Shown here: one piece after another, positions 1 through 64,000 of the stretch
Numbering within the stretch: the stretch's first letter is position 1
Layout of the letters: every line of letters begins with the position of its first letter
Source: Parasitella parasitica NRRL 2501
Taxonomy: Eukaryota; Fungi; Mucoromycota
DNA: 64,000 nucleotides
Direction: 5' to 3'
Assembly (NCBI GenBank): GCA_025201805.1
Contig: MU619364.1
Span: 15,119 to 79,118, forward strand
Position numbers and translations under genes: made by a program
Notes under the pieces: generated by a model
Seen by the model: only the letters and a program-made list of their open reading frames with translations
Database searches by the model: none
What the model was told of the DNA's origin: nothing

Positions 1-11
1 TTTCCCTATAG

Positions 12-2648
12 CAACAGCGATGTACAGATATACGATATCCATCAGCAATTAAATATCCAAGGCCAAAATGTATTAATTGGTGTTTTGGACTCAGGTAAGA
101 TAATCCCTTTGAGGGACCACGATTTCCTGGTTGATTCATATATGTATGCACACAATAGGTGTTGACTATACCCATCCGGCTCTTGGTAATGGATTTGGTC
201 CCAAGCACAAAGTCAGTATTGGTAAAAACCTAGTCGAGCCAAGCGACGATAAAAAGTTTGGTGTTAAACCCTTAGGGAAAGATGATCCATTTGATCCTTG
301 TACTGGCGTGGATGCAGGTAATTTAATTTATGTCAATCACAAACACACACACATACCCCTTTTCTTACGAAGAGAATGATAGGCCATGGAACGCATGTCT
401 CTGGAATAATTGCAGGATACGATCCTGCAAAGGTTGGATCAATATAAATCGCACGATATTTCGTATCTAACCGATGAATAGAATTTTACCGGAATTGCTC
501 CCAGAGCTAATTTAGCTGTGTTTCGAGTATTTGGCTGCGAAGGCGGTGCTGGAGAAGACACAATTATAAAAGCTATGGAGATGGCATACGAGGCTGGTAA
601 ATTTATATCTGAAAAGCAAATTGTGTGGGATTTACTCATCCATGTCTATATAATTTAGGCTGCAAGGTTATTAATCTTAGTCTTGGTATAGAAAATAGCT
701 GGCCTGAAGATACAATGTCTGTAGTTGCAGAGCGTTTGTCCAAGCGAGGTGTCCTTGGTAACCTGTTTTGTTCTTAAAGTCTTAATTTGGAGTATACTAA
801 CATGAATGACAGTGGTTGGCGTCGCCGGTAACCAAGGTAGCGATGGCGTTTTCACTCAAAATTCACCTGGCTCTGGAAAAGACGTCTTGTCAGTAGCATC
901 TATCGATAATTCATTTTATCTTTCCAAGGTTATACAGTTTGATTTCATTACTGACGAGTATTTCTGTAAGTTTACATACATGTATTAGTATTTTGAAAGC
1001 TCAAACTAACGCTATGCCTTTAAGCCTATGCTCCCTCCAGCACCACCGACTTTTTTCCTAATGGCACTATCGCTACCATTTTAATGCCGGATAATTCGAT
1101 TCCATTTGGCTGTAAGAATGACACATTGATCACAAAAGAAAATGCCAACGGAAAAATCTTGTTTGTAAAACGTGGCAAATGCACATTTAATGAAAAACTT
1201 GAGGTAGCCAAGCAAGTTGGTGCCATTGCTCTGTTGTTTTATGACCCCGATGTCACAACTAAAAGTGCCATTGTTGCTAAAACTGAGCAGGGGGAGCTTC
1301 CTTGTGTTTGCATTGAACTCAAAGTAGCAACTCGTATCGTCCAGTATCTCCAAGAAAACGGCAATATCAAACCTGTCAGTCTGGATTTTCCCCTGGAGGA
1401 AAAAGTCATTTTCCCTGAAACTGCTGGCCGTATATCTGAATTTTCAAGCACAGGGCCCAATTATGAATTGGATTTGAAGCCTTCACTGACGGGCATAGGT
1501 GGAGACGTATATTCTTGTCTTCCGCTGCATGTTTCAAATGGCTGGGGTGTTCGATCAGGAACATCAATGTCAGCTCCCCATGTTGCTGGTGCTGCTGCCT
1601 TGTTGGTCAACTATTACACCGAACAAAAGATTAAAATCACGCCCAAGTTTATTACGGAAAAATTGCAAAACAACGGTAGATTGATCAAGTCTGACAATGG
1701 CAAATTTGAGAACCCTGTGGTGCAAGGAGCAGGCCTTATTCAACGTATGTATGGAATTTCTTGGCTTATGGATCCTTGAATTAATGTAAACGGATAGCAT
1801 ATGATTCTATTAGGAGCCAGCTTCACATTTCCCCTGCACAGATAAGCTTCAACGACACATCATCCGCAACTAACTACAAGACACACACCTTAAATATAGT
1901 CAATTCAGACAACACGCCTATCGAGATAATATTGGAAAACATTTCATCACAATCAATTCAGCCCTACTCCAATTCATCCAGCTACGTTCCAACAGAACCA
2001 GCAATCAAAGACGGCAATGTTACAGTCGACCTCATTTTCTCTTCTACCAACATAAGAATTCCAGCCAGGTCTAGTGTCAAGGTTAACGTCAAGGTCGTTT
2101 TACCCGACCCACGCAAGATCAAATATCACTATCAAATGTACGGAGGCTTCATTGCATTAACCAATGTCCAGACACAGCAACGCTTAGCAACTGTACCATA
2201 CATTGGAGTTCTTGGAAGAATGATTGACATACCACTGTTTGATAAAGGGTATCCGTATCTGACCAGCTACAATGACGACGATGACGCCAACACAAATCCT
2301 ACCGATTCCTTCATTTACGACAAGAGCAAAGAAACCAAGACTAAACCAGCCATTGCGGTACGGCTACTGACTGGCTCTGCGCAAATGGAAATCAATGTTC
2401 ATCGACTAGATGGCACACTCGTGGGCCCAATGGATAATGGATCGTACTCTTATAATCAGCGAAACAAACTGACAGAGTACGACTCGATTATTGAGTGGAA
2501 CGGCAAAATCGTAAAGGACTACAGAACAACACCCGTCTCAGATGGTGTCTACTATCTACATTTGAGAGCTTTAAAGCACTTTGGCAACCCAAAAAACGCT
2601 CAGGATTGGCAGGAATGGAAATCAGGACCGATACTAGTAAAATCCTGA
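12..2648 (+). CDS. Subtilisin-like serine protease (S8 + PA + Fn3-like domain), multi-exon, 5' end outside window
   Basis: Catalytic triad motifs across spliced exons: VLDSG (~82-96), GHGTHVSG (~383-405), SGTSMSAPHVAG (~1555-1590); PA motif VKRGKCTF; SFNDT and YGGFI in the C-terminal domain; GT-AG introns; TGA at 2646-2648. Confidence 0.9.
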
Positions 2649-2798
2649 GGTTCTCGATCGGAATTTTCTATTTTCCATGTTTCTTTCATCGAATGGCACT
2701 ATAAATACAAGGTTGTTTGCCGAGGAAATAAAGCGCTCTTTCCTTTGCTTGCTCTGCTCTTTTCCAATAACAAATAAATAATAATAATACTAATATTA

Positions 2799-5700
2799 AT
2801 GAAAATACCATTACTATCTACTGCCATGTTGCTGTGTGTAGCCGGCATACATGGTGATAAATTACAGCAGCAACAAAAAAGAGACGGATATCTGGACTCC
2901 ATCTTGACAAATCCAAAGTTCAAACCAAATGCACTGGGCAACGTAATTCCCGGCAGATTTATCATTGAGTTTGAGCAAAGCTTCAGAGGCTCATCGCTGG
3001 AATTTGTGAACGACATTGAAGCCGAAATTGACATCAATCCGCGTGTAAAGATGAACATTGCTCAAGACTACAATTCGTCGCCATCCTTGTTTCGAGGTGT
3101 GTCTATCTCAGTAGACCAGCCCTCCACCTCTCCGTTTGCAAGAAGATCTGATCAAGAAGAGGAGCTGCATATGCAATCCATCCAAAATACCGTGTTGCGG
3201 AAATTATTAGAGCAGAATCGTGTCAAGCACATCTATCCTGTCACTGAGATTGCCAGGCCCAATGTGCTCAACATGTCGCCCAATATTGGAGCATACGCCA
3301 TAGATCAAGACGGCCAGATTGTTCCAAGCGCCCCCAAACTGGAGCTGCCAGAGAACGGCAGCCCGTTGCCTTTTACTCATGCCATGACCCAAGTGGATAA
3401 AGTGCATGCCAAGTTCAAAGGGAATGGAGTACTGATCGGAATTATTGATTCAGGTATCGACTACCGCCATCCTGCCTTTGGGAGCGGATTTGGCCCAGGA
3501 TACCAAGTTCGTTTTGGCTACGATTTAGTGGGCAATCAGTTCAACTCGAGAGACCCCTTTTCGAGAAAACAAAGAGAAACCCCTTTAGATGCCTGCGAAG
3601 AAGGAAACGGTAGCGTATAGATTGCTGGTAGCTGTACCAACGTGAGACTGACAAAAAAAGTAGGTCATGGAACACATGTTGCTGGTATCATTGCCGCCAA
3701 TGATAAATTGTTTGTACGTACAGACATAATAATTGCCTTTATATCTCATGAGAACCCTGACGATTTAATCTTACTCATGCTGTAGAACTTTACCGGTGTA
3801 GCCCCAGAAGTGACGCTTGGTGCGTGGAGAATATTTGGCTGTGATGGCGCCACCTCCAATGACCTAGTCATTCAAGCGTTGATTAGCGCCCATGAGGCGG
3901 GCTGCGATATTATCAACCTCAGTTTGGGCAGCTCCAGTAATTGGGCAGACGATCCCACAGCCATCATTGCTAATCGCATTGCAGCAAGTGGTTCAATTGG
4001 TAATGTTTAAAACCAGCAAACCGTGATTCGATTAATTGGCTCACATGAAAAGTTTGTATAGTGATCGCTGCTGCAGGGAATGACGGTTCTGAAGGCGCAT
4101 TTTTCATATCCTCGCCTGGCAGTGGTACAGGGCCTCTTGCTGTGGCATCTGTCGACAATGAATATAATCTCCAACAGGCTGTGCAGGTCGAAAATGGAGC
4201 AGAGTATCGTAAGTTTGGCAATTTTCTCTTTTAGCAGCCTGGCAAGAACTGAATGTCATATGTAGCCTACATGTTATCTAGCAGCACCAAAGAATTTCCA
4301 TCAGGAAAACTAGTCAACTACATCAACTCTGAATCAACAGAAGACGCTTGTCAAGGAACTCGACCCAACAATTCTCTCAAGGATAAGCTTGTCCTTGTCC
4401 AAAGAGGTAAATGTACTTTTGATGAGAAAGCTGCCATGGTCGCGCAGTATGGTGCTGCTGGCATTGTTGTTTACGATAACCAAGATGAAGCTGGCTTCAG
4501 ACCTCAAGCACTAGAAACCAAGTTGCCGTTGGCCTCCATCTCTATGAGCGCAGGAAAAGAATTGAAGAAAATGCTGAATACAAACTCTACACTTGTCAAG
4601 GATGGCGTTTACCTCAACTTCAAAACAAATTTGACTCCCCAAAAAGTGCCCACTGCTAGGAAAGTGTCGAAGTTCTCTAGCGTCGGCCCCTTGTACGATA
4701 TGAGCTTGAAGCCTGATATCTCTGGCCCCGGTGGCTATATCTTTTCAACCTTGCCTATCCCAAATGGCGGCTACGGTTTGTTGTCTGGTACCTCAATGGC
4801 TGCCCCTTACATTGCAGGTTCGTTTGCTCTGTTTTTGGAGGCTCATGGCAAAAATGTTACTTCGCATTACCTTAAAGAGCACTTTCAGAACTACGCCAAG
4901 CCATCTACAACTACACAAGGCATTCATCTCGATAACCCAGCTCGTCAAGGCGCAGGATTAATTCAATGTAAGTGCTGCTTCTCAGGCTTCATAAGTAGAA
5001 ACTGACTTTAGTTGTCTGATTAGTGCTGGACACTATTAATCAGCCTATGCATGTCTCTCCTGGGTCCCTCAGTTTTAATGACACTGCAAACATCAAGCCT
5101 CAGATACTGAAGATCTCCAATCCTTCCAACCAAACAGTAGCCTATAAAGTGCATCATCGCCCCAGTTTAGCCATTTCTCCCTACAACACCACTTTGCAAG
5201 GTTATGCGCCGCTCAGTCCACCACAATACGCTGCTGAAAAAGTCAAGGCAGACATAGAGTTTTCATTCACAGAAGTGACATTGAAGCCTGGAGAATCTGC
5301 AGAGCTGAAGCTGAGAGTCAAACGCATTGGAGGCAACTACCGAGACCAGCCATACCCCATTTACGGCGGATATGTCCAGTTTGTGCCTGTCAACAATTCC
5401 GCATTAAAGTCGATCCAAGTTCCTTATGTTGGAATTCGAGGCTCGCTCTCTGAACTCCCCATCTTTGATGCCAGCTTTCCTCGTTTCATGCTGACCAACA
5501 GCACTCAGCTGTTTGAAAAGGACGTTGGAAAGGGCAAGAGCATCATAGGGTTTGTCATTCAGAGATCTAGCTTTGCGTCTTCTTTTGTCACATCCATGTT
5601 CCGTCTGCTTACTGGTACTCCTCATATCATCACTGAAGTGTTGGATGCTAATATGACAAAGATCGGCGTATTCTCAGAGGACCATTATCTGTCAAGGAAT

Positions 5701-5916
5701 ACAATGCAGGAGCTTGATTTCATTTTCACTCAACGCTGGAATGGAACTGTTATTCCTGTCACTGCTACAGAGAATGAAAATATTGTAGGCGAAGCTGTTG
5801 CCCTGAAGCCGGGTTTCTACTTTTTGAAATGGAAGGCTTTGAAACTGATGTCAGATGCGTCTCGTCCAGAGAGTTGGTTTACAAAGGTGTCTCCACCCAT
5901 TTTGATTAAAAATTAA
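2799..5916 (+). CDS. Secreted subtilisin-like serine protease (signal peptide, propeptide, S8, PA, Fn3-like); tandem paralog of the upstream gene
   Basis: Hydrophobic N-terminus MKIPLLSTAMLLCVAG; IIDSG, GHGTHVAG (~3664), SGTSMAAP; VQRGKCTF; QGAGLI; same C-terminal layout as gene 1. Confidence 0.92.
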
Positions 5917-5962
5917 TGTCTTTGAGGAATAAAATGTCTTAATTGCAAAACTTTACATTTTT

Positions 5963-6378
5963 AAGATGAGTGCAGTATTTTTGATTGAAGAGGGACATGG
6001 GGGATGTTCTCAATGAAAATGGCGGTCCTGAGTCCTTGGGAGTACATTGTTGGATCAGAATGAGATTGTTGTTGAAACAATTGCGACTCACACTGATTAC
6101 TTGGAAAACTTTGCTTCCAGCGAATCTTTGGCTTGCCCAATGCAAATTGAAAAGCCAAAAGATGATGACATTCATATGAAGGAGGCAAGCATAAAATGGG
6201 ATTATGTTCGGTATACGATCCAGGATAAGGTTTGATTTTTCGATCTGAAGATTGAAAAGTGCAGCCAAGCAGTTGAGCATTCACATATGAAATGCACTGT
6301 TTATAACATTATTATGAGAAATAAATGCAATCTTCCATTAAAAAGAGCAGATTTTTCATTCTGTCGAGAGGAATACAG
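5963..6378 (+). pseudogene. Left arm of element A: internally deleted IS630/Tc1 transposase 5' fragment
   Basis: HTH-region peptide followed by KCNLPLKRADF/HSVERN, alignable to ITLKKLEKIPAARN of the intact transposase at 31278. Confidence 0.7.
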
Positions 6379-7994
6379 TAGTCCAGTAAAGTCTTTGACA
6401 GAGACGATGAAACACATCAAGTAAAAGAAAGAGTTGTGGCATGTCCATGATCAGCTTTGATAAATCGCGAATGGAGTTTGGAACCGTGATAGCAGCGAGC
6501 TCATAAAACATGTACAAACCAGCGAATGGAAGCGTCATAACGTAAAATGAGACCGTGTTTCCCACAACTTAGGGGCCAAGTACACCATCCATGCCATATT
6601 CATCAAGAGCATTCTTGCAAAATATCGCCACACGCATGAGGTCACTGCAGAGCATCAAGTTGCTGTCGGATTCCACCGTCGGTTTGGCCTCCCTGTATGC
6701 GCTGCTTACCATCCAATGCACGCCTCGGGAACGCGTTATAGTAATTTCGGGACACACGTTCGTCAGCAGGTCCTTTTTCTTCACCTCCATAGTGCATTCA
6801 TCAAGCCAGCGGAAGAAGACGCCTTGAGATGGATTGTTAAAGAGGCCACACAAGAAAGGTTCCACAAAGCGGGTGTTTTGCTCCATTTCTCGAAGCCCTC
6901 TGTTAAGAGCAGCGTCAGGCAATTTGTGAATCAAATTAATAATAGCATCTCTAATTTGACGCTGCCGCTCATCCAGTTTTAACAACATAAGCTGAAAAAT
7001 GGCAGCATCACGATCGATCAGATGCTTGTCCAAATTGTCCAAGATTTCCACCATGCTTTTCATCAATTCCAATGGCATGGAGTCTCGTGTAAGCTTGTAC
7101 TTGGACTGTATGCAACGCACCGTGGTGACAAGACCCGCGTCAGTGAAAAAAGGGGCCAGGTCATATGGGTAATGATGAGGGGATAAAAGTAGAATGTGCG
7201 ACGCTACCAGGGCAAGATGGACGTGATTTCCCAAGGTGTATTTCCACAGACGTCCAGGGATGGATATTTGCATATCATGAAATGCTTGGGAAACGTCGAA
7301 TTCGTCTGCCATCAAATGTCCGTCTGAATTCAGAGGATACACGGTGTATCCAGAACCACCCAGTTTTTCCTTCTCAAACTGGCTGTTATATCAGTAACAT
7401 GGCGAGGTCTCACGTCAAGATCTCAGATCAGTCCCAGGGTCTTACAGTAAATCATGGGTAGTCATGATTTACATTATGCAGTTAGACAGTAGAAACCTAG
7501 TGTAGTTCTTTGGCAGATTTATTTTATCAGACTTTTGACATATCACTGGCCACCAATGTCATCATCGTTAGGTTTTTGTCTCTTCACAGGCACAGTTTTG
7601 GCGGGAGCGATTTTTCGGTGGACGCGGAATGAGTTGGCAATGTGCTTTTGGACAATGCAGCAGGAAGAATGGCTGAGTGCTTTTCATACAAATGCTCCTT
7701 TAAATCGTTGAGATTTTTACGATAAAATCGACAGACTGGACATTCATGATAGTATTCCACAACGTCAGGAAGCGTTTTATTTGCTTTAGCAGTGATGTAG
7801 ACAATTTCATTGGTGTCTTGGCGTTTTGGCCTGTTGGAGGTAGCAGGAAAATCGAAGCTGTGTTGTGTTTCAAAGTGTGAACGATATCGTTGCATAGAAG
7901 AAGCAGTGTGATTGCAACCATCTTCTAAACAAACAAGCTTATAAAAGCATACAAGCTTCATGAGAAGGAAAAAGGATGAAAAAGAGGCATGCAA
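6356..7994 (-). pseudogene. Cargo of element A: probable N-terminal pair of C2H2 zinc fingers plus C-terminal PD-(D/E)xK-like nuclease domain, disrupted
   Basis: CLEDGC..HFETQH and CPVC..HLYEKH (7584-7994); FFRW..CPEITI..REAK..DLMRVAIFCKNALD..LG(stop)VVGNTVSFY..GLYMFYEL (6356-7342), collinear with the element B cargo. In-frame TAA at ~6569; the link between the ZnF and nuclease parts is inferred. Confidence 0.65.
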
Positions 7995-7999
7995 AAATC

Positions 8000-8103
8000 T
8001 TAGCCATTGCCTAACAAATGTTAATCATTACCTAACAAATGTTAGCCATTACTTTACAATGTTAGCCATTGCCTAACAAATGCTAGCCACTGCCTAATAA
8101 TTG
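8000..8103. repeat. Five-copy ~21-bp tandem repeat (consensus TTAGCCATTGCCTAACAAATG)
   Basis: Units at 8000, 8021, 8042, 8062 and 8083, read directly. Confidence 0.9.
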
Positions 8104-8199
8104 TCATTTCGCAGTTTCTGAAAAAAAGTTCAAGTAAATGATAAAAGTCATGGTGCTTGTGATAATATATATTAGAGAAAAAGAGGAATAGCTTTGTTT

Positions 8200-9420
8200 C
8201 ATTTATAATGAACATGCAAAGAGAATGTATTATGAATTAAGCTACGGTATCTACATCATATCTTCAAGTTCAAGGTAGTCTTCAAAAATGGTTATGACTA
8301 TCTATTGACAAACATCTGTAAATTTGTCTGTCGACTTTGGATCAAAAACCTTTAATTGGATTTAGGAACAGAGAGAAAGGTTGAAGATGAACACATTTAT
8401 GTCCTTAATTTTTATACAAAAAAAACAGTTTTCCTGAATGGGTGTGTTATCCTGGAGGCAGATTGTTTCATTTTCTCTGGCATTTTCTGATACCCTCAGT
8501 TGATCCGGCATCTTCTAATGTGGAAGGTCTTTTCAGACAAGTCCCAAACTGGCTTCTCTATATCCAGTTGTACATTAGAGCAGCTAGTCAAACCTGTGCC
8601 ATCTTTTCCATAATATCGGAATGGTTCTACAAAAAGTGTGTGTCTTTGCAAAGCCAGGTGTTTAGATTTTAGGCGCTTAATTTTTTGGTCCCCGCAAACT
8701 TCAGTGTGTTATCAGAAAGAAGACAAAAACTGTAAGGAAATAATGTTAAGCGATTTTGAACACAAAAACAAATAATTCAAAGTAATACATTAGACTATAA
8801 GGCACCTTTTGATTATACATTTGCATAGTTTTGAGCAAGTTTTTGTACTTTTTAAGTTGATATCAGATGAAGGTGGCGAGTTTTCGGAAAAATATTTCAC
8901 AGAATCGGAGCGTGGGACCTTCAGACTAGGTACAGACATACAAGTAATATCATTAGAAAGCCAAGAGGCACAAAATTTAGATGAACTAGGTTGCAAATGT
9001 TTTTTTCTTGAGTTGGGTAAGCTATGGCTTCTCAAAGCTAATGCTTTCTTAGAAAAAAAAAAACCCTCTTTTCTTCGATCGCGGAGATTAAACGCGTCCA
9101 AAATCAGGAAGCAAAAATTCTTTCAGAAACTCCATTTGGACAATTCGAAAACAAAATTACTCCTTTGAGGCAAGATATCATCTTCCGATACTATGTATAC
9201 CACGGCTGTCAGTTAATGATCATAGATGTGTTTTTGGGCGCTCTACAAGCTGGTATCATTTTCATGAATCCCGTATGCTTATGGAAGAAATTCTGTCGAG
9301 AAAATCTCAAAAGCAGATTAAGAGGTAAAAGTCAATATTTTGCTTAGTCAGAGCGCATTTTTAGTCTTTCAGATCAAGGAATGGCCTTGTACGATCATTT
9401 TCCTCCAATATATACCATAG
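8200..9420 (-). pseudogene. Degenerate coding-like segment inside element A, family unassigned
   Basis: Fragmented minus-strand frames with intron-like gaps; weak resemblance to the N-terminal part of the B cargo (W..QNI, DFW). Confidence 0.25.
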
Positions 9421-10057
9421 TAAAAAGTTGCATTTTTGGGGTCAAAATCGAGGATAATGCACTTTCAATGATTTTGGATGTGTAGACACAAGGAAAAAAT
9501 TGAAAAAATTTGTCATTTTTGCATCGAAAAAAAAATCATGCTCAAATTGCACCAAAATCATATATAATATAGTCTTTTGCCAATGTATACTATTTCTGGT
9601 ATTTTCAGGGCACTTTTGATTATGAAAATCAACAAAAAAAATGGCACAAAAAGCTGAAGTTCTTGCTTTTAAGCTGTAAAAAATATCTGTCTGAAGATGG
9701 TATCAAGTCAACATCAATTCTAGTACATGACACAGCTCTATAAAGTAAGCTTTTTGGTACCACAAGTATACCTTTCTTCATAGTAATATGATGAAACAGG
9801 TGTGGCCCATCGAGTTGAAAGCAGAAGAGGAATAATTTACAAGTCGCTAATTGCTAGTGACAGAGAAGCCATATACCATTGTTGCTTATAGTAATGCTCA
9901 ATGTCAGTTCAAGAGTTCATTTTTTTGTAATCCTAATGTTGAACATGTAAAAATAGAAAGTAAAATAGAGGTTAGGATTGAGGTTGAAGGTAATTTTATT
10001 AACAAAAGTTAAGCCTCATAATAAGCTTCTGGTAGGTTCCAGGTTCCAGGCACTGTA

Positions 10058-10150
10058 CTGTAGAGTATCAAATTCTGAATAGCGGATAACACTCGCTATA
10101 CCAAACAAATTTTTGTATACCAACCTGTCCGTTATAACGAGTCCCGACTG
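10058..10150. mobile_element. Possible short pogo/Tigger-like MITE remnant
   Basis: Right end CGTTATAACGAGTCCCGACTG|TA resembles pogo-type TIRs; left end TA|CTGTAG is degenerate. Confidence 0.35.
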
Positions 10151-10799
10151 TAAATTCTCTCTTTGATATTGGATAAACTGACTTGACTCAACAGATGTAA
10201 CATAAAATGATAATGTAAAGTTATAAAAATAGAAATTCCCATTTGCTTGAATATGCTATGATTTTTGAAAAGACACATAATTAAATAATTGGTTTAAACC
10301 TAGATTCAGGGATAAACTGCCATTTTGTAAATGCAGCTTGATACTTTTAAACCTTTTTTAGTTTAAATGCCTATGCAGCTCTATGGACTTGTCTAAATAT
10401 TTGAGCTTATTTAGACGTCTAATTTCTAACGGGTATATTTGGAATAATTTATCAACATTTAAACATTATGGAATTCAAACAATTTTGTATTCTGGTTAAT
10501 TGATGATTGTTCAGTTTCAGGTTCTAAAGTACATGTCGTTAGTGTCGATAAAGAGTTTTCATTGCATGAAAAATGAGATAATAAAAAACCCAAATAATCA
10601 TTCATTTAAAAATACCTATTACTCCTGCACAATGGCTGTTTGATCAAAAATAAAATAATTAGAACGCCGCAATTTCGCATATCATTATAAAATGTTCTCT
10701 ATTCTTGGGCATTTTTAATCTAAAATAGAAATCTAAAAATGTGCTTGTATTTAATACTTGTCCCTGCTTGAAATATTCTTAGGGGGACATTTCTCTTCT

Positions 10800-11572
10800 C
10801 TCAGAGACATCTCAGTTTTCATCAGAAATAAAAAGTTTGTTATCAGAAATCCTTCCGTAATTCCTTTTGATAATGTGTCTTCCTGCCACTGCCCAAACTG
10901 TTCTATTGGATTAAGCTCAGGAGAATAGGTAGGAAGATACGCTTTATTTATATCCTCGATACTCAACATACTTCTTTATGTTTTCATGTGTGTGAATGGG
11001 TGTATTATCCATGAACTACGCAGTGACCTTTCATATGTGAATGTTTACTCTTTTCAGTGAGAGTTGTTTTAAAGAAACTGATGTAGTGGCCTGTCTTTTC
11101 AATGGAAGGCTGCATTTACTTTTCATAATAATGTTATAAACAGTGCATTTCGTATGTGAATGCTCAACTGCTTGGCTGCACTTTTTAATCTTCAGATCGA
11201 AAAATCAAACCTTATCCTGGATCGTATACCGAACATAATCCCATTTTATGCTTGCCTCCTTCATATGAATGTCATCATCTTTTGGCTTTTCAATTTGCAT
11301 TGGGCAAGCCAAAGATTCGCTGGAAGCAAAGTTTTCCAAGTAATCAGTGTGAGTCGCAATTGTTTCAACAACGATCTCATTCTGATCCAACAATGTACTC
11401 CCAAGGACTCAGGACCGCCATTTTCATTGAGAACATCCCCCATGTCCCTCTTCAATCAAAAATACTGCACCGATCTTCGCTATTTGGAATCACTGTGAAC
11501 ACCGTCATCTTTAAATTTACAGGCAATTTATATTAGTCGAACTGGGGTGTATCGAGTTGATCTTCAAACATG
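10800..11572 (-). pseudogene. Right side of element A: internally deleted IS630/Tc1 transposase
   Basis: N-terminal arm sequence, then TGHYISFFKTTL..MKGH..DNTPIH..YLPTYSPELNPIEQF (DDE_3 catalytic D and E motifs) with frameshifts. Confidence 0.85.
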
Positions 11573-11705
11573 ATTTGTTGCTAGCTGAATTTTCTTTCTA
11601 CTTGATTTTTTTTTTTTTGCCTTCTCATTACATATAGTGCATTAGTTTGCTATCATTTGTTGTGGCAACCATAGTATTTTTATTTGAAAATTAGCAGCAA
11701 TTATA

Positions 11706-12169
11706 ATGTCTGATGGAGACAAGATGAGGACATCAGTGAACCGACTCTTTGTTGAGTCTGGCGAAAAGGATAGGTAGACATGATGCATTTTATGCGTTTG
11801 ATTTAATGCTGATTGAAACCAGACTTTTGCAATTGCTACGGGCTCGTCTCTCCGATTCTGGATGGACGGATAGTTTAGACGCTTATAGTCGAGGTAATGG
11901 CAGATATGATCCATAGAGTTGGCTCAACACTCACACAAGTTTGGCGTCCATCTAGACGTTATCAAGGCTAAAAATTTACAAGAAATTTCGTTTGAAGGTC
12001 TGATTAGAGAAATTGGAGATCATGGCAGATGTACTATATTGTGTTTCTTGTAAATATAACAAATTTCTAATATGTGTGTGTATTTTTTTTTCCAGCAACT
12101 GTCAGCGAAACAATCAAAAAGGATTTATTAGAGAGCATAAAAAAGTTCTTGGATGATCATCTTGGATAA
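11706..12169 (+). CDS. SUS1: Transcription and mRNA export factor Sus1/ENY2 (4 exons; not in ORF track)
   Basis: Spliced translation MSDGDKMRTSVNRLFVESGEKDR|LLQLLRARLSDSGWTDSLDAYSR|DVIKAKNLQEISFEGLIREIGDHGR|STVSETIKKDLLESIKKFLDDHLG*, matching the ENY2 pattern ESGE.DRL..LL..RL...GW; GT-AG introns. Confidence 0.88.
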
Positions 12170-12197
12170 GTCTGCTTTTTTTTTTTTTTTTTTTTTT

Positions 12198-12949
12198 TTA
12201 GTGAGCAACAACCTCATTCACTTCCTCAACAACACCGCGTATGATCGGCTTTGTTTCCCTCAAATTCAAACGCATAGCTAAAGCATCCTCGCCATCGGCG
12301 TAATACTTTTTCTCGATATCATGCACACTAATCAAAATATCCATAAATACACGGTGAATAAACAAACACATCAAAGCAATCACTTACTCAAATTTCAAGG
12401 TATCTCTATAAAGGCCAATGGCAGCACGGTTGGTTTTACGAACATGCAACGAGACATAGTGTGCTCCAAAGACTGTGGCCATTTGAGCAGTGGCTTGAGT
12501 CATTAGTTTTTGAGCAAGGCCTAAGCGTCTATAAGTGCGCATAACAGATAAAGATGTGATATGACCATGGGGGGCATCTGAAGGCTCTTCTTCCCTGTTG
12601 GATTTCATATATTACTATTTTGCATTTTTCAACACATTATCAACCTGCATTTACATCTTTGCCAATACGTAGCCAACAACCTTCCCATTTTCATCTTCTG
12701 CCACAAAAGATAATTGAGGCCAAGTTAAAGCATGGTAAAGATCTAATGTTCGCAAAAGAGTCAGAAATCGCAATACAAAATGCAGGGTGTTTTTTACATG
12801 TTTACAATATTTCATTTGGTAGTTTTCGGGAAGGTCCAATAGATTACAGTTTTGGATATAGATCATATCGTCGACCTGTGTGAGCATGAGTTTCTCTAGA
12901 TATCTGAAAAGCAATTATAAACACTTACGGTGGCCTGTCTAATATTCAT
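12198..12949 (-). CDS. ARD1: N-terminal acetyltransferase A catalytic subunit (NatA)
   Basis: MNIRQAT|..[15 protein letters not shown]|[25 protein letters not shown]|..[33 protein letters not shown]. Confidence 0.95.
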
Positions 12950-13120
12950 GATGGCTATATTATGTTAGGTTGGAAAATAAAGAGAGAAAGCGAATGATGT
13001 TTAGACACAATCTTTTTAGACTAAAAGCCACTAGTCAACTCAAGTTTCGTGTCGCTTTTAAACAACCGCTAAAACATCTCTTCTCTCTTTCAAGGTCATT
13101 ACTGGAACGATAGAAGAACA

Positions 13121-16100
13121 ATGTCAGATCCGAGTATTGTGCAAGTAGAAGGAGTAATTTAATCTGAAAGCTTGATGCGTTCTTTATTTTTAACGAGTAC
13201 AGCAGCTTATAGAGGAACTGTATAGTTCAAATGACACTCTTCTCGCAAAACAAATTCAAGAACAGTTGCAATCACTTCAGAAACAGCCTTATGCTTGGGA
13301 AATTGCGTCGCAGTTGTTGGCCTCACAGGTAATTCGCTACAATATTGAGAGGATATCCTTGACAAATTTCGCATAATTCAGTCAAAACAATGTCAATTCT
13401 TTGGAGCACACACCTTTCAAGTAAAAATTACTAGTCATTGGTAAAGAAAAAAAAAAAAGAAATAAATAATCATAGATATTTATCGACTAAAACAGGGAAA
13501 CGTTACCAGAAGATAAAGTAGAATGGCTGAAAAATGAATTACTTGGTTGGATAGTTCGACTTTGTGGAGGTCCTGCCTTTGTCACGACCAAATTGTGCGT
13601 AGCAGTAAGGTTACTGGGTCGGTTTCGAATCCTTGTAGATGTTGACATGGTTACTATAGCTGATCGCTTTTGCCTTTCATACTGCATCTGGTCAATGGCC
13701 TCACTTTATACCAGCAACTTTGGAGGCATTGCAACTTTCATCACACACTTATGGAGTCCCTACCGATGTGGTCAATTCAGTCATATTAGAATTCCTGACA
13801 CTTGTGCCTGAAGAGGTGTCTAATTCCAACATTGCTGGAGGTCGTAGGCTTCAGTTGATCGGACAAGTTAAAGAGAGCATTCCACTTGTATTATCGACTA
13901 TATTATCTAATTTACGGAATCGAACGTCAACAGAGATTCAACAAAAGACATTGCGATGCCTACAAAGCTGGGTTCAATATGGCTTCAGTCTTGAAGAAGG
14001 ATATGCAATACTGCAAGAAGTCATGTCTTTATTAGGTGATCCTGACCTGTTTGAACCGGCAGTAGATGTGTTGTTAGAATCAATGCAGCAGTCGAGCTGG
14101 GCCAAATATCACAACTATAGAAACGATTTATTAACTTGCTTTACAAGCAAGGCAATGAAGGAGAAATTTGAATCATGTATGGCAGAGGAGGATGAGGACA
14201 CAGCAAGAGTGATTGCAAAGTTGTTGACAGCATTTGGAGAAACTTATACTGATTATATTGCGGTTCAATTAGCAAGGCCTGATATCTATTGGATTATGAC
14301 AATGATTATCCGATTAAGTGATTTCAAGGGTTTCTTTCCTGTTGATCAAGAAGTAACCGAGATTCCTCTTAACTTTTGGTACAACTTGCAAGAAACTTTA
14401 TTTGACGAGTGCATTTTACCTGTGAAACAGCTACCGCCTGCTGATCAGGAAAACAGTACAGAGCAACAATGGAAGTTCACTTGTGGACAGGCGGCTTTGG
14501 CTATCTATCGAGACTTGGTCGAAATTTGGGCCCAAGGCGCACGTTTCCCGGATGAGCTCACTTGGGTATCATGGAATAAAGGTACAGCAGACGGACCCAG
14601 CAATGGTAGGCATTAAGGAATTAACATTTTTCTAGATATCAGAGATAAGTTCAAGATTTGGAGAAGAGATTTAGGCGATACAATGATCAACCCTTATTAC
14701 GTTTTAAGAGAGGAGATGCTTGATATTTTATTAAATCATACTGTACGTATCATAAACCAGTGGACATCACTAACAAATCCATCTCAGGTAAGTCTTTAAT
14801 AGATGCATAGAGCAATGTTCCGCATATTTATTCATGTATTCACAGAGTTTGGAAGGGACTCTATTTTGTTTAAAGAGCATTTCCGAGGAAATTACCGCTG
14901 ATGAAAACCTTCATGTTGCTCGATTCTTTGGACCTGAAATTCTGGGTAGATTGCCCATCGATTGCGGCAGTCGTTTAAAGGGCACAGTCTTGATATTAAT
15001 GGGATCTTTTGCTGAATGGCTTAAAACACACCCACAATATCTCGGGTCTGTGATGAATTATATCGTACCCTGTCTTAGTGACCCTCAATTGGCGCCGGCT
15101 GCTAGTTGCGCGTTTGCAGACATATGCGACACATGCCGAGAATTGCTTGTGGATGAGTTGGCTGGATTGATGCGCGTCTATGCAGCAATGACAAGCTCGA
15201 ACATCAGGCCCAACATTATGCAAAAGGTGGTTGAAGCAGTCGCTAATGCTATTCAGGTGCTCCCTCCCGACAAAGCAATGGGCCCATTAATGGTAAATGT
15301 GTGCTGACACACAACGCAATTCAGCCAGGACTAAATGTTTTTAATATAGTCTTTAACAGGTGATATCCTTCAAGGCATTTCAAAGGCAATAGCAAATACT
15401 GAGAAGGATCCTCAAGGTTCTCGTGATACCGTCTTGGTTCAGCTGCAATACTTGTCAGCTTGTTGCCGTGGAATCCAGTCGCCTAATGACGATTATCAAT
15501 CACTTGGTGTGCGTAACTCAGTATACGATGCCTTTGCTAGCGGACAGTTGTTGGCCATGTATGCCCATATAGACGGATTCAGCCAAGTAACCTACGCTAT
15601 TCGAGAATCGTCGTCGCAAATCGCTAGAGTTTGGGGTACGGATGAACTCATAGCAAAGGCGCTATCCACTTTTTTGGAACAGGGCATACGCTCCACCAGT
15701 CCATTACTAAGTTTGGATTTCATTGATCTTGCAGCTCTTGTGGAGTCTAGCTACGTTGCTGCGCCATTCGCTTGTTGGTTGGATGCAGCGTCTTTCATGA
15801 TGACAGTATACGGTGGGCAACAGATGTATATTGAAAGACTAAGAGATTTATTGGGTGTGATTACCACCAAGACACTGGGCTTTATACATGGAGCTGAAGG
15901 TAACTACGACGGTGATGTTAGCACAGTGTAATTATTACTTGATTTACGATGTTTATAGCGATGGAGAACTACCCTGATGTTGTGGATAGCTATTATGGGT
16001 TATTATCAAGGGTAGGGTAATGCGGGCTCACACATCCACTGTTTATATTGCTAATCAGTAACAACAGGCCATTGCCCGCTGTCCATTAGCGTTTTATCAG

Positions 16101-16536
16101 TTGCCGCCCGATATGATCAATACTGTATTCCTATTCGTGATTGCAGGCATGGGATTGCAGGAAAAACTAGCGTTGAGGGCTGCACTGAATTTCATGGTAA
16201 ACGAGAATAGAAGCCAAATGTAGAGCTGACTTACCCGACTAAAATACAATTCTTGTGCAGGCTGATTTTATCAACCAGGTTACCCAAGAAAATTCGGAAA
16301 TAGCAAAGATGATAGATACAATCATCGTGGATATGGGATTTCAAATTATGGAACAGCTATTATTGGCAAGTAGCATGCTTTTCCTTCCATTTATTTCAAG
16401 CTGACATGCCGTATAAATAGGGAATTGGTGGCCGTGTGCCTAGATCTTTCTTGGGCCCACTTGTGGATGTGCTGTTTAAAATCATTGGAAAATACTTGCA
16501 ACCTAGTCGACAGTGGTTACATACGTTACTATCGAT

Positions 16537-16594
<58 letters not shown>

Positions 16595-16769
16595 AGCCCA
16601 CTGCAGGAACACCAATAAGATGATTTGTATTGATTCCTGTTCTTGTCATAGGATGGTTTTCCCTCGACCTTGGTCAGCGCAAGCGATAAGGAGATGTTCC
16701 TCAAAGGAGTCTTGGGGCAAGTATTTTTTGTTTCTATCATTTACAACGTTCTTGTGTAATATTAACTTT

Positions 16770-16815
<46 letters not shown>

Positions 16816-16898
16816 GAACAAGATCTTTCAAGAGATTCAAAGAGACTACGAATGCGTTTTCGATAAAATGTAGAGGTTTAGGAAATACATCGTTTTGA
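13121..16898 (+). CDS. Importin-13/transportin-3-like karyopherin (HEAT repeats), many exons
   Basis: N-terminal IBN_N-like QLQSLQKQPYAWEIASQLL..FFGAHTFQVKI; LEFLTLVPEE; LNFWYNLQE; EGTLFCLKSISE; YPDVVDSY; two GC-AG introns. Confidence 0.85.
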
Positions 16899-17073
16899 AA
16901 AGTTTGAATTTATTTAATAAATATAAATAATGTCATTAAAGAAAATCAAACATTACACTAAGTTTGTGTTAGTGCAACGCTTTATATATAATTTACTGAA
17001 GAACCATTTCTTTTGTCTTTTTCTCCTTACTTTTCTTTTTTCTTTTTTTTCTTTCTTTCTTTCTTTAAAAATA

Positions 17074-19035
17074 ATGGTAGGGATAAAAGGCCCAAAATCG
17101 CCTCTGATCTCAAATCATGCTGTAGCATCACATAACCCGATTCAATTAGCTGCTATTTCAAACTACAAATTGGCTCAGCTTACATTTGCTCCACCGGACC
17201 TTCATTCGCTGAGAAAGACTGCTGTGATCAAGAACATGCTGCACGATGTATACACATCCACTCCGCCAGAATGGCTGCAACAGATGACTAGATGGCAGTA
17301 TTTCACTCCAGAGTAATTTTCCTACTTGTCGGTACCTGGCCCAGACATTTCGCTAACCCTCCTATTTAGATCATTAGAAGAAATGACTCAAGCAGGGCTC
17401 GAGGAAATATTCCAACAGTATGTGCAGACCATTGAAGCTTTTCGACCTGTCAAGCCAACACATTCGTACCAATACGACGATGAACTGTTCGATGAAGAGG
17501 ACGATAGCCAAGGGGACGATCTCTGGATTGCTGCTGAAGAAGAGCATGATTTGTCTCGTCCATCCTTCCAATTGATTGAGCAGCAACCACAGCTGCAGGA
17601 ACAGGAACAGGAGCAGGAATCTTGTCAATCGAAAACCGACTCTATAGACTCTTCCACCTCCAGCATATTCTCGCAGCCTAATGCAGCCATATCCAATGAA
17701 TCCGTTGGCAACGATATGCCAGCTCGTGCACCTTCGCCGCTTGCTGAGAAACCTCTGCCAGCCAGCCCTGTTATTCTTGGCAATGATACAGCAAAACAAG
17801 CAAGGAGAAAGAGTGGATTTGGAGGCAGCAAAAATAGACTGAGCTGGACCAGTGATACCGGTATCACCTCCAGCATTGTATCGCAGAATTTGGCAAATGA
17901 GATTATGAGTTTATTTGATATGGACTTTGCAATTGACATCAAGGTGGACACTGCACCCAAGCTGCCCGAGTTACCTTTCAAACCTAGGCGTCGATCACAG
18001 CAGCGGCAATCGCAGGACATGCTGACAAGTCTAATGCCTGCTTTCGAGAAAATAGCCCTGGAACATTCTCTGTGTGCTTCCGGCGCACCTAATATAAAGA
18101 CGAACCTGGTTGTTCGATCTGTGCCTCAAAGATCCTCGTCATTACGGCATAGACAGCAACTGCAACCCGGTGCCACCAAAACCCCTATTTCTCCTCCAGC
18201 AACGCCTTCTGACTCGCCGCCAGTAGTGGTTGAAAAAACTCTATCAAAAAAGAAATCACTGCTTCGACTTGCTTCGCTGATGGCAGGTAAAAAGTCCTCG
18301 CACAAAGAGCTGCCAAACAGCCCTGAGCCGTCTCCCATCACCGCAAACGGAGCCTACTATCATGAACCTCCCACAGTACTCTTGTCGAATGGCCTAGCAA
18401 CAGCCGTTGTTACAACAACGACGACAACAACGCCAACAAAGGCTACCAATACCCCAAGAAAAACAAGCACATCGACAGTCGACTCATCGACGAGCTCATC
18501 TTCTTCTTCCTGGTCTTTTGCATCCGAGGATGGCGCATTGAAGACTGCAACTACTCGTCGGCCACAGAAGCCTCTACCTGAGCCACCAAGCTCGCCTACT
18601 TTAGCTCCTTCCAATGGCAGCAACATTAGATCAAAGCGCTCAGTCAAAAAGAAGAGAAAGTCCATCATGGAGAAAACTATACCAAAACGTAAGAGCAGTG
18701 GTGCTTCAGGTAATGTCGATCCGAATCTGCAGGCGGAAAAGGGACTTGGTCGGTCGAAATCTGCATTCATCAAAATTGGCAATGGCTTGAAATCGAGGAA
18801 GCATTTGAAGCAAGTTAGAAGAACATCGTCTGCCAAGAATTTCTCGCAACATCAGTTGCAGCAAGACATTGGCACCAACTTTCAGTACCACACATCTTCT
18901 GAATTGGACAACATATACACAGGCGTATCGGAAGAATCGATTGTGCCAATAAACGGATCGCAACAAAGCTTTGTGAAAAGAATGGCTTCCTTTAATTGGC
19001 GTATGAAGCCTAAAAATAAAGCTGTTGCAGCCTAA
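17074..19035 (+). CDS. Hypothetical Ser/Pro/Lys-rich low-complexity protein (2 exons)
   Basis: ATG 17074, intron ~17313-17369, long open frame to TAA at 19035; no recognisable domain. Confidence 0.7.
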
Positions 19036-19063
19036 ATATAACCTCATAGCACGCAAGCATAGA

Positions 19064-19067
<4 letters not shown>

Positions 19068-19099
<32 letters not shown>
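19068..19099. repeat. (CT)16 microsatellite
   Basis: Read directly. Confidence 0.95.
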
Positions 19100-19103
<4 letters not shown>

Positions 19104-19394
19104 CTCCCCCCTCTTCCTCATTATCTCCTAGCTAATTACCATAAATAAAAATTAAGGCTTGGACTCGTTTTTGAACAGCTTACAAATCCGCATTAGCTGC
19201 AATTCATGCTACAAGCATTGATCTAGTACAGCTGAGTCGATATGTATAACGAGTGCAACACAATGCAACGGCATAAGGTAGCACCAATAACTGGTTTAAT
19301 GGGAATCATATTAATATAAACAAACACTCTATCTCCCCTTTTCATTTTTTTTTTTTTATCTTATATTGTTCCCTTTTTGCAAATCTCTTCTTAT

Positions 19395-21356
19395 ATGATC
19401 AAGGCTGAGCTTCCACCTGAATTTCTTCAGCAAGTGGCTAGGTACCTATCACAGCAAGATTGCTGCAGCGCCTTGTATGTTTGCAAATCATGGTTCCGCG
19501 CATTTCAAAGGTCAGTCTACAGGAAAATCTACATTGACTCTGACGCACAGCTGCAGAAGCTGCTCGATTCCTTGAGCCGGTCGTATGAGTTGTATCCGCC
19601 AGACTCGTACCATAACGGCCTGGTTATCCGAGAAATCCACTTGATGCGTGAGCAACAAGATACGCTGCCGCGCCCAGCAAGCCATCAAGACCGCGGACAG
19701 CACGTACGTCTGTCTCAAGAAAACTTTGACCTAATGGCAAAGCTATGTCCTGAGCTGGAGGTGCTGGACTTTGACATCGCAGAGTGGCAGCACATCAAAC
19801 TGGACCCGACGACGACAAGCCCATGGAAGCACATGCGGCAATGTGCCCCCCTCAACTACTCAGACTTTAGCTCTCCATTTCTAGCCGCTTTCGACGGCTC
19901 GAGGCTATCGCATTTGCACCTGAATCATCGGCCAGAGGATTTGGGCCAGATTGTTGGCAGCTTGAAAAACGTGCCGAATCTGGAAGACGTTACACTTGAA
20001 ATGAATGACACTGAAAACGACGCAGCTTCTTCCTTGTCGCTCACCAAATATTTGCAGCAGATGCATGCACAATTACCTCGTCTAAGGAGCTTCAACTTTA
20101 TCCGTACAAAAACACCACATCAAGAGTCGTCTGCTCCATTGCACGACCCCCGCTTCTTGGCGGCCTTTACCGAGCCATGTCGCAACCTGCAATCACTCTC
20201 GCTGCACGGACACGTAGACTCTTTCAAGTGGTTCGAGTTCATCAGCTCCAGCTACCCGCAACTGCAGTCTCTGTCCTTGACTCAACTGACAACCAGTCGC
20301 TTTGGCACTAAATGGATGTGGCAGAATGCTCTTGTGCAAATGATCCAGTCGCTGCCACTGCTAAAGTCGCTTACATTAGGGGGTAAAAACGCGCCGCAGC
20401 TGTTCTCAAAGGCCTTTGCGGTGGAGCTTGGAAACCCCACGTGTTCGATCGACAACCTGTACATAGACTTTGAGACGTACCAAGCAATCGAGTCATGCCA
20501 GTTTCTGCTGCTCGTGCAATCGTGCGGTCTCAACCAGCTCAAGTTTTTGAGGCTACGCGTCTGGGAGCAGATCCCAGGCTGGTCGGGAGTGACGTCGAAC
20601 CTGTTTCACTGCAAGCAGCTGCAGACGCTGGAGCTCTCGCTGTCAAAGGGCCTGATGGACCAGTTTCCATTCACGCCGTTTCTTGTGGATCATCTCTTGG
20701 GCCATCTACCTCTGCTGGAAAACTTGACATTGGTAGGCGCGAACGTGCAGGTCACGTACAACAACTTTGTCGACCTTGATAAGGGGTCCTTCAAGCTGCA
20801 GAGACTGGAGCTTCGTCAGTCTAAAATCGAAAACCACGAAGCCGTGTTCATGTATCTTTCCACTTGCTGCCCGCGTCTGGATACGTTGCTACTGGAAAAA
20901 TGCGAGATTGAGAAAAAGAGGCAGCACCAAGCAGTCCTGCCATCATCCACATGGAACGCGTGCTGTATCTCTCTGCCTTACAACACAGTCGCTCAAGTCA
21001 AGCTGAGCTCCTTTTTGATATATCTCGGCACTGTGCGAAGCAATGATTTTATTGGCGTTGAACTGCTCTGCGAGCAGCAAGGCTACAGCAGGGTTGTCTG
21101 GTGCGAAACTGCTAAATCGGAAAAAGGACAGCAAATTTACCCTTCGTACCGTCTTTGTGAGGACCAAAACAAAGTTGCAGAGTTGACCGATCTCTACAAG
21201 ACTCACCACAGCTCGTCATGTCCGTCGTCCCCTCCGAGTCCCATGCCGGGTAATTTCAGCCCTAATATTGGCATTATCACTTTCAAGTGCAAAGCACTGC
21301 TATCTGGCATAGCATTAGATAACTTGATAATATCAGCAAAGCATTTTAACGAGTAA
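19395..21356 (+). CDS. F-box / LRR (RNI-like) protein, intronless
   Basis: N-terminal F-box LPPEFLQQVARYLSQQD..ALYVCKSW followed by LxxLxL repeats (CPELEVLD, YPQLQSLSL, LPLLKSLTL, CPRLDTLLL). Confidence 0.85.
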   Translation: MIKAELPPEFLQQVARYLSQQDCCSALYVCKSWFRAFQRSVYRKIYIDSDAQLQKLLDSLSRSYELYPPDSYHNGLVIREIHLMREQQDTLPRPASHQDRGQHVRLSQENFDLMAKLCPELEVLDFDIAEWQHIKLDPTTTSPWKHMRQCAPLNYSDFSSPFLAAFDGSRLSHLHLNHRPEDLGQIVGSLKNVPNLEDVTLEMNDTENDAASSLSLTKYLQQMHAQLPRLRSFNFIRTKTPHQESSAPLHDPRFLAAFTEPCRNLQSLSLHGHVDSFKWFEFISSSYPQLQSLSLTQLTTSRFGTKWMWQNALVQMIQSLPLLKSLTLGGKNAPQLFSKAFAVELGNPTCSIDNLYIDFETYQAIESCQFLLLVQSCGLNQLKFLRLRVWEQIPGWSGVTSNLFHCKQLQTLELSLSKGLMDQFPFTPFLVDHLLGHLPLLENLTLVGANVQVTYNNFVDLDKGSFKLQRLELRQSKIENHEAVFMYLSTCCPRLDTLLLEKCEIEKKRQHQAVLPSSTWNACCISLPYNTVAQVKLSSFLIYLGTVRSNDFIGVELLCEQQGYSRVVWCETAKSEKGQQIYPSYRLCEDQNKVAELTDLYKTHHSSSCPSSPPSPMPGNFSPNIGIITFKCKALLSGIALDNLIISAKHFNE

Positions 21357-21369
21357 AAAGTTTTATTGC

Positions 21370-21404
<35 letters not shown>

Positions 21405-21407
21405 TTA

Positions 21408-21707
21408 TTAGCAAATAACAGATTTGAAATCTGCTCTTGGCATGCGCATTGTATAATGAGCTGGGACGACGTAAAGAGTCCCCTTGCAGCCTTCATCCGT
21501 CCACATGGCACAATGAGAGCCTCCGCTATTCTTGACATGAGCAGCCTTGAATTGGCTTGGAAAATTTGCGCATCTATGGTCAGAGCTGAGAACACCTGAT
21601 CGGGTTTGTTGATCCGATGTGTACAAAATTAATCCATCGCCAGTTGCAAAATAGGCGTAAATATAAGCAGGTAATGCGACTAGTAAAAACATCAGCTCAA
21701 ACTTCAT
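21408..21707 (-). CDS. Small secreted 4-Cys protein (99 aa), possible beta/gamma-crystallin/killer-toxin-like fold
   Basis: Signal peptide MKFELMFLLVALPAYIYA; pattern LY..CANFP..HCAMWTDEGCKG..SVIC; TATA-like sequence upstream (~21780). Confidence 0.7.
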   Translation of the reverse strand: MKFELMFLLVALPAYIYAYFATGDGLILYTSDQQTRSGVLSSDHRCANFPSQFKAAHVKNSGGSHCAMWTDEGCKGTLYVVPAHYTMRMPRADFKSVIC

Positions 21708-21846
21708 TTTGAAAGCATACGATTGAAATGGTAACAAGTAAAAAAAAAAAAAGAATTGTAATTTATACAGGTGTGTTTGCTTTATTTATATTTCGAGTGA
21801 TAATATTTACAGTAGAAAACATGCTACATGGGTTTCTCAATAAAAT

Positions 21847-24800
21847 TTACAATCTGATTTGATGAGACTCTTCGACCACCTTTGGAGCCCTGTACAAACG
21901 CAACAACAAACTGGAACAAACGACGCTTACACTCGATGCAACCATGGCAATGCCTGCAATATAAGGCGGCAATCCTTGGCCGACAGCAGGATACAGAATA
22001 CCAGCAGCAATAGGGATAGCAACCACATTGTATAAAAATGCCCAAAAGAAATTGAACCGAATACGACGGACAACTGTGCGTGAAACATCATACATTGTCA
22101 ACAGATCCATCAAGTTGTTTCTGATCAGAACAATACTGGCTGCTTCAATCGCAATGTCAGTAGCAGAACCAACAGAAATACTATTGTAGAGTTCAATTTT
22201 TTTTTTTTTTTTTAGAAACAATCCATTCTGATCTTTACACATGTCCAACTTACCCAACGTCAGCTTGTGCAAGCGCAGGAGAATCGTTGATGCCATCACC
22301 GACCATGGCGACAACAGCACGCTCATGTCTCTCAGTGTCTCTTTTCCAGCCTTTGAGAAAAAGCTTGTTTTTATACGGCGCACGGACGCCACGGCGCTGC
22401 AGATTTCGGATCTTGTCGGCCTTCTGTTCTGGCTTGACCCCGGCCAAGACGAAATCTGCAGGAAGCCCCAATTGTGCGCCAATAACGCGCCCAGTGCGTT
22501 CATTATCGCCGGTGATCATCCAGACTTCAATGTCGCGCTTGCGCAATTCAGCAATCAAATCGGCAGACTCGGGTCGAGGAATATCAGCAATAGCTAATTG
22601 AGAAATCATCATTGTCTGCGAGGCAGCACAGCACAGAGAGCCAGTCGCACAGCTACACACATCACAGGCACATGCATTTTTACAGCCATCCTGGTGCGTG
22701 ATGTCGCTTCCAAAAGGATCTTGATCATTTCCGCTGACAGGGGACGCAGCTACAAGGACAATGGATTGGCCCAGGTTTTGCCAATCCAACAAGAGACTGC
22801 GGCACATCTTGGTTTGGCTAGAGTTTTGATAACGTGCATGATTTTCATCCATCCACTCTTGGTTGCCCAGAAAGACGTTGAGCGCACGAACATTGCAAAG
22901 TTTGCCGGTCAAGTTTGCAGAAATATCGCGGGTCAATGTGATGGTGGCCAATAACCCACGGCCAGGCACTTCTTGAGCGTTGGTAATCGTAACGCCCTCA
23001 AAGACATTAGTAGATTCGTCTTGCTCGTCCTGTTCATCTTCGCGGTCCATCACATCAACATTGTTAGAGATCAGCTCCGTATCAGACACGTTTGGGTTAG
23101 CCCGCAGTGCACGAACAATGTGCTTTGCCTTCTTTCCAATGGACTTGGACAGTGGATGGTTGCTAGCAGAGCCAACACGACCAAGGATCTTCCATATGGC
23201 AATTCTCTGTTCGCTATTGTTGTCCGCTAATTGCTGCTCAGTCGTTTGGTCAATCCAGCTATGAGTAACAATAGGCTTGCCCATGGTCAACGTGCCTGTT
23301 TTGTCAAAGGCAACCGTTGTGATTCGATTAGCCATTTCCAAGGCATACCCTCCTCCCTTGACGAGTACGCCGTACTTTGCAGCAACACCTGTACCAACCA
23401 TTACAGCTAATGTGTATATGTATGAGTAAAGAACAGTCTATTGTGTTGTTCCCATATATCTTTTACCTGTAGGACTAGCAAGGCCCAACCCACATGGACA
23501 TGCAATCACAAGGACAGTAACAGCAAGCATAAGCGAGAAGATAGTCTTGTTCTCGCCCATAGGAACCCACTCGTCTGGGTATGCGTTTTTGACGCTCATT
23601 ACTTCCCATACGATAAATGTCGCCACAGCCAAAAGGATAACCACAGGCACAAATACACTGGAAATGTTGTCAGCCAGCTGTTCGATAGGAGCTTTGGGCG
23701 AAGCTTGGGCATCTTGTACCAACTGGATAATGCGTGAAAGGGTGGTATTAGAGCCAACACGAATTGCACGAATGTAGACGGGGGCACTAAGATTGATCGT
23801 AGCGGTTATGACACTGTCGCCCTCTTTCTTTGTAACAGGAACAGATTCGCCGGTGATCATGGACTCATCAGTAGCTGAGGATCCTCTCCAGACTTTGCCG
23901 TCACAAGGAATACGACCACCAGCATTGATTTTGAGAATATCGCCCACTTGATTATAACGCATAAATACATAATTTTTTCGCCACATCTACATGTGTATAG
24001 CAATACATACCTTGAATGTCTGTAGAATCAATCTCTCTCTCTGTAAGAATCTCCTCGCATTCAACAATGGTGTTTTCCTTTTCAGGATGGCTAGTTTTCG
24101 CAGACACAAAATCATCCATACTTGTTCTTGATGCACCCTTGGCAACCTCCACCAAAGTAGCCTTTTCTGGCTGTAGATCCATCAGTTTTGTGATAGTTTC
24201 CGCAGTCTTACCTTTGGCAAGCGCCTCAAGCCATTTACCAAAGTGGATAAAGGTGATCAAAAGCACAGACGTTTCAAAGTAGTTTAAGCTGATAGCACCA
24301 GCTGTGTGACGAACCATGGAGGCAATCACAGACGCGACGGAGGCAAAATACGCCACAGTAGTACCCATAGCAACTAGGGTTTCCATGTTGGCAGTATGAG
24401 CGTAAACCAGCGACTTGTAAGCCTTTGTGTAGAAGGGCAAACCGAGCCAGAATTGTACTGGTGTGGACAACAAAAACAAGACGAGATCGCCAACCGTCAG
24501 ACCGTGGACAATCTCCTTCATGATAGCTTTATGCACGGGACTTGATCCAGGCAGAGCCATCATAAAAACCATGGAAATCAGTACTACAGGAATAGCAAAC
24601 AGAAGAGACCACAAGAACCTAGCCTTTAGCATCGCAAGCTCCTTATCCATGCTTTCTCTCATCGAAGCCCTTTGTTCTGCGATAGTGTTGCCCTGCGTAT
24701 CTTGAGCCAGTTCAGCCTTGTAGCCAATCTGTTCAATCATCTGAGCCAAGGAGCGTGCACCCACAACGATTGGGTCGTGTTTTATAACGGCAGACTTTGC

Positions 24801-25548
24801 AAGTAAATTGACCTGGCAGCTGACTACACCAGCTAGTTTTATGATGGTTCGTTCGATATTAGCTACACAGGACGAGCATGTCATGCCAGTTACTACGAGG
24901 TGCGTATTGACAAAGCGGCTGCTTCTGCGGCTTGAGACACTGGCTGCATCATTATCGGTCTGATCATCACTGACTTTGGCAATCTTGATGCTCTCAGCAG
25001 AGAAACCCAATTGCAGAATAGCTTGGTAAATTCTTTGGCGCGTGATGAGCTTTCCAGTGTACTCAAAACTGGTACGACCGCTCTCGAGATGGACTTGAAT
25101 TGATTTGGAACGGATACCGTGTAGTTTGACAAGAGAGGAATGCACTTTGACGATGCAGTTGGCGCAGTACATGCCGGTAATAATCATTTCAGCCCTATAA
25201 ACTGCCGTTGTACCAATAGGTCCAGATTCGGGTGGGGTGTTGGAGATGAACACAACCTTGCTGGCAACGTAGCCCATGTCTTTGACAGCCTTGATAATCA
25301 TTTGCTCGTCCAGCATATCGCCATATACAGAAAAAGTTCCACTGTGCGTCAACAGGTTGACTTGCACAGAAGACGGATCAACGCCGGGTAGCTTGACAAG
25401 ACCACGCTCAATCGTTCGTACGCAACTTGCACAGGTCATGCCAGATATTTGAAATACCACTTTATGAGGGGCTGATACTGCTTGTGTATCAATAGAGATG
25501 GTACCCAGAGACACAATTGAATCAGGTCTTTCCGCAGTACCTAGTGGC

Positions 25549-25580
<32 letters not shown>

Positions 25581-26849
25581 AGCGAGAAGCGCCGCTGGAG
25601 GAGTCAGATTGTGGATGATTTGAACATTTTCTATCTCAAATCCTCGCTCTTCGACAGCGTTGTGGATGAGGTCGATATTAGGGTCGGTGCAGATGAACAT
25701 GGCCATTTCGGTCTGTATATTGACATACACAGATTCAGGCTCCACATTAGGCAATTCATGCTGCAGTGCGTCGGTTACAGAAGCAACACAGGAATCACAA
25801 GCCATTCCCAAGACACGCATCACCACCTTCCTTTTACCTCCATTTGGACCGTCATTATCATTTGGCCCTTGTAGCATTGACGAGCTTTCATTCGTAGCTG
25901 TTATGGTGATAGAAACTGGCTGGCTGTCGACAGGCGCTGCTAAATCCAGAGATCCTCTTGTCATTCCTGATCTAAAGCGTGGCTTTCCGTTCAAATCATA
26001 GCCAAGCTCCTCAATGACTTGCTGGATCATGCTGGCACTCACTATGCCCCCTTCAAACGAAAACGAGCCTTTTCTGTTCTCCAAGCTCATCGAAACTGAC
26101 CCAGGAATAACCCCAGGCAGCTTTTGTAGAGCCTCTGATATGGTCCTGACACAATAAAGACATGTCATTCCAGAAATGGAAAATACAGCGGTTTGAGTGC
26201 CGTCATTCGAAACTGTTTCCTCTTGTTGCCCTTGCAAGCCAGGATTAAAAGTAACTTGGCCAACGTTGTACCCAAGGTCTTCAATGGTTTCCCTTATTCT
26301 GTCCTTTGTGATGGAGTCATCAGGACTGATAAATTGCATAGTCGCTAGCTCATCGTCCAAGGATACTTGCACAGATCCAGGATCAACAAAAGGCAATTCG
26401 CAAAGTGCCTTCTCGATAGCACTTGTGCAGTGTGAGCATGTCATTCCCGTAACAGAAGCTGATACAATGAGATTATCACTGCTGCTACTGCTGCTGTTGA
26501 TGCCGCTGTTATTATTTGATTTGCTATCTGGTGTTGTAAGGATCGGTGTACCGGCGTCGTATCCTAGATCTTCAATCAGCTCTGAAATGTCATGCTGTAA
26601 ATCTGATACGGCCTTGCTGTTCAAATCCTCAAAATAAAAGGATACTAGCGAATCTTGCAAGCTGACATGTATTGTGGATGAATTGATCCCGGGAAACCCC
26701 TCTAAGGCTTTGGTAATGGTATTGACACAATGCTAAAAAAAAAAGTATAAATGGTGAATATCTCTTTGGGAAGAGTGGCGCTCTCATGGATATAAACTTA
26801 CATCACAGGTCATGCCTCCCACTTTGACTTTGACTGAATAATTGCTCAT
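21847..26849 (-). CDS. Copper-transporting P1B-type ATPase with seven N-terminal HMA domains
   Basis: GMxCxxC x7; TGES, ACPC, DKTGT, HPL, TGD, GDGINDSP, YN and MxxSS motifs; start MSNYSVKVKVGGMTCD at 26849. Confidence 0.95.
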
Positions 26850-27253
26850 TAGTCTATGTAAAATTTATATGTATAAGTGAAAGAGAAAGATGTCAATGTG
26901 ATCCCTTAACCCCATCTGCGAACCTTTTATATACATGTCAAAAAAGGCAATCGTGACTCGAGATCACACGAAATGAGCAATTTCTGCTGCTGCACGCACA
27001 AAGTGATCATTCTTGGAAATCATAGGATTTCATGTTTAATACGGCCTGGCTAGTGAGTGCTGTCGGCCACAAAAAGTATCAAGAGAATGGCTGCTTCTGT
27101 TTATTTTTGCTAATATATCCTCTCTCTCATTTGTCTTTCTTTATTCATCACCTATATATGCACTCACAGTAATTCGACCTAAATTGGGTTTTGCATTAAC
27201 TAACAATATTAGACCTTGCTCCTTTGATTACTTTTTTTTTTTTGTAACCACCA

Positions 27254-27754
27254 ATGTCCAATAGCCGGACTACATACCAAATTCTTTCACTGCTATATGA
27301 CAGTACTATGTAAACAAATAAATAAAGAAAAAATTGCATTGCACAAGCTTTTATCAGATGGGTTTATGCATTTAAAGATGAATGAATGCTTGACTCTTGT
27401 TTTGACAGGTACATGTGGCATGCCACTGGAATCATCATACATCAACGGCCTATATACCGTACTGGACACGTAATGTTGAGCTTACAAGCAATATTAAAAG
27501 CAGAATCTGAGATTCAGGGTCCTTTCCTTTAAATCAAAACCGGAGCATGGACTTGTCTACTAAGTGATCCTGCAATAACAAAAGGTTTATAGTATATTAG
27601 CAGCACACTTCTGAATGATTACTGCAATGCCTTTCTACCTCACATCCTCAATGGATCCAATGCTGCTGCAGATGTTCATAATTTTGTCACTGCGGAACTC
27701 GAACGAGCGTTGTTTTGCGATCTTATCAAATATGGTAAATCACATTTGTCGTGA
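27254..27754 (+). CDS. Putative small multi-exon hypothetical gene
   Basis: ATG after TATA-like CTATATAT (~27152); short coding-like exons with AG/GT boundaries; last exon STLLNDYCNAFLPHILNG..LIKYGKSHLS*. Splicing not fully resolved. Confidence 0.3.
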
Positions 27755-27981
27755 AAGCTGCAAGAGCTTTTTGTTTACGTTTATATTCAAACTATAAATG
27801 GTGGGGCGGAAAAATTGTTTGATTTATTTAAATAGATGATCACTATATGCAAAAAAAAAAAAAAGAAAAAAGTAAAAAGAAAAGTGGATGGCAGATGTAT
27901 TTATGTACATGTTGTAGATAATCACCAAATGATGGGTGTTCAAATGAGGAGAATATTTAGGATCCGTAAGTTTGAGTGTGG

Positions 27982-29171
27982 TTAATCGCCTCCTCCGCCA
28001 CCTTCATGAGCTTCCTTGCCTTTGACTGCTGCAGCAACATGTAGACCAAATTCAACAGCCGCATTAAAGATGAATTGCCATGCAAATGAAACGAGGAACA
28101 GGAACAAGGTCAAAGCCAATAAAACATAGACAAATTTACCAACTTCATAATCTACCAAATGCAGAGGGTTCCTGTTTAATAGCTTTTCAGCACCTGCAAT
28201 GTATCCCACCCTGGCCAAGCAGTCGATGCCGAAAAAGAAGATGTAAGCTCCCACAAACGAACTTGTAAACAACATGATCGGGCGATGTGCAAAGTACACA
28301 ACAATCGTAAATGCCAATGCCATGCCAGCCAAGAAGCAAGATCTTCCAATTAGCTATAGAGTCAACAAGAACAATCGTTAATACCTGTTATCGCTTCACT
28401 ACGTACAATTAGCGACTTACATGGACAATCAATAAATCACTCCTCCATGTGCAGATGTACACTGCAAAAAGAAAACCGCCAAAGGCTAGAGGCTAGTGTT
28501 AGTAACAAAGTCGTTTGAATATGGGTTATCATCATATACCAGCACTAAGATACATGGCGATAGTCCAAAGAAGATAATAAGCAATCGCTCCAACGATACC
28601 GACGCCCACGGGAACGACAATCATGGTGATAGAGTCTCGGCTGTATCCCGCCTCTGGCCTGAGGTTTGCCAGTGCTATCCAAGTCATAGACCCGAGTGTC
28701 AGCAATCCCATGATAGCAAACATAACCTTGGCCAAACGGAACCCCATTGCAGCTAAAAATAACCCTAATACGATCAGGATCGCACCCAGCGATGCCATCT
28801 GAGGAGAAATTCCAGACTCTGTTCCGTAAACAGCAGCTAGCCGACAGTTTCATTTAGTTCAAACAATGAAATAAAGCAGTAGCAAAACAGCACTTACTAT
28901 ACCAAGCGGCTCCTCCAACCGCAATGACCATTGGCGCTGTATTTCCAGAGCCCTTGCCATCCGAGTGAGGCTTCCCTGTTGGTTTTGATGTCGATCTGGT
29001 TGTTTTTGTCGAGGTTGTCTTTGATCCGACGTTATGAAACTCGTTTACATCATTGTCCTCTTGCCGTCTAACAACCGCAATTGATGTTGGTGTGGGGTGC
29101 GAATCAATTGAGACGACAAGGAATAGCGCAATAACTGCACAGAAAAATGTCCATTTGATGAAACCTTTCAT
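27982..29171 (-). CDS. Multi-pass membrane protein with signal peptide, DUF4203/TM7SF3-like
   Basis: Signal peptide, Thr/Ser linker, then GLFLAAMGFRL..TWIAL..GGFLFAVYI..TSSFVGAY.FF.GID TM pattern. Confidence 0.75.
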
Positions 29172-31084
29172 TTTTCCAGCGAAAAAACAAAAGAGAGAGA
29201 GAGAGAGAGAGAGTGGAAAAGAAAGGAAGAACGTTTTACTTGAAGATCATAGTTGACTTTGAAGGAAGCCCCCTTTTATACACTGCAGCGTATATAAAAG
29301 GTATGTGGTACATAAACAACCTAATTATAGTAAACTGCTATAAACATCAGGGAATAAGAAAAGAGAATCTCGGGATTGCACCCATTTTCACTAAGAATAG
29401 ATACATGGTGATTTACCCTTTGGTTTTTCTTCTCCAAGAACCGGCTAGTAAAGAACTGGAAATTCCGAGTTGGGATTATATTGCATATATATACGCCATA
29501 ACAACAACAAATAGAGACGTAAAACGTTTATGATGGAATCGTCGTCTACCTGTTTCAACAAGGAAATGTCGCCAGCAGTATTACTTTGTGTCCATATGTT
29601 TACGACACACATGGACATGCAATTGCATTAATAAAATACATATAATATTCAGAAGCTATATTTGAAGAAATAATCCTCCAGATGGAGACTAGTGCGCCCC
29701 ATGGCCTTCAAATTCAGGTTTTGATCTGTCATGTATTGCAGCCTTATGGTTTTCATTGTGGCTTTGATTCTATTTGTTTTAGTAACAAAGCTATCAGACT
29801 TGCGGCTCCTTCCTTGCCGTGTTCTTGGAATAAAGACAGGCGAGATCATCAACTGACAAAGGTTACTCAGAGAACAAAAATTGCCACATTTCACTCAAAA
29901 GAAGGCGTACTAAAAATCATTGACTAGTTTAGAAAACGTAAGAATTGAAACATACTGCATACAGATCTTGTAGAGTACGGTTACTACAGAAGCACAAACA
30001 TTTGCTTACTTTTGCTCTCCTTCTATACTTCTTTGGAGCGTCTCTTTATCCATCTGGATTTATAAGTAGATTGTGAAGATTTTTTGTCTTGCAAAATGGC
30101 AAATTTTTTCGTCTTTTGAAAATAAAAGCATCAGTATAAGCTGGTGTACAATGCAGGCTAGAGTGTAGGCAACAGTGTGAAAGTGTGCAATTACTAGTTT
30201 GGATTTTCTGGTCTCTGCAAAAGTTTAGCCACAAAATACAACGGTTACCTAAGCGAAGGTTGAAGAAGTGGTACCTTTGGAAGCCGAGGCAAAGGCAGCA
30301 AGTATTGTATTAAGCACAACGTACATCCAAATAATGCGGTTTTTTCTCCCGCGTCAATAAAGGTAACAGTGAAAACCATGAACTGAGATTTGTCTAGAAT
30401 CAAAGACATAATAGAAATAATCAAGTTGTAGACCTCAAACGTAAGCTCAGTTGATGCAGTGGACGACACGCAAGGTAACCTACGCCCAAGCACCTTTTTG
30501 CAGAAAACGACAACGTGAGATGCTTAATTGTAGACAGGGTCAATATCAGTAATTGCACCTAGTGTGTATGCTGGATCTTAAGCTCACTTCAAGTAATTTA
30601 GGATAATGAGAATACACAATCACACTTGACATTGACGATGTCAGTTTTATATGTAATGTTGTGTTTTACTTTAAAAGATAGAATCAGCTTTTAGCTTTTA
30701 CGAAAATACGTATATACGTATATGAATTAGGAAAAAAAAAAAAAAAAAAGGCGCCTATGTAGATAAATATTGGCATGATGTGCTCTAAACCCAAATAGTT
30801 TTTCGCCATTTCTCTGTTGATCCTGAATTGCAGCTGTATGGTATCATAATGTTTCCTTGTCCCAGCCACGCTTACAAAGTAGATGTGAAACTACTCAAGT
30901 AGCATTGGACGTATAAATTTTCTAAATATTCTCTTTCAATTCTTTTGAGGACGATGTTTTTGACGCAACATTTATGATGAATGAATCATGCTGCATTCAT
31001 TGATGCCAGCATTATTGGTGCTCCAAGAATTAAGAAGTGGGGTTTTTTGACTGTGTTTGTTGGATGTACTGTTTTTTGAATATG

Positions 31085-31186
31085 AGTTTGCGTTGAGATA
31101 AAAATTTATTTGCGCTGACATTAAAAGAATATTTACGTCAAGGTAAAAATAGTTTTGCGTTGCTTAGTAATAAATTTTGCGCCAAG
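31085..31186. repeat. Subterminal TTTGCG(T/C) direct repeats (x4), probable transposase binding sites; mirrored at 37531-37632
   Basis: tttgcgttg, tttgcgctg, ttttgcgttg and ttttgcgcc within ~120 bp of the terminus. Confidence 0.55.
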
Positions 31187-31277
31187 AAATTAGAAAAAAA
31201 ATATATAAAATAACCTAAAATATCGTAAAGGTTTCAACTCCTTTTTTCTTTTATTTAGTTTGAATATTAGAACAAAC

Positions 31278-32669
31278 ATGCAAAGCGTTAGTAAATTTAT
31301 TACTAATAGTGAAATTATTTCAGATAACGATATGGACACTTCATCTGACGATTATATGGAAGATGACGAGCAAGAAGAAATGGAAATTGAGCATTTCAGT
31401 TTGAGCGAAGAATGGATGGAGAAAATAAGACGCATTGGGAATGATTCTCTATCATATGTACGTGAATATATGGAAGTAGATTTAATAGAGGAAGAGAATG
31501 AAGATTTTTTTGGAGATGCTTTTCTCTTCGCAGAGTCAATGCCATTGAGAAAAAGACATACGGCTTTGAATGTTAAAACAAGAGGTTCTTACAGAAAATA
31601 TACTCCTAAACAAGTTGAGAAACTCTTCGACTTAATAATCGAAGAAGGATTCACGACAAAAGCTGCAGCTTTAGCCACTGGGATTAATGTACGCACTGCC
31701 CAGAATTACGTTAAAACTTATAACAATGATCCTGAGAGACGACTTCCAGGATCTTATTCTAAACCTCATGGAAGACCTCGTAATAAGTTGACTGAGGAGC
31801 ATTCTAAATTTCTAGTTGACTATATCGAAAAGAATACCACTGCTATATTAGATGAGTTAAAGTTAAAACTTTGTGAGAAATTTGAGGGTTTAAAAATCTC
31901 TATTTCTGCCATCCACAAACATTTAGTACATAAGCATAAAATTACGTTAAAGAAACTTGAAAAAATACCAGCAGCAAGAAATTCTGACAGAGTAATAGCA
32001 TTACGAAAAGCGATTGTTGAACAATATAAGAGTGATGCAGATATGGATTTTTCTAAGAATTGTGTTTTTATCGATGAAGCAGGTTTCAATTTGCATACGC
32101 AAAGAAACCACGGCCGTTCATTAAAAGGCACACCTGCAAAGGGCACTGTACCAACTGGAAAAGGTGTAACATTTACAATTTTAGGTGCAATTTCTCAAGC
32201 AGGTATCATAAATATTGGAGTTAAAAAACCAGAATCAGCTTCTTCTAAAAAAAGAAGGGCAGATGGTAAGGAAGTAAAAATAAATGGCAAAGTTGGGACA
32301 AGAACTGAGCACTTTTTGGCTTATCTAAACAACGTAATGGATACACTGGATAAAAATAATATAAAGGGGCAGTATATTGTTTTGGATAATGCACCTATTC
32401 ATAAGCCAAAAGTAATCAAAGCATTGATCGAAGAACGAGGACATAAGTGCATATATTTGCCACCATATTCTCCTTTCTTGAATCCAATCGAGGAATTTTG
32501 GTCAAAAGTAAAGGCTGGTGTTAGAAGAACACCATTGACGACAGATGATCGTCTCACAGATCGTATATGTGAAGCGGCTGGAAAAGTAACAAAAAAAGAT
32601 TGTGAAGGATGGATTAAGCATTCAATATCATTTTTCCAGAAGTGTTTGAATGAGGAAAGAAATCTTTAA
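31278..32669 (+). CDS. IS630/Tc1-family DD34E transposase (left arm, intact, ~463 aa)
   Basis: HTH (AAALATGINVRTAQNYV), VFIDEAGF, IVLDNAPIH, YLPPYSPFLNPIEEFW; 34 residues between second D and E. Confidence 0.95.
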   Translation: MQSVSKFITNSEIISDNDMDTSSDDYMEDDEQEEMEIEHFSLSEEWMEKIRRIGNDSLSYVREYMEVDLIEEENEDFFGDAFLFAESMPLRKRHTALNVKTRGSYRKYTPKQVEKLFDLIIEEGFTTKAAALATGINVRTAQNYVKTYNNDPERRLPGSYSKPHGRPRNKLTEEHSKFLVDYIEKNTTAILDELKLKLCEKFEGLKISISAIHKHLVHKHKITLKKLEKIPAARNSDRVIALRKAIVEQYKSDADMDFSKNCVFIDEAGFNLHTQRNHGRSLKGTPAKGTVPTGKGVTFTILGAISQAGIINIGVKKPESASSKKRRADGKEVKINGKVGTRTEHFLAYLNNVMDTLDKNNIKGQYIVLDNAPIHKPKVIKALIEERGHKCIYLPPYSPFLNPIEEFWSKVKAGVRRTPLTTDDRLTDRICEAAGKVTKKDCEGWIKHSISFFQKCLNEERNL

Positions 32670-32736
32670 AATAGTCAGTAGGAGTGCAGCTTTCAACAGA
32701 CGCACTCTGAATGCTCACTGAGATTTGAACAACATG

Positions 32737-32807
<71 letters not shown>

Positions 32808-32964
32808 AAAGGAAAAAAGAAAAACGATAAAAGCAAGAAGAAAAGTTAATATTGAAATTAAAGGATAAAAAAGCCCATCATTTAATAACATAAATGCAAT
32901 ACATATGAATAAATACTGTACAACCATTAATATCTTAAAGCTTAACATAAATATATCTACAGTA

Positions 32965-34638
32965 TTAAAATCGAACTGGGCAACTTCGATTACGGTCCTT
33001 TGTTGGGTCTGTCAAATCAATCAAATCAGTAAGTTTTACTGATGTTCGGCGTCTTTGTTGCATAATACTTGGTATATCAGACTTTTTACAGAACTTCCAA
33101 AAGACATGGCATACAAGTAGCAAGATATTCAAGTTTTTAAGGTTTGTGAAAACTGGAAGTTGTGCCAAAGAGGAAGGGAATTCAAGGTGGCCGACCTCAT
33201 ACATAACATAAAGTCCGTCATGGTCCAGTCTTGTTAGAAAAAATGTAATGGCAAATCCTATATTTACAAAATTAGCTACTCTCAAACACAAATCTATGGG
33301 TATAGTAGACATAAAAAAATTAAATTACCGTGGATTTGAAATGAAATTGAAGACTCCAGAAGGTGCAAGTCAATAGCTTCCTTGCTAAAACAAGCGACTC
33401 TCGCCAAGTCCATACATAACGCCGCTTTGTTACATGTTGGTTCCGCAATTTTAACTTCACCGTGTCCAAGGGTAGCACTAAACTTTAGTTGGTCAACAAT
33501 AGAAACTACAGCATCTGGTCTCAAAGGCAAACTGGGGCTAATAACTTTGTCTAGCCACCTTAACAATACTGATCTTTCTGAATTAGCAAGAACACAAGAC
33601 AACAACGAGTCGAAATAAGTATTCCAGAGCTCAGTTTCACTAATGGCGCTCACATCATTTATGGAATTCTTGGGCAACTTTTGAATCCTAAGGCGAAGAT
33701 AAGAAGGTGAGAAGGTGAGAAGGTGAGAAAGGGAGAATGGTATTCAACGAGAAGAAACACTTACAACATAGCGAGACCCACTATGACTCTCTGTTTTTCA
33801 TATGGCATCTTTGATGCAATTTGTAATAATCCTGCAGTAGTTGACAGTACTGATGTGATTCCGGAGTCTAGGTTCATAATGTTTTCAACGATGCTCATAA
33901 ATTCTGCTGGAGTAAACTTCATATCTGGAATTCAATTTTCTTCTGGAATTCATCATGTATTTTGGCTAACAAAGAATCAGTAAAGACTGAACGCATCAAG
34001 TGACTGTACTGAAGGGGTTGTAGCAAGAGGATATTATTTAATGACAATAATTCCTGAACATGTTCTTCCATCTTGAGAGTCTGGTTGCCCTGTATTATAC
34101 GTTTCACTTCGTTTTTAAAGATTCGGAAACAATCTTGAATATCATTCAATGGCTCTTGTTGTACATGTTCGTGATGTGGAGGTTCTTGTGCCGGTTCATC
34201 GTACAGGAGTGTCCTTGCTTGTTCATCATTCAAATTGACTTCGCTTGCTGCTGCATCAGGTATAATTTCTCCAATTCTTGCTTGAGTCTGTGTTGACAGT
34301 TCTTCATCACCATTTCGTAATTCATTAGCTTCCTGTTCAGCAACATCTCCGACATAGTCAGCGCAGATTCCATGTATTCTATCTCTTACAATATTTCGTC
34401 GTTTCTCCTTCCAGTAATTTTTGTAATCAGATGATAATTTGAATGCTGTAAATTCTCGTGTCAATTGTTGGACTTTCTCATTATTAACCAGATATTTCTG
34501 TAAGATAGTGTTATATCTGCGATTAGCTTTTCGGCTGTCGGTAAAATTATATTCGTCAAAGAAGGCTTTTGCTGTTAAGGTTTGAATATTCTCTTTGCAC
34601 CATTTTGCATCATCAGGAATCTTACGTGGCATTTTCAT
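32965..34638 (-). CDS. Cargo of element B: ~510-aa protein with C-terminal PD-(D/E)xK-like nuclease domain; 3 exons, one apparent frameshift near 33930
   Basis: Introns 33764-33688 and 33328-33258 join in frame; LRW..LRPDAVV..GHGEVK..DLARVACFSKEAID..FQIHG|FAITFF..GLYVMYEVG..FPSSL. A frameshift is needed between KKIE and IPDMKF. Confidence 0.75.
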
Positions 34639-34892
34639 GTAAAAAAGACAAAAAAAAAACGCTGTTACTAAATGAGAATGCGGTCATTTACTCCGATTTC
34701 GGTCATTTAATGGTTTGGGTGGGAAAGTACTGATGACAAAGTGGCTTCGCGACATTTATCTCTGACGGCTTCAAAAAAAAAAATTGTGCTTGTTTTTTTC
34801 TTTTTGTTTTTGTAAGTGCCAATCATGAAGATGCCCTGTGGCCAGTAGTTTGTGATTGTGATAGAATTGTATATTTCTTCTTGAATCATAAA

Positions 34893-35096
34893 GCGAAAAA
34901 CCCCGGATACTGTCTCCCCTGCGATGTTTACTATTTTGCAAATGTCCCTGGAGATGGGTTGTTCATGTTTCTTGAATGCGTTGCAGCTAGTAGTCTGTGA
35001 TTCCTTAATAGAAATATGTATTCACTGGCGAACCCTCCCGATATCATCTCTCTTGCGACATTCACTATATTGCGAATGTCCCCAGAGATGAGTTTC
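34893..35096 (+). ncRNA. Two diverged copies of a ~60-nt stem-loop with compensatory substitutions (candidate structured RNA) in the core of element B
   Basis: Copy1 TGTCTCC..GATGTTT..AAATGTC..GGAGATG; copy2 CATCTCT..GACATTC..GAATGTC..AGAGATG; stem differences preserve pairing, with G-U wobbles on the + strand. Confidence 0.45.
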
Positions 35097-35281
35097 AAGA
35101 AGGCACTTACGCATTACTTTTAACTGTGAAGCTTTAAAATTTACTTCAGTAATTTTAAGTCAAGAAGATTCAAAAACAACGCTAAGTATTATCCTGATAA
35201 CATTAACACACTGTTATTCTAAACGTAATTTAAAACTAATTATATTTTTTTTGAACTTTATAAGTATATTATTCAGCCAAT

Positions 35282-35752
35282 ATGTAACAAAGCGGCGTTA
35301 TGTATGGACTTGGCGAGAGTCGCTTGTTTTAGCAAGGAAGCTATTGACTTGCACCTTCTGGAGTCTTCAATTTCATTTCAAATCCACGGTAATTTAATTT
35401 TTTTATGTCTACTATACCCATAGATTTGTGTTTGAGAGTAGCTAATTTTGTAAATATAGGATTTGCCATTACATTTTTTCTAACAAGACTGGACCATGAC
35501 GGACTTTATGTTATGTATGAGGTCGGCCACCTTGAATTCCCTTCCTCTTTGGCACAACTTCCAGTTTTCACAAACCTTAAAAACTTGAATATCTTGCTAC
35601 TTGTATGCCATGTCTTTTGGAAGTTCTGTAAAAAGTCTGATATACCAAGTATTATGCAACAAAGACGCCGAACATCAGTAAAACTTACTGATTTGATTGA
35701 TTTGACAGACCCAACAAAGGACCGTAATCGAAGTTGCCCAGTTCGATTTTAA
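35282..35752 (+). pseudogene. Duplicated 3' fragment of the element B cargo inside the right arm (lacks the PD and EVK codons)
   Basis: Exact reverse complement of 32965-33435. Confidence 0.85.
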
Positions 35753-35909
35753 TACTGTAGATATATTTATGTTAAGCTTTAAGATATTAATGGTTGTACA
35801 GTATTTATTCATATGTATTGCATTTATGTTATTAAATGATGGGCTTTTTTATCCTTTAATTTCAATATTAACTTTTCTTCTTGCTTTTATCGTTTTTCTT
35901 TTTTCCTTT

Positions 35910-35980
<71 letters not shown>

Positions 35981-36047
35981 CATGTTGTTCAAATCTCAGT
36001 GAGCATTCAGAGTGCGTCTGTTGAAAGCTGCACTCCTACTGACTATT

Positions 36048-37439
36048 TTAAAGATTTCTTTCCTCATTCAAACACTTCTGGAAAAATGATATTGAATGCT
36101 TAATCCATCCTTCACAATCTTTTTTTGTTACTTTTCCAGCCGCTTCACATATACGATCTGTGAGACGATCATCTGTCGTCAATGGTGTTCTTCTAACACC
36201 AGCCTTTACTTTTGACCAAAATTCCTCGATTGGATTCAAGAAAGGAGAATATGGTGGCAAATATATGCACTTATGTCCTCGTTCTTCGATCAATGCTTTG
36301 ATTACTTTTGGCTTATGAATAGGTGCATTATCCAAAACAATATACTGCCCCTTTATATTATTTTTATCCAGTGTATCCATTACGTTGTTTAGATAAGCCA
36401 AAAAGTGCTCAGTTCTTGTCCCAACTTTGCCATTTATTTTTACTTCCTTACCATCTGCCCTTCTTTTTTTAGAAGAAGCTGATTCTGGTTTTTTAACTCC
36501 AATATTTATGATACCTGCTTGAGAAATTGCACCTAAAATTGTAAATGTTACACCTTTTCCAGTTGGTACAGTGCCCTTTGCAGGTGTGCCTTTTAATGAA
36601 CGGCCGTGGTTTCTTTGCGTATGCAAATTGAAACCTGCTTCATCGATAAAAACACAATTCTTAGAAAAATCCATATCTGCATCACTCTTATATTGTTCAA
36701 CAATCGCTTTTCGTAATGCTATTACTCTGTCAGAATTTCTTGCTGCTGGTATTTTTTCAAGTTTCTTTAACGTAATTTTATGCTTATGTACTAAATGTTT
36801 GTGGATGGCAGAAATAGAGATTTTTAAACCCTCAAATTTCTCACAAAGTTTTAACTTTAACTCATCTAATATAGCAGTGGTATTCTTTTCGATATAGTCA
36901 ACTAGAAATTTAGAATGCTCCTCAGTCAACTTATTACGAGGTCTTCCATGAGGTTTAGAATAAGATCCTGGAAGTCGTCTCTCAGGATCATTGTTATAAG
37001 TTTTAACGTAATTCTGGGCAGTGCGTACATTAATCCCAGTGGCTAAAGCTGCAGCTTTTGTCGTGAATCCTTCTTCGATTATTAAGTCGAAGAGTTTCTC
37101 AACTTGTTTAGGAGTATATTTTCTGTAAGAACCTCTTGTTTTAACATTCAAAGCCGTATGTCTTTTTCTCAATGGCATTGACTCTGCGAAGAGAAAAGCA
37201 TCTCCAAAAAAATCTTCATTCTCTTCCTCTATTAAATCTACTTCCATATATTCACGTACATATGATAGAGAATCATTCCCAATGCGTCTTATTTTCTCCA
37301 TCCATTCTTCGCTCAAACTGAAATGCTCAATTTCCATTTCTTCTTGCTCGTCATCTTCCATATAATCGTCAGATGAAGTGTCCATATCGTTATCTGAAAT
37401 AATTTCACTATTAGTAATAAATTTACTAACGCTTTGCAT
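36048..37439 (-). CDS. IS630/Tc1-family DD34E transposase (right arm, identical protein)
   Basis: Translation identical to 31278-32669. Confidence 0.95.
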   Translation of the reverse strand: MQSVSKFITNSEIISDNDMDTSSDDYMEDDEQEEMEIEHFSLSEEWMEKIRRIGNDSLSYVREYMEVDLIEEENEDFFGDAFLFAESMPLRKRHTALNVKTRGSYRKYTPKQVEKLFDLIIEEGFTTKAAALATGINVRTAQNYVKTYNNDPERRLPGSYSKPHGRPRNKLTEEHSKFLVDYIEKNTTAILDELKLKLCEKFEGLKISISAIHKHLVHKHKITLKKLEKIPAARNSDRVIALRKAIVEQYKSDADMDFSKNCVFIDEAGFNLHTQRNHGRSLKGTPAKGTVPTGKGVTFTILGAISQAGIINIGVKKPESASSKKRRADGKEVKINGKVGTRTEHFLAYLNNVMDTLDKNNIKGQYIVLDNAPIHKPKVIKALIEERGHKCIYLPPYSPFLNPIEEFWSKVKAGVRRTPLTTDDRLTDRICEAAGKVTKKDCEGWIKHSISFFQKCLNEERNL

Positions 37440-37820
37440 GTTTGTTCTAATATTCAAACTAAATAAAAGAAAAAAGGAGTTGAAACCTTTACGATATTTT
37501 AGGTTATTTTATATATTTTTTTTCTAATTTCTTGGCGCAAAATTTATTACTAAGCAACGCAAAACTATTTTTACCTTGACGTAAATATTCTTTTAATGTC
37601 AGCGCAAATAAATTTTTATCTCAACGCAAACTCATATTCAAAAAACAGTAAATGAAAGGCTGGAGAACGACCCTAGGATTGTCGATGATCCTAATGGTTC
37701 CCAGCACTCTCAAAGGTCTCGCATACCAAGGTTGTGTGTTACATCAAAGACCGCAATGCATTATTACAGTCAAATAATTTGCTTTATTTTTCTATGATTA
37801 GTTGAGCTATGATACAATGG

Positions 37821-39290
37821 TTACTTTTTTGTTGTCGATTCTAAAGGAATAATACAAAAGCGATGAGTATGAATACACAGGTAAATCATTGATCAGGATG
37901 CGTACCAGTATTGCTACTGGCTTTTTTTCTTTTGATGTCGTTGATCAAAGACGTATATTGATCTGCGTACGTCGCCTAATGAACAAACAGCTCGTACCTT
38001 GCATACAACTTGATTTCATGTGATAAAAACACTTACTTTGTGCTCCTCTGAATCGGTAGCCTTTCGCTTGGATTGATTGTGCTTTTCTACATTCTGTGCA
38101 TTTTCTGTAGCTTGCAGCCTTTGCACCAACACCTTTGCGCTCACCGGGTGCCGTGAGTCAGAGTTAGCATTGTATAAATTGACATACTCTTTATGACGCC
38201 AAATCCTCTGTGCCCTACTCCCATGCTCTGGCAAATTAAATGCCTATTTGAGGTAAGTTTTCAACAGATAGTTATGAATATCAAACATTGACTTACTCTC
38301 AGTAGCTCCACTAATTCTCTATCTTTCATGATGGCATACACTTGCTTAATCGGCTTTTTACCCAGATCCACGGTGCTGCTGCGTGTATCGAATTCTGCTG
38401 TTAATCCACTGTCCTCTCATCCAAGGATTACATGATAACACTTACGATTTAAGGGATTTAGGAGCCTTCGTCATGGGCACGGAGAAGGATGATGAATTAA
38501 ATGGAAATAACGAGCTTTCGCTTCTTGAGGCAGCAGGGTATGATTCTGTGGGGCTGCATTTGTCGATATGCACATCAAGCACACTATACCGCATTTTTTT
38601 ACAGCAGATTGGGCATTCTACTATTGATGTGCTTGTTAATTTGGTAGTTGTGTTGGCATTAGATTTCGGAGAAGGAGAGATGGGCAGTTGGGAGGACTGA
38701 AAAGTATCCATGGCGCTTATATTTGATTGATTTGCGCATATTGGATCTTGCAGCGAAGATGCTGTAGACACTGTTTGCAAAGATAAGCGAGACGATCGCC
38801 TTGAGGATGAGGCAGTTGGTATGGTAGATGTGGATGTCGAAGGCCTGAAGTCATCAGTGGACGCAAAATCATCTATAGGGTCATAATCGCAATGCATAAT
38901 TGTGGAATTCTGCTCAGGCGCAGTTGCCATTCTGTCTATTGATATCAGAAACTGTCTAATTTTGCGCTATTAAAACATGTGCACTACTAGATTGCCTCTA
39001 CTCTTTTACCGAGACTCCCGCCATGAATTTGCAATACTATCAATGTCAGCGTTGTGTTTTAGATTGCTCTCGTATGCCGGTTTTCTGCATGTTGGACAGA
39101 TTTGCTCGTTTGAAAGACCTCTGCGGATACAAAGGGCACAAAAGGAATGCAAACAGGTCGTTATTATCAGCGCATCATTGTATATCTCTTTGCAAATTGG
39201 ACATCTGAGCAGTTCATCTAGCGTAGACAATTGAGCAGTTTTGAAGTCGAAAGGGTCGTCGATCCCTTGGTCAAAGTGTGCAGCAGACAT
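37821..39290 (-). CDS. RAD18: Postreplication repair E3 ubiquitin ligase RAD18
   Basis: DDPFDF..LDELLRCPICKE..CLHSFCALCIRR..CPTCR RING; UBZ CPIC..HIDKC; SAP-like region and RHKEYVNLYNANSDS. Confidence 0.9.
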
Positions 39291-39584
39291 CGAAATGACA
39301 CACGAACTACGTAAAATAATAAAAAAAAAAAGGTTTGTCTGCGCGACTGGGTTCCTTTCACAATCAACCTCACACTTGAAAAGGGACGTGATGTTGAAGG
39401 TTGTTCTGGCCCTCATGATTGGACGGCATTACACGATGATTCCATTTGATGAGGGCAAAATGTAACAAACAAAAACGATCAAGGAGAGAGTAATTACCTT
39501 GGGTCTAAAATCGTATGATAAATAAGAGTTACTGCACATGTAACAATGTACTAGCAATGTACTTTTTTTTTTTTTTTTTTTTTT

Positions 39585-39594
39585 NNNNNNNNNN
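39585..39594. other. Assembly gap (10 N) after a poly-T run
   Basis: N bases in sequence. Confidence 0.99.
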
Positions 39595-39905
39595 CGGGTA
39601 GCAAGATTGCAGAACCCCTTTTCCGAGATTATCGTTTTGCAAATCCTTAATTCTTTAAATCTCGATCAAAGCAAGGACATTTTTAAGGAGGCCATGCTTA
39701 TTTCGAGTGGGACAGCTCTGTATTGTAAATGTAATGGATCATTCAGAACGTTGTACAAACCACACTGCTACCTGTGTTGCCAATTTGATTGATGTTCCGT
39801 GATTGATCAATCAAAGAGCGTATAAATTGAAAACAGTTTCACTGGGCATCTCTCTTCATTTCTCTCTTTCCTTTTTTTTTATTTTATTCATCATACGGAA
39901 TCAAA

Positions 39906-41096
39906 ATGGGCTGCTGTGCTTCGGTCGAGGAAACGGATAGTGCTGGTAGACTTCGCAATGAAGAAATCGAAGGACAACTTCGAATGGAGAAGCTAAATAG
40001 CAAAAATGAGGTTAAATTATTACTGCTCGGTATATATATGTTTATCGTTATTTGCTTGCGAATCTCAATAACTGACCCCATGTCCCTATTGTTAGGCGCC
40101 GGAGAATCTGGAAAATCAACGATTCTAAAGCAAATGAAATTGATTCACGATGGCGGATTCACACAGGAAGAAAAAGAGGCATACAAAGAGATTATCTTTA
40201 GTAATTCAGTTCAATCTATGTATGTCCTATTGGAGGCGATGGAAACCCTGGGTATCCCGCTCTCGGATCCATCAAAGCAAACGCCCTTCGACTATATCAT
40301 GGATCAGTGTCAAAAGACGGATTGTCTCTCAATGTTACCGGAATCAGTCAAAGCTATTCAACTATTATGGCAAGACGAAGGCGTCCAAGCAGCGTATGCG
40401 AGAAGAAATGAATTCCAATTGAATGACTCAGCATCCTAGTGAGTGTCGCTTTCTTTTCGTTAATACATTGTGATATTGATTCCCCCTCGTAGCTACTTTG
40501 ATTCCATCGAGCGTATAGGTGAGCCAGACTATCTCCCCACAGATCAAGACGTTTTACGGTCACGTGTAAAGACAACGGGCATTGCAGAGAGCAAGTTCAT
40601 GTTTGGCACGCTTACATATCGCATGTTTGACGTTGGAGGGCAGCGCTCTGAACGTAAAAAGTGGATTCACTGCTTTGAGGATGTTACAGCCATCATATTC
40701 TTGGTTGCTATTTCTGAATATGATCAGGTCTTGATAGAGGACGAGTCAGTAAACAGGATGCAAGAAGCTTTGACTCTGTTTGATTCCATTTGCAACTCAA
40801 GATGGTTTGAAAGGACCTCCACCATTTTATTCTTAAACAAGACTGATTTATTCAAGCAAAAGCTACCAAAGAGCCCATTAGTTGATTATTTTCCTGACTA
40901 CAAGGGAGCCGCCGATGACTATGAAAAAGCAAGCAGCTATCTTACGCAGCGATTCATCTCGCTCAATGCCTCAACACTAAAGCAGGTTTACACTCATCTA
41001 ACTTGCGCAACAGACACTGAACAAGTAAAGTTTGTTATGACCGCTGTCAATGATATCATTCTTCAAACAAACTTACGAGATGTTGGTTTGATTTAA
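39906..41096 (+). CDS. Heterotrimeric G-protein alpha subunit (3 exons)
   Basis: MGCCAS lipidation motif; [39 protein letters not shown]. Confidence 0.96.
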
Positions 41097-41630
41097 AGAC
41101 ATGATGTATACCCTTAAATTTCAAACAAAACATGTACAGTACAGTCAATAATTGTCACTTTCATAAAAATGATTGGCCGAAAGGCAAAAATAATTGGCGG
41201 CAATTGAAAAATAAATGTCACAAGCTCAATTCTTTTTGTCATTTTGCCAAGGATATTTGTGCGTCTGTAGTGCGCTATTCTAATTTGAACACCCGACCTC
41301 TGTTTGCCTGCTTGTTCTAAGCAAGTATTCCCCAAAACGGGTGTTTGTGTAGCGGAGGGTGGCTCCTGAACAGATGCTCTTTGATTACAATTGTGTGCCC
41401 TATTTCAGGTCGCTTTGTACAGTCAATCAGTGCTATTTTTCAAATTAGACGTAAAACTCTACTCTCATGTTCTTAACAAATCTAGTCTTAATTAATTAAT
41501 CTTGATACGCTTTTCTTTTTATGTAACTGTATCTATTAAGTTGCGTTAATGTAAAAGATGGCTTATTTTAAATGGCATAATTCAATCACATCGAACCTTA
41601 ATAAACCTTTTAACAAACTTCCTTAACCGG

Positions 41631-44600
41631 AAACATTATTCAATATTAATATGGATCTTTATGTCAAAAGCTCCTAATACATAAGCTCAAACTTGTGCTC
41701 AAACTTGTGCTTTGATTTATAGATATATCATCGACTTTGCTTTGTAAGAGCAAAACCTTGCTGCCCTTTAGATAATATATCGCCAGAGATGAATGGATAA
41801 ATATAGATGCATGAACAGAGGAATTCAAAATGGATGTGAAAGGTGAAAGTATGTAAAAAAAAAAAAAAAAGATATAGGATCGAAGGAAAACCATAGCAAT
41901 CGATATTCAAGTTTGGAGGTGGTACGCATCTTATGCCAATGATATGGGGTATCTGATGGATTAAGACTGAGGACAGAGTGAAAATATGGAAATCACCTTC
42001 AATAAACAGCCAATCCATACGTGCTTTTGTATTCTGTTGCTATTTTGGAGATGTAGCAGAGCATGTATTTTTAATAGCCAATGAATTAAACAAAGTTATA
42101 CTGTACATTATTATCAATGATTTTATTATAGTTTTAGAAACATCCTGGCGTATTAGTACTAGAAACAAGCTATAGAACTATGGCTTTTTATATAAAAGGC
42201 AGAGCAAAAAAATAGTAGATAATCTATTATGAAAGTAAGTTTATCTTACATATTGGTTGAGAAGTATGTAGTCGCATTGGCCTATCGTAGAGGCGAAACA
42301 AACATAACTTTGTTAAAACAGACATACATCAAAATACGACAAAAGAAACTTCATTAGAGGAGCCATTGACTAAAGATCCGCATTATCATAAATATTTCCA
42401 TATTTTACTCAAAAGGCTAAATATGCCCCTATAGACTTAAAGGAGAGAACATCTACCTTATATTAAGTAGTTTCCTGTTTTTGTGTATTATTTAGTAAAT
42501 ATCTCTTATTTATTTTCAAGACTTAAAAGAAAATAGAGCCTTTTTTTTAAATTGAGTTTCTCTTTATTCAAATGGATTACAAGTCATTCGAACACCTGTA
42601 GAAATATGGAGCCAACTTTCATCTGCTTGCTTTTTGAATCCATCTCGCTCTTCTTCTCCTTCTTCTGAATCCAGATTGCTAGTGTCACTATCAATACCTT
42701 CAATATCAGTCATATCAACCAAAGAATCTGACATTTCTACAAATAGCGGAGCTTTGGATCTGGTAGCATCATTACAAGGTGGGGTGTAATATGTATTGAT
42801 ATGATTACTTGGGAGATGAGAGGGTGGCACCATGTTAGTAGCTTTTTCAAATTTCTGAATAATGGAGCTAACTGAATTCCGATTTGATTTTAAAGTATGT
42901 TGTGAATATTGAGTAGTCTCTTCAATATCACTCCGGATCATCAGAAGATTATTGATTTCATCAATAAAACCAGCCATGCTTGCGAGTGATGTAGAGAAAT
43001 GGGACCGAAAGCGAGGAATCACAATGTAAAAACCATTTTGAGTATAGTGGGTGGTAGAACCAATGCCGACGGTACTCGAGATTTGTAAAAACCAAGTTTT
43101 TACATCCCATTGAATATCCTTCAATAATCCCAGATTGTATCCAGACTATCTTTTGATTCCCTGCATAATTTCCACTATCACGTTCATTCTTTTCGTTGAA
43201 CCATACTCATTATTTGTTCTCGAAATTCGGTATAAGTCTGTAGTACATAATTTATCTGTAGCTAGTAACATGGATATAAGTATATGTCTTGTAGTGCTTC
43301 GAAGCGTATTCCCAGTTTCCAGATACGCCTCCGGGATACAGTTCTTCTTTGCCTTTCTTCATACTATCCGAAACTGATTCGCCACATTTGATACGGATCA
43401 GATTGTTGTTTGACGAGAAAATTCTTCTAAATAATGAGTCCCAAATATTTAATATATAATCTTTTTTGACGGCATTGGATCCAATATCAGCTGGTTATTT
43501 TCATAGATGTCAAGACAGGTTGAGAACAGCTTATATACAACTCACGTGGAAGGTGCAAGGTTTGTTTCAGAAAGTAGTTTAGACATATATTGATCGGCCA
43601 TAAGAACGCTATTTGTATTGATACACATTTTGCGCAATAGACTCCATTTTCAGTAAAGGACATATCTAGAGAATAATATATCTAGATAATTGTTTAGTGT
43701 TGTATATTTTCTTTTGAGTAAAGCCCAAACATTTTATCGAATAACAGTGCTTAACCATTATCATTAAAATCAAGAATACAAGACAGATCAAGAGTCATTC
43801 GTTTTTTTTTTGTTGAGGTGAAAGCTTCTTCTTTTCTGTGGATAGTTGATGTAGCTTTAAAGCATTTTGGTAGAAAACATGTTGAGCATTGATTAATCCT
43901 AAGGACTTTGCTTCACTGGTTTGATTGCTGCTGCTGCTGCCACTCTTACTACCTTCTCCTTGATTACTTGGTTCATTTCGTACCGATCTGAGCCCTTTTT
44001 GAAGTAATTCTTCAAGTATAATATTTTTATCAAGTTTGCTGTTCCTCTTCATGGTTTCATATTGTTGTTGGAGCATTTACTTCTTGAGCGTGTCAAACTC
44101 AATTTGATAAAGATCGAATATACCTTCTTTTTTCGTATATTTATGCATTTTCTTTGCGTATGTTTGTACATCAGGCTTTAGCCTACATCTATTAAATACA
44201 GGATCAAAAGCTGTTTTATATTTATCAAATGATTGCATTGCAGTGGCTGATCTTGATTGCTTTTGTTCTTGGTTTAGATCATTGTATATTAAGGATTTGA
44301 ATTCACACCAATACATAATGGGAACATTAGCTAGGATCTTTGGGATCTTGAGAGTAGCTGTTTCTTTTGAAGATATCTTAAAAGTACGAGGTATTCCATG
44401 TGCTTTAGGGGCTTCATCTACCGGATGCAACATATTATGTATGATAGATAGCTAAACGTGTTTCATGCTCTTCAAATAAAATTATCAAAAATATCCAATC
44501 AAATTCGTACTTTACATCCGGATTTTAGAAACTAAAAAGGAGCTATGTATCACCTCTACGATAGGCCAATGCGACTACATACTTCTCAACCAATATGTAA

Positions 44601-45214
44601 GATAAACTTACTTTCATAATAGATTATCTACTATTTCTTGCTCTGCCTTTTATATAAAAAGCCATAGTTCTATAGCTTGTTTCTAGTACTAATACGCCAG
44701 GATATTTCTAAAACTATAATATAATCATTGATAATAATGTACAGTATAACTTTGTTTAATTCATTGGCTATTAAAAATACATGCTCTGCTACATCTCCAA
44801 AATAGCAACAGAATACAAAAGCACGTATGGATTGGCTGTTTATTGAAGGTGATTTCCATATTTTCACTCTGTCCTCAGTCTTAATCCATCAGATACCCCA
44901 TATCATTGGCATAAGATGCGTACCACCTCCAAACTTGAATATCGATTGCTATGGTTTTCCTTCGATCCTATATCTTTTTTTTTTTTTTTTACATACTTTC
45001 ACCTTTCACATCCATTTTGAATTCCTCTGTTCATGCATCTATATTTATCCATTCATCTCTGGCGATATATTATCTAAAGGGCAGCAAGGTTTTGCTCTTA
45101 CAAAGCAAAGTCGATGATATATCTATAAATCAAAGCACAAGTTTGAGCACAAGTTTGAGCTTATGTATTAGGAGCTTTTGACATAAAGATCCATATTAAT
45201 ATTGAATAATGTTT
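41631..45214. mobile_element. Element C: decayed element with ~660-bp inverted arms derived from a canonical Tc1 transposase and nuclease-like cargo
   Basis: 41631-42293 mirrors 44553-45214 with few substitutions; arm encodes KFGGGTHLMPMIWG (41909-41950; Tc1 KHGGGSVMVWG motif) and LRSM*SHWPIVEAK (42257-42298; Tc1 C-terminal SMPxR..V..AKG). Possible degenerate outer tips at TA|CAGTCAATCAGTGC (41420) and GCACCGATTG|TA (45314). Confidence 0.78.
42564..44433 (-). pseudogene. Cargo of element C: disrupted member of the same nuclease-like family
   Basis: Frames broken by stops and frameshifts; YPGGV (degenerate PD, ~43330), TDLYRIS (~43230), FLQI..NGFYIV..FSTSL collinear with B cargo DLARV, FQI, GLYVM, FPSSL. 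Confidence 0.6.
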
Positions 45215-45437
45215 ATAAGGAATCGCTACCTCTCTTTCTTCAGTCCAAGCAACTGCATTTGGCCAAAACGCTTACCTTGATTTTGTCGAAAAAGGACATT
45301 AGAAGCACCGATTGTACACCCACACTCGAATGTAAATTTTCTGTGTTTGTTTGCTAGTTTGTGCGTTAATTTTTGACACATTCCTTAGAAACTACAACAG
45401 CAATGCTAAACATTTATTTTCCTTTTCAACAAATAAA

Positions 45438-47175
45438 ATGTTGAAAAATGAAGAAAAAGAGCCTGGAGTAATCGTATTACATAATGAAAATAACGTTAAA
45501 GCTGTCGATTCTTTTGCACCAGGTGATCCGACTGCAGAAACAAGCAATAGTAACGCCGACATCGCTGAAAACAACTGTTCAATCCATAACATGCCACCGA
45601 AGAAATTTATGGAGCCCACAATACGACATGGTTTAATGTCAATTGTACGGTCTTCGTGGCTCAATGTATTACTCGTGTTTGTACCCCTTGGATGGGCTTC
45701 CCATTTTGTCTGGAATTCTACTACGACATTTATCCTCAACTTTGTAGCTATTGTACCTCTAGCCAAACTATTAGGATTTGCCACAGAAGACATTGCTTTA
45801 AGAACAGGAGAAGTCATTGGTGGTTTGCTGAATGCTACATTCGGAAACTCGATAGAGTTGATCATCAGTATCATTGCACTGACACAAAACCTAGTTATTG
45901 TGGTGCAAGCATCAATGCTAGGTTCTATTTTATCAAATTTACTGATTGTATTAGGCATGAGTTTCTTTGCTGGTGGCCTTAGATACAAGGAACAAATTTT
46001 CAACATCACATCAGCACAGACATCTGCCTCTTTACTGTTTATATCTGTTGTATCGCTTCTCTTACCAGCTGCATTTTATGGATCTACAGTTAATGCGGAG
46101 ACAGCCGCAAAGGAAAGATCAGACATTTTGAACATTTCGAGGGCAACGGCAATTATCTTGTTGGTCATCTACTTTGCTTATATGGTATTCCAGGTATGTA
46201 TACATATGAAAAAAAAAAAAAAGACATTTCGTTTTTAAGACCTCGTATACCGGCATAGTTGAAAACACACAGGACATTGGTAAGTCATCCAGGAAATTTC
46301 AGTATAAAGCAAGAACTAATACTGGAATACACGAATTAGTTTTTGCAAGTACCTGTCGAGGCTTTCAAAGTGGAGCGCCAAGTATCTCAAATCAAACTGT
46401 TCAACAATAACCCAAATGCTATAGATGAGGATCAGCGAGTTGCAAACGAAACATCAGTGGGGCTTTTGCAAGAAAAAGAAGCCGAAGAAAGCCCATCTAT
46501 GCCTTGGTGGATGGCAATTGTATTGTAAATATATGAATGTATTGCACAAATGGAACGATACCAAGTATTTTATTTTAGGCTTTTGATAATCACAGCACTG
46601 GTGGCAGTTTGTGCGGAATTTTTAGTGTCGGCTATTGAGCAGGTGGTGGAGCAATGGCATATCAGCGAAACTTTTGTGGGGCTTATCTTGTTACCAATTG
46701 TGGGAAACGCTGCAGAGCACATAACTGCAATTACAGTAGCGTATAAAAACAAGGTAAAAAGTACTCAGGCACGCAAGCATGTAAATCTCATGGCACGTAT
46801 TACTTTATAGATGGATTTAGCGTTGGGTGTTGCAGTCGGATCAAGTATTCAAGTTGCATTATTAGTCACTCCAATCATGGTTATTGTAGGGTGGGGCATC
46901 AACGTTGATATGAGCTTGTACTTTAATGTGTACGAAACAGCAGTGTTGTTTGCGGCTGTTATATTAGTAAATTATCTAATTGTGGTAAGTACTGGAACTT
47001 TTTACCCCACCATATTATATACTAATTCCTACATCTACATGCGTATTATGGCACATAGGACGGCAAGAGTAACTGGTTGGAAGGATTCATGCTTAGTGCG
47101 CTGTATATTTTGATCGCAATTAGTTTTTACTATTATCCAGATTCTGCTGCGGGAGGATTGGGTGGGGCGACTTGA
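45438..47175 (+). CDS. VCX1: Vacuolar Ca2+/H+ exchanger (CAX family)
   Basis: [10 protein letters not shown] and PIVGNAAEH alpha repeats; QLKTH; [14 protein letters not shown]; DGKSNWLEG. Confidence 0.93.
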
Positions 47176-47762
47176 TTGAAATATTTGTAATAGGCAAAGC
47201 TCTTTGTGTCTAAATTTAAGGCAATCCATACTGTTCGAGTCTAGTATTACAATTAATGTCAAATAAACAAAGTACAGGGTCAATTAACGAGTTTTCCATC
47301 ATTCCTAGATAAAGACAAGCTGGTCCTCACCGCTTGACAAAGTAAAAGTGTTTAATCTCATCATCGTGCCACTCTTGATGATGGTGGCCTCTTAATCAAA
47401 TAATTATTCTGCTGATAACGATGTGATATCTCTAATATTCCTTCAATTCGCAATTATGGTACCAAGGAATAGTGATTTTTTTTTTGGTCCGTAACTTCTG
47501 CTAAAGACACTGCAAACCCAAGATCAAATAAGGGGGGGGGGGTTTCAGTAATATATTGTCATGACATTACATCTTCACATACACTTGCTTGGTGCCGAAT
47601 ACAGTTTATGTAATAATGAAATTTTTTTAATATCGAGATATTAACACGAAATTATTTTATAAACTGGTTTTATTTAAATGATATAGATAAAGAATGTATG
47701 TGTTATTATGGTTTCGTGTGGTGATTTGAGACAAAAGGGAGAGAAAAGCAGACATTTGCCCA

Positions 47763-49560
47763 TTAAGCGACCACAGTGGGTGCACTGATTTGAATTTCTC
47801 CGTAAGCACGATCTTGCTTGACCTTAATCATATCCTTGGTTGACAATAACAAAACGTCATAAAACATACGAACAGCCTCTGACTTTTTACTAAAGCTTGG
47901 AGCTAACTCGCTAAACTTGACAACACTAGGGAATCCTTGCTCAAGCTTTTCAAGAGTCTTCCGGGTGCTAGAATTAAAGGCTTGAGTGTTCTGCGTCATG
48001 AAGGATTCATCGCTTTCCATCTAATGCAATAAAGATTAGTTGACCTAATCATAGACGTCTATAATAAACTCGTACGTTATTGTTGAAACGGTCAAAGGCT
48101 TCTTGATTTATTTCGGCACCATCATTATAATCTTGGCCATAATCAATATCATCATCGTTAAACTGTAAAGCCGAAGTCAAACCAGGCCCGCCAGGTGTAG
48201 GTGCGCCAAAAACATCATCAATCCGAGCTTCCTTGTTGGCACTAGGAATAAAACCAGATGTACGACGCTTGCGGCTCAAACTGGTGAATAAGGCATCCAA
48301 ATCAGAACCAACTGCAGTGCCAGATGGCCTTGTCAAGTTGACAACAGCTTTTATTTTGGCTTCACCACTGACGGCTGTGTTCTATAACAAAAGAGTCTAT
48401 TGTTTAGTATTTTTCTCGTATCAGTAGTCTATCGATTTACTTGCTTTTTGAACAATAGAACGAGAATCTGCGGCATATCTAAGAAGATCATCAACAGGGA
48501 TTTCGGTCACCTTATCAACAACTAAACGCTTGCGTCTACGAATAGGTTCTGCCGCGGTAGAAGTAATGCCTTCCATACCAAACATGCCATCATCCTCGAC
48601 GATACCAACCTGCATCAAGGTATCCAGAGAAGCATCGGCCGTGTCGTTTGTAAGAGGTAGATGAAACTCATCCATGCCATCGGTATAGTTAGGGGCGTTA
48701 TAGTCGATATTGTCGTTCAAATCAAAGTCGAATTCAACTGCATCGTTCATGAGTCCATTGTTGTTGTTGTTATCATTCAGATTCATATCTTTGAGAGGAT
48801 CAGCAATGGCGTCCATATCAAAGCCATTGTCGGCAAGACCTGCTTCGTTATCTCGGCGACCTGCTTCAACACCTTGACCGTTGCGACCAGCTTCCCAGTT
48901 ACCAAAGCTGAAGCCGCTTTGACCACCACTTAATGTAATGTCTTGAGAAAAGGACATGTCTCCAAGACTATCTAAAATAGGGTCACGGCCTTCGTCAGCA
49001 GGACCGCTATGTATAAAGATTAGCTTGTGTGCTGATTCCAATAAACAGAGTCGCTTACCTTGAATTGAAAGGAAGATCAGGAAGTAAAATGTCGAATTCA
49101 GTCAGCTTGTCTTGCATTGTGATTGCGTTGGTGTTGCTAACAGTGTGGCTAATATCAGGCATGTTGATGTCCCCCTTTTTAAAGGCCTGTATACCAATAT
49201 TTCAGTAAGAGTTGCATGTTGAAATAAAATACGTACTAGTTTGATTTTGACGAGAGCTTCATTACAGTCCTCTAAAAGATATCTGGTTTTCCTGGAATAT
49301 ATGCGAACGACACCAAGTAACAACTGACCAGACACACGAAGTGCTAGAGGCTCTTCTTGGTGATTTGCAGTGATGGCATCTATTATCAAGCAAGTGTCAG
49401 TTGCCATAGTGATAGCCAGAATATTGTTCTAATCATTACCTATAGTTTTTTCAAGGTTGGTGTTCAAGAATTGAGACTTTGATATCTTTCTTTCCCAATG
49501 AGAAGCCAACCACACACGAGCCAGAGGTCCTTGCTTTGTTCTTAATTGATCAGATATCAT
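47763..49560 (-). CDS. RAD21: Cohesin kleisin subunit Rad21/Scc1
   Basis: [38 protein letters not shown]-domain; C-terminal winged helix [25 protein letters not shown]. Confidence 0.92.
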
Positions 49561-51363
49561 ATTTTGTGTTTGCTGAAGCAATAAAAAGTTGTAATTTACT
49601 CTGAGCGCGTGGCTATGGCAACGCGATAAAACTAGAGGGGCATCAAAAAGTTTGTTTGTAGTCACGATTCAATGTACAGTATACCGGTATCCTCACACTG
49701 GCGCCAATGCAATGGAATCGTTGATTCAATGAAGCCTCTGCTACTATTCCGCCGGATGATATAAAGCAGGTGCTAGTGCAATCGTTCAACCCCAAAATTC
49801 ACATTAAACTTGCCTAAATTAAACGGCAAACACTTGTGAAACTAGACTACAGGGTTTCTTACCTTTTGATGCAAGTCCAAAAAGGCACATTTCCATTGAC
49901 AATAATGAATAAAAACTCATGCTATGCCTGGTTTGGAGTCACATGTATACGATGCATACAGGAATACCCAGATTTAATTGACTTGCTTGGCAAATTACCA
50001 TTAAATAAAATACATGGCTAATTGTCTGTATACATTTTATAGCATCTGATTTGTGCCTGAAACGAATGCTGACTTGATGCATACCTTTCTTTCGCTGTAC
50101 CTGCCTTCAATTCGACTTTGTAATGAACTTAAAAATAAATCTTCGCTGGGATCGAGTATCAGCATCATGCGGAAATGTGGAATAAACCGGCTGCGACATA
50201 CAATATCCAATCTCTTTGCAAATAGTGTATTTTGCCATGTTGAAAGCCCAGCGATCTCAGATCTATTACTAAACATTAACACAATTATAGAATCTGTGTG
50301 AATTGACAGTATTAAGAAATCAAAAATGAAGGCGCCTATTAAATAACAAGGAATGCAATGGCTTTGTTAGCTGTGAGCGATGTCACTCAACGCTTTCTGG
50401 CAACTATCAAACCAGGACACCCGCATAATCTTTTACACTGCACATAGTATCTCGTTTATCTTTCTGTACAATAAGCCTAAATCAAAAAATAAATCACCGT
50501 ATCTAATCTTGGCTTGCAACACCAAGGGAATTATACTGGACTCATCCAAGGATCGATGTCGCATAAGTGCCATAGATTAAAAATTTCGATATTTAATCAC
50601 TCTCGTATATGAAAAGCATTACATCGACTGCATGTTGATTTGAAAAGCCATTTTGCCAAGAGCTTCTTCTAGCTATTGATAAACTTTCTTATTTCTTGTG
50701 CTCGCAGTTACTTTATGGTATTACATAATCAAAATTTTGATCTCTCTAAGGATAATATATTCAATTAAATGCATTTATTCCCTTATTTACAAAAAGGACT
50801 TAATTATGGTTATAAGGTCATCCCATTTCTTTCTGTACGACTTTAATAGCGAGTGCAATGGCCAATCGCAGTGCACATAGAGAGAGAAACGAAGAAAATG
50901 GCCAGATGTGTGGGAACAATTTCTTTTTTAATATAGTAAAAATAAGTTACCTTGCAGCAATAAGTAGATAATGTGTGATATCAAGAAAGCAGATAGCTCA
51001 GCCATACTGCAGCTGAGTGCGATAGCTGATAAATGATAAGCATATAGAGTACGGATAACCAAAATAAACTTTACATGAATCGTGTAATTGAAACTCATTA
51101 TGCCATGATCCAACAGATTCCATAAAGGCCGCTTATTTGCTGAGCTCTACTGCGTATCATGAGCTTAATGTCAACGATTAGGAAGCTTAATGTTTTATAA
51201 ATTCACATTTCACAGGATTCTAATCAACCTAACCATTTTAATGTCTTTAGATCAGTGAATAAATCACACATTATAACAGCCAAACTGGATATAAAAAGAG
51301 TAGAGATCAGTCTGTTTGCCTTTCACACATTTTCTTTTCTTTTCCTTTACTGGTAAAAACAAA

Positions 51364-53451
51364 ATGAGCAGCGAAAAAAGACAAGTAGATCAAATATCAA
51401 ACTACTCTACAAAAGAAGAAACCAGGATCGAAGACTTCGAGGGCGAAACTGGCCAAAAAAGCACAAGTGTCAGTTCTTTGGAAAGCCAGGAATCTGAAAA
51501 GCCTGTTCTGAAAAGATCACTCAAAGCTCGTCATTTAGCGGTAAGTTTATACGACTTGATCTACAATTAGATAATTGATACGTTTTTACATGTATATATT
51601 TAGATGATCAGTTTAGGAGGGGTAATTGGACAAGGGCTCTTCTTATCCGCTGGCGGAAACTTGCACAGAGCAGGACCCGCTGGAGCATTGATTGCATATG
51701 CAATTATCGGTTTTATTGTATATTGGGTTACTTTCTCTTTAGGTGAGATGGCAACGTATATCCCAGTATCAGGATCTTTTACAGTTTTCTGTAGAAGGTT
51801 TGTAGATACATCTTTTGGTACAACAATCGGCTACAACTACTGGGCGTGCTGGACCATCATCGTTGCCGCTGAATTGGTTGCTTTACCGTTAGTAATGTCT
51901 TTCTGGACTTATAAAGTACCTGACTGGGCCTGTAACGTATTCCTTGTTGATCTGCAGTTAAAATAAGAAATACTAACAAACAATATTTCTCCCATGTAGG
52001 GTCTGGTATTTTCCTTGTCGTCATTTACATTTTGAACATGTTTGGTGCTCGTAGCTATGGCGAAGCTGAATACTGGTTTAGTGTTGTAAGTACGACGTTC
52101 TTGATCTCTGATTACTTTCAAAGTTTAGATCTAAATTACTAATTTGTACATCTGTCCCACCAAACACACAAATAATTGGACACACAATTTAGATCAAAAT
52201 TATCGCCGTACTCGTCTTCATTATCGTTGGCTGTATTACATCTGGTGGTTTGATTGGGTAAGTTTATATTCAAACAACTGGGCGTATTTGTGCCTAATCA
52301 TTCACATAGTAATACTGACCCTCATGAAGTCTATGGATTCAAGTATTGGAGCAATCCCGGTGCTTTCTCAAACGGTGCTCTAGGTGTTGTAAACGCTTTT
52401 GTTTTGGCATCCTTCTCAATGCAAGGAACCGAAATCGTGGGTATTACAGCTGGTGAATGTGAGAACCCTCTCAAGGTAAAAAGATCACATCGTTTTCATT
52501 ACATCATTGGTGTATACAGGATACTAATCAAGTGTTGTGGTCGTAGCAAGTACCCCGTGCTATCAGAAACGTTTTCTGGCGTATCATTATCTTCTATATC
52601 GGATCAGTGTTTGTAATGGGTATGGTTATTCCTTGGGATGATCCTCGTAATCTTAATGCTGGCAGCGGTGTCACAGTTTCTCCTTTCACCATTGTATTTG
52701 AAAAAGCTGGCCTTAGTAGTGTGGCTCATATCATGAATGCCGTTATCCTCATCACTGTTCTTTCTTGTGCAAACAGTGGCATGTATGTCAGCTCTCGTAT
52801 GCTTTGCGCTTTATCCAAAGAAGGTCTTGCCCATCGCAAGTTTGGTAAGTCTTTTTTTTTTTACTTGTCATATGAAGTCTAATCAGTATCTTGGTGAAAC
52901 TAGCTTATATCAATAAGCGAGGTGTCCCTGTTTATTCTTTAACGCTTACTGCTGTTGTTGGGCTTATCACATTCGCTACTTCATTTATCCCTGGAAAAGC
53001 TTTGTTTGTTGTTCTTACTGATCTCTCTGGTGTTGCTGGCTTTGTCACTTGGGGTGGAATTTGCCTTGCTCATTATAGATTCCGTAAAGCTCTCAAATAC
53101 CAAGGCCGATCGGTAGCTCAGTTGCCCATCACTACGCCATTCCATCCATTCGGTGATATCTTTGGTATGCTTGCATGTGTCGTCATTTCCTTGATGGCTG
53201 GCTATTCGTATTTTGTGCCTGCTGATCCAGTAGGCTTGATTGGTAACTATGGAGGCCTTATTGTCGCCGGTGCTTTATTCCTTATTCTTAAATTCTATAC
53301 GAAATCGAAATTGATACCTATTTCTGAGATTGATATCGATAGCGGTAGAGCTGATTACGATATATACGAAGATGACCATGATAGTGATAAATTTACTGAG
53401 GGACCTTGGTGGAAACGGGCTTGGAGAAAGATCATCTACATCATTACATAA
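51364..53451 (+). CDS. Amino-acid permease (APC superfamily, YAT-type)
   Basis: LKRSLKARHLAMISLGGVIGQGLF, LGEMAT..PVSGSF, YGEAEYWF, GTEIVGITAGE, SPFTIVF, HYRFRKA. Confidence 0.93.
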
Positions 53452-54019
53452 AATATTATGCAATCGATTGGAAATACTAATTCTACTCACATCACACGCA
53501 AAAATCATTGTAAATCATTAATGTTATATTTATGTATATCGTTTATTTCCTCCATTAAAAAAAAATATTTTTCTATCCTAAAACCCTTGCATGATTCGCT
53601 TTCATGTCAAAATGACCAGTTCAGAGTAGCACGAGAAGCTCAAAATCCCTGAGCAATATCTTATGGCATCAATTTATAAAGATAAAGAATAGTCAGAAAA
53701 ACGTATCGTACAAGTATATGCAAGATGTGATATCATAGACTCACTTGGTGATCTTCAAACATTTTGAGTAAGAGTCCGTCGAGTGAAAAAAAAAAAAAGT
53801 CCGTTTCCTAGATGTGAAATCAACGCGGAAAACTGTTGTTTCAATTTTTTCTTTGGTCTTACATCTCGGAAGCATAATTTTTTTTTTTTGTTTTTCGCTT
53901 ACAGCTCTTTTTAACATCTTGACAATTTTTAACAACAAACTGTTTCAACGCAAAGAAAAAAAAAGAAAAAAAAAAAAGAAAAAACTTGAACTGATTGTTA
54001 GCTTTTCAAGTTTTATCGA

Positions 54020-57000
54020 ATGTTCAATATCGCACCGTATATAGCCAAAGTATGCAATAAAAGATTTTTTGTTTGTGTATATGATGTCTGATATGATTAT
54101 TTACTAGTATGTTCGGGCACTACATGCGACTGACGAGTCATTTAGTGTACCGTATAGTGACACCCAATTTGGTGTTGTACTTATGGTAGATGTTGTGGGT
54201 AACTTCTAATTTTTCAATTGAGCTGCTCGAACAAAAAATACTCACATCATGCTTTAGGTTTTAGTACAGTAAATACAGTGGAAGATAGCTCAATGGACGA
54301 AATATTTGCCTAAAAAAAATCTTGTATAGTTGACAACATTAGCACAGGCAAAAGGTGATTCCGGTGCTGAAGCCATTGCAATGGAAATCGGAGCGTACAT
54401 GGGAGAGGTAACACAGCATCTAATTTGCAAGGATGACAAGCAGTGCTTTAACGATGCTTTGACAGTGCATTCAAATTATTGAGTTTTACGGTGGTGATGT
54501 CGTCAAGGTAACTCAACTATGCTTTTATACGTGGTTTTAACTAAAAAGCGTCTATAGTTTTTGGGTGATGCAGTTTTAGTATGCTTTCAATCCATTGATA
54601 CAAAAGATAGACGAGATTCTGGAGACACTTCAGTTGAAGACGAGGCAGACGCATCCGAAAGGCAAAAAAACCTGCTCGTACGTCGTGGAATTGAGTGTGG
54701 ATTGCAATTGCTTGCTCGATTATCACATTACAGAGTTTATCTCACAGCTGAGGAAAGGTCGAAACATAGAACAGCAAAAGGAGATAAAAAAGAGCAATAC
54801 AAGGAAACAATCTACGACGCCATGAACCCCAACTGCGACAAAGATGAAAAAATAGCTCAAGACATAAAGCCTACTACATTTGAGGAGAATAATTTTTTGT
54901 CTATAGAGAATTGGGTGCCTTTTATGAGAAAGAGGGGCAAGAATATATATAAAGATAGGCGCTCCAGTGATAGCAGTGAAATGTCAACCAGCTACTCGGA
55001 TCCAAGTAACTGCGTGGATTTGGAGTTGCACATGGCATTATCCTGTGGAAATGTAACCAATATCGTTTTGGGTGACTTGGATCCCAATGATTCAGACACT
55101 CGCCAGCATGCCAGTTTGTTTCCTCAATTGAGATCAATGGAGAATTCTGCTGATATTACACCTTTTCTGGATGAATTCTTTTTGGAATACAGAGGTAGAC
55201 TAGAATACGCTATCGGTGGAGATGTCGTAGATTCCCTGGATGAAGCATTATCCATTGCAAAAGCAGGAGAGATGAGCATTACACCTGCAGCGTACGATAT
55301 AGTGCAGAGACAAGCCATGAACCTTGGATTTGAAAAAAGACGAGGCTTTTTTGTCATAAAGAATATAACAGAAGATCGGCCTATTCGAAAAAACAATATG
55401 CATACATCTTCAGGATTACGGCATAATTCGAGTCCATTGGGACGAAAAAATAACTCTGTGATGCTACCAACCAGCAATGCTGATTATCTCAAGACCTTAC
55501 CTGGTCTGAGGACACATACTACTAAAACGTCGATTGAACCACTCGTACCTCGTGTGCGGAACACGTCCTATAACAACCTGCCAGTCAATTTAAATCGATT
55601 TTACTGTAAATATATCAATAGAAGCGCACTTTATCGGATGCAGCATAGTGTAGATGGTGGTATGCCCGCTCAGTTTCGAGAAACGACAATAATGTTTATC
55701 AGCTTGGGCAAGACAGATATTCTTAGCAAAGAGGGTTTGAAAAAGATGCAAACTGCAGTCATAATTGCCATTGAGGCATTGGTGAAATATGAAGGCATGT
55801 TGCAGCAATTTGCAATTGATGATAAAGGTTGGTTCAGGTCTATCTACCTAAAGGTTAAAACTTACATAATTGTAGGTGCTACACTTCTTTCAGTCTTTGG
55901 TTTGCCTCCTTTGTCTCATGAACGTGAAGCTGTCTTTGCTGCCAAGGCTGCATTAGAGATCCGAGAAAACTATTTAAGAGAGGGCTTTAGAGGATTTTCG
56001 ATCTCGTTGTCTACTGGCGTCATATTCACAGCCGTGCTACCTCCTACAGGGCCGTATAGAAGAGATCCAGGCATCTCTGGAGACACTATTGTGGTCGCCG
56101 TACGTATGCTAAAATTCCCGTTTTCGCAAGAGAATGTTGTATGTGATCTATCCACTCGTAAACAGATTGGCGGGCTTTGTGAGTTTGAAGATTTTGGCGA
56201 TAATTTTGTCAAGGGCAAGGTGAAGCCGGTACAAATATTTGGTATATCGAAATTTGCTCCTCCAGAAAGAGATAAGCGCATATCCGTGCTAAGCGTTGAA
56301 AAATCGAATGACTTTATTGGATATAAATCAGAAATGCAGATGGCAACCAGCTTTGTAGATGACTGGGCAGACGCTCCAAATCACCATTTCCTCGTCGTGT
56401 CGGGACCTTCTGGTGTAGGTAAAAGCTTCTTTTGTGAAAATCTTCACAAGCTCATCAAGACTCACGGTGTATTATCTTGGTAAGTTTGAACAGCTTTTTT
56501 GTTAGTTCTAAATGGTCTAACAGTTTTGTTTAAAAAGCTGGTCGTCCTCTACTGAAGGTAACCATTAGATGCATACTTTGAATATCGCCGATGCTAACTT
56601 CATATAAATACCGCCGTAAGTCGAGAAAGGCAGTAAATACTATTTGCTGAGGAATATTATGCTGGCACTGTTCGAAATTATTGATTCTGAGAGAATACCA
56701 GCCAAAGGCAAAGGAAAATCAGATAATCAATCACATACCACAGTCAGTACTACAAACCAATCGATAACTGGATCAAATGAATCAGTCCGCACAACACCAT
56801 CGTCTACAAGCTTTCCAACGAGCAAAGAATGGTTTAGATCACTTGCTTCGTATACATCTATGACACCCTCCTCATTGGGATCTGGTTCCAACAATGCAGA
56901 GATATGCAATGAAATGGTAGACCTCATTTCGCGGTGTCTGCTGAAATGCGGCGAGGAAATTGGATATATTCCATTATTTAAAGTTTTATTTACAACGCTG

Positions 57001-59957
57001 AATGATGTTGGAGAGAATCGATATACAAGATTATTAGATGGAAGAGCAAGAGATATATTATTGACAGGCGTGATTACAAGAATTGTGCAGCATGTATCGA
57101 GATGCGTAGGTTTAGTATTTGTTTGCGATGATGTCCAATGTAAGACAAATAATTTATTTTTAATCACTATGCGATATTTATAATGATATAGGGGCTGATT
57201 CTGCCTCTATTCGTATTCTGCAGCATATTCACGAGCATTGTCAAAAGATTATGATTATGATGGCAACTCGTCCCATCAAAGATTACAACGTTGTCTTTAT
57301 CAATCAATATCGAGCTACTGGATCTTATGTCGAAATTGCTTTGAACGGTCTAGGAGAATATGAAATTGGTGAGATCATCCTGCAAAATCTTGACAGTGGA
57401 GTTGATCGCATCAGTCCAGAAATTGTCAAAGTTGTTCAAGTAAGTTGTTAACCAATGAATTCTACTAGACTTCTAAAGAAAAACTGTGTTTGTAGAAACG
57501 TACTGGTGGCAACCCCCTATATGTCAAGTAAATATTAACAAGAGGTATATAGAGTATAATACTAACCTCGTATTGGCCAGGAATATGGCAATCATTCTCA
57601 AAGACTTCAACCACGTTACTGTAGTTGAAGGAGAACTTGTGCCTAGTAGCAGTAGCTTTGATTTGGAAGATCTTTTGGGCAATTTCGACTACAAAAGGAT
57701 CATTAAAATGCAATTTGATCGATTAGACCCAAACTATCAAGCGTTTCTGACAGTAAAGTTTTAAATTAATATTGTATCTCGCAAGCTCTAATAACGTTTT
57801 TTTTTTAAAGGTTGCTTGCTGCCTGGATCAATACTTTACAATATTTGAAGTTGGAGCTGTCATCAAAGATACCAACTACATTTTCAAGCAAGATGATCCT
57901 GAAGTGATCCAAAAACAAATCAAAAAATTTGACGTATATCACTTTTTGCAACAAGTTGATAATGGTAATCCTCTGGAAAGCAACATTGCAGTTTATACTT
58001 TTACACACATTACCATTCCACAAAGCATCTATGACATGGTTTCCTATGAAACCCGCATTGCACAGCATCGAGCACTGGCAAAATACTATGAAAGTCAACT
58101 AAACAGAGAAAACTATCTTCAGCTGCTGGGCAAAATTACTCGGCACTATTTGCAAACTGACTCTATAGGCAAACAGCTGTATTATCTTGAAGCATTAGCG
58201 AATCAAAACATGCAAAACTACTTATTGCCAGAAGCAACGCTCAATCTTCAAAATATTGTAAAGATTTTGGACGAACACAACGACCTGCTAAATCAGTTTG
58301 GGCACATTCATCTAAGTGATGTTTATCGAAGACTTGGTGTATGTTATACTATGAGAACTAAACTGACAGAAGGCGAATATTATCTATTCAAAGCTCTTGA
58401 AGTCCTTGGCGAAGCATGGCCCCGATCAGAGCCTCAATTTCTGTATTATTTTTGGAAGAACAGATTAAGGCAATACCAACATCGTCGATGGGGCGTTTTA
58501 TCGAAATACAATTCGATTTTCAAAAGAGAGCATGGGCGTCGTGTGGTGGAAATCATGGCACAGTTATCAAATATCTACTTCTATACAGGTAATGGCCGAG
58601 ATTTCGTTTATGCTTGTCTCGTTGGTTTGAATGCTTGTGAGAAATTAGGCGATGTGGGCCCAAATTACACTTTGTTTTTGGCTAGAAATGCTTTGCTTTG
58701 CTGGCTTAATGACGACAAGGCCAACAGTATTTTCTACATTGCAAAAGCTTTACGGCAAATGGGAACAGACAACACCGACTCTGGCACACTTACAATATGT
58801 TCCCTATTATGTTTTGCCGCAGGCAAGTTTTCAAATGCCAGAGACTTATTGTACCAGTCCATTGAAGGATCAAGAACTCTGGGTATTGTTACGGATTGTC
58901 AGGCGTTCTACAGATCTGTTGGTTTGGTTGTTACAATGCGTATTTTTGAAGGCACTTTTAAAAAATCCACGACTGACATGGCCCTGTTGAAGCAAATGGC
59001 GGATACTGCTCATAGCAATGGGGATTTTGAAGCTGAAATTTGGCTTGGTGTTTATAATGTTAGTAATGCCCTCATCATTGATCGTATGGCGGATTGTGCC
59101 CCCTATGTTGCATTATTGGAGGCGCACGTAAAAGAAGCTGCTGATTATAACCGAATTGCTATTCATGGTACCTTGGTCTGTTATTACGCAAGAAATCACG
59201 TTTATGATTTGGCAAGAAGGCATTTACAGAAACTGGTCAACAACCTCCCATCTCTAACAGTAACTCGTGAGTTATTTAGACAATCTTATGCAACAAACAC
59301 TAAATTTTTTCATTGTAGCAAACATTTTTCCAATATACGGCCTTATTTTTGCAACCATGGGACTATATAGCATGGTAGAAGATGGCCAGATCGATCTTGT
59401 CTCTGATGGTGATGTGAAAAACTACGAAAAATTTATATTTGGCCTATCTCGATTGAACCATGCCTTTCAACAGGTCAAGTTTTGGGAATTCACTCAACCG
59501 TGTCTGTATCTTGCCCGCGCCCTTCCCTATGTATCAACTAGGCGTATTGTTGAAGGTTATATGGTAAGGGATCTACATAATAGTTAGTCTTCGTTTATTT
59601 ACTTCGTTGTTTGCATAGGTTCTTCGTCATGGTGTCTTTGAAATGCATTTTATCCAAGAAATTAGGTTTTTAAAAGCTTACTATTGGGCTAGTTTAGGAA
59701 AGTTTGCATTCACACCAGAAGATCGCATTGAATGGACTCAACGAGCTAAGAAAGATTTTGATGTGTTGGGAATTCCGTCTGACACTTATTGTAATCCTGA
59801 CCCAGGTAATTTTTACTATCGCGGATTTCAGGCAGACTTGTGCAAGCCTTATCCAAGGCTTGATTCTGAACCTGAAGTGCCTCCTGCAGCTGTTATAGTA
59901 GACGATCCTAGCTCTTCTTGCGACCACAACAAACAAGTTGCAAATGAAGATGCATAA
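54020..59957 (+). CDS. Soluble adenylyl cyclase (ADCY10)-like protein: two class III cyclase domains, STAND P-loop NTPase and helical repeats
   Basis: VDVVGFSTLT..GAE..GGDVVKFLGDA (C1); DDKG..FGLPP..GDTIVVAVRM..VKGK (C2); GPSGVGKS, VCDDVQW, GGNPLY; includes microexons. Confidence 0.88.
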
Positions 59958-60579
59958 ACTTTAAACATTGTAAATTTTCTGCTTCTTTCTTTATTCTTTA
60001 ATTGCATTTGTAAACAAATATACCTAAAAAAAAAAGTATTGTAATAAACGGGTTCATTTTCAATGCAGTCATTATGAAAATTATTCGTATATGTTGTTAC
60101 TGTGTGCTATCACAGGGACCAATTAAGAAAAGTTTGCAATAATAAATGAGACTGATATTCTGCAAAGCTTGGATGTGAACAACTAAATGACGTACGTTGC
60201 TTTCTTAAAAAATATCAAGTTATACCAGAAATGGCCAGAAATATTTAATGGAAAATTGAATACCTTTGCTTTTCAATTCTGTTATGCTTGGTTGAGTTTT
60301 GAAAGGTCAAGATTAGCTAACTGTTAAACCTGAAATATTGGCTAGAAATAGATAATAACAAATGCACCTATTTATCAATATAAATATATAATGTCAACAA
60401 AAAGCGTTTATTAACAATTTTTAAACATCATTTGGGGCGATTTAAAAAAAAAGGTGTTTGAGATTCTTGTCAAAAATAAGAATAAAGATATAGCTTTAGT
60501 ATAAATAGAGGATCATAACTTTATTAAAAACTTCGGTTTTTGTATCTAATCTTCTTTTGATCTCTTTAATAGCAATCAA

Positions 60580-61083
60580 TCAACATACATCTCCAGACAT
60601 GAGGGAGGATTGAAGCAGCTTTTTCGTCATCGAAGTCAAAGAAATTGGGCAAAAATTAGCAGGGTCGGGTGCATCACCACTCTTAAATACGGGGAAAACT
60701 TGAGCATGTCCGTCAGTTTTGATGTGATCAAACCCAGGGGATTTATGCGCTGAAAAATCACTTAATATGAGAGATAAAAAAGTATTCACATCAATCTTTG
60801 AAAAAAAAGCTGTAAAACATCAGGATGGGTACCTACAGGAAGATAAGCAAAGATCTTTTATAAACCAAAGCAAGATGAGAGCTCATAACAGCAAAGAAGT
60901 AACAGGATAACGCGCGATAGAAGGTATGACAGAGAACTCTTTGGTGACATGTTTGATATGCTTAATAATAGCAGCAGTAGTTATTGAGATCAAGTTTAGT
61001 GCACTGCATAACTGCCTCCACAATCCACTACGTTCAACAGTTTGAACTGAACAGCAGAACTTTTGATGAACATCTTCATACAA
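60580..61083 (-). mobile_element. Non-LTR (LINE) retrotransposon remnant, RT N-terminal region
   Basis: KSPGFDHI..AQVFPVFKSGD.PDPANFCPISLTS, a degenerate K.PG.D / P.NYRPISL motif. Confidence 0.75.
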
Positions 61084-62524
61084 GACCTCAACTTGATTTT
61101 AAACGTAATAATTATAGTTTTATTTTGTGTAAACACTACCCAATCGAGCAAAATTGTATATTAGGAAATAAGCCAGGGCAATTTGCCTACTTCTTTAATG
61201 CTGTAATGGCCAACGCTATCTTGTAATTGGTAGGTATATCTACTGAATGGAGTATACACAAATGGGTGTGTGGAAAAGTACTTATTTTAAAATATAAATA
61301 GCATCTTTTTAATAATCGTGGAATCAAAATAAAATGTTGTATAGAAGATTCACTAAACAAAAACAATAAATGCAACTTGATAAGGTGTAACTTTTATTAT
61401 CAAATAAACAAGCCCATAAAGCTCCAGTTCTGATCTGCAATAATTGTAGATAGGATTCCATGACAATGTACTTCAATTGAAGATTATAGACTGTCCAATG
61501 ATGTGATGTGATACGCTTGTGTAAATTGTGATCTACCATAATGTAGGATAGGAGATCATGATAATGTATTTCAATTAAAGATTCGAGATTGTCCAATGAT
61601 GTGTTTGTTATACTTGTCGAAACAGGAAAATAAAGTCTTTGTTTCGAATCAAGAAGGTTATCTGTAACACAGATCTGTATGATTGACAAGCAATAAGGTT
61701 CTTTCAGATCAAAGATCAATGCCTTGTAGTATAATAATACATCGTAACCTGTTAAGGATATTGCAATAAAATTGGGGTCAATTTTATGTGAAAATAAAAA
61801 AAAGTAAAAAAATAAAGCCGCAGAAATACAATTATAGTCTTTCCACCTTTATTTTCGATTAAAAGAAAACTCAAGAAAAGATATATGCTCTTTAAGAGAG
61901 CTTGTATTCATACTACTTTGTAAAATTGCCTCACTACAGTGAGAATGCTTATTTTACAGCTTATTTGAAGAATGACTTTTGTTGACATTCTCTCAATTGT
62001 ATTGTAGTTGAGATTTCGATATGTTGGTATTGAAATTGATACTATGGTTTTGGGCAGGATTGTAATATTTGAGGATCCTGATTATTTCTAATGCGACTGA
62101 GCTTTCCTTATTGTGTAATAAACAAGCCATTTCTGGCATCTAGAATTATTGCAATTGTTTTAACAATTGCATTGTTTATACATGTTTGGAATTTGTTTAT
62201 TTGTGATTATGAGTAGCGTTGTTCAACATTAGCATGTGCCAGGGTTGTAGGAGATTGTACTTTGATCAGGAGTGCAAGCCTCTTCCAACACTTGTTAATG
62301 TTTACTTGTGCTTTTCATGTATTTCTTTCTTGGATGGATCAGCCATGATCCATCTGGATTTTATTTTAATGTGATTGTGGTGCCATATAATAGGTGCCAT
62401 TTCATTACAGATATGATATTGCTTGCTAATCACTCTTATCGATTGATGTGTTAATTTCCCAACCGGAAGTCACACTCAAGTAAACAATCCTGAAGACAAT
62501 TCAGGAAAATATCCCAATGGATCA

Positions 62525-63027
62525 TGTTCATGGACAATAGATACAATCTATCGTTCCACTCTCTAGATCACACTATCAGGGATCTACGGCCTTATTAGAT
62601 AATCAGGGACAGATTGGTAAGAGAAGATATGCAGAAGTTTATTTCAAACAAGGAGGTTATGATTTAATAAGGGAAAGGTGAAAAAAGATAAGAAGATTGC
62701 TAGGGATATTTAATAAGGGAATTCGATGGGGAGATCTGACGAAGAAAACTCTTCTTTGCTGGTCAAAATTGCCCCTATTTATACTTTTTTGCGAGCTGTC
62801 TAGTTCACTCAAATGTGAACTAGACTATTTACTATAATGTGGATCAATTAGGTAAACAGGATATCGTGGATCAATAAGTCAATAGTATAATGTGGATGAG
62901 TAAGGCAAGAATGACAGCGTAGATCAGAGAGGCAAGAATGCAATGTGGATCGATTAGGGAAGAACGAGGTGATAATGTATTTTTAGATCAAGATGTATAA
63001 TTGTTTTGGCTTGACAGGTTCATGACA
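62525..63027 (-). mobile_element. Probable LTR (~500 bp), with possible gag remnant at ~61950-62520
   Basis: Minus strand begins TGTCATGAA and ends CCATGAACA (TG..CA, short terminal IR); TATAAATAG at ~62780; repeated TGTGGATC motifs. No matching TSD or clear PBS seen. Confidence 0.5.
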
Positions 63028-63104
63028 GTGTAACTCTTCGGCAGATTCATTTTACTGACTTATTTTTGACATAAAAAATATGTCAGATCTACATTTGTCA
63101 GGTA

Positions 63105-63435
63105 CACACAGGCTTTGTGTGTACCCCTTTTAGTTATTATAAATATTTCAATTGAAATACAAAAGAATAAACAACATCTTTTAATTCCTACTTTATACTT
63201 CATATTGTCGTGTGGGCCAAGATATATGTTCTAGAATAGATTTATAGGGAAGTATATAAATGATTATCGATGAGATAAAAAGATGTCTTTATTATTTTAA
63301 GATACATACAATTAATATTTATACTAATTAAAAAGATTGCGCACAAGTCTGTGTGTAACACTTTTAGTTATTATAAATATCAATTGAATTCAAAAGAATA
63401 AACATGATCTATCTTTCATCTCTTACTCATATTCT
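63105..63435. repeat. Diverged ~95-bp direct repeat (63105-63207 and 63340-63435)
   Basis: Shared TGTGTGTA..CTTTTAGTTATTATAAATAT..CAATTGAA..CAAAAGAATAAACA. Confidence 0.75.
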
Positions 63436-63590
63436 ATATACACTTAATAAAACTGCACAAAACTAACACATCTCTGCACACGACAATATACTTTCCAGAA
63501 CATAACACAAAACTGACACATTATCTTCTTGAAGAAAAATTTATGAAAAATAACCCGCACGGCGTGAACAATCGAATTGAGAATAGGATT

Positions 63591-63663
63591 CGCCCGATGA
63601 GGGGGTCGAACCCTCAGCCTTGAGATTAAAAGTCTCACGCTCTACCGATTGAGCTAACCAGGC
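63591..63663 (-). tRNA. tRNA-Lys(UUU), intronless
   Basis: GCCTGGTTAGCTCAATCGGTAGAGCGTGAGACTTTTAATCTCAAGGCTGAGGGTTCGACCCCCTCATCGGGCG; cloverleaf stems pair; anticodon TTT. Confidence 0.95.
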
Positions 63664-63894
63664 ATCTCTTTCGTTTTTTCATCACTTTTTGCCACCCTAT
63701 CCTGGTAGAAACACTTTCACTTCAACAAAAAACGTATTTTCTCGACAGTCAGTAACGCAATCAACTCGAAATTATACCAATATACTTGCCTTATATTAGA
63801 GTATCTTTTGTTATAGTTTCAGCCTTGTCGAACAACTGCTTCATATTTTTTTTTTTTTAAATTTTAAATTTATAAAAAATATATTCTACCAACC

Positions 63895-64000
63895 ATGACT
63901 GATAATCTACAAATTATGGACATGAATCAACTACATTTGCTACTGCAACAACTTCAACAACAACTTACTTCAGTTACTGAACGAGTTAATCAACATGATG
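63895..64000 (+). CDS. Start of a coiled-coil ORF running off the window, possibly ORF1 of a non-LTR retrotransposon
   Basis: MTDNLQIMDMNQLHLLLQQLQQQLTSVTERVNQHD; only 35 codons visible. Confidence 0.35.
   Translation, partial: MTDNLQIMDMNQLHLLLQQLQQQLTSVTERVNQHD

Follow-up and report, generated by a model that had tools for sequence, protein, structure and literature searches.

Palindromic Tc1/IS630 derivatives recurrently associated with a predicted PD-(D/E)xK-fold gene family in Parasitella parasitica

Three inverted-repeat elements in the analyzed window

The window, a 64,000-nt stretch of the Parasitella parasitica NRRL 2501 genome (GCA_025201805.1, MU619364.1:15119-79118), contains three inverted-repeat elements (A, B and C; Table 1), which are probably derivatives of Tc1/IS630 (DD34E) transposons that lost one end, received in its place a copy of the other end in inverted orientation and moved as units, often together with a gene of one particular passenger (cargo) family. 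The inverted repeats were found at all three places where they had been predicted (388 nt with 97.2% identity in A, a single mismatch in 2372 nt in B and 670 nt with 99.1% identity in C). Only element B fits the full description: each of its 2.37-kb arms holds an intact transposase, it is flanked by TA duplications and its passenger gene is apparently intact, while A and C may be placed in this inverted-arm Tc1 class by analogy, C through a weak cargo match.

Table 1. Features of the three elements (positions counted from the first nucleotide of the window).
Feature	Position	Strand	Remarks
Element A, decayed long-TIR element, 5.5 kb	5963-11477	.	no clean TA duplication
A left arm, 388 nt	5963-6350	+	homologous to 5' end of a Tc1 family
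A cargo pseudogene, family of B cargo	6356-7342	-	PE...REAK motifs; one in-frame stop; N-terminal third missing
C2H2 zinc-finger ORF	7584-7994	-	upstream of A cargo
Second short A transposase relic	8345-8404
A transposase relic, internally deleted	10467-11097	-	near right arm; significant at 10895-11012 (YSPELNPIE)
A right arm	11091-11477	-	97.2% to left arm
Element B, palindromic Tc1 derivative, 6.58 kb	31069-37648	.	TA/TA at 31067-31068 and 37649-37650; termini CTGTTTTTTGAATATGAG
B left arm	31064-33440	+	5' TIR, transposase gene, poly(A) tract, final ~475 nt of cargo gene
B transposase, 469 aa	31260-32669	+	HTH and DDE_3; D272, D376, E411 (DD34E)
Poly(A) tract, 69 nt	32737-32805	+	start equals native 3' TIR start of same Tc1 in Phycomyces; mirrored in right arm
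B cargo gene, predicted PD-(D/E)xK-fold family	32965-34638	-	multi-exon, apparently intact; RPD...GEVK motifs
B unique centre	33441-35276	.	cargo 5' exons and ~640 nt
B right arm	35277-37653	-	inverted copy of left arm
Partial cargo 3'-end copy, inverted, within B right arm	35277-35752	+	profile positions ~332-466
Second B transposase, identical copy	36048-37457	-
Assembly gap	39585-39594	.	between B and C, beside poly-T run; outside all three elements
Element C, decayed palindrome, 3.58 kb	41631-45214	.	no Tc1 termini, no TA duplication
C left arm, 670 nt	41631-42300	+	sole transposase trace a non-significant KFGGG-like string
C cargo-like pseudogene, frameshifted	42564-43500	-
C right arm	44546-45214	-	99.1% to left arm (gapped)

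Anatomy and independent confirmation of element B

The B transposase matched Pfam DDE_3 (E 8e-29) together with HTH_32/HTH_29, and its catalytic triad had the 34-residue spacing (DD34E) in two identical ORFs. The element has TA on either side and perfectly matching termini, and the only mismatch between its arms lies at position 33436. The cargo gene, the exons of which were compared piece by piece and not as a joined protein, spans the arm/centre junction just past its ExK motif; microhomology at the inner junctions amounted to no more than 4 nt, which was not informative. A copy of the same Tc1 in Phycomyces blakesleeanus (97% nucleotide identity) has a 156-nt 3' TIR directly after the equivalent of B position 32738, while in B this position is followed by the poly(A) tract and the cargo in place of the TIR. 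Retroposition was considered as a source of the tract and set aside, the exact 5' terminus being kept.

The approximately 100% identity of the B arms could be taken as a sign that the palindromes are artefacts of the assembler, which is hardly credible: in independent public short-read-derived contig sets (runs X4 and X5) the arm contigs had about twice the depth of the centre (arm:centre 2:1), a single-depth unitig (33406-35311) joined both inner junctions, both flanks with the outer junctions were recovered and the mismatch at 33436 was reproduced, as the reach of the unitig shows. The arms of A and C, moreover, have diverged.

Decayed elements A and C

The original prediction described the arms of all three elements as transposase genes, which proved correct for B with its two intact ORFs but not for the others. 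The A arms contained, next to the relics listed in Table 1, just a collinear fragment of a transposase N-terminus with a weak score (E 0.42), the left arm being 76% identical to a copy that immediately precedes a transposase on a different contig, and examination of A for Tc1 ends and a TA duplication revealed no clean ones. A transposase search in C produced no significant match, the KFGGG-like string of ~19 aa being the only trace, TA|CAGT was absent from its ends, and both arms were unique within the genome.

Recurrence of the palindromes in the genome

The genome contained at least 12 mirror-image inverted-repeat structures, 6-7 of them carrying the cargo family; about 5 of the 12 were without such a gene, which is thus not needed in cis. 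Using coordinate lists for the association test, 11 out of 36 cargo loci had a listed transposase match no more than 5 kb away (about 2-3 expected, P < 1e-4), and at least 6 of the 36 fell inside the 84 kb spanned by the 12 inverted-repeat elements (0.09 expected), all counts being taken among the whole-genome matches listed. The cargo is therefore present in the inverted-repeat elements beyond the expectation by chance, and the proposed association of Tc1/IS630 ends with a PD-(D/E)xK-fold gene in mirror-image elements is recurrent and non-random. Gene order and orientation differed among the elements.

In several copies compared, the inner ends of the arms did not match the inner ends of Tc1, indicating that the arms arose when a single end of the transposon was duplicated in inverted form and not by two insertions, which the TA duplications by themselves do not discriminate. 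The alternative would be true composite ('sandwich') transposons, in which two complete Tc1 copies had inserted independently, and inverted relative to each other, on either side of a resident gene and were later mobilised via their outer ends. Such a design is workable, as in the engineered Sleeping Beauty 'sandwich' vectors, and in two palindromes (C46b and C25) each arm does hold a complete Tc1 with both TIRs. However, the arms of these two overrun the transposon by 503 and 169 nt, respectively, the flanking DNA reached in this way being identical, C74 and C66 have truncated arms shorter than a complete Tc1, B is without any inner TIR and has 475 nt of cargo common to both arms, and no transposase pair has a further family member elsewhere in the genome, all of which makes a composite origin improbable. 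Extension of the arms into the cargo gene was also observed in a further element, shared by contig C178 and Zychaea mexicana. The bacterial composite design that had been suggested for these elements was therefore not upheld: the B arms do not have the inner TIR seen in Phycomyces, and other arms are either shorter or longer than Tc1.

Related elements in other species

The Parasitella-like contig C178 was 96-99% identical at the nucleotide level to the Zychaea mexicana element over ~5 kb, the same centre/arm junction included. For comparison, a host F-box protein had matches from Rhizopus or Mucor mucedo with just 43-47% identity, and neither Zychaea nor Phycomyces appeared among the matches to this protein. 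Both B junctions were present at ~97-98% identity in coded organism D, in which one arm is without transposase, with the B flank uncovered. Coded organism C had the 'new' junction without the native one, a pattern requiring an extra step in which recombination between the arms caused an inversion or one arm was lost. The palindrome junctions shared with Zychaea mexicana and with another organism at another site suggest, indirectly, that the elements move or are transferred as units, and at the sequence level they would fit outer ends that move the intervening DNA together. In addition, the same Tc1 lineage (97% nucleotide identity) was associated in two species with different cargo lineages in different layouts.

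The absence of clean Tc1 ends and TA duplications in A and C, as well as the uniqueness of the C arms, would be in line with immobile local inverted segmental duplications that happen to include transposons, the similarity between species resulting from separate transfer of the parts. This has little probability, since most palindromes begin and end precisely at the TA|CAGT termini of Tc1 and the inner junction is common to Zychaea and organism D at other sites.

The passenger family and its predicted nuclease fold

The homology proposed for the three cargos stands for A and B, which matched one family profile (E 1e-77 and E 1e-46) and each other directly (E 5e-4). The C cargo was connected to the family only by hhalign profile-profile comparison via two intermediate copies (E ~1e-4, probability 57-63%, over 45-53 columns) and probably belongs, as a distant member, to the same superfamily. 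The passengers of A and B are members of a single large Mucoromycota family that is unannotated and for which a PD-(D/E)xK fold is predicted. It comprised 1590 clusters at 50% identity and, among the matches listed, ~36 loci in this genome, mostly transposon-linked. Neither the cargo pieces nor full-length homologues had a Pfam match at E <= 1, the neighbours in the Atlas search were all unnamed Mucoromycota clusters, and a metagenome scan yielded one 1.1-kb contig.

The AlphaFold model, built on the C178 homologue (34% identical to the B protein), reached pLDDT 80-90 over residues 215-470, with a predicted alpha-beta-beta-beta-alpha-beta core in which D323, E342 and K344 are placed on strands 2 and 3 and the RPD and GEAK motifs at the expected strands. 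Residues P322, D323, K344, D358, K367 and Q382 were near-invariant across the family, whose conserved signature reads D...ExK...D...K...Q. The best structural matches were nuclease domains of restriction enzymes (Z 8.5 for BpuSI and 8.4 for DrdV, then 6.9), followed by HsdR, Hjc and NucC; these matches are moderate, Z ~8 being close to background for the aligner used. Foldseek gave probabilities up to 0.95 and a best E of 7.5e-3. The passenger would most likely be an active nuclease.

Such a nuclease might be a working partner of the transposon, either making the breaks from which the arms arise or serving as a homing, drive or addiction factor, which would constitute a new class of composite transposon. 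The strong enrichment of the family beside Tc1 sequences and in palindromes is in favor of this possibility, together with the arm/centre junction, which both B and the C178/Zychaea element have within the cargo gene, and the catalytic-type residues kept family-wide; furthermore, the two acquisitions of different cargo lineages by the same Tc1 lineage hint at an active process. In contrast, palindromes without the family, the variable gene order and orientation, the absence of co-phylogeny and Tc1 junction positions that differ from case to case make a working partnership unlikely. Likewise, no consistent Tc1 breakpoint emerged as a nuclease target, the break being at the 3' TIR boundary in B and inside the 5' TIR in the Phycomyces copy. 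The stable transposase-nuclease partnership originally envisaged was also not supported: the identities of the two proteins were uncorrelated (Spearman -0.17) and their trees disagreed, so that the partnership is recurrent but not stable. An extended version, with nuclease breaks both making the arms and biasing repair to copy the whole unit, and with a nuclease-assisted composite transposon spreading horizontally in Mucorales, perhaps via mycoparasitic hyphal fusion, is more doubtful still.

Proposed origin of the arms

In the preferred scheme of one-ended inverted duplication, one Tc1 end would be lost and its place filled by an inverted copy of the remaining end with an arbitrary length of 0.2-3.9 kb. 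A long copied stretch would bring the whole transposase gene into both arms, as in B, while a short one would produce a long TIR only, as in A. With identical outer ends rebuilt, the Tc1 transposase, supplied by the element itself in the case of B and from elsewhere for dead copies, could move all enclosed DNA as one unit, and this DNA very often holds a gene of the Mucoromycota-specific PD-(D/E)xK-fold (restriction-endonuclease-like) family. The inner junction may have formed when a break or gap was repaired aberrantly and the repair switched strand or template in a fold-back manner, after which the identity of the arms was presumably kept by arm-to-arm gene conversion. The passenger, in turn, would ride on different Tc1 lineages and repeatedly re-associate with them, without a fixed partner.

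Comparison with known systems

No description of this architecture was found in the literature searched, in agreement with its earlier designation as possibly undescribed. The elements have in common with Tc1/mariner (IS630-Tc1-mariner) transposons the DDE_3 domain with DD34E, the N-terminal HTH, the TA duplication and the TA|C(A/T)GT termini. However, ordinary members of this group have one transposase gene and TIRs from tens to a few hundred bases, while the arms described here reach 2.4-3.9 kb and can hold a whole gene twice, in addition to an unrelated passenger. Inverted terminal transposases, a central cargo and mobilisation by the outer ends are shared with Tn5, Tn10, Tn630 (PMC11544213) and the 'sandwich' vectors, although the arms of bacterial composites are complete insertion elements with inner ends, in contrast to the one-ended inverted copies of variable length found here, which in B and C178 share part of the cargo gene.

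Pack-TIR and Pack-MULE elements (PMC8277862) similarly have TIRs enclosing non-transposase DNA, and their proposed origin includes gap filling or replication-fork (template) switching with subsequent transposition (PMC8277862), but they capture fragments of host genes, while the passenger here is a whole gene from a transposon-associated high-copy family and intact transposases can persist. A Pack-TIR host gene fragment as the nature of the cargo was accordingly rejected, since it is a full-length gene from the mostly transposon-linked family of ~36 loci. Galileo and FB foldback-like elements also have very long inverted arms making up much of the element, but these are internally repetitive, non-coding and belong to other superfamilies. 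A second gene of a nuclease type also rides on Tc1/mariner elements in the case of Fanzor/TnpB in eukaryotic IS630-Tc1 elements, those in Mucorales included (PMC3627910); Fanzor, however, has a RuvC fold and is RNA-guided, in contrast to the predicted PD-(D/E)xK fold of the present family with no Pfam match. Finally, in Tn7 the restriction-enzyme-fold protein TnsA (PD-(D/E)xK) is encoded beside the DDE transposase TnsB, but this pair has a fixed gene order and co-evolves, whereas the elements described here differ from one another in gene order and orientation, and their transposase and cargo trees are discordant.

Implications

The proposed scheme would explain how, in nature, a cut-and-paste transposon of a eukaryote can restore an end that it has lost and, in doing so, come to transport whole genes. 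The restriction-enzyme-like genes that live on such vehicles in early-diverging fungi form a very large family without annotation. With near-identical copies available from different fungal families, horizontal transfer of transposons among Mucorales can be tested directly, while element B, with its two intact transposases, perfect ends and apparently intact passenger, is a candidate large-cargo vector for Mucorales.

Structure and setting of the palindromic elements

All three inverted repeats of the original prediction exist in the window (Table), and its description of their arms as transposase genes was correct for element B, marginal for element A and could not be verified for element C. 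Element B, with TA on either flank and the termini CTGTTTTTTGAATATGAG, had the claimed layout: two inverted arms of 2372 nt, differing in a sole mismatch, with the passenger gene between them and an identical 469-aa ORF in each, with HTH and DDE_3 domains and the triad D272/D376/E411 in DD34E spacing. Past the transposase stop codon, the arm continued through 68 nt and a 69-nt poly(A) into the final ~475 nt of the minus-strand passenger gene, the remainder of which was located in the unique centre, while the right arm included an inverted partial copy of the passenger 3' end. The passenger pieces were collinear and stop-free, with short introns between them, when compared exon by exon with homologues, so that the gene looks intact at this level of comparison. 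The poly(A) tract of element B was also present in two metagenome contigs (L026 and L027, ~94% identical), and public runs X4 and X5 included a left-junction contig with 5 additional letters (TACTG) past window position 31080. From the centre of element B (32900-35900), 42% of the sampled words recurred in two RNA-seq runs (oligo-dT, labelled 'fungus metagenome'), a hint of passenger transcription.

The arms of element A (388 nt, 97.2% identity in gapped alignment) were homologous to a Tc1-family 5' end, a 76% copy of which was positioned immediately 5' of a transposase on a different contig. Their own transposase content was limited to a weak N-terminal fragment, and a single transposase relic, internally deleted, was present inside the right end. 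The passenger was a pseudogene with one stop, and no clean TA duplication was visible at this element. Just upstream of this nuclease pseudogene, and in the same orientation, was an ORF encoding two C2H2 zinc fingers. The centre of the C38 palindrome likewise contained a C2H2-like ORF, and none was present upstream of the closest intact passenger homologue (L002). The arms of element C (670 nt, 99.1% identity in gapped alignment) were found nowhere else in the genome, were devoid of Tc1 termini and showed only a non-significant KFGGG-like string as a trace of transposase, and the passenger-like gene between them was frameshifted.

The neighbours of the three elements were ordinary genes, i.e., a peptidase with an Fn3-like domain, an exportin, an F-box protein, a copper ATPase, a G-alpha and a Na/Ca exchanger, and all three were positioned outside any repeat island. 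The assembly gap, next to a poly-T run between elements B and C, touched none of the three. Three unrelated elements of this kind were found within 40 kb of gene-rich DNA (window 5963-45214), which is unlikely by chance (roughly 0.03 over all windows; Poisson estimate with ~36 passenger loci in 32.8 Mb), and a regional insertion preference may be behind the clustering.

Table. Coordinates of the features in the window and at other loci
Feature	Sequence	Coordinates	Strand	Remark
Element A	window	5963-11477
ORF with two C2H2 zinc fingers	window	7584-7994	-
Host F-box protein	window	19377-21356	+
Element B	window	31069-37648
Poly(A) tract of element B	window	32737-32805; mirrored at about 35912-35980		68 nt past transposase stop, where the native 3' TIR starts in the Phycomyces copy
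Arm mismatch of element B	window	33436
Assembly gap	window	39585-39594
Element C	window	41631-45214
Foldback-like repeats at C70 passenger	L020	3632-4032; 5863-5988
C2H2-like ORF, C38 palindrome	L019	5428-5787
Helitron/Pif1-helicase-like ORF fragments	M_C46a	5092-5821		contig C46, about 170.6-171.3 kb
Divergent DDE_3 pair	contig C14	312667-313873	opposite

The passenger gene family

The predicted sharing of a nuclease-fold cargo was borne out for elements A and B, whose passengers matched one homologue-built profile (E 1e-77 and E 1e-46) and also one another, while the gene of element C was tied to the family via two intermediate copies only (profile-profile E ~1e-4, probability 57-63%). The family had no Pfam match, its neighbours in the Atlas were Mucoromycota clusters without names, and its size was 1590 representatives (50% identity, E <= 1e-3). 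Nearly invariant in the alignment were P322, D323, G339, K344, D358, K367, Q382 and G385, falling within RPD...GEAK...DLLR...K...Q.HG. The AlphaFold model of an intact copy (pLDDT 80-90 for residues 215-470) had an alpha-beta-beta-beta-alpha-beta core in which strand 2 bears D323 and strand 3 bears E342 and K344. Structural searches with this model mostly returned restriction-enzyme-fold nucleases (BpuSI, Z 8.5; DrdV, Z 8.4; HsdR, Z 6.9), followed below HsdR by DUF820 proteins, Hjc and NucC. Although these scores are moderate, the predicted fold is in agreement with the motif.

Recurrence in the genome

The recurrence of the architecture was confirmed: besides elements A, B and C, the genome (32.8 Mb) contained at least nine more long inverted repeats with Tc1 sequence in both arms, with an additional contig-end case on C178, and the passenger family was present in 6-7 of the 12 palindromes examined. 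Among the matches listed, there were ~36 passenger loci, 11 of them no more than 5 kb from a transposase match on the list against 2-3 expected (P < 1e-4), and at least six fell within the palindromes, which cover 84 kb (0.09 expected). A seemingly solitary copy, C33, had a transposase relic 340 nt away which was absent from the transposase match list. Another copy, C70, was bounded by foldback-like inverted repeats of 12-nt tandem units (ATCATAGGCTAT), which suggests a second, transposase-free packaging route for the passenger gene. On contig C46, Helitron/Pif1-helicase-like ORF fragments and a nuclease pseudogene were nested in a 6.8-kb palindrome centre, and the two DDE_3 matches on contig C14, ~1 kb apart with equal scores, may represent another small palindrome.

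A stable transposase-nuclease partnership, as originally proposed, was contradicted by the identities of the two genes at 12 loci, which were uncorrelated (Spearman -0.17): transposases 94% identical adjoined passengers with 31% identity, and passengers 61% identical adjoined transposases with 29%. The commonest orientation was convergent, with the transposase facing the passenger, but tandem and divergent arrangements were also seen. Together, this argues for an association that has apparently been re-made repeatedly rather than inherited as a pair. About five palindromes were without a passenger gene, and the nuclease gene, although its product may be a cause of the breaks behind the inverted arms, is therefore dispensable in cis.

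Independent data and probable movement between organisms

Contig sets from public runs, coded as organisms A-D (labels unrelated to those of the elements), were aligned to element B. Organism B and an independent sample of organism A both showed arms at roughly double the depth of the centre, together with both outer flank junctions and one unitig (33406-35311) that spanned both inner junctions and whose reach reproduced the mismatch at 33436. Organism D likewise had the two inner junctions (about 97-98% identity), with collapsed (2x) arms and no coverage of the element B flank. A 1732-nt deletion in one arm (run X9; joint 31167 to 32900) removed the transposase, making this palindrome asymmetric, with one autonomous and one miniature arm. 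In organism C (run X8), a rearranged right junction was present and the native one absent, and the left end of the centre (window 33441) was joined to unrelated sequence just after the cargo GEVKIAE motif, which fits either an inversion isomer or the loss of one arm. The arms of element B were identical inside each organism but different from organism to organism, suggesting arm-to-arm gene conversion.

The C178 palindrome was 96-99% identical at the nucleotide level to a sequence of Zychaea mexicana (Lichtheimiaceae) over about 5 kb, with one alignment crossing the shared centre/arm junction; the passenger proteins shared 87-94% identity across the two genera and 93% with Rhizopus delemar. 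In contrast, the identity of the host F-box protein to Rhizopus or Mucor mucedo was only 43-47%, and no match to it surfaced in Zychaea or Phycomyces. Judged by these sequence identities, such a difference is what horizontal transfer of the entire palindrome would leave behind. The best named match of the F-box protein was from Parasitella parasitica at only 76%, with Mucor species at 71-73%; this match may be a paralogue, or else the genome may differ from the published P. parasitica strain.

Probable origin of the second end

In most palindromes, the outer boundaries were TA|CAGT Tc1 termini, while the inner boundaries were arbitrary. In C74 and C66, one arm was a truncated copy of the complete Tc1 opposite; the arms of C46b and C25 comprised a complete Tc1 and then an additional identical stretch (503 and 169 nt, respectively); and in element B and C178/Zychaea the arms extended into the passenger gene. 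The proposed composite design, produced by two insertions, was rejected on these grounds. Even in bacteria, the first report of an IS630 composite dates only from 2024 (PMC11544213). Furthermore, a Phycomyces blakesleeanus copy of the element B Tc1 (97% nt) had the native form with 156-nt TIRs, its 3' TIR beginning directly after the equivalent of element B position 32738, a place occupied in element B by the poly(A) and the cargo. This comparison indicates that element B is most probably a one-ended Tc1 in which an inverted copy of the remaining end stands in for the lost one. The same Tc1 lineage in Phycomyces included a different TA-flanked element of 6.16 kb with 250-nt arms from the 3' end, carrying a different passenger-family gene.

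A break or excision might be followed by repair synthesis which changes to another strand or template and copies the retained end in reverse, and this would create one new junction and an identical pair of outer ends usable by a Tc1 transposase. One-ended Tc1 parts, inverted end copies of variable length, precise outer termini and junctions common to several organisms are all directly observed. Published models for Pack-TIR elements invoke gap filling and replication-fork switching (PMC8277862).

In the papers searched in full text, neither Tc1-armed palindromes nor the passenger family were found described for Mucorales. The palindromes are a real and recurrent variant of Tc1/mariner transposons, apparently undescribed so far. 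Spread would be possible only for derivatives with a regained second end, a restriction which could by itself enrich palindromes among the cargo-bearing copies.

Follow-up and report, generated by a model that had tools for sequence, protein, structure and literature searches.

Element B is a single-copy derivative of a Tc1/mariner (DD34E) transposon in a Mucorales genome. With a probability of roughly 70%, we consider it to be a genuine Tc1 element whose terminal repeats have expanded from ~150 nt to 2.37 kb and whose two outer ends are both "left" ends. The evidence comes from the anatomy of the element within the window (the whole stretch of 64,000 nucleotides that was analysed), from sequencing runs that hold the locus, and from related copies in other genera of moulds.

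Anatomy of Element B

As read from the sequence, Element B occupies positions 31069-37648 of the window (6,580 bp), with a TA dinucleotide on either side (31067-68 and 37649-50) and the termini CTGTTTTTTGAA / TTCAAAAAACAG. An inverted-repeat search delimited the arms as 31064-33440 and 35277-37653, separated by a spacer of 1836 nt. Comparing the arms base by base yielded only two mismatches, one at 31066, which lies outside the element, and one at 33436, and strict identity therefore covers 31069-33435, or 2367 nt. The features are as follows.

31067..31068, no strand: TA dinucleotide in the left flank, putative half of a TA target-site duplication (read from the sequence)
31069..33435, + strand: left arm of 2367 nt with the same sequence as the right arm, candidate expanded terminal inverted repeat (repeat search, base comparison, 2x depth in DNA run X5)
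31069..31200, + strand: terminal region, comprising CTGTTTTTTGAA and four TTTGCG-type direct repeats, putative transposase binding sites
31278..32669, + strand: transposase gene, 463 aa, DD34E, intact (Pfam DDE_3, 8e-29)
32737..32805, + strand: A-run of ~70 nt at the position of a relative's right terminal repeat (length-variable microsatellite)
32965..34638, - strand: gene X, nuclease-like, three exons, introns 33257-33327 and 33687-33763 (spliced RNA contigs, GT..AG introns)
33441..35276, no strand: unique centre, containing the 5' two thirds of gene X and 638 nt upstream (repeat search, X5 contig)
34926..35311, + strand: RNA contig of high word depth that crosses the right inner junction, with the centre on one side and the duplicated 3' fragment of X on the other (run X7)
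35277..35752, + strand: inverted copy of the last 131 codons of gene X, without the PD...ExK motif (mirror of 32965-33440)
35282..37648, - strand: right arm, mirror of 31069-33435 (repeat search, base comparison)
35912..35980, + strand: T-run, mirror of the A-run (repeat search)
36048..37439, - strand: second transposase gene, 463 aa, identical to the first (open reading frame and sequence comparison)
37649..37650, no strand: TA dinucleotide in the right flank (read from the sequence)

The TTTGCG-type repeats start at 31087, 31109, 31154 and 31176, and the terminal region in which they lie (31069-31200) is kept at the related loci L059, L063 and L073 and, in a diverged form, at L070. Inside either arm we found no inverted match to the terminal 30 nt, and downstream of the transposase in the arm there was no CGCAAA counterpart of the four TTTGCG repeats (31087-31181). 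This agrees with the initial sequence-only reading of the window, which had held that only the whole 6.6-kb unit has two ends and that the arms contain no inner one. The A-run is ~A70 in Element B, ~A33 in L062 and A5 in L059, and given this difference in length we regard it as a variable microsatellite; retroposition was considered as its source and was ruled out by the same variation. An Rfam search of 30500-38300 returned no family.

The two identical, inward-facing DD34E reading frames between TA dinucleotides, already noted from the sequence alone, were confirmed at 463 aa each. The protein matched Pfam DDE_3 at 8e-29 (100.8 bits, cut-off 28.6), and HTH_32, HTH_29 and HTH_23 scored under their cut-offs. 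Its catalytic triad, placed by motif (FIDEAGF, VLDNAP, NPIEEFW) and not by structure, consists of D266, D370 and E405, with a D-to-E spacing of 34. By this predicted transposase type and triad, Element B is a member of the Tc1/mariner superfamily, DD34E (Tc1) group. An exact-protein look-up with the transposase found no record. The gene is covered by an RNA contig (31268-32725, run X7), and its dN/dS relative to the relatives' genes is 0.2-0.7; values below 1 show past function of the predicted transposase. Most of the relatives' transposase copies are broken.

Verification of the assembly

Depth in DNA run X5 was 31-34 for the flank contigs, 32.5 for the centre contig (33406-35311), which crosses both inner junctions, and 58-71 for the arm contigs. 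Two X5 contigs connect the arm terminus with the left and the right flank, respectively. Because the arms are covered twice as deeply as the flanks and centre, and this run contains each of the four junctions, the structure is not an assembly artefact. A fraction of 0.96 of the sampled words of the locus was present in six runs from five studies.

A single arm mirrored by the assembler was the artefact that the sequence-only reading had proposed to look for, and a chimeric long read or a fold-back would indeed be expected to yield long inverted arms of perfect identity. However, the short-read contigs are independent of it and recover the doubled arms, the single-copy centre over both inner junctions and both outer junctions, and the same inner junction is present in separate Thamnidium, Pilaira and Backusella assemblies. 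We therefore take both arms to be real and find a fold-back hardly credible.

Gene X

The gene in the centre, X, is convergent with the transposase and is complete only across the left arm and the centre, with its last 131 codons and 3' UTR sitting within the left arm. In this strain it is broken by a 1-nt frameshift near 33926 into open reading frames of 239 aa and 269 aa. The extra G after 33926 is present in DNA runs X5, X8 and X10 and absent from RNA run X7, and the Thamnidium protein P0134 runs uninterrupted over the site. In X7, contig depth was 1538 for 34926-35311 (strand inferred from intron orientation in the arm), 2922 for an inner-arm contig and 91 for unique X, depth being a poor measure of expression.

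A conserved E ... PD ... (D/E)xK motif (E120, P160, D161, E180 and K182) is near-invariant across 42 diverse homologues and reads RPDAVV...GHGEVK in exon 2 of gene X in Element B. An AlphaFold2 model of the Thamnidium orthologue P0134 (pLDDT 92.3) places the motif residues at strands 162-168 and 171-182. Structural alignment of this model with VIA-align returned DrdV (Z 6.8), BpuSI (6.4), HsdR (6.3), TT1808 (5.1), BbvCI (5.0) and Hjc (4.2-4.4), all graded as "middling", as were the top two rows, which were mitoribosomal proteins that scored above the nucleases (Z 8.8 and 7.8). With Foldseek, the best E-value for the model was 0.04, and no row in the PDB reached E <= 0.001. Searches of gene X against Pfam (E up to 10) and PDB sequences gave chance-level rows only; each gene X search used either the separate exons or the database protein P0134 as its query, and exons were joined only for reading the open reading frame. 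By its motif, and possibly by its predicted fold, gene X is a putative PD-(D/E)XK restriction-endonuclease-like protein, and we refer to it as nuclease-like.

X is a large nuclease-like family, with at least 600 clusters at 50% identity, that often accompanies Tc1 elements, and X is also found apart from any transposase. Element B ties a big unnamed family of nuclease-like proteins to mobile DNA.

Copies in other genera

The junction 35276|35277 is conserved at L072 (Pilaira), L073 (Thamnidium) and L074 (Backusella). The relatives' copies are 94-96% identical to Element B (differing by ~4-6%), whereas the neighbouring host genes agree with this genome over their exons at only 68-81%. This disparity points to movement as a unit and to horizontal transfer, by which Element B would have spread. 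At L073, positions 5101-9733 match 37596->32900 of the window at 96.2%, followed directly by the terminal 103 nt. This Thamnidium copy has the same inner junctions, both termini and a TA on both sides, and it lies among different neighbouring genes, that is, at an unrelated locus. The unit has thus apparently moved whole, in line with the earlier claim that its cargo must move with it, and its presence at unrelated loci in different genera is indirect evidence of cut-and-paste mobility. L063 also has TA on both sides. The word "cargo" itself needs qualifying: X is not an ordinary host gene, belonging to a nuclease-like family linked to Tc1 and lying partly inside the arms.

Some relatives are harder to place in this picture. 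L068 comprises a single arm that stops at the equivalent of 33304; L074 consists of an X unit and an inverted 3' fragment and has no transposase; and a contig of organism C holds the centre and the inner right arm, with different sequence to the left of 33441.

A unit that is near-identical in several mould genera lends itself to the study of horizontal transposon transfer in early-diverging fungi, a group with some members that cause mucormycosis.

Origin of the arms

Each arm is a Tc1 copy that lacks a right end and continues into the 3' UTR and final 131 codons of X, and on this basis we attribute the arms to one inverted duplication. Their identity extends ~700 nt beyond the Tc1 part, into the X 3' UTR and coding end, and the arm boundary falls within exon 2 of gene X, directly after the PD...ExK motif. 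The sequence-only reading had argued that the arms are not two independent Tc1 insertions, which this shared stretch bears out. It had also held that its view would fail if the transposase occurred elsewhere mainly in short elements with a right terminal repeat of their own. In part this is the case: the right terminal repeat of the L063 copy (97% identical) lies ~10 nt beyond the base that corresponds to 32738, the point at which the A-run of Element B sets in. A repeat of this type is absent, however, from both arms of Element B, and the L063 finding therefore does not rescue an interpretation as two short elements.

We infer that the arms are expanded terminal repeats. Their end states suggest that a break near the old right end may have been repaired by copying inward from the opposite end, expanding the terminal repeat, and that gene conversion may since have kept the arms identical; they differ at 0 of 2367 nt, where free divergence after the Thamnidium copy split off would predict ~4%. 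Only the two outer "left" ends would form a usable pair, and transposase from either arm would excise the whole 6.58-kb unit and reinsert it at a TA. Terminal-repeat expansion apparently recurs, judging from L063 and from other inverted pairs in the genome. The L063 repeats of ~280 nt combine a 155-nt terminal repeat with a second copy, at the opposite end, of the final 90 nt of the transposase region. In the other inverted pairs, arm length ranges from 0.5 to >3.2 kb and arm identity from 99 to 100%, as measured on 3-4-kb loci, with the values for C29 and some others being lower bounds; in one pair each arm is a complete Tc1 with 58 and 518 nt of extra sequence.

As to the order of events, a one-transposase form could have come first.

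Composite transposons of the bacterial style suggest a different history, in which two Tc1 copies inserted in inverted orientation around a resident gene (cf. Tn5/Tn10), their inner ends decayed, and conversion spread identity into adjoining DNA. In one of the other inverted pairs of the genome, either arm does contain a complete 1.58-kb Tc1 with 104-bp repeats of its own, and a published model derives composites of the IS630 family, which includes Tn630-NC1, from inner-end loss (PMC11544213). Yet both arms of Element B stop short of the right end at exactly the same base, and this history would require the inner end to be lost identically twice, besides two insertions and a conversion tract, where one duplication is enough. 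Judged by these sequence features, Element B is not built of complete modules, each with an outer and an inner end, or of modules from independent insertions, given the ~700 nt of shared non-Tc1 sequence ending in an exon of X and the single inner junction, one event common to four genera. We consider a composite origin very unlikely.

The mobile core could instead be a long-repeat X element, with the X 3' end as its repeats (~32860-33440 / 35277-35857), the truncated Tc1 copies being secondary and Element B a dead nest. Consistent with this, the X unit and inverted 3' fragment of Backusella L074 occur without a transposase, Element A in the same window (5963-11477) has an X homologue between 384-nt repeats with no transposase hit seen, and a transposase lies nearby at only 9 of the 42 X loci. 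The supposed ends of the X unit, however, show no terminal motif or TA-bounded end; L074 is asymmetrically truncated and has an internal deletion; and the Thamnidium copy terminates at the Tc1 termini with TA. Moreover, L062 is the Tc1 part to 32930 without X, and L074 is X from 32860 without Tc1; these "modules" overlap, and are therefore as expected for deletion derivatives of one unit. An X element as the mobile core is thus quite unlikely, and we favour the expansion of Tc1 terminal repeats.

Age and current activity

Element B had been described as young, which is not upheld: its architecture is common to copies in four genera that differ by ~4-6%, and the 100% identity of the arms is therefore more likely to reflect homogenisation or recent arrival than recent origin. 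A search for further copies, as had been proposed, was successful in other genera, where copies with different flanks occur, but this genome holds just one. The search for empty sites gave none: an exact 26-nt pattern joining the flanks had no match in metagenome contigs, and the left flank was absent at 90% likeness in two relatives. Both flanks are single-copy in the genome, so there is no paralogous empty site. A 22-nt pattern beside the right inner junction was likewise without a match.

The element had also been called possibly active. In favour of this, the transposase is intact, transcribed and has a dN/dS of 0.2-0.7; on the other side are the one copy, the lack of an empty site among those searched, and the frameshift in X. 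It may alternatively be an immobile relic, a real and once mobile insertion that is now fixed and inert, with reading frames kept intact by recent arrival or by mutual correction of the arms. The single copy and the broken gene X would fit this reading, as would the same insertion in all six runs that hold the locus and the broken transposases in most of the relatives' copies. Against it stand the two intact reading frames with an RNA contig over the gene, and the intact termini and repeat array; the dN/dS below 1 indicates past function, and present activity is plausible at most. A relic is possible, if on the doubtful side, and we infer that Element B is plausibly still mobile here.

Comparison with known systems

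Among described elements, Tc1-MP1 is 1,688 bp long and has one gene and 141-bp repeats, and its homologues have been listed in Parasitella, Rhizopus, Mucor and Circinella (PMC9977792). Element B resembles it and related DD34E Tc1 elements of Mucoraceae and Rhizopodaceae in having a DDE_3 DD34E transposase, a putative TA target, core repeats of ~140-155 nt and a mucoralean host. Unlike Tc1-MP1 as described, it measures 6,580 bp, has 2.37-kb repeats that hold the transposase and no right end in its arms, and carries a second gene. Long and complex repeats (500-700 bp) are found in the Tc1/mariner elements Sardine and Thon of Paramecium (PMC3408717), and Galileo/Foldback of Drosophila are cut-and-paste elements with long variable terminal repeats (PMC3573991). 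These elements share with Element B terminal repeats that are long and structurally variable, but their transposase lies between the repeats, whereas that of Element B is inside both. In the full-text literature of a limited library, we found no eukaryotic Tc1/mariner element with transposase inside both terminal repeats.

In the bacterial composites Tn5 and Tn10, both insertion sequences are complete and have an inner end. Element B is like such composites in that other DNA lies between two inverted modules with transposases and the limits of the mobile unit are set by the outer ends, and unlike them in that it has no inner ends, carries a gene that lies partly in the arms, and has arms that stem from one inverted duplication. 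The usual picture of a eukaryotic cut-and-paste transposon is a single gene flanked by short repeats, and the transport of additional genes between two modules that each carry a transposase is seen as typical of bacteria. Element B would represent a natural eukaryotic route, in which the repeats grow to swallow the transposase, the inner ends are lost, and the whole unit travels together.

In Tn7, the DDE transposase TnsB works with TnsA, a nuclease of restriction-endonuclease fold, whereas Tc1 transposases cut both strands alone. Element B similarly combines a DDE transposase and a protein of predicted PD-(D/E)XK fold in one mobile element, but there is no evidence that X takes part in transposition, and X also occurs away from transposases. 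We consider it unlikely that Element B represents an undescribed two-gene, Tc1-derived class in which the X nuclease is the partner of the DDE transposase and which has spread horizontally in Mucorales, possibly via fusion parasitism if the genome is that of Parasitella. If X were such a partner, it might cut DNA whose repair expands and homogenises the terminal repeats, or might act as a homing-type or second-strand nuclease.

The "sandwich" vectors of Sleeping Beauty have a comparable layout, in which inverted Tc1-family units flank a cargo and only the outer ends are usable, favouring movement of the large unit. They are a laboratory construct without transposase genes in the arms, whereas Element B is natural and self-encoded. 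It also offers a natural template for large-cargo Tc1 vectors.

Element B and its verification in reads

A repeat search of Element B reported a single large inverted repeat, with 31064-33440 matching 35277-37653 across a spacer of 1836 nt. In a base-by-base comparison the arms had only two mismatches, at 31066 and 33436, and are thus strictly identical over 31069-33435 (2367 nt). The left terminus reads TA|CTGTTTTTTGAA at 31067-31080 and the right terminus TTCAAAAAACAG|TA at 37637-37650. The genes of the element are as follows.

31278-32669, + strand: transposase ORF of the left arm, 463 aa, identical to the right-arm ORF
36048-37439, - strand: transposase ORF of the right arm, 463 aa, identical to the left-arm ORF
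34638 to 32965, - strand: gene X, a nuclease-like second gene, from contigs of run X7; introns 33687-33763 and 33257-33327, GT..AG on the minus strand

The transposase matches Pfam DDE_3 (8e-29) as well as helix-turn-helix domains, and its triad of D266, D370 and E405 is of the DD34E type. Four TTTGCG-type direct repeats lie within the first 130 nt of either arm, and 3' of the transposase no inverted copy of the terminus or of these repeats was found in either arm. These results upheld the structure proposed in the sequence-only reading, with identical arms, facing transposases, TA flanks and no inner end. An assembly gap of 10 N, preceded by a T-run, lies at 39585-39594, ~2 kb beyond the right end of the element.

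Logan contigs of four runs were placed on 30500-36499. In DNA run X5, word depth was 31-34 for flank contigs and 58-71 for arm contigs, and a centre contig (33406-35311, depth 32.5) spanned both inner junctions. One X5 contig linked the terminus to the left flank, and in another this terminus continued into the right flank, read as its reverse complement. This contig graph is as expected for a real flank-arm-centre-arm-flank arrangement with two copies of the arm. Six runs from five studies contained 0.96 of the words sampled from the region, and the same inner junction occurs in independent assemblies of three other genera. On the basis of the X5 depths, the junction contigs and these independent assemblies, we reject an assembly artefact.

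The missing right end

A copy at L063, in an assembly labelled Phycomyces blakesleeanus, is 97% identical, and its right terminal repeat begins ~10 nt past the equivalent of 32738, where an A-run starts in Element B. Because the right end sits at this point in L063, each arm is, on sequence comparison, a Tc1 copy without its right end, fused to the 3' end of X. The A-run was considered as a retroposition tail, but its length varies (~70 nt in Element B, ~33 in the related locus L062 and 5 in L059), and it is a microsatellite instead. The earlier view that the arms are not independent Tc1 insertions could be challenged by short relatives with a right terminal repeat of their own. The family does have such a right end, in L063, but it is absent from both arms, and thus the reading of the whole as one unit survives.

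Gene X

Run X7 consists of RNA, since its contigs are spliced, and one of them (31268-32725) spans the transposase gene. The left inner boundary of Element B lies within gene X, with the last 131 codons and the 3' UTR belonging to the arm, so that a second, inverted copy of this part is present at 35277-35752. An X7 contig of much higher depth than the gene X contigs extends from the centre across into the right arm (34926-35311). Word depth in X7 was 1538 and 2922 for contigs with the inverted 3' fragment versus 91 for the full-length gene, contig depth being a poor measure of expression. RNA contigs connect the right-arm fragment to sequence that lies upstream of X; the coding capacity of this fragment would be limited to the C-terminal 125 aa, which lack the catalytic motif.

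In this strain gene X is split in two, with ORFs of 239 aa and 269 aa. DNA runs X5, X8 and X10 have one G more after 33926 than the window and X7; this G would bring the ORFs into one frame of ~507 aa, and the Thamnidium orthologue P0134 runs unbroken across the equivalent position. The gene is broken in this strain and apparently intact in a run with a different organism label.

Searching P0134 against 1.84 billion representative proteins (E up to 0.001) revealed at least 600 clusters, with full-length members of 450-560 aa. In an alignment of 42 family members, E120, P160-D161, E180-x-K182, D196 and K205 are near-invariant; in an AlphaFold2 model of P0134 (pLDDT 92.3) PD opens one strand and ExK closes the strand after it. 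VIA-align placed two mitoribosomal proteins highest (Z 8.8 and 7.8), followed by DrdV (6.8), BpuSI (6.4), a type I HsdR fragment (6.3), TT1808 (5.1), BbvCI (5.0) and Hjc resolvases (4.2-4.4), all in the middling range of the tool. Foldseek returned the same kinds of nuclease with weak E-values, and Pfam and PDB sequence searches with gene X gave no match. Motif and predicted fold together suggest that X is likely a PD-(D/E)XK nuclease.

Of the 42 X-family loci in the genome, nine have a Tc1-type transposase within 5 kb versus ~1.2 expected under uniform placement, an excess possibly inflated by repeat clustering. At least two other inverted transposase pairs (contigs C46 and C25) have one of these nine loci in their spacers. 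The window holds a second element with long repeats (5963-11477; inverted arms 5963-6346 and 11094-11477), in which an X homologue with one in-frame stop lies at about 6389-7327 on the - strand (G000:C128:21507-22445; E 9e-82 against the family profile). No transposase match was seen in this element, which looks like a non-autonomous carrier of the X family.

Copies in other genera

Proteins 72-96% identical to X exon 1 are present in Pilaira, Backusella, Thamnidium, Mucor, Sporodiniella, Cunninghamella and Rhizopus. In Thamnidium elegans, positions 5101-9733 of locus L073 correspond to 37596 to 32900 of the window at 96.2%, so that a complete arm, the centre and the entire X gene are included. 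Immediately beyond lie the terminal 103 nt of the other end; each terminus has TA outside it, and the neighbours (a kinase and a homeobox gene) are unlike those of Element B. Judged by sequence, L073 is the same composite minus one transposase at another locus, which supports the earlier claim that the unit moves as a whole. In the Pilaira locus L072, the order of X, the transposase and the centre-right segment is rearranged, and all three lie within a larger nest; the Backusella locus L074 has X and the inverted 3' fragment without a transposase, and in Rhizopus arrhizus X adjoins a fragment of Element B's transposase. Junction 35276|35277 is kept in L072, L073 and L074, indicating that the inverted duplication occurred once.

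Three host genes beside the relatives' copies are 68-81% identical to the present genome in exons, versus 94-96% for the element copies, non-coding parts included. From these three genes, we read the distribution of the element as spread by horizontal transfer.

Partial forms were also observed. L068:4787-6954 (JGI sample 3300048855) is a solo arm between unrelated host genes, with an intact terminus, the transposase and the last X exon, reaching the equivalent of 33304; Logan contig L059, found in 18 samples, ends at the same point. In run X8 (organism C), a contig over 33441-35889 covers the centre and inner right arm at single-copy depth; the sequence left of 33441 differs, and X there is cut exactly at the arm boundary.

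A proposed origin by repeat expansion

Inverted, near-identical transposase pairs are numerous in the genome, although the families to which they belong are only 32-40% alike. Tc1-type pairs 4-9 kb apart were seen on contigs C46, C29, C25, C30, C66, C38 and C4, with those on C38 and C4 facing outward rather than inward. Measured arms of other pairs range from 0.5 to >3.2 kb at 99-100% identity, and in one pair each arm contains a full Tc1 together with extra stretches of 58 and 518 nt. Another inverted-repeat element, the third in the window, is found 4 kb away from Element B on its right side (41631-45214; 41631-42211 and 44634-45214, 581 nt, 99%).

The L063 element (L063:5347-11503; GCA_040209185.1, JBCLYO010000007.1) is TA-flanked, 6.16 kb long and has the same termini (97%). 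Both of its ends are of the 'right' type, its transposase is broken, and it also carries part of another Tc1 and a distantly related X paralogue (30-36% aa). Its repeats measure ~280 nt because the final 90 nt of the transposase region have been duplicated at the opposite end. It is an independent case of cargo and repeat expansion within Element B's family.

Based on the other inverted pairs and the L063 repeats, we propose an origin by expansion of the terminal repeats. In this model, a break close to one end would be repaired by invasion of the opposite repeat and copying inward, followed by rejoining; at the rejoining site of Element B, TTGG occurs on both sides after one mismatch. Arms made in this way would extend from the terminus to an arbitrary internal point and have no inner end, matching what is seen, and the resulting element would have two equivalent 'left' ends and be movable only whole.

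Age, constraint and copy number

The architecture is older than the ~4% divergence among copies, leaving the suggestion of a young element unsupported. Free divergence of the arms since that split would have left ~90 differences over 2367 nt versus the 0 observed, for which homogenisation between arms would be the simplest account. Between the 542-nt repeats of the Thamnidium copy there are 4 differences. Transposase dN/dS is 0.2-0.7 against seven relatives, and the gene is intact in Element B and L059 and broken in most other relatives. Element B is single-copy in the 32.8-Mb genome, with only short 77-84% fragments of its family elsewhere. Both flanks are single-copy intergenic DNA, the left with small membrane-protein-like ORFs, the right with an ORF with a putative RING-like CPIC...CxxC motif and ORFs resembling a G-alpha gene (both by eye). 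A search of metagenome contigs for an empty site found none, and Element B is thus at most possibly active at present.

Comparison with known systems

In the literature searched, we found no description of a eukaryotic Tc1/mariner element with a transposase inside both repeats. The canonical mucoralean Tc1 element, Tc1-MP1, is 1,688 bp long with one gene and 141-bp repeats (PMC9977792), and the ciliate Tc1/mariner elements Sardine and Thon have long complex repeats (PMC3408717). In the IS630 family, composite transposons were not described until 2024; the host was a bacterium, and the accompanying model has the inner ends decay (PMC11544213).
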